Positions 1 to 63,155 of a DNA stretch of 63,155 nucleotides are shown here, piece after piece. Origin of the DNA: Perkinsus olseni (Eukaryota). The position numbers and the translations under genes are program-made. The stretch covers positions 1 through 63,155 of the forward strand of contig JABANN010000137.1 in the NCBI GenBank assembly GCA_013115125.1, in the 5' to 3' direction. Positions within the stretch are counted from its first letter, which is position 1. Every line of letters begins with the position of its first letter. The notes beneath the pieces are model-generated. The model searched no databases, had not been told where the DNA came from, and worked only from the letters and a program-made list of their open reading frames with translations.

Positions 1-114
1 TGGAATTGGGAAGACAGCGCCCTCAGCGATCTTGCGTAGGTCGAGGTATTGAGCGCTTCGCTGATTCCTCACAGGCTCAATTAGGGCGGAGCGAAGCGAG
101 ATTTTTTTGGTCAT
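1..114 (-). CDS. Possible 5' end of a hypothetical gene running off the window start (MTKKISLRSALIEP...)
   Basis: ATG at 114 (minus strand) opens a frame with no stop to position 1. No homology recognised. Confidence 0.3.
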   Translation of the reverse strand, partial: MTKKISLRSALIEPVRNQRSAQYLDLRKIAEGAVFPIP

Positions 115-350
115 TTTCGTCGCCGCCGTTGTACGCAAGTACAAATCGGCAAACCCAAGGCTGCCGATTTCTTGACTGAAAGCGTGATTCGATTTTACGT
201 CTGATCTTGCCCTTGGATGCCTCAACAGGTTCTGTCCTTGAGTGTGTGCCCGCTCTGGGAGGAAAGCGTCATCTAGGAGTATCTTGAGGTCAACGTGGTC
301 TTAGATGTGCTCAAGATACGTTTAGGGTAAACTTTGTACGACCAGGTTGC

Positions 351-944
351 ATGGCCGAAGATTCCGCCGCAGTAAAGCAGCCTGTTAGTCTTCCGAAACT
401 GGGCCTGCATGCACAAGTTTGTGAGCTAGAGGTGTCAGTAAAGTCGCTCTACGCTGCTACTCGAACTGAGACCTTTCAGGCGCTGATAACAGAGACTTTG
501 AGGACTTCGCGCAAGGAGGCTGAGACGCTGAGAACGGCGAGGTCCCAACGCCAGCCTAAGGCCTTGATCTCGGCGAAGAGATTAGAGGCCTTGAAGAAAC
601 TCAAAGAGGACGTCAATGATTGTAGGCGATGATCCTAATATGGTCATTCAGTCGTCTGTTGGTGTGATGACCAGTCCGAAAGAGCAGAGCGTGGTGAAGA
701 ACGGCTACGGGGTGCTGCATATCAGATATTGAAGGCAAGAAGAGTGCAGCTTTGAGATTTTTCGATCGGCAGGCGGTAGACAAGGAGAAGCTCAGGAATG
801 AGATAAATCTTTTGCGAGATGATAACGTAGGTCATCGCTTAGATTGCTCTCCTGTCTTCGTCATTCATGCAGACGTTGCTACAACAGTCCGTGGTCAAAC
901 TACAGCGGCGTCTGAGAGAGGTTGAGCTTGACCTTGGCGAATAA
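351..944 (+). CDS. Hypothetical coiled-coil protein, spliced
   Basis: ORF 351-632 is helical and charged. Later exons read DKEKLRNEINLLRDDN and TLLQQSVVKLQRRLREVELDLGE* (TAA 942-944), separated by a GT..AG intron. Start is uncertain. Confidence 0.5.
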
Positions 945-1063
945 AAAGATACCTCATCTTCATGCCAGTATCTTCGTCGTCAATTTACAGTGGTTTCGAG
1001 TTAGTGCACCAGTGCTGCTGCCGCTGACGCTTTTTCAAGACTTCAGCATAATTTTTGAGGTTG

Positions 1064-3982
1064 ATGTATCTTCTCGACGGCCTTCTCAGCTTCACTAGGG
1101 CCGTACTGGCTCTCTCTGTTTTCTTCGGCTCACTGTTCAGAGGCGTCCTTGCGGATGGGAAGCCAGTTGAGTTTCACTCCTTCACGCAGGTGAGTTGTCT
1201 CGCGGGTTGATAGAAGGCTGGGCGGTAGACCTCGGTGCTCGCTTGAGAGTAGGGGTGAATTCAAGTGCTACACGGATTCACTTCGATGATACTCGATGAT
1301 CTCATCGTCAATTCCGTGACGAGCGCCCGTGCGTTCTGGAATCTCCTCCGCTTTTTCTTCGTCCGCGGCCGCCGCTCATCAGAAGGGCCCATCGTCAGTC
1401 CTCGCTTTTTCCTCTGAGTGCACGTAGACAACAGGCTGTTTTACCACTCGCAAGTATCCAAATTCCTTCTTCCAGCATTTTATCGGGCCTTTAGGACCAT
1501 GCTCATGCTTGCTGCATCTGTGGTGACTTGTGCGTGCGCTTGTGGATCTCGGCGATTGTGTCAACAGAGTTCGAATGAGCTTGTGAATCTTGCTCAGGAA
1601 ATGGACTTTCATAAGTTCACGTCAAGATGGGATGCGAGCGGGACGTGCATACCGTTGCACAATCACATCGTCCTCTCCCCAAGAGCATCAGACAGATATG
1701 GAGCACTCTGGCATAAGTAAGATATTGGCACAAGCCAACCTTACCCGTCAGTGTCGTGAGTGTGCCTAAGATACCCTCTACAAACTAACGATTTCGAGGT
1801 GGAGTTCACTATAGCGATCAAGCCGCCGACCCAGGGCGGCGACCCTGTCCATGAGCAAGTACTACCCCGAAGTTCCCTCCGGAATTCTGTTAGGGGGACC
1901 TTCTTGTTAGGGATTCGCCTTTTGGTACGTTTATGAGAACGCGTCGTCGAAGTACAGTGACTTGGCGCATATCACTGATGGAACCACAGACAAGATGAAT
2001 GACATGGGTAGGCACGCGGGTTCGAATCCCAGGAATGTCATTTTATTGTCAAATCGGTATCTTTGCCAGGTATGGGGCTGATGGGCTATAAGAATAACTT
2101 TGATGGAGTTGGTGTATTCTTCGCTCACAACAAGTTCTCTCCCTCGGGTGACAAAGAGTTGAGACCGAGCGCCTCCATTCTCCTCAACGACGGCTTCCAA
2201 TCTTTCGATCGGAAGAAAGATCTCCCTTCGGGTGGGAAGATGCCGCTTGGAAGCTTCGGGTCGACTGTTGTGCAGGTCACGGGTCCTACTGGAATTATCG
2301 TGACACTAGGCTAACAGTGAGGATCAGACTCCAGCCCAATGATGTTATGGTAGAGGCGAAGGCCGAGGTAGGCTGATGGTGTCTCTTCTACGGTCGCTGA
2401 GGATCTCCGCATCAGAATCAGGCGTGGGTCAAGCTGATCGAGTACAAGATCGACGACAACAGGCATCGTCTCAAACCCCGCGGGTGGGATGTTGTGGATA
2501 TTATCCATTGTGTAGCTAGAGGTGTCAGATACATTGGCCTCACGTCGTTCGTTGGGGCCGCTCCGAATCAGCCGTCCTACCGTTCTGACCTGCTCAACAT
2601 TCACGACTTTCATGTCAGCAATCATGACAACAGCATGATGTAGTGTTCGAAGATATCTGTATTGTGGTGAATTCATTTTGTCGTGATTTGCTCAGGTCCG
2701 GTGAACCGAAGGTCACGTACAACCCGTACAAGGCAGTGCCACGCCAAGACTTCCTAGAGGATCATGGAGGTAAGGATGATGCGAAGGGGTGGTATGCTCG
2801 GTGAACTGCGTACCAGTTGTGGTATTAGTGATGAAAGTGGGGAGGGGACTTGGCAGCAGGGACTAGGAACTGCCCCTGGTTAGTCGGCGCAATAATGACA
2901 TCGTGCAGCATGCTCTTGTTTTACATTGACGTGAAAACGATATTTGGTGGAACGCTGACAGCGCCGCGCTCGGCGTGTAGTCTCTCACAGTTGCTCATAG
3001 TCGGGATAGATTTCACTTCGCTTATAATTACTCGACATAGGATTGGGTTGGGCTCTCCGTCTCCGAGTTCTCATCCTCGTAAATATGGGATGACGGATTT
3101 TCCTAGTTGGTTTCCGGGGCAATCCTTGCCTTCGTGGAGAGCAGTGCAGTCTCGTCGTAGACGTTCTCTCCACTGATCTTGATGCGCGTGTATGGTGGTA
3201 CTGTATGCAGGCGGCAACGGAGGCGGCAAGCACTCGGACGCCATCGCGACACTGGTGCGGGCTACATATCGTGTTATCATGGAGCTCGAGCCATTGAGAA
3301 GTATGGAGGAGAGGACTATCACTGAATTATCGGTAGAATGGGGGAGGGTATTGCTTCATGGTGGGGGAGGTCGCAGGTTCGATACTTCGTCGTGTCATTT
3401 TTCTGCATTGCTATGTTTCCCCTTGTCTGAGTAGACCAGAGTTGAAGCGCTGCTTAAGGAGATGGACGAACTAAAGGCCGCTGTTGAGTCGATCGATGGA
3501 GGCAGCATGGCGGAACAGTACAAGACCATACGAAATGAACTCATTCAAGTGTCCAGGGAGGTAAACGTCGTCGGTTTTGGGAATGCAGCTCTCCCTTGTG
3601 GAAGTGGTAGTAGACTTTGTATTCTTATTTGTCACTTTTCAGACGATGAAGTCCAATTTTGAGAAGAGGAGGAGCTTGGACGAACTCTCCGAGCATGCAC
3701 AGAAACTGGTGAGTCTGATGTGCAGGGGGACAAGGAGGTGGTAGTTTCCGTGCTTAGGGATCGTTGGGCGATATGTCGGGGAAGATCAAGAGTCGATTGG
3801 AAAGTCAGGGCAACACGTTGTGTAAGTTCGTAGCGAAGGATCGATCCGGGGACCTTCGGATTGGAAGTCATGCGCTTGCCTTGTTAGTTTACTTGGCAGT
3901 TGTCTGCCTTTTTGCTGTTTTGGTGGTGGGCAGTGGAGTCTATGCGAAGTTCCGAAGGCTGGAGAAGAAGCACATCTTATAA
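1064..3982 (+). CDS. L-type (legume-like) lectin, ERGIC-53/VIP36/Emp47 family cargo receptor, multi-exon
   Basis: Exon 1 MYLLDGLLSF...VLADGKPVEFHSFTQ contains a signal peptide. Lectin motifs WDASG..IVLSP..YGALWHK, GFALWYV and MGYKNNFDGVGVFF follow. A coiled-coil stalk leads to a C-terminal TM helix and a dilysine-like tail (RRLEKKHIL*). Confidence 0.88.
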
Positions 3983-4498
3983 TACCATCCTTCTCGACAT
4001 CATTCACACACTTTGCGTCATCCTGGTAATTTTTTGCGTCATCCTCATCGGCCGCATCGGTCTGTGGGGCCACGCCTAGGGTAGTGGCTTCTATCACCTT
4101 CTCAAGTGAACTGTCACTGTTGAGTTCAGTGGGTAATTGTCATCTAGGCGTTATGGCCGATCGACGTCTACTATATCCGGTGGAGTAGAGGCTAAGGATA
4201 GATTCTGGTCGCCTCGTAGGTTTGTAGTGCGTGCTATCCATGTCCGGTATCATGCTACCTGGTTACTTGGCTCCAGTCAGGCATCACTGCTCTCGGACGG
4301 GGATTGACGCCGGCTGGCAGTGGTCGTGAGAGTTCGACGTCTAGCAGGCAGGTACGATTATCCGCCTGGTGACAGTCGTATCAGATTCTTCGGCACTCGT
4401 GCGCGGAGTCTTGCCTGTGCTCTGATCTGCTCGATTGTTGTGTTTACCTCGGTAGTGAGTTCATTCACCACCCCTCCCCTCCAGCTGTCTTCTTCTGT

Positions 4499-5071
4499 AT
4501 GAGCCTCTTCCGGCATCTGATCAGGGCTGTGAGGACGTCCATCTCTCGCCCATACCGCTATCTGTGGTGCGTTTGGATTGTGGGCTTCACGACCCTCCTA
4601 ATCGCGGTGGTCTTCTCCTCACACCTGCATCGTCGCCCAGTCGAGAGTGCCATCTACATGAGTGCTATCGCAATAATTCCGCCGGTCATCATTATTTGTT
4701 ATGCATACCTCACAGACTTCGGCTCTGATGCAGCACCGACATCGATTACGTCAAGGTCGTCGAGTCTTAGCCCTTCGACTAAGAGGCAATTCCAGGAGCA
4801 GTGGAAGACGTGGTCCTCGCGGAATACGAGACGGGCTTCGATCGCAGTGGTCTCTCCCGACCTCCCTCAGAAGGGCGAATGCTGCAGTATCTGTCTAGCA
4901 TTGTTCGAGCCCGATGATGATGTGAGAGAGCTGCCTTGTCGACATGTTCTGCACGAGGATTGCTTCGAGGCCTATTTTCATGGTCACAGGCCTCTAGGTG
5001 GCAAAAGGCAACACGAGTGTCCCCTGTGCCGTGAACCAATGGGACCCGTCTTGGATGGCGGTAAGCGTTAA
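4499..5071 (+). CDS. Two-TM RING-H2 E3 ubiquitin ligase (paralog 1), intronless
   Basis: CSICL..F...LPCRHVLHEDC...CPLC is a C3H2C3 RING. Two hydrophobic N-terminal segments precede it. Confidence 0.88.
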   Translation: MSLFRHLIRAVRTSISRPYRYLWCVWIVGFTTLLIAVVFSSHLHRRPVESAIYMSAIAIIPPVIIICYAYLTDFGSDAAPTSITSRSSSLSPSTKRQFQEQWKTWSSRNTRRASIAVVSPDLPQKGECCSICLALFEPDDDVRELPCRHVLHEDCFEAYFHGHRPLGGKRQHECPLCREPMGPVLDGGKR

Positions 5072-5220
5072 GCGCCTTCTGATAGGCCTCTCCATATTTG
5101 CCTCCTGTACCTTTTTTGTAGATTCCGAGTCATTCGAACGTTGTTGATGTAAAATGTCTTCTGTCATTGTGAGCACCATTATTTCGCCCATGATAGGTTG
5201 GAGCAACATCCCGCGGTGCT

Positions 5221-6054
5221 ATGCTATTCAATCTTCGGTCCTTGCTGTGTCGACGCTCCAGTAGCGATACTGGAGCTTACGGTCTTCATAGTTCCCTCCC
5301 GAGGGTTTGGTCGCTGAACCGACTTTCGTCCCTCACCAAAGCTTCGAGTTCCCCAATCGCCGAATCGATCTTTCAGGAGTTGTTCTCTGCTTCAATGGAG
5401 AATCAACAGTTACACAGAGCGCTCCAACGCTCCTTCAGTCGCCCTTATCTATGGCTATGGGGCCTCTGGATCGCTGGTATGGCGTCATTTGGCTTCGGTG
5501 TCGTGTACACTTCCTCCTCGCAAGACTATCTGGTTGAGATCATTATTTACGTAGCCTTCCTGGCTATACCCCCACCCATCATCATATTGGCCTACGCCTA
5601 CGTCATCGAGTCTCGATCGAGCCACGTTCGGCAATTCCACGCTAACGACTTGTCAAGTGATGGCAATGATCTGGCTACCGCTGCCGATAAGCATGCATTC
5701 GCTAAAGCGTGGTCAGAGTGGGCCGAGGCTAACGTCAAAAAGGGGAAGGTCTCCGACCTCAGCAGCAGCAGCAGCAGTCGTGAAGAGTCCTCATCGGAGC
5801 AGTCGTTGTGTCCGATCTGTCTTGACGAAATGGCAATGGATGATGATGTTAGACAATTGCCTTGTGGTCACATATTGCATCTTGCCTGTTTTGACATCTG
5901 CTTCACCAAGCACGTACCCTTACACGCATACGGCAAGAATCGTCACGAATGTCCCTTGTGTCGTGAAGTCGTTGGGCCGTCCTTCGCTCCTCTCCACCGA
6001 GCCCGACTGTCAAGGCCTTCGAGGATGATACCTGAGAGCATCTGGTTGGCATAG
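5221..6054 (+). CDS. Two-TM RING-H2 E3 ubiquitin ligase (paralog 2), intronless; real start may be the Met near 5395
   Basis: CPICL...LPCGHILHLAC...HECPLCRE. Shares SRPY..LW..WI.G and AI.PP.III.YAY with paralog 1. Confidence 0.88.
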   Translation: MLFNLRSLLCRRSSSDTGAYGLHSSLPRVWSLNRLSSLTKASSSPIAESIFQELFSASMENQQLHRALQRSFSRPYLWLWGLWIAGMASFGFGVVYTSSSQDYLVEIIIYVAFLAIPPPIIILAYAYVIESRSSHVRQFHANDLSSDGNDLATAADKHAFAKAWSEWAEANVKKGKVSDLSSSSSSREESSSEQSLCPICLDEMAMDDDVRQLPCGHILHLACFDICFTKHVPLHAYGKNRHECPLCREVVGPSFAPLHRARLSRPSRMIPESIWLA

Positions 6055-6325
6055 ATCTTCATAGTATGCCACCATCACGACTATTGCATCTCGTGTCATG
6101 GCATACTGTGAGGTAAGGAGAGCTAGTCGACATACTTTCTGTATCAGCAGGTATATTCGTTTTTATAAGATGAGCGATAATGGTTCATGTTTATGGTTAT
6201 ATCATTGTCTTTCACCACTTTCTTTCTACAATTGGTCAACCCTTCAGAAGTCTTCTTGTCAACTTCCCGACTGTATCGTGTTATATATTGCATGACTTAG
6301 AGGGGATGTAAGATACGATATAACA

Positions 6326-8320
6326 ATGAACATACCACTCCTCCGTCAAATCACGTCCATACGCCACGTAAAGCACTACCGGCCTTTCAGCATCATGTCT
6401 CGCTATAAAGAGGTTCGGCCTGCGAGCGCTGCACAGCCGGTGACTTCTGGTTGGAAGGTGAGCGTCTCGCCGTTGATTTGCCGAATAAAAAGACGTTTCA
6501 GCTGCCTGAGCCTGAAGAGTCCCCTCTCGTACCGGAGGTGAACCCCGAAGACGGTGCCCCGGCTCCAGCAGAGATCTATCCGAGGTCCTGTCGTCTGCCT
6601 TCCGAGTTGACTGGAGCAGAGGCTGTGTTCTTAGGATCAAAGGAGGGGGTTATTATATTCGGAATGCAGTTCCCGATGAAGCCAAGCTCATGACTGCAGC
6701 GACACCAGCCCCGCATAGCATGCCTGAGAAGCCCAAGTTTCTGAAGGTCTTTATGAGTTTCGTCTGCGCGGCGGCACGACTCATCGGTCAGGTAGCTCTC
6801 ATCGGGGCGCCAAATGCAGGGAAGTCGTCGCTGATGAACTGCATGTTGAACCAAAGCCTGGCTGCAGTAAGCCCAAAAGTCAACACTACCCGTGAGGAGA
6901 TCAGGGGAGTGGTAACCGATGGAGATCATCAGGTGGGATGTTACCGCGTCACGTTTTCGCACTCACCTGCTCCGTTCCCATTCAGCTTCGTGGACTCGCA
7001 GGGTATTGTCCGGCTCTAGGCGGTGAGTCATGCTTCGTTTTTGGCAGATAGTCGTAATTGATGCCCCAGGGGTCATACCCGCGAATCAGACGAAGGGCTG
7101 CAGAGCCCTCGCACGAGACGCATGGACAGGGTGGAAAATATCGAGGGGCGTCCCTGGTGTGTGGTCGGTGGCACAGGTACAATGACTGCGATCTTGTCCT
7201 TCTTGTCGTCGATACATTGCGGAGACCGGATACAGATCTGGTGGATCTGATTCGGAGGATCGCCCCGAAGCCTGATCTCAGTAGGCATTAGGTGTCGTCT
7301 GAGGTTCGAGCGTTGCATTATCTTCGAGGTACGGAATATCATGAACGGCGAAACCCTGACTTGAAGCCGAGTTCGGGACAGACTGAGGAGGAGGCAGACA
7401 AGAGGCCGCCAGTGGTTCTCTGCCTGAATAAAATTGACAAGTCCCAGCGACTGTGGGTTCAGAAGCGGGCGGATCAACTGAAGGAGTCAGTGGGCATCTC
7501 AGTTCTCCCTCGATGGAGGAACAACGCCCCTCAGGCACGGGGCCTTCAAACAGATCTTTTTTATTTCCGCTAAGAAGGATCGCGGCGTCAAAGCGTTATT
7601 ACATTTCCTTAAGACGAGGTCCAAGGATCATATTTGGCCTTTCCCACCCGCCGTGAAAACGACGCTTCCTATGGTAGAGCAGGTGAGTGAGTTGAATGCG
7701 CTCGCTGTCCCTCGATATTCCACACGATATCAGGTTGAGCAGCTCGTTCGCACGTACATTTTCTGCTGGTTCAATAAGGATTTGCCCTACAAAGTTGAGC
7801 AGCAGACTGGTGAGACACGTGGGTATGATCGGTTCCGTGGATGTGAATATTCTGAAAAATACCCGATGCAGGATTCGAACCTACGACCATCTGCTCCGTA
7901 GGCAGACATTCTATCCAGCTGAACTAATCGGGCGCTGGATGTTCTTTGTATAGGGCATCCTGCTTCGCTCCACACGCTCAGTTGGTTGGACGCCTCGTCT
8001 TGACGGCGGACTCACCATTGAGCACGAGCTAAAGGTGCAGGATAGTATCGTACTGCGAATGATATGCGGCACTCGCAATCGCATAATTCGGCGGCTACGG
8101 CAAAATGTCGCTTACAAGCTAGAGCAGGTACGATCAGGCCTGATGATACTGTCCTACTGCTCTTCCTCAGGCTTGGGGCATCAAACCAATCCAGTTGGTT
8201 ATTTGGGTGAAGGCGAAAGTAGTTCGGAGATCAAGAAAGGATATTCAGGAATATCGAGCGCAATTCTTCGAAGCCCGAGCAACGGCCAAGGGGAACCCAA
8301 AGGCAACTGTCACGCATTGA
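6326..8320 (+). CDS. ERA: Era-family GTPase with C-terminal KH domain, probably mitochondrial (ERAL1-like), multi-exon
   Basis: G1 GAPNAGKS, G2 VSPKVNTTR, G3 DAPG, G4 NKID, and the Era C-terminal pattern F.W..KDLPY. The N-terminus is basic and transit-peptide-like. Stop TGA at 8318-8320. Confidence 0.88.
7860..7933 (-). tRNA. trnR-ACG: tRNA-Arg(ACG), nested antisense in the Era intron 7810-7981
   Basis: Reverse complement is GCCCGAT TA GTTC AGCTGGATA GAAT G TCTGC CTACGGA GCAGA TGGTC GTAGG TTCGAAT CCTGC ATCGGGT A. This is a full cloverleaf, followed directly by TTTTT (Pol III terminator). Confidence 0.96.
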
Positions 8321-8667
8321 TAACCATCAAGCATGCCGACCTCTGTTTCGCTCAATATTTGAGGTCAATCGAGTTTCTGAACTTCTCGTGCTGTTTTGTT
8401 ACAAATTATTTGCCTTAATCCCAAACTCAACACACCAACGCGCGGCTGCAGAAAAATCCCCCAAACTACCAAGAATTGCGCCATATGTACGATAAACTGT
8501 ATATCTTCTATCACTGCTGCTCTGTACATGTAGATTATTGTAAATCCATTATCTGCTGCTTCCACCATAATAATCCTCTTTAACGCCTTCAATGATACTC
8601 GACAGCGCGCCATACTACCAGCAATATCATTCAATCCAAAATGACGTACCGGTGTCAAAAGCATTAA

Positions 8668-10276
8668 CTACTGACGCATACCTGAAGTTTCTCATGCAAT
8701 GTAGGGCAATAAGCTCTAACCCTCATAGGCCTACCTCCGCTGACAAGCTCTTGTAGTGAATTGGCTGGCAGCATTCCCAGGTTGACAAGCAGACCAACCT
8801 ACAAGGAACCAACGGTCGAGATGTAGGACACTACGTTATCGGCGATCACTACCTGCCACTTCCGCGCCATCACGTCCTCCTTGAGGCAATTAGCGATCGT
8901 AGTATTAGCAGGGGCGTCGAGTTTCAGTTCAGCGGGTAAACATTGCCTGAAATACGTGGTAGTGAATCCTAACTGTTGCAAGAGACACGGGAAGTCATCC
9001 GAAGCAACTAACAACTTCCCCAATGTAAAAGAAGCAGTGATAACCCCCCCGAGGGACAACCCAGATCGAGACTGCAATACTACCTGAGGGCCTCCCTGGC
9101 ACGATCATTCTCAGAGAGTCGTTGATAACATCTTATTATGTGTTTCAAAAGACGAGATGAAGGTGCCTCCGACAAGGATTGAACCTGGACGCATGAATGT
9201 CCGTAAACACTGCGTCAGTCGATCCCCCACTCGGCCTACCATATTCCCGAGGACCGTGCTAACGGCATAGAAACGCTCAGCAGTAGCACAGATATACTGC
9301 AATCCGTTATCGTCGAGTAGTATCTTCTGTATGATGAACGTTGCCACGGTCTGAAGCCCATTGAAATTATTTCCCATAGGGAACCCTGGCTGTCCCGATT
9401 CTCGACCGACCACCGTACTACCCTGGACAGCTCCGATCCAGTCTCCATTATACGCAGGCATAGGGGAATAATTTCGGTTTGAAGTAGGAATTGTACAACC
9501 TGAAATTACTATGGCCAGAATTGAACCAGCGACCTTTCGCTTCATCACCTGCTCATCATCCACCTTAACTAGGGCACCGATGACGCCCAAGCTCGTTAGA
9601 CGGAGATACTCGAATGGACGAACCTTCGATACTGTGTTCAAGAAGGGATATCTGACCATCCATCCACGTCCACTGCTACGCCCTCCTAAGGGCTCTATAC
9701 TACAAGAAAAGTGGTATGTGGGCCTGCAGGAAAGGCTTCCTTGTTTCAGGGTGGCTAGCGAGACACTGAAAGAGGGCGAGAGCGTTGCAGGCACGATTCG
9801 ATACCGCTGCCGACAGGTTAGGGGGACTCAGACACGGGTACACAGCCAGTAGCTCCTGAATGGAATTAATGGAATCATTAATCGCAACTTGACCGACACG
9901 GATGATATTAACACCTGCAACAGAGCGGCGACGGTGCCGAAGGAATACCACAGTATAGGGGCGAGGTCGGGGAAGGATTCCCTCCTTTTCGACAACTCCA
10001 AAAGGGCTTGCTCCCGCTTCTCAGGGATCGTCAAGTCCAAAACTAAAGGAGGGTACTCTCGCCATTCTTTTCATCGTCCCTGTACCCAGTAAATAGATCT
10101 TCTCCTTCTCCGCCTGGGAAGCGGCAGCCGCCACAGCATTGGCCTGAAGTCGAGCACTTTGTTAACACTCCAGCGCATTCACGACGCCCTTCCAGCACCC
10201 TGTCCACTGGCTGCATCACAGGAGGCATCACTGGTGCTGGTACAGCCCCTCCTCGAGTAGCTTGTGATGGGTTCAT
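8668..10276 (-). CDS. CNOT9: CCR4-NOT subunit RCD1/CAF40/CNOT9, multi-exon
   Basis: Highly conserved Rcd1 motifs: [90 protein letters not shown] and [17 protein letters not shown]. The last exon boundary is approximate. Confidence 0.95.
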
Positions 10277-10658
10277 TCAACTGGAGAAGATACTAACTAG
10301 TACTTAGTGACTACTACTGCCTCGACCCTCGGCCGGTACAACACGAACACCACTATCTTGAATATCTTGCTATCTTGAATTTCCTCAACGTCTGCTATGT
10401 CCCGTATGATAATTGTATAACTTCTTTCCCATGTACACGCCTTGAAGTTCCCACTCGGTTATCATCGATCGCCCCGCTAGCCCTCCCTTCCTCGTACGGA
10501 CGTCTCCCTCTTGCTCGTTTCTGACACCTCTAGCTTTCTGCTGATAGCCGCTAATTGCCAGTCTTTCATGGATGTGGTGAAAACACAATTGATAGACTGC
10601 TAGTGGCCCTCAAGGTAGTTTAATAATACATTTTGTTTAACTACATTTCACCACTACT

Positions 10659-13921
<3,263 letters not shown>

Positions 13922-14635
13922 GCGCTTCTGTCCAATTTCAACTATTAAGTGACAAGATGCGGTGTTGCTGTTGCTGATGAGGCAAGACGATCGAGTCTAG
14001 CAGCAGCAGTACTAGATACTATGAAAACACTGGTGACAATGAGGTTTCTAATGTTATACAGAATGTCGTGTTAACCGTTGTTAATCCCCTGAGTGCGATG
14101 GTAGGAGGACAGCTATCATCATTACGTTTAATGATGCTCCTGTGGCAGAGGCGGAAGTCGTGTGCTGTAGATTCGGAAGTGGAGAGATTATTCCCTTATT
14201 GAGCTTGGTAACAGCGAGATCTTCCAACGTTGTGGTTTGGTATCGGGGGAGCTCCTACCCCTCGGAAAAGGAAGTGTTAATTCTTAGAGCTGCCCGAGTA
14301 GGGGCCATGCGATGTCAACATCAGCGCTCACTCCTCTGCCCCTTTCAAGAACCGCATTGCGCTAGCAGAAGGCCTACTAGCAACCGCCTTTAATACCGTC
14401 TTCCGCAGGGTTAGCCCACACACTGTCATCGACGTAGTTGACCAGAAATAGCGCTTGACAGGCAGAATGGTCAGAATGGAAACTCCGAGGATTCAACTCT
14501 CCTGCCGTTGTCCACGAGAGCAACGAGCTACTCATCTGAACTCGGTGCACCTCTTCGATCGGTACGAGGGAGTGCCGCCTTGCGTACCGTTGGTGGGGAC
14601 GAAACTCTCGTTACGAGTGGGCATCGCCCATGTCA

Positions 14636-14674
14636 GGATAAGGGGGAGCGGGGACTCCCCGCTCCCCCTTATCC
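14636..14674. repeat. Perfect 19-bp inverted repeat around a 1-nt centre (39-nt palindrome), within a hairpin cluster
   Basis: GGATAAGGGGGAGCGGGGA-C-TCCCCGCTCCCCCTTATCC; the arms are exact reverse complements. Confidence 0.95.
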
Positions 14675-14930
14675 CCCTTATGAAACTCCCGCCGGGGAGT
14701 CGCATGCCAACAGATCTCAACTAGAATGATCAGAATAGCCATGGGGGATCCTGACTCGCTGCGGCAAGCTACGAGCCCTACCAGCTCCACAGGGACCCGC
14801 CAAATCGCTCTGACCTCTTACACGGCTACGATGTACTCGCAAACTCAAGATACGCTTCAGTGGTGTATTTGGTGCTATCACACTTCCATTTTGAGGAAGG
14901 ATCGTAACGTTGAAAAACTCGAGGAGGGCC

Positions 14931-15587
14931 CTAGTGTTCGAATACTTTACCGCTATAAGAGGAACGCTTCACTTCTTCGCTTCCACGTGGCTTGAACGAC
15001 AAGCTAGTGCCGTTAACGCAATGACGCTCATCTGTCGGGTACCTGGAAACCGTAGCTGACACCACGCTACGCTTGATTGCCTTTCCGCTACCTACCCCAT
15101 TCCTTCACCACGGAACACATGTCCTAGGTGGGACCCGCACTTGGCACAGAGGATCTCCGTACGACCAGAACCATCGGTCTCGCTCCGTTCGGCTACTGCC
15201 CCGTCAATGTTGGTCCAATACCCCGGCCACCCACAACCACAGTCAAACTTATGAGAGGAGTCGTACCTGGCAAGGGGGAGAGTAAGCGACGAAAAAAAAG
15301 GCGAGGCACCGTTACAGCGCAGATTCGCAAGCTCCACACAAGTAGGTGCCATCAGCGTAGTTATCATCCCATCCGCCCTTGGCAAGTGTCACTCCTCGGG
15401 GCTCGGTGGCCGCCTGTCGAAGGACCTGTCACGGTAGACATCAAGACCGCATCAGTATTAGTACTGAGGGTACCTTGAATTGAGTGGGAGTGAGCTTAGC
15501 TCTGAAATACTCGTCGCCTTTGTCGAGTGAACCGTCCACTTCGAGGACGGTTTTGCTGGTAGGCAGACGACCGCTACTACGATGCAT
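14931..15587 (-). CDS. MSRB: Peptide methionine-R-sulfoxide reductase MsrB (Cys type, Zn-binding), 4 exons
   Basis: LTPTQFKVLRQAATEP, GTYLCGACESALY, KFDCGCGWPGYW, RTEILCAKCGSHLGHVF.GEG and TDERHCVNG. Three clean GT..AG introns. Confidence 0.95.
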
Positions 15588-16581
15588 GGAGCGAAGGGAA
15601 GAGAAAAAACGAGACAGCATTCACTGTGGACAGCGACAGGGGTGGACACAAATATTGTAGCTAGCCTGAGGCCGTGAGAGGATTGGTCTGTAGTCACAGT
15701 CTGGCCCACTGCAACCTTCTCAACGTACCCGCACCCGTGCGCTCGCGTGCAAGCGTGGACGCCGAGTCTCTCAATTTTCACGTACCGCTTGCCAGCTGGC
15801 TCCGTAGATCCACTGCTATGATTGTCCTGTCCATTAACATCGCCGCACGGGAGGCACAACCAGGGGCGCCTAGCTACAGTGTGGATGTGATTGCTTTGTT
15901 TAGCAGCCTGACAACACGAGGCCAAGTAGCACGCGTGCACAACGCCTCCGCGCGAGGATGGCATCGGACGCGTCGCACATGTGAGCGGAAGCTGTGGGAA
16001 GCTAGTGTTTCGCTCCGTCGTTCGTGTCGCATTGACTCATCGATGCCGGCCCGTCCTCTGTGGAACTCAGCGAATCCCTCCGTCAAGCTTGTCGGTGATG
16101 TAAACAATGATCACATAATACCATGGGGCAGATTTCAGCGGGTGATTCGATCACTCTATCTCATAGCGTTCATTCGGGCGGGATAGCAGATTTTCGCTTC
16201 GTTGAGTGTGCGTCGGTGACTTTCAAGCATCGGAGAGACATAAGCCTCGTCTTGGCCTTGATCCTATCGTGTACTCAGGGTTAATACTCACCCACGCTTC
16301 TCGGGGGCTCACTTGATCTCCTTTGGGATGATTCAGTCAGTAGGAACAGTATTCGTACAGAACGCTTCTCAATATACGGGAAATGTTAGCTCCAACTTTC
16401 GAAACGGTTCACGTTGGTCGAAAGACTGGATCATGCGGTGAAGGTTGTTAGATGCCTTTGCAGCACCGACTTTTGGCTAACACGACACATGGAACGTAGA
16501 ACATGTGACACCGTGACAAAATCGGACAACAACACTCGTAATTTCTGAACCTTCTAGAGCACATTTTGGGCCTGAAGAGCA

Positions 16582-19500
16582 TCAGGCTCGTCCACTATGC
16601 AAATCTCGAAAAGTTCCACTTACCATTCTCGCGAAGGCGACGACAGAATTTCCAATAACGCTTTCCACGGCGACCCTAAACTTGATGCTCCCGGGCTCGA
16701 CCTCTGCTCCTCCTAGGATGTCGAGATATTTCCATGTTAGAGGCCCACCGTGGGGCCAACTAGTTTCGGACTCTTGCCCAGCGATCAGGTAACCGAGGAG
16801 CATACGGCGACATATGTCGACTAGCATCATGCCACGCTGCGTGAGCTGGGTCCTCGAAACGCCCTCTCTGATGCGCCTCCAGATGATATTTAGTTCATCA
16901 GGATTGTCAATAGTTGAACTAAGAACGTGGTATGATTATTGAGGATGGAGCATGCTTACTCTGGCAGGCCAATCTTGTACAAGCTGAAGTCACTCTTGAG
17001 TGTGAGGGAATACCGCGGTACTGTCCCGCCGGTCTGCCGCGTCTCGACAGTTTCGATGATGCATAAATCGAGGCTCTGACAGGAGCACGTGAGAGGCAGA
17101 AAGCTCACACGTTCAGTCCCACCTCGGGAAGAGTTTTTGTGTCCTTCGGCTTCCTGCCAAGCGGCGGGTTGGTGTAGGTCGCCATGATGTAGGCGGCCAG
17201 GCTTGGCGTTCGGACTTGATAATTCCCATCTGTTAGGGCATTCCACTTCCCTTCTCTAAACTCAGCCTCGATCTTTGCCGCTACGTGTTTTGCGAGTATC
17301 CCACTATCACTAGTCTTGGCCATCCACGCCCTCTGCAGGATGTCTGCTAATCTAGCCGGGCAAGTGAATGCTGGTGACACGGCTGAGTTAAACCTTGACT
17401 GCATAAACAGGAAGAGCAGTACTCCGTCTGCCCGCTGACGCGACGGTCAATGCGGCACGGAGACATCCTTGTTGACGATTGAGCAGAAGATTTTTCAGGT
17501 GTGTATCCGAGGGACCCGCGAAGCATCATTGCAAACACTCTACACCCATCAAGCTGCCTCTTCAACAGCATATTCACGAACACTCGCCGACATTCATAAA
17601 ACACACTAATCGACGAGAGGATAGTATCGAGTTTGGCTGTCATCACTCGGGGAGCCGATGAGATCCCCCGAATGGTGAAGGTGCCTCTATCAAAGAAAGC
17701 GGACTCATCGCTCACCCGGAGCCATAGGATACGGACGTGAAAATCGACCGAGCAGCACCAGTCAGAGGAGACAGGGTGGGGAGTGCCCCTTTTTATTGCG
17801 TCCTACGGTCCTAAGGCACGTCCTGACACATCTGACTTACTCGCCGTCTGTTATCATTCTCAGCCCAAAGACACCTCCAACGGCTTCTCGGTCCAACTCC
17901 ATGTAGTATCTTTTCCGAGGAGAATCCCATGTAGCTCGACGAGGCATATCCTGAATGAGCAGAAAAGAGCAGTTCCCGGAAGCTCTCCAGTAGTGTGTCT
18001 CCAACTGGCATGCGAGACCAAGAGAATCCCCGCGTTTGAAATCGGAAAGCGGATTCAAGGATCTTGACGCGGGACCTACGGGTCGTTCCTGCACAGCTCT
18101 CTCTGATTCCAGCGAGGCCTGTGCCATTCTAGACCCGTCTTTGATACGGAAACTATTTCGGGACTTCTGCTTGCCCGGCCGATAGATAATATCTTCCAAG
18201 TCTTCCCTTTGAGGGCTGAGCTCGTACTTGGTGCCTCGCACAGCGTTGCTGTAGTTCAGCACTGCCCTCAAATGATCGCAGATGGCGATACGACACAGTT
18301 GACTGTCGGTCACTTGACTGCGAGCATCGAGGACGACCATTGAAGGGTCGAAAAAACGCGTTAGTATCTGCTTCAGTTTCTCTGGGTACTCGCTGCTTAT
18401 GTCCGACTTGGCCCTGAGGGAGGGCAATGAGGGCATCATCGGTTCCTCGCGAGCTCACCTGAGTCGTCCTATCTTGTGGATTGTGAAGTCCTTCTTAAGT
18501 TGGAGTTGAAGAGTCCCGTAACGCTTGAGGCTCTCGGGCTTGAGATCTTCCATCTTCAGCACCTCACAGAGGGCGGGATCCTGATTTGAACCACCACATG
18601 TTGTTTTGCAAAAGATACATCGTCATCGACCTGTCGTCGATCTACCCTGCTCTCGGGAGCCCTTTTGATAGGTACCCTTCCTAGAGAATCGACATCTTCC
18701 CTCATCTTGAGGTCAACGAAGTCCTCCATAAGTGCCCCTATCAGTGTATCACCCCTCAGCACGAACATGGGTGACTTCGAGCGCGATCTCCAGCCCTCAG
18801 CAGATACCCCAAGTTCTTCCTCCACCTTCAGTTCCAGTAGCTTCGTCAGTTTACTCTGCAGTGGCTTCTTAGTCGCCCTCATCAGAGCGACGAGGTATCT
18901 CTGCAACTTGTGGAAGCACGTGTCGTCGAACGGTCTTCTCTTATCTGCTTTCGGGTTGCTTGCCAAGGAGGTGATTTCGAAGACTTTCGAACTGAAGCGG
19001 GGACGAGGGTACTTCAAGTAACGTTTCAGTGCGACATCGTTATTACGATGACTCCACTATCGGGTTTTTCAAGGACTTAACGGTGAGACTGAGCCGGGCC
19101 TCCTCTTCACGGTCTATGGCAAGGCGATAATCATATTGCTGGGTGGGCTCGGTGTTCAATATCCTTTCGGCCTCGCACACTGTATCCTGAGAAGAAGCGG
19201 CGTGTTTATCGATGATACTCATCGCTCCTGCGGGAGCGGCAGCACTCAGTGGCTTGAGCGAGACGTTTGCGCCCTCTGCCTTACCGTCGCAGATTCTATC
19301 CCATTCTCCCAGTTTGAAGCTATCATGCGTTCAAGGATCTCGAACAGGCCTTCACCACCTCGTATGACTTCCGGCGAATTTGTCGGGCCGAAGAAGCAGG
19401 GTCTCTGCTCTTTCACCGACATTGCCTGCGTTAGGACACCCAGAGGCGCTACCGGTAGCTTCAACGTGTCTCTCGCCTCCTCCGTTCGAACGTCCAAGCC

Positions 19501-20164
19501 TTCGGCCGATCGCCTTTCGTTGCGTGATATAGTGGCTTGCTCGAGCTGACCCGGTAGAGATTTCCCGCGGCGAGAGTCGAGTGTTCACTATCTCACGCGC
19601 TCCTCCCGAGCTGGACAAATACTCGTAACCAAGGCTTTCGTACGCCGCTATGGTCTGGCGCCACCTGGCTGATGGAGCCTTCGAAGAACTCCTATTACCG
19701 ACAGCAGCAGCAACGGCGGATACGTATTCCGGTGTTAAACCGAGGCGAGAGAAGGTCTTCCTACTCTCCGAGGTAGGAGGTACTGACCTGAGTTTTCGGA
19801 AGTAGGAGCAGGCGCTCGACTACGAGACGACGTTCTAAACACAGCTCCCACGACGAGTACAACAGTACTCGGGGGCACCGAGTCGATGAGGCAGCGACGA
19901 CGCGACCGATAAACAAGGATATACTTGAGCCTCCGGGCAACGCTCAGGTACATATCCCCTGCCATGTCGACGTAGGTGAACAAAAAATCCTCGTCCCTGG
20001 ACTTGTAAGAGGCCGTGCAGTTTCGCCATACCTCCTGCACGGGCGCCGAGGCCTACTATTTGAAGCTAGCGGAGCGACCGGCGACAATTTTTACGGCCTA
20101 CCGTTCGATTCGGTGTAGACGCTCCGACCAACGACGCTGTTACCGCGAGCAGTGATAGAAGCAT
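16582..20164 (-). CDS. Secreted modular-repeat family member P1 (shortened large class; centre degenerate or deleted)
   Basis: Signal exon MLLSLLAVTASLVGASTPNRT. Exons homologous to P2-P4 (QQYDYRL, QLKKDFTIHKI, RATWD..YYMEL..FGLRMITDG, CPARLADIL). Lacks about 2.4 kb of central modules present in P2. Confidence 0.65.
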
Positions 20165-20551
20165 TGAATAAAGGCAAAGTCTGCCTTGAGCACACTCCCC
20201 TACAACCCGATGATGAGGATAATGTACAACAATCAGCGGAATTGCCTCTGAACTCGGGCGTGGTCGAGCCAGAGAACAAAGACGAGCTGAACAGGTCAAG
20301 CCTGACGTCTCATACGACGTCGTTAGCTTTTGATCAACCATGCTCTGAAGGTCAGAGTCAGCGAATGGAAGATGATCCGCAACGCACTCAAATTGATGCC
20401 GATCCACTACGATATTAAATGGCTATAGCATGCTAACTCATGGCGGCGACTTCGAGTAGTGTTGGTTTTCACTGCAGACGCGGCCTGTACCACAGGCCCT
20501 GTAGGGATCCCACAGCAGGAAGACTATCGAACTGGTCGTGGAATCTGTGCT

Positions 20552-23500
20552 TCAATATGGCGTCGCGCCTTCTCTCCCCGAACAACACGAAAGGCTCATA
20601 GGTTGAAGACATGACACCGTAAAAACATCGCACATCTTATGGCATTTTTCGACGTTAGTGGGGCATGAAGAGCATCTTCTCAGCCTGAAAATTTTCGGGA
20701 AGCGCTTCACCCAACTCTGTCTTATTCTGCTTACTATTCCCGCGAAAACAGTGAGAGATTCCCCTATTGCAGTTTCTTCGTAAACTTTGAACTTGATGCT
20801 CCCCGGTTCAACTTCCGCTTGCCCCAGCAGCTTCAAATCATCCATGGTCAAACCCAAGTCCAATTGATATGCTTGCGTAGAGATGACGTAGCCGAAGAGC
20901 GCCCGGCCGCATATGTCGGTCGAATTGATATCACGACGGGGGAGGGAAGTTGGAACATGCTTCTTCATGCGGGTCCACAGGAGGTTGAGCTCCCCGGGCT
21001 CTTCGATTATCGAGCTGGGAAAAGTGGGATCATAGTCCACATGAGGGATAAGAGATGCTTACTCTGGCAGGCCAATCTTGTACAAGCTGAAGTCACTCTT
21101 GAGTGTGAGGGAATACCGCGGCACAGTCCCGCCGGCCTGCCGCGTCTCGACAGTTTCGATGATGCATAAATCGAGGCTCTGACAGGAGCACGTGATAGTC
21201 AAAAAACCAACACATTCAGCTTCACCTCAGGAAGTGTTTTTGTGTCCTTCGGTTCCCTGCCCAGCAGGGAGTTGGTATAGGTCGCCATGATGTAGGCGGC
21301 CAGGCTTGGCGTTCGGACTTGATAATTCCCATCTGTCAGGGCATTCCACTTCCCTTCTCTAAACTCAGCCTCGATCTTTGTCGCTACGTGTTTTGCGAGT
21401 ATCCCACTATCACTAGTCTTGGCCATCCACGCCCTCTGCAGGATGTCTGCTAATCTAGCCGGGCAAGTGAATGCTGGTGACACGGCTGAGTTAAACCTTG
21501 ACTGCATCAGCTCCGCTGTGACGTCGTGTGTAACGGGTGCCTCTGCCGTAGCTCTCGCAGGAGGCTCCCAAGATATGACGACGGTATCGTCCGGTGCCGA
21601 TTCGACCACGATCTGGTGGTCGACTTCAGACCTAGTTCGGGATTGTTCCATAAGAGTAAGTCTACAGCTTTGGTCCTGATAGAAAAGCGATCCGCTAGAA
21701 TAGAGACGCTACCGTGGCGGTCTCACCGAGGCGGTTGCTAGATCATGGAGGTTGCTGAGGGCCTCCGCGACTGGATGACCTTCATCAACGCGGAACAGCA
21801 CACCTTCGGCGTCGCCCACTTGAGCATCGTCGAGAGCAAGGGCCTTCAACCCCGCGTGTCGGCTCGTGTCTGCCTTGAGGGTTCGTTGCTGGGCGAAGGT
21901 CCTCGATGCGACGGTGAGATAATCGATAAGAGTCCTCTTGCAGAAGCGCACCGCCGCTGAGCCCTGCAGAGAGGTTCGAGCAACATCACCCAGCGGCGCC
22001 TTGGTGATGTGCTCCCGCAGCTTCGGTCGCCCTTGGCCATCACTGAGGGAGGAGGGGAGGGGTAACGAGAATGGACTCGTCGCTAGATGAAGATCTCACT
22101 ATTTGGGGCCTTTTATCCCGTGGATGAGGAAATCAGGGCTCAGAGACAGACTGATGGATGTCATATTTCCCTGCGCTACCTCTCCTCGCTTCACCATCGC
22201 TTCAACGCTGCATGTTGATGATGCCTGCATCATGCAGGAAACAATATAACTAGCGTAACGCGGCCCAGGAGGTGCTTCACTGTAGTTGCAGTTCTAGCTT
22301 CTCTATGGTATTCCCGATGTATACTGAGAGCCTTTGAAGCATGCACTGCGGACGTGTTCGACCCAACATTGCACCCAGTGGGCGCCGCTCACACTAGGAA
22401 GTGTCCCGAGAGGCATTAGACTGGCATGATCATCCCTCAGAAGTACGATATCAAGCCTCCTACGGCTACGGCAGCAGAGGAGGATCGGCCCTACCCATTC
22501 GTCGATGCCTGAGTCCAGTATTACAGACTGGTCGTCCAGAGCTTTCGCAACTTCATTGAGAGGCTTTGACGACTGTACGACTGACCACGTGAAGTCGGAC
22601 ATCTTCGTTAAACTGTCCATTATCTTGACGGCGAGTGTAGACTGTATGAGTCGGTATACGGGCAGGTCCCTGACTGGCTGTGTCCAGGCCTTAGGGTCCT
22701 CATACTCGGCAAGGAGGTATTCTGATACCCTCATCTCGAGGTTGTGATGATCGCCACCCCCGGCCTTCTTAACATCCTCAGACCGAACAAACTTCCAACC
22801 CCGCATGAGGTACTCTAGGAGGCGTCTATCGCAAGTATTCAGATTCTTATTAGCCCAATATTTGTCGCCCGGTACGGAGCGGATTTTCTTCAACATCTTG
22901 TCAAGCCTCCTCTCGTTGTCGAACGATGGAGCCCTAATGGAGACACATAGTCGGGATCTCTCGACAGCGGACGTGGCACAAGTCACTCACTCCTCAGATC
23001 CCACTCGCTGTCTCCGTTGTGCCAGTGTTGTGCTCCTCTCGCTGAGTATAATCCTGTTATCCGTGAAGACGGATAGGGCAAGCTCCCTCATCTCGCCTTC
23101 GGTGCTGCCTGTTGCTGAGACCCATGCAGCTTGACAAATAGGTTCGAGATCCTATCAGAAAACGGCCATCACAACACCAGGCCAGTCCCCTTCCCCTACC
23201 CGCAGCAAGAGGCCACCGTCGGGGTTCTCCTGCATCCTCGTCAGCCCTTGGGCGTGCATCCAGGGAAGCACAGTGCGGACCACATCGCTTCTGACCACGC
23301 CGAGATCTATCGACCCAAACCCGGCCCTATCCTCGAGTGACAATTTAGCACTGTTTTCGACCACCGACAGGATAGCAGCGAAGGAGGCCTTGGTGGTCTT
23401 TTCAACTCCCGCGTAAGGGGACGGCATATCAGCTAGAGTATCCCAGAGGTAGCAGGCGATAGAGAAAATACAGATTTCACGATCATTGATTCTAGGCTGG

Positions 23501-26500
23501 CTGCCTTGAGGCTGTTGTAGGCATCTGTTCTTAGCCTCTTCGTACGGCGTCTTCACCAACGGATACATGTCGGTCCTGAGTAAATAAAGAACGAGAATTT
23601 ATAAAGCCGCTCGCCCAGCATACGATGGTTAACGGCGAGAGGCTTATGAGAGCAACTTGCTCTCGACACGTTCGAAGGGCCTCATGGTTATCACTGGGGA
23701 TCAGCGAAGGGACAAGAGTACCATCATGCATTGGACTGATGTAACGGCGGAACTAATGAGGGCAAGTATGAACAATACATTTGTGAATGGTATCAGCGCT
23801 GTTGAGGAATGTCGTCACTGAAGTTTGAGCCTGGGACTATATTGGAAAGACTTTCCCCTCGAGATGGTCTCTGTGCCGAGGCATCAAGCGACACAGCTAT
23901 CACAGAGACTCTTTTGGAGGCGTTGATGACGTTACGAGTGGCTGTGTACCTACTCGCCGTCTGTTATCATCCTCAGCCCAAAGACGCTTCTATCGGCCTC
24001 TCGATCCAACTCCATGTAGTATCTTCTCCGCGACGAATCCCAGGTAGCTCGACAGGGCATATCCTGAATGAGCACGCATGATCGATTAGCCCCTCAGGTT
24101 TCTACAGAGACGATGTGGCTGGTAGCCGACTTAGCAACCGAATCAGACGAGATCCAGTTGCAAAGAGGCCGGTCCTACAGGGTGCTCTTTCGCGGCTCTC
24201 TCGAGCTCCAACAAGGCCTCCGCCATCTTTGATCCGTCCACCAACCGAAATTCGATCCGGGGGCCTTCCTCATCCGGCCAATGAGTAATGTCTTTCAGAT
24301 CGTTCCCTCTCGAGTCCAGGTGATAGTTGCTGCCCCTCACCGCGTTGCTGTACTTCAATACGGCCCTCAGATGGTCGTAAATGGCGATGCGGCAAAGATG
24401 GACGTCATTCACTTTACTGCCTTTTTTAACGGTTAACACGGAGGGCTCGAAAAATCGTCTCAGCTTCCACTTCAACCTTTCCGGATACTCATCGTCCATA
24501 CTCGACTTTGTCCTGCCGCAAGAGAATGGTTAATGACCATGGTATCCAGCAGGGGTCCTACCAGAGTCGATGTATCTTGTGTATTGTGAAATCTCGCTTC
24601 AGCTGTAATTCTAGAGCCCCTGGGTGTTTGTTACCCTCAGCGCTCGGATCCCCCCTGTGCATCACCTCACACAGTACCACGTCCTGATTGACTAACATCA
24701 TCACAATGAGTGCACACACCTCGATGACTTACCGTCTTTTCAGGATCTCCTCTGATCGGTATCCTCGCCAGAGGACCCACAGATCGCTTCATTTCAACAG
24801 CAACATAGTCCTCCATGATCGTTCCCACCTGGGTATCGCCCTTCATGACGAACACTGTTGCCTTGCTATCATCATTAGCCCGGGCCAGCTCTCCCTCAAC
24901 CCGCAGCTTCAGTAGGTTCATAAGCTTGCTTTGGAGCGGTCTCTTAGTGTCGTCCATCAGAGCGAACAAGTGTTCCTTCAATCTGTCGAAACATGTCTTG
25001 GCCGACCGCCCTTTCTTCTTGCTTGAATCGCTTGGGATCTCGAAGCTTTGAGAACTGAAGCCAAAATGGAGATCTCCAACCACGACCGAGAATGGCAAAA
25101 CAGAATGATCATAGCCGTTGAGCCGCTATTACGAAGATTGCAAAGTCGGTCTTCTCAGCGACGTCACGGTTAAGCTCATGCTGACGTTCCCCCCACTGTC
25201 TATAGTAAGACGAAAATCATATTGTTGGGTCGGCTCGATGTTGAATATCCTCACAGCCTCGCAGACTGTATCCTGAAAAATACCAAAATCTCATTTCTGA
25301 CTAACAAGCAACGACGAGTCCACGTCACAATGTCTACAACCATGGCCCTCAGTAGATTCTCGCTCGAAGTTTTCGAGCTCAAACTTATCATCATTTTCCC
25401 GACAAAAAGAAAAGAACATTGCGGCAGTCCTGCTCGCAGAGACCATCGCTGAGTACAATACCCGGACTCACCCGTTGAGATTTCAACCCGTTATGAGAAT
25501 CCGCGCTCGTCACTCTTTCTACGAGCTCTAACAGGCCCTTCGCGCAGTCCTCACCATTTTCCAAGGCCGACAAATCAAAGACATCACCGCTCTGCTTTTC
25601 CAACGACGAAACCGCAGCTTTGAGCGCTTTCGGTGGCTCCTTCAGTTTATCCTGATTCCCACCTCCTCGAGGCTTTCGATCAAGTCGGGTCGGCAGAGAC
25701 GATAGTCTTTTACGGTCGAGAGGAAAGAGTTGATTATTGATTGTAGCCCGCGCCCCTCCGTCGTTCGTAGAGTACAGGTACCCTAGGCCTAGATAGGCTG
25801 CTATGGTTCCTTGGCATCTCGCTGTTTTCGACTTGGGGATATCAGGATCGTCAGCGAAGCCGCCGAAAATGCGGTCCGGCGTCATGCCAAGTTGGAGGAA
25901 GACGTCTAAGGCAGCGGGGGTCAGGCGGATAACTGACCTGAATCATGAAGGACAGGGATCCCTCAGAGGCCGGAGTGGTGGTATCAAAGGTTGATCATGG
26001 CACACCACGGTAGCAGCAACAGTCGCAATACAGCGGAAGACGCCATCAAGTGCAAGGGCCGATAAAGCTGTTTAGTGGGAAAATCCGAGAGCTCCGGTCA
26101 ATGGAAGGCCAGAATTGTGATGAACCCAGAAGCGACACCCGTACCGTGGCGGTGTGTGACGAGCAAGAACGAGAAGGGACCGAAGACTCACTGATCTTTT
26201 GTTGCAACACTCAGAAAGGTTTCGCCCCATTCCTCGACGAAGAGGAAGGAGTATTTGCTCTCTTTGCCTTTGAAAACGGCAGTACAGCTCGGAGGCGCCT
26301 TCCCCAGCTTCTTAAGCTAAACAACGACCGCCATCGCCTCACACAGCGCTCAGAATGAGGCTTCCTAGTGGACCATTTCCCAATGAGCACTCAGTTAGTG
26401 TCCAGCCAAGAATAGCAACAACTTGGCGGACGTTATTCCTAATATCAACTGTACTGTTGTCGCCGACAACACCGTTGTCACGGCAGTATTCACAACCGGA

Positions 26501-27127
26501 CTCCCGGGTATGACGGACGCACATTCGACAACTTCTCCTGTGCGACTCCGTCTATGAGCTGATTGGACTCCGGTGTTTCTCTATGCTTTTACTGTCACAT
26601 TTTCAAGCTGGTGCAACTACTGTCAAATTTGGCTGCTCACTGCTATTTTGAGCCAAAGACAAACCGACGTGGGAGAGACGAGGGGGGACTCGTCAAAGTT
26701 GGTACTGCCAATATTGATTTTGAGTAGTTGCAACTTCCAGGTTGGGCTCAACTGAAGTTGGATTGCACACGTTGAGAACCTTTTGTTTTCCTTGACGATG
26801 ACTCTAGAATTCTCTGCTGAAAACTAGCCGACCTTGCGCAAGAAAGGGCGCAGATAATACTCCACGCTCTTTCGATAAGCGTGGCCGCGAGAAATCAACG
26901 CTTCACGTCGCTTTTCTTCACGGGCTTCGAGGCAGGTGTTGCTCCATGAAATCCAGGCTTGAAATGAGGCGAATACGAATCGCCTATCTTTGCCGTCATA
27001 AAGGCGTATTTACGAAGATCGGGACTACAGCCTAACCTGTTTCATGAGCACTCACCTTTTTCGAGGTGGAAAGAGACGCGACGGCCAAGGTTGCTGATAT
27101 CGCCAGCAGGAGAGCTAAAGCATGCAT
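20552..27127 (-). CDS. Secreted modular-repeat family member P2 (large class, about 8 modules)
   Basis: Signal exon MHALALLLAISATLAVASLSTSKK|GTGAGT is inferred to splice in phase 0 to LKKLGKAPPSCTAVF near 26317. Exons are colinear with P3 and P4. Both ends are approximate. Confidence 0.7.
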
Positions 27128-27532
27128 GGAAGCGTTACAAACTGCACGAGCAGCGAAGGCGTCGATCAACGGAGCGAAGATGGTATTGACATTATGGGAA
27201 GATTTGGTATCACCAGCAGTAACACTAGCTAGTAACGTATTCCAAAGAAGATGTCGAAGGGTTGAATGATGTATACAAGGAATTGTCGAACACCGCCATT
27301 GCATAACAGCAATACTCAGCTACGTTTTGCCTAGCGATGATCCGGCTAATTGAAGCGATAACAGAGTGGTCCACATCGTGACCCCTCCAGTGGGCACGGT
27401 CACACCTGCATTTTTCAATAGAGCTCCAAGGGAAGGCGGGACTGCTTTCAAGACCATCATCGAGCGACCGACAACACGAGCGGCTCCGTAATAAGCACAT
27501 CACACCATGAGAACATCAGACACCGGCCGCTG

Positions 27533-30500
27533 TTAAGTTAGGTGGGGCATCTCGGCCGTCCGAGATGCATCGTCGAACACACCATCTTTTCCCTTGCTCG
27601 CTGTCCTCGCTAAATACATGAGAGATAGTCCGATATCACTAGTAAGGGGGACCTTGAACTTGATGCTCCCAGGGTCCACCTCGGCTGCTCCCAGTTGACT
27701 CTCAAAAGTACGACGTCTATCCTTCTGCCACTCAGGGTCTAATCGCCTCCTAGCCGTCAAGTAGTCGACCAGCGTGCGACCACAAACATCGACCAGAGTC
27801 ATCCTCGAGAGTGGGAACGGGATCTGCCACAAATTCTCCTTGATGCGTTCCCAGATGGGTTCTAGCTCTTCGGGCGTCTCGAGTATTTTTCTGAGGGCAA
27901 AACCATATCAAAGACCTTCACAAAGTAACAGCCGCTCACTTGGGTAGGACAATTCTATGGAGGCTAAAGTCGCTCTTGAGTGAAAGCAAATACTGTGGCT
28001 CCGCCCCACCAGAAAGTCTTCTCTCGAGGGTCTCGATGACGCACAGATCGAGTGGCTCCTGGGGTACGCTCGAGGATTTTGCGGACGGGTGGTCGCTGCT
28101 CACCTCCGGAAGTGCTCGTCTTCTCACCGGCTCCCCTCCGGCGAGCGGTGCAATAAACTTAGTCATAATGTAGTTGGAAAGGGTAGTTGCCTCCTGGACT
28201 GCGTAGTCCCCTTCGGCCAAGTTATTCCACTTTCTCTCCCTGGCCTCTGCTTCTAGCTTCACGAGCACACGTTGGCTGAGGACGCCAGCCTCACTGGTAG
28301 AGCCCATCCATGCCTTCATCAGTATGTCCGCTAGCCTCGAGGGACAAGTGAACGGCGGGAAAACCGTACTCAAATCGAACTTCGGCTTCGTCAACTCTCC
28401 CCGGCTGGTCGGCAGCCGCAGAGCCACCGCAGTCTGCATTGAGGGCTTCAACGATACCAACGCTTCGTCCTGCGGCGTCGATTCTATCACTATATCGTAG
28501 GCCTCATCGGCCTCATTCGGAGACACTCCCTTGCTGGTCAGACTACAACGTTGCTCCTGAGGAGATCAACTCAAGTGAGTCGACCGGAAAATCGGTAGTT
28601 TTTCTCCTACCGAAGCGACTGCAAGATCATGCAGAGCGCTGACCGCCTCTGCCACTGGATCCTCTCTGCCAACAGGGAAGACCATGCCTTCAACGTCCTT
28701 CACTTGAGCGCCGTCCAGAGCGAAATGGTTCAACACTTGAGGTTCGGATTGCCGCTCGAGTACGCGTTGCCCGGTCAGGGTTGTCACAGCCACGTTGAGA
28801 TAATCGATGAGAGTCCTTTTGCAGAAGAAGAGCGCGGACGAGTTCCGCAGAGTTCTTCGACCGTCAATGGTGAGTGGTGTCCTCATGATGTGCTGTCGAA
28901 GTCTGATTCGTCCCGGGCCCTCGCTAATCAAAAGAGAGGAGAAGGTCAAAGGCTAGCAACCCACTCGAAGGCACATTCCGATCAGCGCAAAGGCGAGGTT
29001 CGATAAGTAGCATCTTCCCTGCCTACTAGTTGGGGCCCTTGATCTCTCGTATAAGGAAATCCGGACTCAAAGAGAAACTCATCGATGGCGCGCTCCCGCT
29101 GCTGCTGCTGCCTGCTTCGTCCCTTCGGCTAACTTGGACGGCGCACGCTTGTGTATCCTGAAGGTAGACACTCATCCCCGAATGCGCATCCTGGCGGCAG
29201 CACGAGGGGCGGCATTTCCCTCAGTTTAAAGCGCATAATCTGACACCATCCCGATCGAGAACTGAGGACACTCACCAATCTACGCAGATTCAGACTAAAC
29301 CGTCGCGACAGAAGATTGTCTCAGCACAGTCCAGATGACAATCACGGGCTAGTAGGCAAGCCGCCCTACCAATGCAGCGGAGTCCAATAAGGAGGTCTCA
29401 TCATCCACCGCCTTCATAATTCCAGCAGAAGTCTTGGGGTGTTCCACGACCGACCATGTGGGGTTGGACATCCTCATTAAACTGCCCATTATCTTGACGG
29501 CGAGTGTAGACTGTATGAGTCGGTATACGGGCAGGTCCCTGACTGGCTGTGTCCAGGCCTTAGGGTCCTCATACTCGGCAAGGAGGTATTCTGATACCCT
29601 CATCTCGAGGTTGTGATGGTCGGCACCCCCGGCCTTCTTAACATCCTCAGACCGAACAAACTTCCAACCCCGCATGAGGTACTCTAGGAGGCGTCTCTCG
29701 CAAGTATTGAGAATTTTCTTCCCTTCCAGAGACCCAATATCAGCTTTCAAGTCGACCCTCTCCAGCATCTCGTCGAGCCTCAGTTCCTTGTCGGGTATGA
29801 AAGGCCTGATGAGAAACAAGATCAAATGCCACAAGACAGCTGTCTATATAACACGAACATACGAGCTTCGCATTATCAACTACAGTTCTCTCAACTATTC
29901 CATTTTCTATCTGTTCTATCTCGTTCACTACGAGCTGGTAGACCGGACTCAGCCCAGTCTATCCTAGCTGCGCTCTAGTACTACATTTCCTACAACGACA
30001 TTTGTAACGTGTTCTCCTACTTCACTGCAGCCACACGTCTCTTGCGCTGGTCCACCGTGAGGCTGCTCTCGCCAAGAACGATCTTATTGTCCTTCAGCAC
30101 AGAGAGGGTGAGCTCGCGTGTTGACCTCACAATCCTGTCCTCCGTAACCAATGCAGCTTGGCATACAGGGTCGAGTTCCTGAAGGACCATCACTAGACGA
30201 GCGACGCGCAGAGGCAGGCACTCACTCGTATCATCATACCAGCATCAGGATTGTTCTGCATCGCCGTAAGGCCTTGGGAGTGCATCCATGGCACCACGAT
30301 GTTCAGAAGATCACTGCTGACCACCCCTAGGTCTATCGAGCCCAGCCCCAAAGTGTGTTGTTGTGATAGTGTCGCGCTGTTCACGACCAAGGCCAGGATG
30401 GCAGCGAAGGAAGGCTTGGCGCCCCCTTGAGGCTCTACATAAGGCCACGGTATATCAGCTCGGGTGTTCCAGAGGTAGCATGCGATAGAGAAGATACAGG

Positions 30501-33500
30501 TTTCGCGATCACTGTTCCTCGGCCGAGTCCCTTGTGGTTGTTGAAGGCACTTTTCTGCAGCATTTTCATATGCTTCCTTCATCAACGGGTAGAAATCGAT
30601 ACTGAGAAGAGGAGCTTCAGGACCTTCTCATACAAAGGAAGGGAGCCAGAGTCGACGGAAAGTCGCCGAAGAGCATAATGGGCAGTGATAGTAGTGCGAA
30701 AGGAATAAGACAGGAGCTAGCGGTGTGGACGAAGTGCTCCACATTCCCCGACACGGGTTTGCCTGAATTCACCTTGAGAAAAATCGAACTAGGGAATCAG
30801 CTACAAAAGTCAGTTTTCAATAGCAGACCCACTAAACGCTTGGCGACCGCGAAGACTCCGGAACTGGGCTAAGAATGGTATAACTGATGCAGATTGAAGA
30901 GCAGCCACTCTCCTCCTCCACCACCATATGCCAGTGCCACGCATGGCGCTATCATAGTCCCAATGACATACTGTAGTGCTAGCGCCATGGGCCGCAGTCC
31001 TATGATATGCTCCGGCATGGTCGTGGACCCACCTCCCATCTGTTATCATCCTCAGCCCGTAGACGCCTCCAACGGCTTCTCGGTCCAACTCCATGTAGTA
31101 TCTTTTCTCGGGGGAATCCCAGGTAGCTCGACAGGGCATATCCTGAATGCAGTGACAATACGCCCAGTCCAAGAGCGCGACAGAGTGAATACAGCGATCA
31201 GAATTGCAGGAATTTCCGGGAAAAATCTCCGCTAAGTCCCTTCTTCGACGTACTCATGCAACCTCTACCCTAGTCGACCTACAGGGCGCTCCTTCACGGC
31301 TTTTTCCATGACCAACAAGGCGTTTGCCGCATGAGACCCTTCCTTCACATAGAAGGCCGACCTCTCGCTATCAAGCTGTGCCCGAAGGACGATGTCCTGT
31401 GAATCCCTCTCCTCGCTCAGAGGGCGGTAATATTCTCCCTGCACAGTGTTGCTGTACGCCAAAGCAGCATTAATATGGTGATACAGAGCCATACGGCAGA
31501 GCTCAGCGTCAGTAGTGACTCTAGGGTTCTTCAGAAGGGGTATAGAGGGCTCGAAGAACCGCCACAAAATGAGCTTCATTTTTTCCGGATATTCCTCGCT
31601 CAACTGCGACTTGGCCCTGAAAGGCAGTTGGCTACCACTGGACGGGAACCTACGTGTCGATCCTACCACAGCCGATGCATCCTGAGTATTGTGAAATCAT
31701 GATTGAGTTGAAGCTCGAGATCTCCCATCCGTTTTTCGACCGTACTCACCAGCGTCAGCTCGCACAATACCGGCTCCTGATCGATACACGTGCGCGGAAG
31801 CTCGAGTTCAAGAGCTAGGTCCAAGAGTAGAGTTCACATTCCGGGATGCTCTTCAAAAGCATCTCTCAAGCTTAGTGTTGTGGTAGACTAGGAGCTCCAG
31901 GCTAGTGATTGCAGACCGGCCGTCTGCCGTTGTAAGACGAGCGAAAATTGCGGTTTCTTTTTTCAAGAAAGACGCCCTTTCGCTCGAACGCGGAAAGTGG
32001 TCCGACGAGGCGCTCTCACCTCCCTGCTGGGATCTCTTCTGATCGGTCGCATCCCGAGAGCACTCGCAGTGTCCTTCAATTTGGCGGCAACATACTCTTC
32101 CATAACCGCCGCTACTTGGGTGTCACCCTTCATCTCGAACAGCGCTGTGTCCAAGTCCTGAGTGGCTCTCCATAACTCGCTCTCCACTCGTGCTTTGAGC
32201 AGGCTGATGAGCTTATTCTCTGCGGGTTTCTTATAGCTTCCCATCAAGGACACAATGTAGCCAGCTAGTCTGGTATGGCAGGGTTTGATCGATTGACTCT
32301 TTCTCATTTCACTTTTACTCCTCGCGATTTCAGCGACTCCAAAGGTCTGGCAACTGAGACAAAAATGAGGTTTACTGTCACCCTTTGATCCTGTGGTGAC
32401 ACGTCCCCAGTATACTACAGTCTACTGTCACCCTCTGATCCTGTGGTGACACGTCCCCAGTATATTACAGTCTACTGTCACTCTATGATGCCGTAGCATC
32501 TCACCAGCAGTTTCGATACGAAAGACGCATCACTAAGCCCACCCACGTATGCGTATTACGCTGACTGCATCGAGGGTGTCCTGAAGGACCTCAGGGTGAG
32601 GCAAATGCTGGCTCTCCCTTCCCGATCGATGATTAGACGGTAGTCGTATTGCTGATTGACGATGTTGAACCTTCGAACTACTTCGCATGCGGTATCCTGA
32701 GAACAGATGGAAGACCATTGGTGAGCCTACTCTAACAGGCTGAGGACCATCGGTGATCAAAGACAAGTATTCCGCGAGAACACCAGCTGCTTACTGTTGC
32801 GGAGCTTATTCCATTATCAGGATCCACCGTGATGACCCTTTCAACAACATCATAGATGCCTCTCACTCCGTCCTCGGCATACAAGGAGTTGGACAGATCG
32901 AATGCGCCCGATTTCGATCTCTTCACCGGTGTTATCGCAGTTCTTATCCCTTCAGGGGCATCCAGCAGCTTAGCTCCTTGAGCATCATCCAGCTCTTGAG
33001 CCAGCCTGTGTGACGTAGTAGCCGTGTCGAGATTTCCGAGACCCTCGGTGGCTGAGCTTCTACGACTGGTAGACAGTAGGCGATTGTTGATAATCACGCG
33101 TGCACCACCTCTATTAGTAGAGTACAGATAACCGAGACCCATATACGCTGCGACGCCCTCGATGCACTTAGGAGCCCCTGACTTGGCCGTAGTTGTACTA
33201 TTCCTCCTGCCGAAGAGTGCCTCGGACGTCTCTCCCACTTTTGCAAGGGCCACTATTCCCTGGGGCGATAAGTTCACGAGTGACCTGAGACAGCAAGGAT
33301 CAGACCAGTACCACATTTCACCCAAATTCTGCTGATAGACCGGTGCCCAGGATGACCGAGTGGTAGCATACCGACCCGCTGGTGGACCTCCGAAGACTCA
33401 CTTGTCCTTCATTGCGGTCGTGAGGAGAAATGATCCTTCGACTTCAATAAAAGAAAACCAGTAAGTGTTGTTCCTATTCGTGTATTGGGCTGTGCATTCA

Positions 33501-33703
33501 TAATCCGTCACTCTACTGGCCTGAGGGAGAGCATCAACATCACCTACTACAACCATCGGCAAGCACGACGAGAGGGAACGCGAGAATAAGGTCCATACCC
33601 GTGATGACCCCGATAGAGTAGCTATCGCTGATTGAAGCTGTACAGCTGACAGTGGCAGCAGCAGCAGCAGCAGGAGGAGGAGATAGTACACCGAGCCATG
33701 CAT
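27533..33703 (-). CDS. Secreted modular-repeat family member P3 (large class, about 8 modules)
   Basis: Signal MHGSVYYLLLLLLLLLPLSA. Colinear homologous exons include CIEGVAAYMGLGY, CRMALYHHI, CIFSIACYLW, CERRLLEYLMRGW, CKRTLIDYL, CPSRLADIL and CGRTLVDYL. Confidence 0.72.
32373..32489. repeat. Tandem repeat, 50-nt unit x about 2.3, intronic in P3
   Basis: TACTGTCACCCT(T/C)TGATCCTGTGGTGACACGTCCCCAGTATA(C/T)TACAGTC starts at 32373 and 32423, with a partial copy at 32473. Confidence 0.9.
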
Positions 33704-33957
33704 GAAGGGAAGAGGCAAGACTGTGCAGACCGGAGGTATCGCCTTGCATGGCGACCTCAGAAGAGATTCCGAAGACGACATCTGAGGGCTAGGACCAACA
33801 GCATCATCCTTCATGGATTGAACATCATCATTACCATGAACGTAAAAAAGTGCGCAATCTAACCGAGGGCCAAATGCACGCGTAAATTGATAAGAAGTTG
33901 ACAGTTCGGAGCCGATAAGACTCTTGTGACGTTAGGGGCCTCGAGCGAGGCAGTAGC

Positions 33958-36900
33958 TCACTCAATCGATTCTCTCATTAACTCCGCCAGGCCGACAAGA
34001 GCCTTTCCAACTGCGGTCTTCTCGCCCACTTTGAACGTAGTGCTGCCCCGTGTCACCACAGCCGGGCCCATCTCCTGGTAGTGATCCTCCTCGAGCCTGT
34101 CTACGGAGTTGGGGAGCTTCTCTTGCGCAGCGCGAAGGTAGTCAAACAGGGTCTGCTGACAGACTTCGACGACTGTCATCCGGGGTCTCGGTAGAGCTGG
34201 CACCAGACGCCACAATGGGCGCAGCTCCTCGAGAAAGCCGAGCGTCCCACTGAGGAGAAGTTGTCCACTGGAAACAGGCTAGGGAAAGCTTACTCTGGCA
34301 GGCCAATCCTGTGCATGCTGAAGTCACTCCTGAGTGAAAGGGAGAACCTAGGCACTGCCCCGCCGGTCTTCCGCTTCTCGACGGTCTCGATGCTGCATGA
34401 ATCAAGAGCCTCCTGAGAGACTCACGATACAATGCTCCAGCCCGAACGGGCTCTTCAGTGAAGAATCTTGACAGTGGCGAAGATCATTTCGAATGCGTTC
34501 GCAATCTCTAAAGGCTACCGGCGAAGATCTTATCCACCACTTCATCAAGGTTGCCTTATCTCCAAGGAAAAAGTGATGATTATCTTACTATTACTCACCT
34601 GATGAGGAGCTCCAGCCCTACTCTGCAGGCTATTGCGTCGAGCAATCTCTCGCTCCACCAAGGGTAGGAACACAGGGCGACTATAAGCATGCAAAATATA
34701 TTCAGCCAGGGACGGCTTTACAGCCTCGTATCCTCCTCCTCCAGAATGGTTCCACTTTCCTCCTTCCACCTCTGCCTCTATCTTGTGGGATACTCGTTCG
34801 CGGAGCATACTCCAGTCACCAGCCACGCTCATCCACGCTCTCTTGAGGATGTCTACCAGCCTCGCACGACACGTGAAGAGCGGGGATACCCCCTCTTCGC
34901 CGAGGTCCGGGTCCATCAACTTAGTGGTCACATCCTCACGGAAAGACCTGAAGACAGGATATTATGATATATGACAGAGATAAGGATATTAAGCAAGAGT
35001 CTACTGCACTGGAGTACAACACTTCCAAATGCAGCACAGCTCTCCGTGAATTCAACGGGAGCTGCGGCACGGAGTAAACCAAGGCGAATAGCCAAAATAT
35101 CCCAACCGACCAAGGTCACATCACTCAGCCTAATAAGGCTTGCTATGTTCGCACTACTTCTATCGTATCTATTTCGCGCGTCACGCGATTCCTTCCCCTC
35201 CGACTCAGTGGCGACTGGCAGTGATGCGAGTTAGGAGCATTCAGCATACTATGTGCGAATTCGCGACGGAAAAGAGGAGTAATAGCAGTACAGACTGGCG
35301 TGAAGAGCCGCTAGTCGTTCGTATCACATGGACCCACTTTCTAGAGTTCATGAGACTGAAGGGCTCCCCGGAGACGATCACGCCTCGGCTGGGCGTCGAC
35401 TTCATCGTTATATCGTGCAGCACACTTATGGGCTCAGGGAAGGGGATTCTCTCCGCCATTCGCGACAGGCTGCAGTCGCGATCCTGAACAACAAAATGCG
35501 CAGACGATAGCCCAGGCCACAGCCCACCGAGTCCATAGCGAGATTGTACATGTCCTCCACAGCACTGCCAAACGGGCTGCCCTCATGAACACGGAATACC
35601 ACAACGCCACCAGTTCCTGTCACCAGACTCTTCGTGGTCAACGCCGAGACCTCAAGCCGCCTCGCATGCGTTCCAGTGCCGAATGTTCGCTCGTCGAGCA
35701 TCCTGGCCGAGGCCGTGGTGAGGTACTCGAAAAGGGCTCCTTTGCAGAGGGCGAGCAGCAGGGAGTTCTGGTCTGATTCGTCCGGGATAGATGACGGTAT
35801 GTTGTCAGACACTCGGCGGGAGAAGAACTTTCTCAGGAGAATGCTTCCTTTACCGTCACTGAGAGAACACAGAGGTGCCGTTGGCAATTCAGCCACGAAT
35901 CTTCGCTTTCAGCGAAGCTAGTACATCGACCAGAGTGAAGAGCAAGAATCACCGGTGAGATACTATCGATTCGATAGTATCGAAGCATCACTTACGGTCA
36001 TATCATGACTGTCAACATCCTCACTATTCGCCACTACTGGCCGCAGCTACTAGCTACAACAACCAACAGGAGCTCGTAGCAAAGACATGGCGGAACGGTC
36101 GCTGAGTCAATCATCACTCTCGTGTATCTATCTCCACCATGGTCTCTCATAAAAGTCAACTGCGCGGGAGAGGCTACAATCACTAAACCGAAGACCACTG
36201 CCTATCAACCCACCGTTCGCTGCGAGTGGTGAGATGGAACATTTTCGAAGCTGCGTCATCGAGCACCCGAACTATGATCCCGAGCCGGACCCTTTCCCCC
36301 CGGTACTATTCTGGGCCTTGGATATTGTGCAGTAGGAACTCTCTGGTGAGAGACATACTCATGGATGGCCGTCTACCCTTCTTTGCCGCCGCTCCCTTGC
36401 CCATAACCTCGATTCCGCACACCGACGGCGAGGAGACCTGAAGAGGCTGGAATGAAGCATGAAACGACAGCCCCTCCTCGGAACCCTGCTAAAGTGCGGA
36501 CAGGTTGAGCCGCCCACCTCCGCTTCAAAGTGATCATCAACGTCCAAAGGTGGGCCTTCAGATGCTGTTACGTTTCCTTTCGGAGTAGTGGTGACGGTGG
36601 TCCAAGTCATATCGCTTCTCATCATTATTTCCATCATCCACACCGACAGCGCTGATCGCTCCAACTTGTATAATGGTAGTTCTTCCACCGGTTGTATCCA
36701 CGCTCTCTGTGCCCAAACCCGATTCTGGTCTTTCATCTCTGCCACCAAAAACTTCGACATCCATCCTCTGACTCTCTGGCCGGCTCCCAATTCCTTTAAG
36801 GCAGGGGCTCGTACGGTGGTCCACCCTTGCATAAGATACTCAAAAAGATTCTTCTGGCAGGAGTTCAGCTCCTGGGCTTCGAGCCATTCATCGTCCCATA

Positions 36901-39900
36901 GGGGATCCCCTATGGTCACTAACTGGTCGAGTCTCTTCTCCTCATCGTACGACGGGGGCCTGCCACGTCGACAGTCGCTACAGCAGCCCTCCTCCCCCTC
37001 CATCTCACCCTTCTTTGCCAGCATGTTCCTTCAGCTGTTGTTCTGACAAATGACTCTCTCCCAGTACAACTCTATTACTCGACAGCGCATAGAGAGCCAG
37101 CTCCCGTGTGAAGCCCTCGCGGTCTCCAGGTGTCGAGGAGAATGCTCGGCAGACCGGCTCCGTAGTCTGAGATCAACGTTGCTTTCACGACACTCGCAAC
37201 GGACCTACCCCACCTACTGGCAGCACGAAACCTAATTTAGGGTCGTTCCGTACCCTTTTCAAAGCGTGCGAGTGGATCGCAGGAAGGAGCCCGTCAAGAT
37301 ACGCGGCTGGGGTTCGTCCAAGATCAATAGGTCCACTGTCTTCTCCCCCCGCAGCAGCCAGGATCTGTCCGAGAGCTTCGAAGAACTTCGCTCCGGTTCT
37401 TGTTTTCCCTGTTTTCCCCTTCGATCCAGCAGCAAGAATCTTGGCATACCACAGATAGCAAGTGACGGAGATGAGGCACGTTTTGCGTGTGCTTTCCCGC
37501 GGCGAACTAGCCGGCCATTGATTAAAACACTCCGCTCTAGCCTTCTCATAGAGCCCCAACCTTCCGAAGGATCTCAGAGAATAAGCATCGGACCTGAAAT
37601 GGACAGCGCCAGAATGGGGACGGACGAGGTGACAGCAACGAGTTCCACGCCAATCCGTGAACCTACTCTTTCCCGTACTCAGATTTTTCACAACTCCCGA
37701 ATGCATGACGACTTTAAAGAACTCCTCCTTCAGTATTGCCGAACTAATTGCCCTACTCAATTCACACTAGTAGTAAGTCAGGGAGCCTAGACCCGCGTCG
37801 AAGAGTTCGATTAATGAGGATACTTTCGGATGGGGAGCCATTCGGATGACTTACACCCCGTCCGTTATCATCCTCACATCCAAGATTGTTGTCCCTACTT
37901 CCTCGTCGTCTCTGTACATCTCAAAGTAGTATCTTTTACCATCAGAGTCCCAGGTAGCTCGACATGGCATATCCTAGACAGACAGCACTGCGTGAGATAC
38001 CTCTCCTTCTCCCCTACAGGATTCTCTGTGACAGCTTCCTCCATCGCCAGCAGGCCCTCCTCCATCCTAGAACCCTGCTCGACGCGGAAACTTTTCCTAT
38101 GCTCTTCCCCCGAGTCCAATTCCTTCCCTTCCCAATCGACAATGTCCTTCATCTCTCCTTCCCTCTCATCCACCCGCTCCTCGCGTTTTCCGATCAGTAC
38201 CGCTCTACCGTACTCCAAGGCGGCCTTCAGGTGGGACTGAATGGCGAAGCGACACAAAGTAGTGTCGTCTGTTGCCCCAAGATCAGCGCCCGCCAGAGAG
38301 GACGTGTCAAAGAACTGCGATAGAGCAAGTTTGAACTTCTCAGGGTAACCGTCAAACTTTGATGAGCCAGGCCTGACACACGGTAGTGGAACGCTGCAAA
38401 AAGAATCCGCTCGGAAATACCAAAACTTCGCTATCTTGTGAATCGTAAAGTCCTTCTTCAGTTGAAGATCGACCAGGCCTAGCTGCCGTTTGGTGGCATG
38501 AAGGTTGCCCATCTGTGACGCCTCGCACAGCACAGGATCCTGAACCACAGACGAGATTGCTGCAAGCACCGATCCGTCAACTTCGGACGCTTACGAAGTT
38601 TCATCTCGACGGATTATAGTCCTACCTTCAGCTCTTCGGGATCCCTCTTCACCACTACCTCAACTTTGTGCGATTCACGAACGCGTTTCAGCTCATCAGC
38701 GACGAATTCTTGAATGACGGTGGCTGCCAGCGTGCCACCTTCGAGGACGAAGATCCCGGACTTCTCAGCGAAAGACGCGGCTGACGCTGTCAGCTCCCTT
38801 TCAACTTTCAAGCTTATGAGCGGCATCAGCTTCTCGCGAAGAGGCTTTTTGAATCTTCCCATCAGCGACCAAAGATTTTCCCTCAGCTTTTGAAAGCACT
38901 TATCATCTTTTCGTCGCCGCCCTCTCTTCGCTTTTGCCTCTTCCACCTCGTCCAGGGGAAGGTCGAATGAGAAAAATCTGCATAGAAAATCGACAGGACG
39001 GTAAAATCAAAGAGCATCGGGATTCGATGCGTGCAGCAGTACTTTTCCTCGACAATGCCGTCCTTCAGGACCTTGATGGCCAGACTGGCCGCGGCGTTCC
39101 CTTCCTTGTCAATAGTCATCCGATAGTCGTACTGCAGGCTAGGCTCGACGTTGAACACCCGGGCCAATGAGCATTCGGCATCCTGACAAGAGAATGGACG
39201 GAATTTCTTGGCGCGTGACAAGGCAAAGTCGTGTGGGTCCAGAGCAGGCGGTTCATTCCGACTCACCTTTTTCGTTTGCATACCGTTCCATGCATCTCTG
39301 AGAGTCATTCTTCCTACTATGCCTCCGAGGCCCCTCATACCATCCACAACGTCACCCAAACTTGATAGATCGAAACCACCGCTCGGCGCTTCATCCAAAG
39401 ATAATATCGCTGCCGTGAAATTATCCCTCGATCGCCCGTCCCCAAAGGTCGAACCCTCCGGTAGAGACCGCCGCCTTGGTTCCTCTGACAAGTGAGGCCT
39501 GCTCGGCAAGGATGAATGATAAGCACTCCCTAATTGCCCATCTATGAGATTATTGATGGCTTCACGGGCCTGCTCGTCCACAGCGTATTTGTGACCCAAG
39601 TCGAGATGCGCCGCCATGGCCTCGAGGCAGGCGGCTTTCGGTGATTTGCCCACAGCGCCACGACCGGTCGAAGACTCGTCTCGCTCCACTAGGCCAATCA
39701 CGCGGAACTTCGCCGAGGCACTCGGCCCCATGTGAACGATGGACCTGATCAGGAGACGAGGGCTGTTGTCTTTACGGTATGGCTGGGAAGGGATGTTGAC
39801 GAAGTTGGTGGAGAAAGTAGAGACCTACTCGTCGGCGGCAATGGCATCCAGTTTGAACTCTCGTGCTTTTTCGCTGAACTCCAAGCGGTACTCCGTCTCG

Positions 39901-40140
39901 TTGGTGTTGTAAATTGCGGAACAGCTGCGGTCCCTCCTGCCCCACCCAATCTGAGAGAGGGAGGGACATTTCCATTTGGTGTTTGACTCGAGCATGGCTA
40001 TGTAGTGATACTGGATTCGCCAAGGCTCAACATGTGATGACTCGAACGAACTTGACCTCTCTGAGGAGTCTTACCAATCGTCCGAGGAATGATGCCCGGA
40101 CTACTAATGATGATCCAGCAAAGTAGAGGGGGACACGCAT
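33958..40140 (-). CDS. Secreted modular-repeat family member P4 (large class, about 8 modules)
   Basis: Exon 1 MRVPLYFAGSSLVVRASFLGRL|GTAAG. Colinear exons include CLEAMAAHL, CFQKLRENL, CRFAIQSHL, CLISVTCYLW, CQKNLFEYLMQGW, CKGALFEYL, CRARLVDIL and CQQTLFDYL. Confidence 0.72.
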
Positions 40141-40630
40141 GCAACAGCAACAAGGACGAACTGAGCTTGAAGAGACACCTGCGTGATGGCGTATGCCAGA
40201 ATGAGCAGATGGACAGTTCCTTCGCGGCTCAGAAAGGCTCGCTGAATGATCGATATAAAGCGGGAGCCGTCCGACGGATGGTCGGGCCGACAGACCTCCG
40301 TCAGCGGCCGAAGAGGAAGCACCGGTGGGAACTCGAATCTAGCGTGCTGCATCATGAACCAACATCATCAGTATCATCATCATTATCATCAAGACAACAG
40401 CAAAACAACAAAGGGGATAACAATGGCGGAGGGGAGGCCCCATCCACAGCAAGGATTATTGCGACGTAGAATGAACTGATAAACATGCTACCACTACAGG
40501 CGGTGACGAAAACCACGAGAAATATTCGCCAGAGAAGAAGTAGGCGTCGTCAAGAGCAACGTGATAGGCAGTGAGGAGGGGGGGACCACATCTCATCCGG
40601 CGTTTAATTCACAACCTGAAACCACAGCCG

Positions 40631-43530
40631 CTACACGCTCACGTCTCCAGGTTTGTTTCTTCCTCTCACATGTCGTCTGGCGAAGAGTTCAAGCACCTCC
40701 ATGGCCTTGGCGAGACGACTTCTCGCGGAAACTTGGAAAGCGTTCTCTCTTGACTGCCACATGGCGCCCGGCTCGAAAATGATGGCTGGAATCGGGATTG
40801 GGAAATTGTTCTTGTTGCATTTGTCATAAACCTCTTTGCCGAAGGGCCAGACAGTCATGGTCTCGCCGTTGAAGGTTCCCTCGGAACTACGAGACCCTTC
40901 CAAACAGATGGCTTCCAAGTAGCTGCCAAAAGCGTTCTTGGCAATGTCCTCGGAGGTTTTTGGTTCCTCCTGGGAATGATCTCCCTTTATGCCAGAGAGT
41001 TCACTGATGGCGGCGGTCATGCCCTTCCACCTTATCGGCCTACATAAGTGTGAAGAGTTCTGGAAGCACCACTGGGCAGCAGGACACTCACATGCCAGGT
41101 AGACGAATACGATGAATCGTGAAGTCCCTGTTGAGGGCCATGGAGAGATCTTTCCCCTCCATTTCGAGATACCAAAGAGACTCCTGAAAAAGAGAGCGCA
41201 TAGCCGTGGCATTGGCGAGATCGGTGACCTTACCGGCATATCCGGAAGTTTGAGAGGCTCGTCTTTTTCAGGAAACACTTTCTTGGCGAACTTGGTGAGA
41301 ACATCACTCCCCAAGGATGATGGCATCGCATATGAATTTTTACCGCCGAATGATATCCACTTATCGTTCGAGTCTAACTCCAGCTGCCATGAGAACTCCT
41401 GTTGAACAGAACTCTCATTCAGGGCGCCTCCCTCCTTTGGTCGGAACCTCCCCGAGGCATAGTTCCAGGCATACTTGAGGACGTCTCGCATGGTCGCCTT
41501 ACAGTCGGACGGCTGAGACCTCGGAAGGCCGTAAGGCATGCCGCTCCGCTCAAGGCTCGTCGTAGCTGTAATCTTGCGCTTCCTGAAGGCCGCAAAGGGC
41601 AGGGTCAGGATGATAACCAAGTGTAATAAGACGAGACCGCCCAGAAAGAATCAGAGTACCGGATCACTGCTTCGGAGTAAGGCCAGAAGGGCACTGCGAA
41701 TAAAAGACAAGACCCACGCCAATTTTTCCCGTCGCCGAGTGGAAGAATTCCCGCACAGGAAGAGCTTGCCGCTACGCTGACGCTTCGACCCGGATCAACA
41801 ACATCATAAAACCTCAAGTGACTCTACTTAGATCACGAAACGGGTGCAGAGTTCTCCATTTTTGAGGAACACTCTGTAACAGCAGTAATGGCGAGAATAT
41901 CAAAACCTCACGTTGGTCCCTTGTCTCCCTCGAGCACGTTATAATAAAGCTTCAAATCTTCTCCCTTCAAATCCAGTTCGTAAAAAACCTTCTCATCCGC
42001 AGAAGTGGTGAAGACATGGAACACCCGGCACTTGAAGCCCTGAAGGAAGGTATCGGCGTCGTGATACGATCACCCGCGGAGGGAGGACCAGTTGAGAGTA
42101 TACCTGAGGTTGCAGTAGGGACTCGTAGACTTGCAGACTCTTAGATTGGCGGATCTCCTCGGGAGTTGGCACACGAGGGCGTGCTCTCGGCAGAGGTGAC
42201 CTAGGTTCTTCAGGCGACGGCGATCTGGACCTTGACTTCTCGATGAGCGCAGGGCTGGTAGATTGAAGGAGCTCGTCAGGCGTCGGCAAACGAGCACGTG
42301 ATCCCGGAGAAGGTGATCGAGACTTGGATCCGGACGGCGACGGGGACCTGGACCTCATTGTGGACGCAGGGTTCTTCGACTGAGAGTCTTCAGTAGGCGT
42401 TGAAGGTGGCGACTTAGTAACCCTCGGCTTTGGAACGGGTTTCGTGGCATCGGGCTGGGCGGCGATGGTATCCTGAGCAAAGGAAGCTGCAGGGCGAATA
42501 GAAGGAAAAGATCGTTACCAGGCCCAGCTGGTTCGTTGCAGAGCGGGAGCTCTTCTTTGGGGGAATGGGAGGTGTAACGCCCTCGACTGAGACCTACGAA
42601 AGGAGATGCCGTAGGTGGGAGGTTGTTGATTTCATCAGGGAATTCAATGACCGTCTTCACTTGGAATTTCCATTCACGATGATCATCGGCAGGCGGAGAG
42701 AGTAGAGGAATTCAGCACGAAGAGTGGCGACCTCAATCTCGAACAATAAGCCGCGAGTCGTGTAACACCAACGCTCTAACGCTTCTCACCTCAATGTCCT
42801 CCCAGTTGGGCTTGCGTCCCTGCTTGAGAGGGAGCGAACGACCATCTTCTTCATCAGGCTGTTCGCGTTCAGTCGGCTGGGCATCAGACTGTTCTTCAGC
42901 GTCCTCTCCCAACTGCTCAGTCAACTTCTGTTTCCTCTCATTCAGTTTCTTCATCAACTCCTCACTTTGACCGTTCATAACTTGGACGCCATTCGGACTC
43001 ACCTGAAGCGTGTTGGCGTTTCCCACTGCACCTCATTCGCTGAGAAGGCTCGCCAAGGAGAGTCCCACTTAGCCAGTATCAGAGAGACTTACAGGACTGC
43101 TTGGAGCAGAGGCCGTGTCAGCTTCAGATGTCGGAGGGCTTGCATGTACCGGTAACCGGAAGTTTGCGGGCTGAGAACGACTTTATATACAAAACCACCC
43201 AGCGGAAGAGCCATGAATCACGGCCCATGATCTGGGAAGCAACGGGAGGCACGAAACCAATGAGTTCATTCTGCGGTAAAAACCGAAGGGGTCGGGGACC
43301 AAGCTAGAGTACTTACTAGGAAAGGCTTCGGCGGCGGGTCCCCGCTCTGCTGATCTGCTCTTCGGTAAACCCTTGTCTTCGTCGGGACGGGAGGGGGCGG
43401 CTTCTGAAAGAGCAGGAGAGCAGCAGAGTCTGGTGAGCACAGCCTTCCTATTATTGTGACCTACCCCACTCTGCAGGCCTGCCACTGCATGCATACCGTG
43501 GAATAGGATAGTTGCTCTGATGGCTCGCAT
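40631..43530 (-). CDS. Secreted family member P5: long Ser/Pro/Arg-rich linker plus 2 modules
   Basis: Exon 1 MRAIRATILFHGMHAVAGLQSG. RSRSPSP repeats follow, then FKCRVFH..YEL, CKATMRDVLKYAW and KNAFGSYLEAIC. The 3' end is approximate. Confidence 0.62.
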
Positions 43531-44262
43531 TGGTATCAATGGAGGGACAACAGCTATAGCTGATGATACTGATATGAAGAGAATACCCCGAAGATTCATT
43601 CGACTACGAGATGGTCGGACGATTGCATGCAACCAAAGACTCGGCTTAGACGAGAGACGGATAGAGCGCATGCCAGAGGCCCTCAAGATCAGCAAACTTC
43701 CTCGAATGAGGCTGCACTGAGATGGCATTGAAGAAGAGTACGAAGGGGAGGATGAGGTCTCGCAGCCCTCTGGGCTTCGCATCTCTCAACAATTTTGAGT
43801 GCGAGCGAATCATGCGATAACAGTCGGCGGAGGGCCTCGGCCGACTGCTACCAGACACACATAGTTCGGCAATGACGAGGGAGAGGGTAGAGGAGGGACT
43901 GTGCGCAGCGGAAGGTCTACTGGCGTCTGTGTGATGAGGCTGAGCACCAAGGAAATCCATCATGACCGGAACCCGTCAGTGTTAGAAACTCAGCAGAGAG
44001 ATTGAACAACAGCGAATCATATACGACCTCCAGCATGACACAAGCAGGCAACAACGAAGGCAACGTTCGCTCAAGTAGGCCTGAGCGAAGGACCCTCACA
44101 GGATGGATGAAAGAGGTAATGCGCTGTGATTGTTGGAGGTAGGGATTGAGGACGCTAGAGGCTTAATCGTCATTCACTCGCTTCCTCTTTCGAATCAGAG
44201 AAAGCTTCAGACTGCTGCTGCGGCTGTCCTCTTTGATTACCGATGAGCTTCCGAGGGGCAAC

Positions 44263-45106
44263 CTAGGAAGGAGCTGATTCCAGAATGGCTCGGCAACTTA
44301 CCGGCTCATCAGGGCACTCGTGGATCTCTTCCAGGGCCCTGGCCAACTCGGAACCTTCGCGGATCTCGAACCGCCCTCCTGTGCCTCTGATGTCCCCTTT
44401 ACAGCCGTCAGCGCAGGGACTGGATTCTGATTCTCCCTCTTCACGCAACGCGCGGGAGGCCATCAAGTGTCCGACCAAGGTTTGCTTGCATAGGGCATCC
44501 CTAGCTTCCTCCGGACTGTCATCAGGGGAAAAGTCGAGGATATCAGACTCGTTGACGACGGGCCAGATCAGCGGTTTCACAAGTCTCTGGGAGCAACGCA
44601 TTTCGTCCCTGATGAGAACAGAGCTCCCAACGGTCTCCTCCAATAACGTTCTCTCACAGTGTCCGCTTCAAAGTCCAGTGAAAAGTTGAATCGCCGGTAA
44701 AGTCGAGGGTGAGGGTCTGCTTGGGGGCCGACACATCTGGTACAGCAAACGAGCACTGTAAACTGGTCTGAGAATTACCGAGGCGGTGCGAAATCGTTGA
44801 GAGGCTCTCACGCCGGAGTCTCGGTCCTCCTCTTTCATCTTACGTCTCGCGTAGACGCGAAATATGTTCCTCGCCGTGGAACAGCCTTCAGGGTTCCGCG
44901 AGCATAGCTCGACCTGAAGTGGGGTTGTCGCAGGGCACACCAGCAAAGTCCGCATCCACTACGCGTTTACAGTTCAACGGCATTCCTCGGCACACAACTC
45001 CATTCGAAAACGAACACACTCCTCCCTGGGCGTGCGTTACCATTCGTCCGAGGAAGGATGACTGGGCCACTACTGGCAATACAGCCAAGTAGAGTGGGGT
45101 ACGCAT
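44263..45106 (-). CDS. Secreted family member P6 (short; partial A module plus a B module)
   Basis: Exon 1 MRTPLYLAVLPVVAQSSFLGRM|GTAAC splices in phase 0 to VELCSRNP..VYARRKMK. CKQTLVGHLMA..FEIREGSELARAL follows. Confidence 0.58.
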
Positions 45107-45563
45107 TCGAGAACAATAGGGACCAACTGAGGTTAATCACTGAGGTTAATCAATGGTGTTTCCTATGATAATTCTATCAGGGAATGAGGAGCCAAAACCG
45201 CCTGAGAAGAGTCCGTGGGGAATGGGACGACCGAAGGGCCGATGATGAGAACCGCAATCCGGCCAACACCGACAACATCATCATCACAAACACCACGTTT
45301 ACACCAGAGCAGCGATGGTAGTAGTAGTAGGCACTCTGTGATCTCCATCATCACAGGGCAGCTCCATCGCTCACGGCATGCCATTCTTACAGGAGCAGGG
45401 CGATGGAATTACCATCATCGTGCGGGACAGCAAGATGAGACGGAGGCTCGAGAAGGAAACAGAGCAGTCGAGCGCGAGGCGTCAGAAGACTATGGGTTTG
45501 CAGTCGTCTCTCCTCTCACGCGTCTTACACCAAAAACCATATGAATTCGCAAATCATCATTTG

Positions 45564-47589
45564 TCACGACCCGTACTCGGTTTGCTGTCCCACGTGTCTC
45601 CTAGCAAAGAGTTCGAGTATTTCCATCACTCCAGCGAACGGACTGCCCTCGGGAACTTTGAAAGTGAATTCTTCTTCTTCTTCGTTCAAGGCACCACGCT
45701 CGAAAATCTTCGTAGTAATAGAAAGTGGAATAGAGCTCCGAGAGCATTTGTCATAACTCTCTTCGCCAAAAGGCCAGACAGTCACGGTCTCGCCGTCGAC
45801 CATTTCTTCGGAGCTACGAGTGGCCTTCAAGCAGATGGACTCCAAGTAAATTTAGTTGCCATAAGCGACCCGGAAAATATCCTTCGACCTTCGAGGTTTG
45901 TCTTTGTAAAACGTCTTCTTGAGCTGAGAAAGATGGCCGATGGCGGCGAGCATACCTTCCCACGGCGTGGACCTACGATGCTGCAATCAAAGTCGAAGAT
46001 GCCAGGAATGACGGAAAGGCTCACATGCCAGGTAGAGAAATATGATGAATCGTAAACTCCCTGTTGAGGACCATGGAGAGATCTTTGCCCTCCATCTCGA
46101 GGTACCGGAGAGTCTCCTGAAGAAGGGAACGCATGGCCGTGGCATTGGCGATAGACGACTGTACCAATCTGAATGGGAGCTCAACGGGTTCGTTCCCTTC
46201 AGGAATCACTTTCTTGGCGAACTTGGTGAGAACATCACTCCCCAAGGATGATGGCATCGCATATGAATTTTTACCGCCGAATGATATCCACTTATCGTTC
46301 GAGTCTAACTCCAGCTGCCATGAGAACTCCTGTTGAACCGAACTCTCATTCAGGGCGCCTCCCTCCTTTGGTCGGAACCTCCCCGAGGCATAGTTCCAGG
46401 CATACTTGAGGACCTCTCGCATGGTCGCCTTACAGTCGGACGGCTGAGACTTCGGAAGGTCGTCAGGCATGCCGCTCCGCTCAAGGCTTTCCGTAAGGAG
46501 AATCTTGCGCCTGATGAACGTAACAGGGGGAACGTAGCAACACAAGATCGTTGAAGTGAACGCATGGAGGCAATCAACTTGATTGAATCAAGATATACCT
46601 TCACACTGCCGCAAAGGACTCACGTGAGATCTGTGTCACCCTTGTTGACCGAATAATACAGCTTCACGTTCCTGCCCCTCAGACTGAGCTCATACACGAC
46701 ATCGAAACCACCGGCAGTGGTGAATGCGTGAAATACTCGGCACTTGAAGCCCTGAAGTCTCAGGTGTGTATCAGTAATAAAGTAGTAAGAGACGTTGGAA
46801 GGAGATAGACTGAGATTGAGGGCTTACCTGGGGTTGAAGTAGAGGTCCGAGGGCTAGCAGACTCTTAGGCAGCCCGTGGAGTTCGGCAGGGGTTTGGCAA
46901 GCGAGGCCTTCGGGAGGGTAACAAATGCCTCGCTGCAGGTGCTGATACAGACCTGGGCCTTCCACCACTCACGGAGCCAGCCGACTGAAGATCTTGGTAA
47001 GGCGAGGACGACGGCTACCTCGTTATCCTTTCAAAGTTGGTGGCGTCCGAGTCCTAACGAAGAAAAGAGCAGTTAAGAGTCTTCGGCGAGAGAGGAAGCT
47101 CATCCAGTCCGCCAGATTGTACCCAGATGGAGTGAGCCCGTTCCTCGAGATCGGGGCTGATGCACCTTCTGGCGGGGACTGAGGGAATGCAGAAGGCACT
47201 ACTATTGCTGAAAGCCGCATCCTCCGAGAGCCGAGGGACACACGAAGCATGTAGCACAACAGCGAAGTGCCCCTAGACACTCAAGCGCTGCATCAGACCA
47301 AGGAAGCTGCACTATAGGTGGTGTTTGTGGTGTAAGTCAGCTTGCTCGCGATAAGGAGAGGTCAGAAACGTTCCTCGGAAGAAAGGGACGCACTTTATTT
47401 GGATTGTGGGGTGGCCGAGGCGACCTCCGTTGAGCTCTGCTATCTGTTGGTAGAGGAAGAGGAGGCCTCTGAAGAAGTAAGGGGAGGGTTGGTATCGACA
47501 ATGGGACCATCGGCATAATCTACCCCACTCTGCAGGCCTGCCACTGCATGTATACCGTGGAAAAGGATAGTTGCTCTGATGACACGCAT
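45564..47589 (-). CDS. Secreted family member P7 (paralog of P5)
   Basis: Exon 1 MRVIRATILFHGIHAVAGLQSG; then FKCRVFHAF..YELSL, CKATMREVLKYAW, LNREFTIHHI and FKVPEGSPFA. Confidence 0.62.
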
Positions 47590-48239
47590 TGGTATCAATG
47601 GAGAGGCAACAACTATAGCTGATTAAGGAGCGCTTTAGGAAGACTCGTTTAAGTCCGGGAGTAGCGTGGAAGGTCTTCGGTTGTTAGGATGCGACCAAAT
47701 CTCCAGGCAGGCGCTCTACCGGAGGCTCTCATTTTTGCGATCTACCTTCCTAATGCCGCCTGAAAGCTTTGCGAAGGTCGGATGCAGGAGTCTGACCGCG
47801 AAGACTCTTGCCAGGAGGGCGGCATTCCATAGTTGCCAGCGAAAGGCACAGTGTTCTCGATGTACACCACGGAAAGAGCAATACAAAAGCAACTGAAGCA
47901 ACTAACAGAATCTTGAAAGCGGTCAAGAAAGCAGGCGGGAAGCCCTCGAATGGCTACGCTCCGCCCCGTTCCTCTTAGCATTGATAAGACAAGAGAGAGA
48001 GACAGAACAACAACGCTTGACACACAACCTCTAACATGTCACAACGGTAAGATGGAGGAGGGCTATTCGGCTTGATAGACATGAGAAGAGTGTAGCGCAG
48101 AATGCTTGGCCTGCTAGTCTGTAAGTACCTAAGCCACGGCAGAATGGCAGAAAAGCCAATACAGGATGAGGCCCGCGGCCCTCTGTAGTTTCTGATGAAC
48201 TTACCGCGGGTGGCCTAGCGTAGCACATGAAGTTGAAAC

Positions 48240-49642
48240 TCACATGTCTCGAGGACTTACCTCACTATAGATGTAGGCTTCAATCGTCTTGACGACCTCA
48301 GCTACTGCGGACCCTTCGCGGATCGTGAACCACCCTCCTTCGCCGGCTATGTCCTTCTTGCAGCCATCAGCAGCGCAGGGACTGGCTGCATCTCTCTCCT
48401 CAGTACGGGAGGCGCGGAAGGCCATCAAGAATTCAATGAAGGCTTGCTTGCATAGGGTATCAGTAACCTCCTTTGGACTAGCATCAGATGAGGGGTCGGG
48501 GATACCGGAGACGCCGGTGGCTGGCCATAGCTCTTTCAGCGGGCGTATATACTTGTCCAAGGACCCTAATTTCTTCCTGAGAGGAGCAAAACCCTCGCGA
48601 ATCCCGCAAACACTGAGGCTCGATTACAGTGCGTGAGAACGGACTGAGTGTAGCGTGAAATCCATGGCGATGCCGAGGGTGAGCGGAGTTGGCTTGCGGA
48701 CAGCAGAGTTGTCCTCTACGCTGAAAGTGCACTGTAGAGGCGCCTGAACACAGCGAAAATGGTAGTAGCAGTGGACATGAAATTCTTCCAACCTCCGGTC
48801 GTTCTTGGTTTTTCATCTTCCGTTTAATGTAAGTAACGAGAAGATGCCTCATGAATGATTCGTCAGGGAGCAGAAGGCTTCTCGCGCCATCGTTGGTGGT
48901 AGAGTTGTTCTCCCAGAGGTCTTTGAACTCACTCTCCAGTCGTCTGATGAGCTTCCCTTTCAAGTGGCGATAGATGCTCTCGTCCACATCCCTCCTGCGC
49001 GAGACGATGTGACGGGAGCCCTCATACATCCCGTTCAGCAGGTATTGATAGCAATCGGTGGAGGAGGAAAGATTTTGGAAAATGATTCCCTTGGAGCTCC
49101 TGACAACAGCAACAATCAGTGACAGAGGACCGTGAAGGGGCAGTTACGAGTAATCCGAGAAGTAATAAGCCTTCACATCATCCGCCTGGCTGGTCGTGTT
49201 CGTTTTCACTGACAACTCATAGACTTCGTTCCAAGGGAAGGGCGACCAGGAGTAAACCCTGCATTTCGACCCCTGGCAGCAGCACACAGCAACCACACTT
49301 CCCACGAATCAGCCCCGAGCCGTGGCCTACTGTAGATAGATGAGTAGAAAGAGGACGCTGATCTGGCAAGGGTACGGGCATCTTCAAGCGTGATCGCTGT
49401 ACTTCGGCGGGCTTCCTCGTCGGGAAAGGCGCGTATTCTCTGTCCTACTCAAAAGGAGCGATAAACCTACTTCGAGTACTCAGAGTGTCGCAAGGAAAGA
49501 CCAGAGCTGCAGCGATGATGATGAAGACCACACGCTAATGGAGCGTATCATGCGTAGTCAGGCGAGTGCTCACCTCGTAGGCAGCAGTCGAGCTGACTGA
49601 TTGCGGTAGAAGCGGTAGCAGCAGAGCGGCGGTCCAATACAT
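48240..49642 (-). CDS. Secreted family member P8 (small class, 2 modules)
   Basis: Signal exon MYWTAALLLPLLPQSVSSTAAYE|GTGAG; then CRVYSW..VYELSV, CYQYLLNGM, IAMDFTLHSV and CKQAFIEFLMAFRA..FTIREGS. Confidence 0.68.
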
Positions 49643-49847
49643 AACGGGGAGTGTAGGGAGGTACTATCGAGAGAGGGGTGAGTGAGAGGGAATACATCAA
49701 GCGATGAGACTTCGGATCCAATCCTCCCATCTTGCCCGAGTTGGCATGAAAGTAACCACGCATTGGTATTAGCAGCACAAGGGAAGGACGGGGGAACGAC
49801 AAATGAGTGGAGCGCACACCTTACACGCCACAACAGAGCAATGAAGA

Positions 49848-51491
49848 TCATTCACGCTTTTTCCTCCAACAACATCGAAAGATAGACGGCTGCCTGGGCG
49901 TTCGCTCTCTCCTTTGAATGTCTGAATGTATCACCTGAGGGCTGCCGATGGGACGTCGCGTGTTAGCCTCGGGTGGGTGGCCACTTACCACCATACCATT
50001 ACTGTCTGGCTTTAGCACCCAGTCTAATGTCCCACTCGGTTCGATAACCTCTGTGGTTCGTGATGAGGCTCTAGGACTAGCCTGAGATGCGGTATCAGCT
50101 AGAGAGAAGATACCCTGAGAACGCACCCTGCCGAGGAGGTATCTTTCAATTCGCTTCAGCTCGTCGGCGGCCTTGGAGCCTTTCCGGAGCGAAAACATCC
50201 CGTGCCGGCCGAGAATCTCTCCTTTGCAGCCAGCAGCGCAGGGACTGGCCACGACTGTCTTATCATCGCGGAACGCGCGGAAAGCCATCAAGTATTCGAC
50301 GAAGGCTTGCTTGCATAGGGCATCAGTAACTCTCCTCGGACTTGCATTCGATGAGGGGTCGGGGATACCGGAGTCGCCGGTGGCTGGCCATAACTCTCTC
50401 AGTGCATCGACTCGTGCTTTCAGGTCTGGGAGTTCGGCGAACTCAGTTCGCTCCTGGAGGAAGCGAGCCCTCCATAGGTCCCCCCCTGACGCGAGTCACC
50501 TACAATGCATCTGAACTGACTGAGTTTAGTGTTGTGAAATCCCTAGCAATGGCAAGCCTGAGCATCTGCCTAGAAGTAACGTCTTCTTGAACGCCGAAGG
50601 AACACAGTAGACCGGCCTGATAGGAGCTCACTGGCTATGACAAGCGGAACCTGATGATTAGCCGCACTCACCTTCGGCGGCTCATTCCACATCTGTCGTT
50701 CAACGTACGTAACGAGTACATACTTCAGCAAGGAATTGTCAGGAAGTACCAGAGACTTCGTACGGCCGATAGTGGTGACACTCGTCCTCCATAAGTGGGC
50801 GAAATCGCTCTTCAATTCTCTGTGAATCTTGGGTTTCAAGTGTTGATAAATGGCTTCACTCTGGTTGGTATCGCGGGGGAAGATGTACCGAGGCACCTCG
50901 TTCTCCATGGCGGAGAGTAAGTAGTGGTAACAGTCAACCTTGGGAGGCAGATTTCTCTCGACACGACCCTTTTCGCATCTGACCAAGTACAGTCGGCGAC
51001 TGCATGTTGGTCAAAGAGAGCAAAGATCGCAGGTTCTCAGTTACTTTCTGTCGGAGGAGTGGTAAATCTTGGCCTCATTCTTGCCAGTATTCGGATTTGG
51101 TTCCACGGAGAGTTCGTAAACTTCCTCCTTAGGGTCCTGGGACCAGGAATATACTCTGCACTTCGCCCCCTGATAGAGAATGTAGTCCCTACAGGGCAAG
51201 GCTGACGCGGCGACTACTTCAGAGAGAAGATGAGTTGGAGCCCGCTGGCCTTGAGATGACGACAAGGAGGCATCAGGCGGGGGCTGCTTTCTACTCGAGG
51301 TACGTTCCTTCGATGATGCGCTCTGCTTTATGTCCACATTCTGCACAAACACGGACGAAGTCGATTTTTTCCAATGACTCAGATGAAGACTCGGCTGTAC
51401 AAGCTGTCTGGCGAGTGCTCACCTCGTAGGCGGCGGCCGAGCTGACTGATTGCGGTAGGAGCAGTAGTAGCAAGGCTGTCGTACAATACAT
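49848..51491 (-). CDS. Secreted family member P9 (small class, 2 modules)
   Basis: Signal exon MYCTTALLLLLLPQSVSSAAAYE; then CRVYSW..VYELSV, CYHYLLSAM, IARDFTTL and CKQAFVEYLMAFRA..FSLRKGS. The 3' end is approximate. Confidence 0.68.
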
Positions 51492-51887
51492 AACGGGGAG
51501 TGTAGGGGGATACTATCCAGAGAGGTGCATCGAGGAATGCAGCAGGCGGAACGATGTCGTATCCTAGGGCTTTGTCATGTCTACTAGACACTGGTATTAG
51601 TAACACAGCACGAGAGCATAACAACAACAAAGAGCACACACGTTGCACCAAGGAACAGCAGCCATACACCTTACATCATCTCTACAGCGATATTGAAAGG
51701 GGAAAGCTGCGGAAGCTCAGTCTGCTGGTGAGTACAGGAGAGCAAAGCGAGACTGAGTTTAGTAGGACAGGGAGTAAAACAGGGCCTGTCCTGGTGCCTC
51801 CACCTTATTTATTGTTGGCCCCCCTTCTTCCCGGCCTTGGCGGAACTGGCGGAGGCTCTTCTGTCGTCTCCGGTGAGCTGGTGGGCT

Positions 51888-53340
51888 TTATCTGAAGGTG
51901 GCATCAACGGGTGAGAGTTGAAGAGCTCTTTGTGAGCTCATCACCTTTCTGAGGAGATGTCTTTCAATATCCCTAAGTACGGCGGCCATCTTCGAGGTAC
52001 GGCGGACTTCGAACAACCCTCCATCGCCGATAATGTCATTCCTCACATTTACAGTAAGAGGCTCTGTAGGTCCGGCAGCACGGTAGGCGCGGAAGGTCAT
52101 CAAGTACTCGACGAAGGCTTGCTCGCATAGGGTATCAGTGACTCGCCTCGGACTATCATCATATGAGGGGTCGGGGATACCAGAGACGCCGGTGGCTGGC
52201 GGGAGTAGGCTCAAAGCATGCACATGGCCCTCCAAGTCTGGGATCCCGCTTCTGAAGATAGACACACCATTGCAGAGATCCTCAAGTGAAGGCTCCTTAC
52301 AGTGCGGGAGAGCTGATGGAGTGCAGACTGAAGTCGGTGGCTATGCCGAGTGTGAGCATCGGCTCCGAACGATCCTCGGCACCCACGCCAAAGGTGCACT
52401 TCAACCCAGCCTGAAATGTGGTGCTACCTTCACGATCGCGATGGACGAGAGCATCTAACCTTAGAAGGACCCCTATCCCTCATCTTGCGATCAATATAGG
52501 AGACCAGTACGTGCTTGGTCACTGACCTTGGTCACTGACCAATGGTCAGAGTGCCATAAGGTAGCAGAACGGACGTCGTGCTGCCATCGATGGTGCGCTC
52601 ATCCCATAACTCTTTAAATTCGCTGTAGACCTGTCTTTGAGCCTTCGGCTTCAATTGCTGATAAATGCTCTCCGCCGTTCCGGCGCTGTTATCAGGGCGG
52701 AGAGCGCGAGTAGCGTAAGCCTCCATCGTGGACAACAGATGCTGACCACAATAATCAGTAGAATTCAGGCCTCGAACAACGACGCCTTTCAAGCTCCTGA
52801 GAATACACGACGTTTTAAGACGATAAAAAACTTGAGCTAACTTATACCCATCCTCGGAAGTGTAGTAAACCTTGGCGTCGTCCTGCCCGCTGGTGACGTT
52901 CGGTTTTATAGAGAGCTCATAGACTTCTCTCTTGGGGTATTGTGACCAGTGGTAAATTCTGCACTCGGATCCCTACCGAGCTCGCGGATATCTTCCTAGG
53001 GTCAACTTAAGATCCGTGCCTACCGTAGATAGGTAGTTGGAGGGGGCCCGCTGGCGTTGTACGGGCACGGCAATATCAAGCGGAGACTGTTGTTTTTTCT
53101 TGGAAGGCTTCTTCCTCATCGGGAATGCGGTATATCTCTCACTATCATCCTGAGCAAACGACAGCGCTGTCCTCAGTGCTCAATTGAATACTCTAGGGGA
53201 GAAGATCAATAAGGTAGTGATAAAGGTCCAGGCTAATGGAGCGTATCATGCGTAGTCAGGCGAGTGCTCACCTCGTAGGCTGCGCCCGAGCTGACTGATT
53301 GCGGTAGAAGCAGTAGCAGGAGAGCGGTGGTCCAATACAT
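51888..53340 (-). pseudogene. Secreted family member P10 (small class), probably disabled by a 27-nt insertion carrying an in-frame TGA
   Basis: Signal exon MYWTTALLLLLLPQSVSSGAAYE and modules like P8/P9. LLPYGTLT|IGQ*PRSVT|KHVLVSYIDRKM interrupts the segment homologous to P8 LLPDESFMRHLLVTYIKRKM. Confidence 0.6.
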
Positions 53341-54248
53341 AACGAGGAGTGTAGGGGGATACTATCGAGAGAGGTGAGTGAGAGGGAATACAGTGGCAGA
53401 TACTCGAGAAGGTCTGAGCGCTGCCCTGTAGGGATACACAAATCGAGGAACTCAGCTTCTCCTAGTGTGTTGGGTTAAAGCATGCGTAATGGGCAATGAT
53501 TGCCCAAGATATCTTCTACTACTTCACAACTGCAAAAAGCGCTTACTCTTCATCTCACTCATAGACTACGAGAAGCGTCCGTTTTCGAACGGGGAATGTG
53601 GGGAAAGTAACTTTTTCGAGCGTTTTCCTCGAGCTCCTTCGAGCGATTCCAAACCTTGGCGGAGCGATGCATATGGGCTTACAGGAATTGCGCGTTGCAC
53701 TGGGCTGCGCAAGGGAGGTCGTCAAGAGGCTTCTGCGTAAACCTCGACGTGATCCGACCTGTAGCAGCATCTTGCGCACATCCTGGGCGACCGCTAAGAG
53801 CAGAATTATTTCGTTGAACGTTTCGTCAGCTTGTTGGCGAAGTTAAGTTAATTTTGGATTTCGTCTACTCAGGGTTGGCCCGAAAGATCTTTCGACGGGA
53901 ATAACACAAACTTGACAGCCGTTGCCGTACAGATTGTCGAAAAACTTCGACTAGAAAACGTTGTCCTACCATTTTGTTCACAAAATTGCGGATTTCGCAG
54001 CATAAGCTGAGCTTAGGCGACGATGACAATTTTGGGAGGAAAACGGGTTTGGACAACTTTGACGAAATTAGGGGTCGCGAACACAGGAGCTCAAGAGAGG
54101 CGCTTCCAGTTGGTAAAGTCCAAGCGAGAAGTGCCAACTCCGAGGAAGCGTCCTCGGGGATCTGTTTGCCCTGGGTGACTTTTCCGGAATAGCAAGCCCC
54201 TGTCGCTTGTGTTTCTATATTACTTCAAGGCTGTGCTTTTCCGTAACA

Positions 54249-56648
54249 ATGGGCCAAGTTATTGCCACGGTACTTGAAGATCTCTCAGACGATGAGGAAA
54301 AGTGGAAAGGCTCCCAGCGTGCTACAACCCTGCATCGGATATTCCGCCGCTTGAGCTCAGGTGACCTCTGGGCAATCTATAGACGGTAACAGACAACAAC
54401 ACTGGTGGACCGTCTCTGAGGTCCCTGCAGATACCGCCGACAGGAGCTCCAACTACCCGGCCTGGATCAGGAGCAGACCCGTGAAGTCCTCGGACCATCA
54501 CTAGGTGTTGGTGAGTGGAAGACTGTTGCCGTCTTGCAGTGTGATCGGTCGCTTGGCCTAGGCCCTTTCCTCTTCATATGGGATATCTTTTCAATTGCGA
54601 ACAGCCATGTCGACCCTACCGAGCTCCTGTGTATGGCCAGTATCTTTTCTGGCTCCGAGCTATCCGAGAAAGTACTCTCCTCTCCAACTAATTTAATACC
54701 ACATTTCCACCAAATCAGGGTCGATTCCTCTTGGCTGTGTTTGATACGTCCGGTAGAGGGATGCTTACTCCCAAGTCCCTCTGTATGATGGGCAGGTTAG
54801 TCATAGAGGTAAGAGCACGCCCGACCTCTGTTGCCTACTCCCACTCATCATCAGATCCTGGGTAAGTGCGTCCCTCTGTGCAGCAGTGGTAAGAGCGTTT
54901 ACGCTGCCTTACGGAAGGACGTGGCCTCCATCCTCCCCGGGTAGAGGTCGTCATGATACCAAAATTTTTTCTCAGGGGCGATTTGTCAGGTACTCTGAGG
55001 CCTTAGCCGTGGCATCAGACCAGCGAGGCAATGCTGCTGCAGCTGCGATATTATTCGAGACAGAGGAGATGATCGGCCAGATGGAGCTTACTCTACTGCT
55101 AGCTCCTATCAAACCGGTAGCCACCTCTGTCGTCGACTCCCCTTCGTGAAGGCTTCCCCCAGGCGTATGACGCTTTGCCTCTATCCGATACAAGTGCAGC
55201 TGCGGGAAGGTCAGATGGCACCGATGTAGTTGGCTCAATGCCGCTGTCGTTGACTGCTGTGGCCGTGCCAGCATCTCTACAGGTGGTAACTATGTTCCAG
55301 AAGAGGAGACTGAGACGCCAAGCCACGCTCGCCGAGGAATCCCGTCGTGGTAGTAGCGAGGGGAAATGTCCGTTTTGGGGATATCTTGACGGATGGGGAA
55401 TCGCCTGTTGAGTTTGCATGAAGGTTCATTGAAGGAAGGAGTGGGGGAATGATTTTTATGTTAGGTCGACCATCACTGAGAGACGCTCTTCAGGAAGAGG
55501 TAAGCTTGCTGTCTTGCGTAGATGCCGCCGGTGGGAATCGAACCTTCGCATTCTAGGAGTCCCACGTCTCACCTTTTCACGAGCCGCCCAGCAGTGATAG
55601 CTCAGTGTGTGCGAGAGCTGAGACGCCGGTGGTCGAGGAGGAGATGGACGATGCAAAAGTGGAGGAGACCGTAGAAGGTGGGATTATCATCATTACTTCG
55701 CCTTTCGTTTGATGCTCTCCTTCAGCCCCCGCGAGGAGCCGATCGCCCCCTGTTGTATCAACTCCGAGCATGCCCACAGTAACAGCAGCCCGACCCGTTG
55801 TTGAAGTCACCGCGGCTGTTGCACGGGATCAAGGCGTTCAGACCCTCATCACTTGTCAAGTTCTAGACGAGTTGCTCGACAGTAGTAGACACAATGACGA
55901 TGCTCACACTTGGGGCCCTGCATCGGTGGACCCGCGCCCTGCATCGGTGGACCCTGGCCCTGTATCGGTGGACCCTGGCCCTGTATCGGTGGACCCTGGC
56001 CCTGTATCGGTGGACCCTGGCCCTGTATCGGTGGAGCCTGGCCCTGTATCGGTGGACCCTGGCCCTGTATCGGTGGAGCCTGGCCCTGTATCGGTCGTCG
56101 GATCCATCGGGACGATCCCAGCGAGTACCTCCTCTTCATGTAGCACCGAGCGCCGGAGCATGGTCAGTTCTGATGGTATCGTGGCGAGTGACGTTAGTGA
56201 TGAGAATGCCGTCCGGAGGGAGGTGGAGGCCGATCTAGCTATCAACGTTGCCAGGGGGGCGGCACTAGCAGCGGTTCGCTCCCTCCGAGGGGACACTCCT
56301 GCTACCAGTCAAACCGATGTATCCGAGGAAATTACCGAGCTCAGCCGACTGGTCGTAGACACTGTCATCCAAACTGCTGTGGGTGGCTGCGGAGGGAGTG
56401 ATTACACCGGCGGGGAGAGCGGTAGTACTATGCTCATTGCGAGCCTTCTCTCTTTAGCTTTCCCTGACTCAGTTGATGGCACCAGTACGACCAGCGAGAA
56501 TGACGAAGCCTCACTACTGGGGCACCTGGTCTACTACAGAGCTCTTACCTCGGCCCTCATCTCCATCGTCATCACCGAGGTGAGTCGAACCTGTTCAGTG
56601 TCGTGCCACTTTTCTCTGCAGAACTCGTCGCTTCCTCGTCCAGTATGA
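54249..56648 (+). CDS. Hypothetical protein with an N-terminal calcineurin-B/EF-hand-like region and a low-complexity C-terminus; may extend to about 57500
   Basis: MGQ start (possible N-myristoylation). VDPTELLCMASIFSGSELSEK|GRFLLAVFDTSGRGMLT resembles the CnB/recoverin 'EKL.F.F..D.DG.G.I' pattern. Exons were traced into ORF 55770-56648. Confidence 0.55.
55914..56095 (+). repeat. Coding minisatellite, 21-nt unit x about 8.7 (GPVSV[D/E]P)
   Basis: GGCCCTGTATCGGTGGA(C/G)CCT is repeated head to tail. Confidence 0.95.
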
Positions 56649-57595
56649 AGGGTTTTCCTGCTCATGTCAATCCCCTGCAGGGCGTTGATGATTCATGACA
56701 GGGATTGAAAGTGTTTTGTCGTCCATGCCGCTTTTGGTGGGTTGCTAGGATATGCCCTCGCTATCCGATCGTTTCCGTAGTGTTGCGTCAGTGAATCACA
56801 GGTGGGAACGGGTGGTGGCAGTACTTATTTATTTTCACATTTTCCGAGAAGTCCCCTTGTGGGTGGTAGCAGCATGCCCGGCCTCCTCCGGCTTGGTCAG
56901 AGTCAGCCTTCCAGTGTTCTGCAGTACCTATCACTAGATGACAAGAAGAAACTGCAGCAGGTAGTAGTGCTTGGCCCAATCTCTCACTCATAACGGTATC
57001 GGGTCAGCGATGGTCATATGGCTCGAGTAAGTTGAGAGTAGTACCGTATCCTCTCATGTTACGATATAGTTGTAGTGGTCGTACGCCTGGGGTGCCCATG
57101 ATCGATGGCGGTACTGTTCAGGACCTTCTCGAGCATGGCATACATCATGCTTGTAGAGGGATAAAGGTCGGGGCTGATGGTGGCACATGTTCCAACGTAA
57201 CAGCAGCCATAAGACGACAAGTTATGCTACCACAAGGTCACCAGCAACTACGAGGGTAGCATACAGGGGGGGCGCATTCTCTCATTGATATATTCACTCT
57301 ATCTGCTTTCTACTCGGATTGCCAGGCCAATCGTCTTGCGTGATGGCGATCTCTCCAGGTACGTCCGTCGGGAGCTTCGGCGAATCGCCAATTGCCTGCT
57401 GGCCGTAGGGCAACGGCGACTTCGATCAGCCGTTGACGCCTGCTGCAGTGGGAAGCGTTCGGAAAGAGACGAAGGCTCGTCGCCCTCTGAGGAAGGCTCA
57501 GAAAACATCAAAGTTCAGCGTCTTTTTTGTCACTATCGAGTGGAGTTATCTTGTACATTGCTTTTACATGCTCGTTGCAGTTGTTTCCTATCGCC

Positions 57596-59893
57596 ATGTA
57601 TCTCGATCGACCCAGCCGTCGTGACCGGAGTCGGAGCCCTCGAAGGAGTGTCGTCTTCCAGGGCAGATGTGACAATTGCGGCGGCTTCGGCCATAAGCGT
57701 GCTCAATGGTACAACGCTGGGAGAGATTTAGGGCGCGTGGAGGTATTCAGTAGTGTTTTCCTGCTCTAGCCCGACGCCTGATCTGTGGGGAGCATCTCAT
57801 GAACCGAGGACCGAGGTCGCTGGCTTGGCTCCGTCGTATAAGGCGGGCGGTGATCGGAGGTCGGGCCCTCGTGGAACATCCCCGTATCGAGAAGACGGCT
57901 ACCGATATGAAAGGGGACATGGCGGACGGATAGAGTTGTACGAGAGGTGATGGTGTTTGTGGCGGGGTTAGAACCTGTGCGGGTTTCGGTTCGGAGGGTC
58001 GGGAGATTCGGAATAACTATTGCATGTGGGTGATAGTGGATGATACACCGGGCTAAAGTCTCTGCCGCGTATCGAACTTGCGTGGGTTTCGTGTATGGGG
58101 ATTATGGCTGGCTCAGATCCGGTAGAGATGAGCCTCATCGGGCGCCCACAGTGTGTCGAAATTGCGGACTGACTGGGCATTGGGAGGGGCAGTGCGGCAA
58201 GGAGCCAGTCTGTTACAATTGCAGAAGGGTAACGTTGATGATGACGACCGGGGGATACGGAGAAGGAGCTCACAGCCCTCATGTATTCAGAGTGGCCATC
58301 GGGTTAACGATTGCCCGGTGAAGGAGAGGATCTGTCGGAGGTGTCGGAGGCCGGGTCATGAGGTACGGTAACCAGCAGCAGTCGGATGATAGCTGATACT
58401 ACTCATGGTGATGACAGGAGAGGGACTGTAGGCATCCTCCGCGCTGCATTCTGTGTGACAAGGACGGTCATTGGGCTGGGGACTGTCCTACCAAGGACGT
58501 CATGTGCCTCAACTGCCGGGAGTTGGGGCATAGGGCCAAGGACTGCCCCAACGATATAGTCTGCATCAAGTATGGATAAAGGAGGGGTTAGCGGGATTGG
58601 TGTAGGCTACACCGTGTAGCGCTAACGTGGTAGGTGTCGAAGGCCCGGTCACAAGGTGGCCGACTGTCCAACGCTGAGAGGGGATGTGGTGGCCATGGAC
58701 CAGGAGGATTCATTTGAGTGGGGAGCAGCGAGCCTTCGAGAGATCCATCGGGCACCTTGGTGGTTTGTGTACCAGATTCGACAGGAGAAGAGAGTACTGC
58801 CTCAACTGTAAAAGCTACGGCCATTTTTCTAGGGGCTGCCCGAATGAGCCCGTCTGCAACGCGTAGGGAGCACTAGGGGGGAGGGTGGCGACGGTGATGA
58901 TGTTAGGTGTGGGATGGAGGGCCATATCGCTGTTAATTGCCCGAGGACCCGACGAGTGGACGAAAATGGTCGCGGTGGATGGTCTTCCCCAGAGGAAGGG
59001 AGGTGGGAGTTGGGCTGCAGCGGGGAGGAGGAGGGCAGGTCGAGCAGCAGGTCCGATAGAGTGTCGAATGATGATGAAGTTTGTCTGAACTGCAAGCGGC
59101 CGGGTCATATAGCAAGGGAATGCCCTAATGAGATCGTGTGCAATAAGTAAGGGAAGTGAGTTGATGGCCTTGATCCATCGACCCCGAGCACCATCAGATG
59201 CGGTGGCCCTGGGCATAAGGCTTATGAGTGTCCGGAGGGGGAGGAGAGGTCACCTAGGAAGAGGTAAGCCTTGGGACTAGTACGTCACCATTGGTCCTGC
59301 TGTCCTGTAGGCCACTCAAGGATTGCTATATTTGCGGAGAGCTCGGCCATATAGCCGCGGAGTGCCCGAACGATGGAATACGCGATCATCGGTAGGCCGG
59401 CCACCTTACAACCCGTACTATGTCCTCATACCGGTCCTTGTGCAGTCGTGAAGGAGACGGTCGCAGACGGCAGTCGGACTACGGGAGGGGCATGGCAAGC
59501 CGGATGCCGAGTGATGATGAGCTCTGTTACAACTGTCATCAACGTGGCCACATAGCTAGGGACTGCAGGAAGCCGCCCATTTGCAGGAAGTGCTCTTTCC
59601 ATCATCATGGACTGCCTTGGATAGACATCCCCTGTCATCATTCAGTTGCCATCGTGAAGGCCACATCGCACAGAATTGCCCTTCTAGTAGACCGGAGCAC
59701 ACCTCATCCGAGCACGTCGTTTGTCGGAATTGCCGCCAGACTGGCCATCTTACCAGGGACTGCCACAACCCACCGGTCTGCAATAGGTAGGTTCATACCG
59801 GAGGAGGAGGGCTGCCGCTGCGCACCGTTACTGCGTTGCTCGTTCAGATGTAACAAAGTAGGCCACAAGGCGGCAGCGTGTGAGGCTTTCTGA
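57596..59893 (+). CDS. Multi-zinc-knuckle (CCHC) nucleic-acid-binding protein, CNBP/HEXBP-like, about 16 knuckles, multi-exon
   Basis: RS-rich start MYLDRPSRRDRSRSPRR. Repeated CX2CX4HX4C (for example CRNCGLTGHWEGQC, CLNCKRPGHIAREC, CYNCHQRGHIARDC). Ends CNKVGHKAAACEAF*. Confidence 0.9.
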
Positions 59894-59979
59894 ACACAAA
59901 CGATAGTTGCCGTTTAGTTTCCTCGACTAGGGTGTTGCGTCATCAGGGTGGCGATACTGCAGTTTCTATCACTTCCAGT

Positions 59980-60731
59980 ATGATGACCCACAACCCCGCC
60001 CCATCAACTCAACGATCATCGTCACAGCTATCGTCGAGAAGGAGTCTCCGTAGTGCCCCTCGGACGCCAGGTACTGCTGCTGCTGTCCGTGCATACCACC
60101 ATGACTTGATATCGTTGTTCTAGCATCACAAGTGTACACCCTACCGCCGTACTTGCCATCGGGAGGGGCCCTCTTGCGGAGAGACTTTCGTAAGTCGTCG
60201 TGCCATGCTGCAGCGGGCCTTTGGGAACCCTGACCTGGTGCAAGAAGATTGTCTCCGGTTCGTCTGATAGGCACCTCCACAGCAGACTATGGCCTTCTAC
60301 CAGCGATGGTACCCAGGACTCAGGTCGACACTTCGTGCCCTACTGGCTGGTCAGACGTGTTGCATCAGGTGGAGGCAGAGCTTGAGCCGGTGGCCGGCCT
60401 TACCAGAGGGGAGATAGGATACTTACAGCACTCTCAGTATCACCGACAATTGTGGCCTATCGTGCTCTCTACGGTGTGACCTTTCAGTGAGTTCCCGCGA
60501 TTCACTCGTCAAGCCATACGGCAGCAGCTGAATGTTGATGATGTTGGACGTCCTACTCAGCAGACATGGGAGATGAGGTAGGATCTTTCAGACAGCAGGT
60601 CGAGCACGTCTTTTTTAGAGCCTCTCAGTGCACCGATGCCGTGGGGTCGGGCCGTCGCACTTCCGAAGGTTCTATTGAGAAAGGTTGGCTCTCACAGTAA
60701 TCGAAGGGTTTCCCATACAGGTCTTCTCTAG
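59980..60731 (+). CDS. Hypothetical spliced protein
   Basis: A chain of short exons with GT..AG introns (MMTHNPAP..., VEAELEPVAGLTRGEIGYLQHSQY, EFPRFTRQAIRQQL). No recognised domain. Confidence 0.4.
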
Positions 60732-62331
60732 GTGGCACTTCTGGTACGACCAGCACCCGTAACGGAGCAGGAGGAAGTGTATCGGGGCGTTCGAGTGCGG
60801 GAGCCGACCATGACGGCATGTTGATGATTCATCATCAGATGTGACGTCTGCGAGGACCGCAAGGTCCTCATTGTCCGAGCGATGGGCTAGACCAGCAGCG
60901 ACGACTCTGCCGATGCTCTGGTTGGGGCATTTCGAAGGAATGACAACAACCAATAGCGATACGTAAAGTAAAGCGAAACAGCTCCGACGGCGAATGGCCC
61001 GACTTTCAGGTACGGCCAGCAGCAGCACAGCAGGGTGGATACTTTCTCGTGGCCATACCGTGGAAGGGAATTGTGGAAGTTCGAGAAGGGCCTTGGGGTT
61101 GGCAAGCAAACGGCGAGTGTTGACAACATGTTACAGAGGCAGTACTTATACAAACCCTTCGGTGCGCCATACGGCCGAACCATGAGCTCGGGCCAGTTCA
61201 ATGATATTTGACGCTGTTGGTGTTTCCACCTCTTGCGTGCGGCAGTTCAAGGGTAGCCTGGGTTTAAAGGCAAAATACTTCAAAGCAAACGCATTCTGTG
61301 GAAGTCCGCGAGTTAACGCACCACTTCGCACTGCTCGATCATTGACGCCTGCTACGACAGCCTTCTTCGTCTACACTCCACACGGAGGTGGAACAACTTC
61401 ATCCCAATTGTTTGCATGGCCCTCGAGACCATACATACGCCCGATGAATCGTGCGATTACCTTTCCCTTGCCATACACCTCTTGTCCTTGCGTCGGTGAA
61501 TCCGGCGGATGGGCCAATACACCGGTGTCTTGGGTTTCAGTCGAGGATCATGTCGCACTCCTTTGACAAATAATACTGTATAGTTCTTCGATGCCTCTCA
61601 TGTTTCGGAGTAGTGGCGTGTGTGAGTTTAAAGTCCAACGCCGACAGTACGGCCTTAGTTAGACTAGCACAGACGTACCTTTTCGAGGGGGATTCGTTCA
61701 ACCTGTTAAATAGGCTGTGTTCAAGCCAAAGAACGTTGCTCTCGGAAAGAGGTCATGTTAGTGGTTATACGTCACTTCAGTGAGCTCAGAGATGTACAGT
61801 GGGAGCGTGAATGATAACGCGACTAGGGCTCATCGGATCAAGTGAACCGCCGAATGTAACCGGAGTAACGTTATTGGCAGTTCATCATATCTTCCAATTT
61901 CTCTATAAACTAAAAATCAACCCCGGCTCATCGATGAGATGTGCAAAAAAATGAGATGTGCAAAAAAGATATAGTGAGAACACATCGCTAAGGGAGATCA
62001 TAACCCCTCCAATGCAGACTCCATAATCGACATCTCGATTGCGTTTCCACCGAAAGGGCAAATATCTTTTGGGGGCCTCTTTCTTCCGTGAATTTCGTCC
62101 AGTAGGATGTCGTAGGAGTAGAGAGAACTGCAGAAAGCGAGAAAAACCGCAAAAACTCATCCGCGTTGCAGCCAACACAGACAGTGTGCGGACCAGCGCT
62201 TGAGGACAGAGATGTGGTACTGTGGACGTGATCGCTCGCTAGAGTAGAGCGGGAGTCGGGGAAAGAATACTCATACACAGATTTCTAGGCGAAAACGAGA
62301 CTGGTGATACGTAAAAAATTGGCGGTCTCAT

Positions 62332-63155
62332 TCACCAGGGTAACATCTTGAAGTTCTCCTTTCTCACTGAGCCCAAGGATAGTCCATGTGGTAGTTTCGC
62401 ACCGCTGATAGATTTCAGAGCGGCACTCACGAGAGCGTCGGGTCCGCATAAAAAGAAGTTTATACGGCTGGCTCCCTCTTCAACAGCTCGAGTGTAGGCA
62501 CTCGTAACGAACTCCTCGAGCTCTTCAGTTCCCGGTACCGAGTGATAGTCAAGTAGAGTCACGTAAGGCAGACCATAGGGGCCGCTCTTGCAGGACTCGT
62601 CAGCTACTGAAGAGCCGTCCTCGGCGCATGTCGACAGAAGCTGTGAAACTCGTTGGCCGTTGTCCCCAGAGTAGAGGAGTCGTTTGGTACCAACATCTTC
62701 GATAGAAGGGTAGATGAGGTCGAGGGAGTCGACGTTGTAGAGATGCCAAAGCACGGATACTCTCGAGCGTTGAACTGATAATGGTAAACCTTGGATGATA
62801 GAGGCAACGGGCGCTACACCACTTCCACCACAAAGGAAGGCGGCATACTCTCCGCTAGGACAAAGCTGCCGAGGTAAATCATTGACACCGTAGGGGCCCT
62901 GGACCAGTACAGGCTCTCCTACCAATGCCTCTGGAGGGCTGTTCAGCAGCTTCTGAGCGATGAACCCTTTCCCGGAGATGAGGAATCTCTGCTCGTGCTC
63001 AGCACCGGACAGTGGAGGTAGCACAGAATAGGGGTGCCCAATTGCATCCATACCCGGGAAGGAGAGCGATACCCACTGGCCGGGAACAGGCTTCAAGGGG
63101 CACCGGATGGTGAGCTGGCAAGACTTGGGCAAACCCTTCGTGTCATCAGTGAGAG
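62332..63155 (-). CDS. C-terminal FAD- and NAD(P)H-binding domains of a ferric reductase/NOX-like (FNR-fold) oxidoreductase, 5'-partial
   Basis: PGQWVSL.FP...HPYSV (FAD binding), V.GPYG, FLCGGSGVAP, V.VLW and FFLCGP..L. The ORF runs off the window end. Confidence 0.85.
   Translation of the reverse strand, partial: LTDDTKGLPKSCQLTIRCPLKPVPGQWVSLSFPGMDAIGHPYSVLPPLSGAEHEQRFLISGKGFIAQKLLNSPPEALVGEPVLVQGPYGVNDLPRQLCPSGEYAAFLCGGSGVAPVASIIQGLPLSVQRSRVSVLWHLYNVDSLDLIYPSIEDVGTKRLLYSGDNGQRVSQLLSTCAEDGSSVADESCKSGPYGLPYVTLLDYHSVPGTEELEEFVTSAYTRAVEEGASRINFFLCGPDALVSAALKSISGAKLPHGLSLGSVRKENFKMLPW

Follow-up and report, generated by a model that had tools for sequence, protein, structure and literature searches.

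A tandem array of ten co-oriented multi-exon paralogues (G1–G10) was found on the minus strand of a Perkinsus olseni contig (JABANN010000137.1, assembly GCA_013115125.1), of which a stretch of 63,155 nucleotides, hereinafter the window, was analyzed. It is proposed, with a confidence somewhat short of even, that the array encodes Perkinsus-specific soluble secreted proteins, probably disulfide-stabilised extracellular binding scaffolds organised like the A/B pairs of Plasmodium 6-Cys proteins. The surprising part is the domain and its design.

Organization of the array and state of its genes

The array extends from 16,582, the stop codon of the lowest gene, to 53,340, the ATG of the highest gene. 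All-versus-all BLASTP of 1,676 six-frame ORFs gave 127 minus–minus pairs (E ≤ 1e-3), almost all of them within these limits. As an earlier note made from the sequence had claimed, ten gene models could be drawn, all on the minus strand; the unit order N-A-B-N'-A-B-A-B that it gave for its P2–P4 holds for G2–G4 (8 units, 1,359–1,377 codons), and the single A-B pair given for P5 and P7–P10 holds for G5 and G7–G10. G6 consists of one B unit, and G1 is a damaged 8-unit gene. The features are as follows.

G1, 16,582–20,164, minus strand: signal exon, then N-A-B-N'(beta) ... A(helix remnant)-B; an 8-unit gene in damaged form
G2, 20,552–27,127, minus strand: signal exon (27,127–27,056) and N-A-B-N'-A-B-A-B; 16 exons, 1,377 codons, open
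G2 units 7–8 (A-B pair), 20,702–21,675, minus strand: the counterpart from another isolate (part of P0028) was the folding target
G3, 27,533–33,703, minus strand: signal exon and 8 units; 16 exons, 1,359 codons, open
G4, 33,958–40,140, minus strand: weakly hydrophobic first exon and 8 units; 17 exons, 1,368 codons, open
G5, 40,631–43,530, minus strand: first exon, then a long leader (Pro/Ser/acidic) spread over several exons and a single A-B pair; B unit lacking both Cys
G6, 44,170–45,106, minus strand: signal exon akin to that of G4, short leader, single B unit, acidic tail; records P0014 and P0045
G7, 45,564–47,589, minus strand: a paralogue of G5 with a single A-B pair, interrupted by an in-frame stop (45,854)
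G8, 48,164–49,642, minus strand: signal exon, then a basic/Pro leader and a single A-B pair; open, with the 3' end uncertain; records P0008 and P0023
G9, 49,935–51,491, minus strand: signal exon, leader, one A-B pair; 3' end uncertain
G10, 51,805–53,340, minus strand: signal exon, then a leader rich in Lys, a single A-B pair and a Pro-rich tail, interrupted by an in-frame stop (52,534)

G2–G4 have canonical splice sites and a reading frame open across 16–17 exons. The first exon of G2 is also used by the public models P0010 and P0029, P0001–P0003 match G3 exon by exon (about 77–100% for most exons), and the intron phases of G4, whose counterpart records are P0013, P0009 and P0035, alternate 0/2 along the whole gene. 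The counterparts of G5 are P0015 (586 aa) and P0046 (610 aa). This sequence carries breaks in four genes, namely, G1, G7, G9 and G10, a point that the earlier note had missed. G1 has a frame break near 19,500–19,570 and lacks its middle units between about 17,840 and 17,400; in other isolates, these units are present in P0007, P0021 and P0022, and P0030 reads across the frame break. When spliced as in the records from other isolates (P0006, P0008 and P0024), which read through, G9 has a frame break near 50,440, and no stop was found in P0042 or P0049, each from another isolate, at the positions matching those in G7 and G10. Thus, the breaks in these four of the ten genes are absent from the records of other isolates.

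The repeat unit, its relatives and its evolution

The unit consists of a beta exon and a helix exon, joined by a phase-2 intron and bordered on both sides by phase-0 introns, and is thus symmetric. When the best-scoring splice pairs were taken with any phase allowed, 36 of the 38 beta-to-helix junctions were in phase 2 and 27 of the 30 helix-to-beta junctions in phase 0; for comparison, among 12 introns with RNA support in a flanking housekeeping gene, 4, 3 and 5 were in phases 0, 1 and 2. Since phase-0 introns lie on both sides of the exon pair, in-frame copying of the pair is possible. In G2 and G3, unit 7 is a single fused exon. The one RNA run used gave spliced contigs on the flanking housekeeping genes (GT..AG introns of 45–59 nt); over 17.1–29.7 kb, the same single run had no cover listed other than a depth of 0.9 in one bin, which says nothing on expression.

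Two Cys are usual in a unit, the first within strand 1 and the second within a helix, and both are kept in 36 of 40 units (31 detected by regex and five by eye). The B unit of G5 and that of G7 lack both, and a single Cys occurs only in two units of the damaged G1. The beta exon opening with Cys, which the earlier note described for every unit, is seen in most units, these two B units and one G1 unit being the exceptions. The four B peptides that it quoted (QLKKDFTIHKI, LKSDFSLYKI, LNREFTIHHI and IAMDFTLHSV) are all present, and its motifs were recovered: the positions of L-x-L-x-x-D-F hold in 19, 19, 19 and 21 of 23 B units, those of the late motif F-x-h-x-x-G-S in 21, 14 and 14 of 23, and the two Glu of K[IV]E.E in 11 and 15 of 18 A units. 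The columns conserved across units are the core hydrophobics, the two Cys, one turn Asp (B) and two Glu (A).

The view that all units derive from one module was borne out strongly for B with B, weakly for A with A and marginally for A with B; N and N' had no link to it in sequence. In HHalign, the B-unit profiles aligned at 82–97% over 68–131 columns (off-diagonal reversed controls ≤ 4%), and with an A profile built without unit 5, all five unit-5 sequences outscored every one of 372 decoys. The A half aligned with the B half with E = 0.0033 over 57 columns (reversed control E = 0.69). The B profile placed only 2 of 21 A units above the decoys, and the A profile placed no B unit there. None of the ten N and N' units exceeded the decoy maximum with the A or B profile, HHalign gave at most 4% for N and N' against the other unit groups and at most 2% for unit 2 against the other A groups, and the profile tests of the P0011 tail units likewise gave no match. 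N and N' share the exon phases and Cys pattern of A and B. Judged by their profiles, the B units share one ancestor; a remote ancestor common to A, B, N and N' is inferred.

In both trees, units clustered by position (4 changes against 14.0 for B and 12.1 for A when shuffled). As this grouping spans genes and species, unit order is fixed and not shuffled as in LWY effectors and, as far as the trees indicate, was set before the P. olseni/P. chesapeaki split. Whole genes were multiplied in tandem later, with conversion-like tracts and isolate-specific breaks (birth-and-death), and about a dozen genes are in view, not hundreds. Only the damaged G1 joins non-adjacent parts. Most pairs of paralogues are 38–54% identical, and dN/dS was 0.23–0.55 in 10 of the 11 paralogue comparisons, with one saturated and the locally aligned cores near saturation; this shows purifying rather than diversifying selection.

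Two alternatives bear on these data. With four of the ten genes broken and G6 truncated, the array might be a largely decaying relic; this is very improbable, given that G2–G4 are open, that dN/dS is well under 1, that other isolates' records read through the breaks and that P. chesapeaki has the orthologous design. The proteins might otherwise serve the parasite itself as structural or recognition components of the cell wall, of a hypnospore or zoospore coat or of cell–cell fusion, the repeats forming rods or lattices and the host being irrelevant to diversification. Soluble, anchor-free repeats in an order fixed in two species under purifying selection would suit such a role, and P. atlanticus has a disulfide-linked wall protein; nevertheless, it is considered unlikely, as such divergence between most paralogue pairs and the breakage of four genes would be unusual for essential wall components.

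Taxonomic range, secretion and predicted fold

No Pfam family was above the cut-off with the array queries (3 + 12 + 14), consistent with the earlier statement that no known domain was recognised; s48/45 and SAG were likewise without a match above the cut-off. None of eight proteins matched NCBIfam, the PDB sequence search returned no match with alignment A1 and one, at E = 1, with alignment A6, and the ESM Atlas gave no usable match for two array parts. In an exhaustive profile search, all 15 true matches were from Perkinsus. The eight-unit design is present in P. chesapeaki too, and no protein of P. marinus was among the matches listed. Two further profile matches of the 17, P0016 and P0019, were unrelated tandem-repeat proteins matched through summed short stretches. 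Some records are named "Sphingosine kinase 2" or "Protein kinase domain-containing"; neither label has Pfam support, and both were rejected. Among the papers listed by the literature searches, none described this family, and the available portions of PMC2868825 and PMC8678459 held nothing relevant to it.

A signal-like first exon had been ascribed to each gene. By a hydrophobicity heuristic (reference, 329 ATG-started 22-mers), 7 of the 10 first exons were at or above the 95th percentile, but those of G4, G5 and G7 were at the 71st–81st. No hydrophobic 19-mer above 1.49 was found past residue 30 in 10 records, and the proteins are probably secreted and soluble. The leaders of the short genes are Pro-rich, Ser/Arg-Pro and basic; they would suit a cytosolic role as well.

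AlphaFold2 modelled the A-B pair (part of P0028) with pLDDT 84 and pTM 0.81, and the pair is predicted to be one compact two-domain block. Its halves have a nearly identical order of alpha/beta elements: both begin with a three-strand meander, and each carries one Cys on strand 1 and another on the main helix and has 4 helices beside a small sheet, with 5–6 strands per unit and a domain size of about 130–150 aa. Neither N nor N' gave a confident model (pLDDT under 50 for N'). According to the A-B model, the beta exon would give a three- or four-stranded sheet and the helix exon would contribute helices, then a late strand or hairpin and finally a closing helix. The two conserved Cys are presumed to form an intra-domain disulfide. 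The confident A-B model, the Perkinsus-only matches and the symmetric exon phases together support the idea of a lineage-specific repeat scaffold grown by duplication.

The meander opening both halves, together with many weak Foldseek rows of the RNase H-like/ASKHA type (E = 0.18–1; second search, E = 0.25–0.77), could point to the A-B pair as a strongly diverged enzyme or pseudo-enzyme with two lobes, of the type to which the secreted apicomplexan NTPDases belong. This reading is highly improbable: the rows had TM-scores ≤ 0.15 by query and an rmsd above 12 Å, no conserved phosphate-binding (phosphate-loop) or acidic catalytic residue set was found across units, and the single-unit G6 and the odd N units misfit a fixed two-lobed enzyme.

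Proposed function and comparison with known systems

As an intra-domain disulfide is expected, the proteins would work in an oxidising space, which may be host fluid, the parasitophorous vacuole or, through a partner, the parasite surface. Since conservation is limited to the core and the Cys and no catalytic set is common to the units, the domains are presumed to be binding scaffolds with variable surfaces, which would engage mollusc proteins or glycans in adhesion, as decoys or in the inhibition of immune factors.

Delivery into the host cell, from apical organelles or across the vacuole into the haemocyte cytosol, was weighed against this extracellular role; the disordered leaders would then carry short binding motifs and the A-B pair would bind a host protein. 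Such modular effectors have a low probability here, the short genes being the best candidates. In G10, the leader is Lys-rich and the tail carries PPPVPPRP, and G5 has a long Pro/Ser-Pro leader with PxxP words, features that we take to resemble SH3 ligands and nuclear signals; the loss of both Cys from the G5/G7 B unit and isolate-specific gene breakage, which is typical of effector arrays, point the same way. Against this, the great majority of units retain the Cys pair, only 1 of 8 records contains an RxLR-like word, which is missing from that gene's own copy in the window, and the fixed unit order differs from the chimeric LWY effectors of the available part of bioRxiv 10.1101/2023.05.05.539533.

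Perkinsus, a killer of farmed clams, oysters and abalone, branches early on the lineage that leads to dinoflagellates and is close to apicomplexans. A broader, more doubtful proposal is that an unsolved alpha/beta disulfide fold was expanded in Perkinsus, by duplication of symmetric exon pairs, into a host-interface family of its own. Its long members (8 units) and short members (one pair) would then form a convergent perkinsozoan counterpart of the apicomplexan 6-Cys/SRS proteins, and isolate-specific loss would track host adaptation. The literature search found no described host-interface family of such kind for Perkinsus. A foldable, probably secreted family with a predicted A-B pair offers antigens and baits for questions of parasite–mollusc immunity, as well as a clean example of how modules expand as exon pairs and a target for structural work.

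Modules between introns of equal phase (0–0) duplicate in frame in secreted proteins; in the array, the module differs in being two exons with an inner phase-2 intron and not a described domain. The analogy with LWY effectors, put forward in the earlier note, was weakened, whereas its suggestion that the proteins may act at the host interface is plausible. Oomycete (L)WY effectors such as PSR2 have alpha-helical bundle units after RXLR, and about 300 of them in five genomes, often chimeric, act in host cells (bioRxiv 10.1101/2023.05.05.539533, as far as available). The array shares with them the tandem modular organisation of (here, probably) secreted pathogen proteins, with units variable in sequence and conserved in structure, whereas its units are alpha/beta with a conserved Cys pair, each corresponds to one exon pair, no RxLR is conserved, the order is fixed and the genes are few.

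The Plasmodium 6-Cys (s48/45) and Toxoplasma SRS proteins, in the part of PMC9309271 available, have a signal sequence and 1–14 domains, often in tandem A/B pairs, and comprise small two-domain and large multi-domain disulfide-stabilised members; some domains are degenerate, with fewer Cys, and some members lack an anchor of their own. The 6-Cys domains fold as beta-sandwiches that hold as many as six Cys (C1–C2, C3–C6, C4–C5), and many members are GPI-anchored (PMC9309271). The array is likewise an alveolate parasite family with tandem A-B pairs, small and large members and some degenerate units lacking Cys, its signal being judged by hydrophobicity only (strong in seven of ten genes). However, its units are modelled as alpha/beta rather than as a beta-sandwich, with two conserved Cys each and no anchor seen. 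The likeness is an analogy of design, and the array proteins are not members of that family; as an analogy, their design is closer to that of malaria-parasite surface proteins with paired domains than to that of the effectors of plant pathogens.

The array and its genomic setting

The window DNA was eukaryotic and intron-rich, with a G+C content of about 52%, and an array exon matched hypothetical proteins of Perkinsus olseni with 85-95% identity. All-versus-all BLASTP of 1,676 ORFs revealed 127 minus-strand ORF pairs, nearly all inside 16.6-53.4 kb, where ten gene models were built from exon cores, splice scoring and public models; this agrees with the earlier note, which had claimed about ten co-oriented genes. 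Its division into long genes with the unit order N-A-B-N'-A-B-A-B and short genes with one A-B pair was also recovered (N, A, B and N' are unit types, each unit being a beta exon plus a helix exon).

4,373-15,400 and 58,400-59,900: flank genes, namely two RING-finger genes, an Era-like GTPase, Rcd1, an ATPase that we take from its motifs to be CDC48-like, MsrB/SelR and a zinc-knuckle gene
16,582-53,340, minus strand: ten paralogous genes, G1 (lowest coordinates) to G10 (highest)
G1: an 8-unit gene that lacks its middle part and has a frame break near 19,500-19,570
G2, G3 and G4: 16-17 exons, 1,359-1,377 codons, open; order signal-N-A-B-N'-A-B-A-B
G5 and G7-G10: leader rich in Pro, Ser or Lys, followed by a single A-B pair
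G6: one B unit
45,854: stop breaking G7
Near 50,440: frame break in G9, under the splice pattern of the other records
52,534: stop breaking G10

The genes flanking the array were ordinary, with an RNA run aligning at at least 99% and GT..AG introns of 45-59 nt. A 21-bp unit repeated 8.7 times was located at 55,914-56,095 and reads as a PGPVSVD-like or PPIQGQG-like repeat according to strand. Short minus-strand ORFs at 40,355-40,486 and 45,166-45,354, adjoining the G4 and G6 first exons upstream, begin with a hydrophobic signal-like stretch and possibly represent small secreted peptides or additional first exons.

All four break sites (G1, G7, G9 and G10) were read through in the records of other isolates, in which the gene order was kept. 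The same order was retained in the public models P0008, P0030, P0037, P0042, P0047 and P0049 of other isolates, in which neighbouring array genes were fused across signal exons and which are probably mis-joined. Paralogue dN/dS was 0.23-0.55 in 10 of 11 comparisons (cores only, near saturation). That the broken genes mark the array as a decaying relic is, on these data, very improbable. Short local duplications adjoin some of the gene breaks.

The repeat unit

Exon phase is the clearest feature common to the units and is genetic in kind. Donors and acceptors were scored on the basis of RNA-supported introns, with phase left free. The best-scoring splice pair fell in phase 2 for 36 of the 38 junctions from beta to helix exon, and in phase 0 for 27 of the 30 from helix to beta exon; paralogous junctions are non-independent, the long genes having about 8 and 7 distinct positions, respectively. 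All four unit types shared this pattern, whereas the 12 introns of a flanking gene were distributed 4/3/5 among phases 0/1/2. A hand-chosen junction table, drawn with the phase rule in view, gave 38/38 and 29/30, respectively. Thus, the unit is an exon pair with the symmetric phase pattern 0-[beta]-2-[helix]-0, which can be duplicated without loss of the reading frame. In 36 of 40 units (31 identified by regular expression, 5 more by eye), the strand-1 Cys and the helix Cys occurred together; both were missing together in the B units of G5 and G7, and one of the pair was missing only in two units of the damaged G1. This pair would form an intra-domain disulfide.

The claim that all the genes derive from one module was sustained to a different degree for each unit type. 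For B units a single module was shown: profile-profile alignment of the four positions gave probabilities of 82-97% over 68-131 columns, versus at most 4% in reversed controls off the diagonal and no more than 20% in self-reversals. One module is likely for A units, whose groups were weaker (51-62% for two group pairs; unit 2 versus other A groups, at most 2%), while a pooled A profile built without unit 5 scored 5/5 unit-5 sequences higher than any of 372 decoys. The union of A with B is marginal: an alignment of the halves spanned 57 columns, between the Cys helix and the last strand-helix, at E = 0.0033, as compared with E = 0.69 when reversed, and the B profile placed only 2 of 21 A units above decoys. 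None of the ten N/N' units exceeded decoys with either of the two profiles; for these units a shared module is putative, suggested by their exon phases and Cys pattern.

The A-B pair model built from a pooled 33-row alignment had a mean pLDDT of 84 and a pTM of 0.81, with no stretch below 50, whereas the whole P. chesapeaki chain was modelled poorly (mean pLDDT 45) save for units 3 and 8. Both halves of the pair contained three strands (four in A), a helix, the Cys helix, another helix, two short strands and a terminal helix; since the pooled alignment kept the A rows and the B rows in separate slots, a few stray fragments aside, it did not force this likeness. No Pfam family passed the cut-off for the array queries, in keeping with the earlier statement that no known domain was recognised. 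The conserved columns were core hydrophobics and the two Cys, to which B units add a turn Asp and A units two Glu; they included no common catalytic set, and a degenerate RNase H-like enzyme is the least probable of the readings considered.

Distribution and history of the family

When 1.84 billion representatives were searched exhaustively by HMMER with a B-helix profile, 17 matches were obtained, namely 13 in P. olseni, two in P. chesapeaki and two in unrelated repeat proteins; in a second search, 10/10 matches were from P. olseni. The two P. chesapeaki models had near-neighbour locus numbers, the same unit order and about 27-37% identity. In the B-unit tree (24 units) and the A-unit tree (20 units, with long branches meeting), both built without N units, each position formed its own group across genes and species, with four position changes, the minimum, versus 14.0 (B) and 12.1 (A) after shuffling. 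Consequently, the unit order was fixed before the species split, and the genes multiplied whole.

Conversion-like tracts were found between paralogues. The G1/G2 tract (16,960-17,400 versus 21,063-21,490) was 96% alike and the G5/G7 tract (41,234-41,582 versus 46,165-46,510) 89% alike, and the unit-5 exons of G2 and G3 shared a near-identical stretch (22,600-22,800 versus 29,470-29,680); all three resemble each other far more closely than do the remaining parts of their genes, consistent with gene conversion. The G3 introns also contained a 50-bp tandem duplication (32,373-32,489) and an AT-richer piece at about 29,830-29,950, matched by RNA contigs with loose ends, which is probably a dispersed repeat.

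The family extends beyond the array, since P0020, a distant P. olseni paralogue of about four units from outside the window, ends in a clear B unit (40.7 bits). The tail fused to the 8-unit P. chesapeaki model P0011 (residues ~1,340-1,824) showed Cys-strand ... Cys-helix repeats by eye, scored no higher than decoys with the A and B profiles, and is perhaps a more divergent relative.

Putative function and comparison with known families

The first exons, described earlier as signal-peptide-like, lay at or above the 95th hydrophobicity percentile of 329 ATG-started 22-mers in seven of ten genes, while those of G4, G5 and G7 were weaker (71st-81st); no Asp or Glu occurred in the first 20 residues of any of the ten. 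Neither a transmembrane nor a GPI-like tail was present in the 10 records inspected. Because of the signal exon, the lack of an anchor, the conserved Cys pair and the restriction of conservation to the core, we tentatively favour, at slightly less than even odds, soluble secreted binding scaffolds in an oxidising space, with secretion, expression, disulfide and targets all putative. They might act in host fluid, in a vacuole or at the parasite surface via a partner. Host-cytosol effectors, chiefly the short genes with their motif-rich leaders, seem unlikely, and wall or stage-specific structural proteins are no more probable than these. A new fold acting at the host interface would, if true, be the more significant finding.

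The family is real and, as far as searched, undescribed: no description of it was found in literature coverage without the genome paper. The array would represent a parasite modular secreted repeat family. The earlier analogy with oomycete LWY tandem-repeat effectors is weakened: these effectors carry a leading RXLR, have an alpha-helical fold, and are both numerous and chimeric (bioRxiv 10.1101/2023.05.05.539533), and the Perkinsus family differs in fold, motif and unit shuffling. The design of the Plasmodium 6-Cys (6-cysteine) family is closer: its proteins have a signal sequence, disulfides and 1-14 domains, which often form A/B pairs and can be degenerate (PMC9309271). Since the 6-Cys domain is described there as a beta-sandwich that holds as many as six Cys, the Perkinsus family is not a member. 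Belonging to none of the families tested, it would nevertheless appear to work like a 6-Cys-type family.
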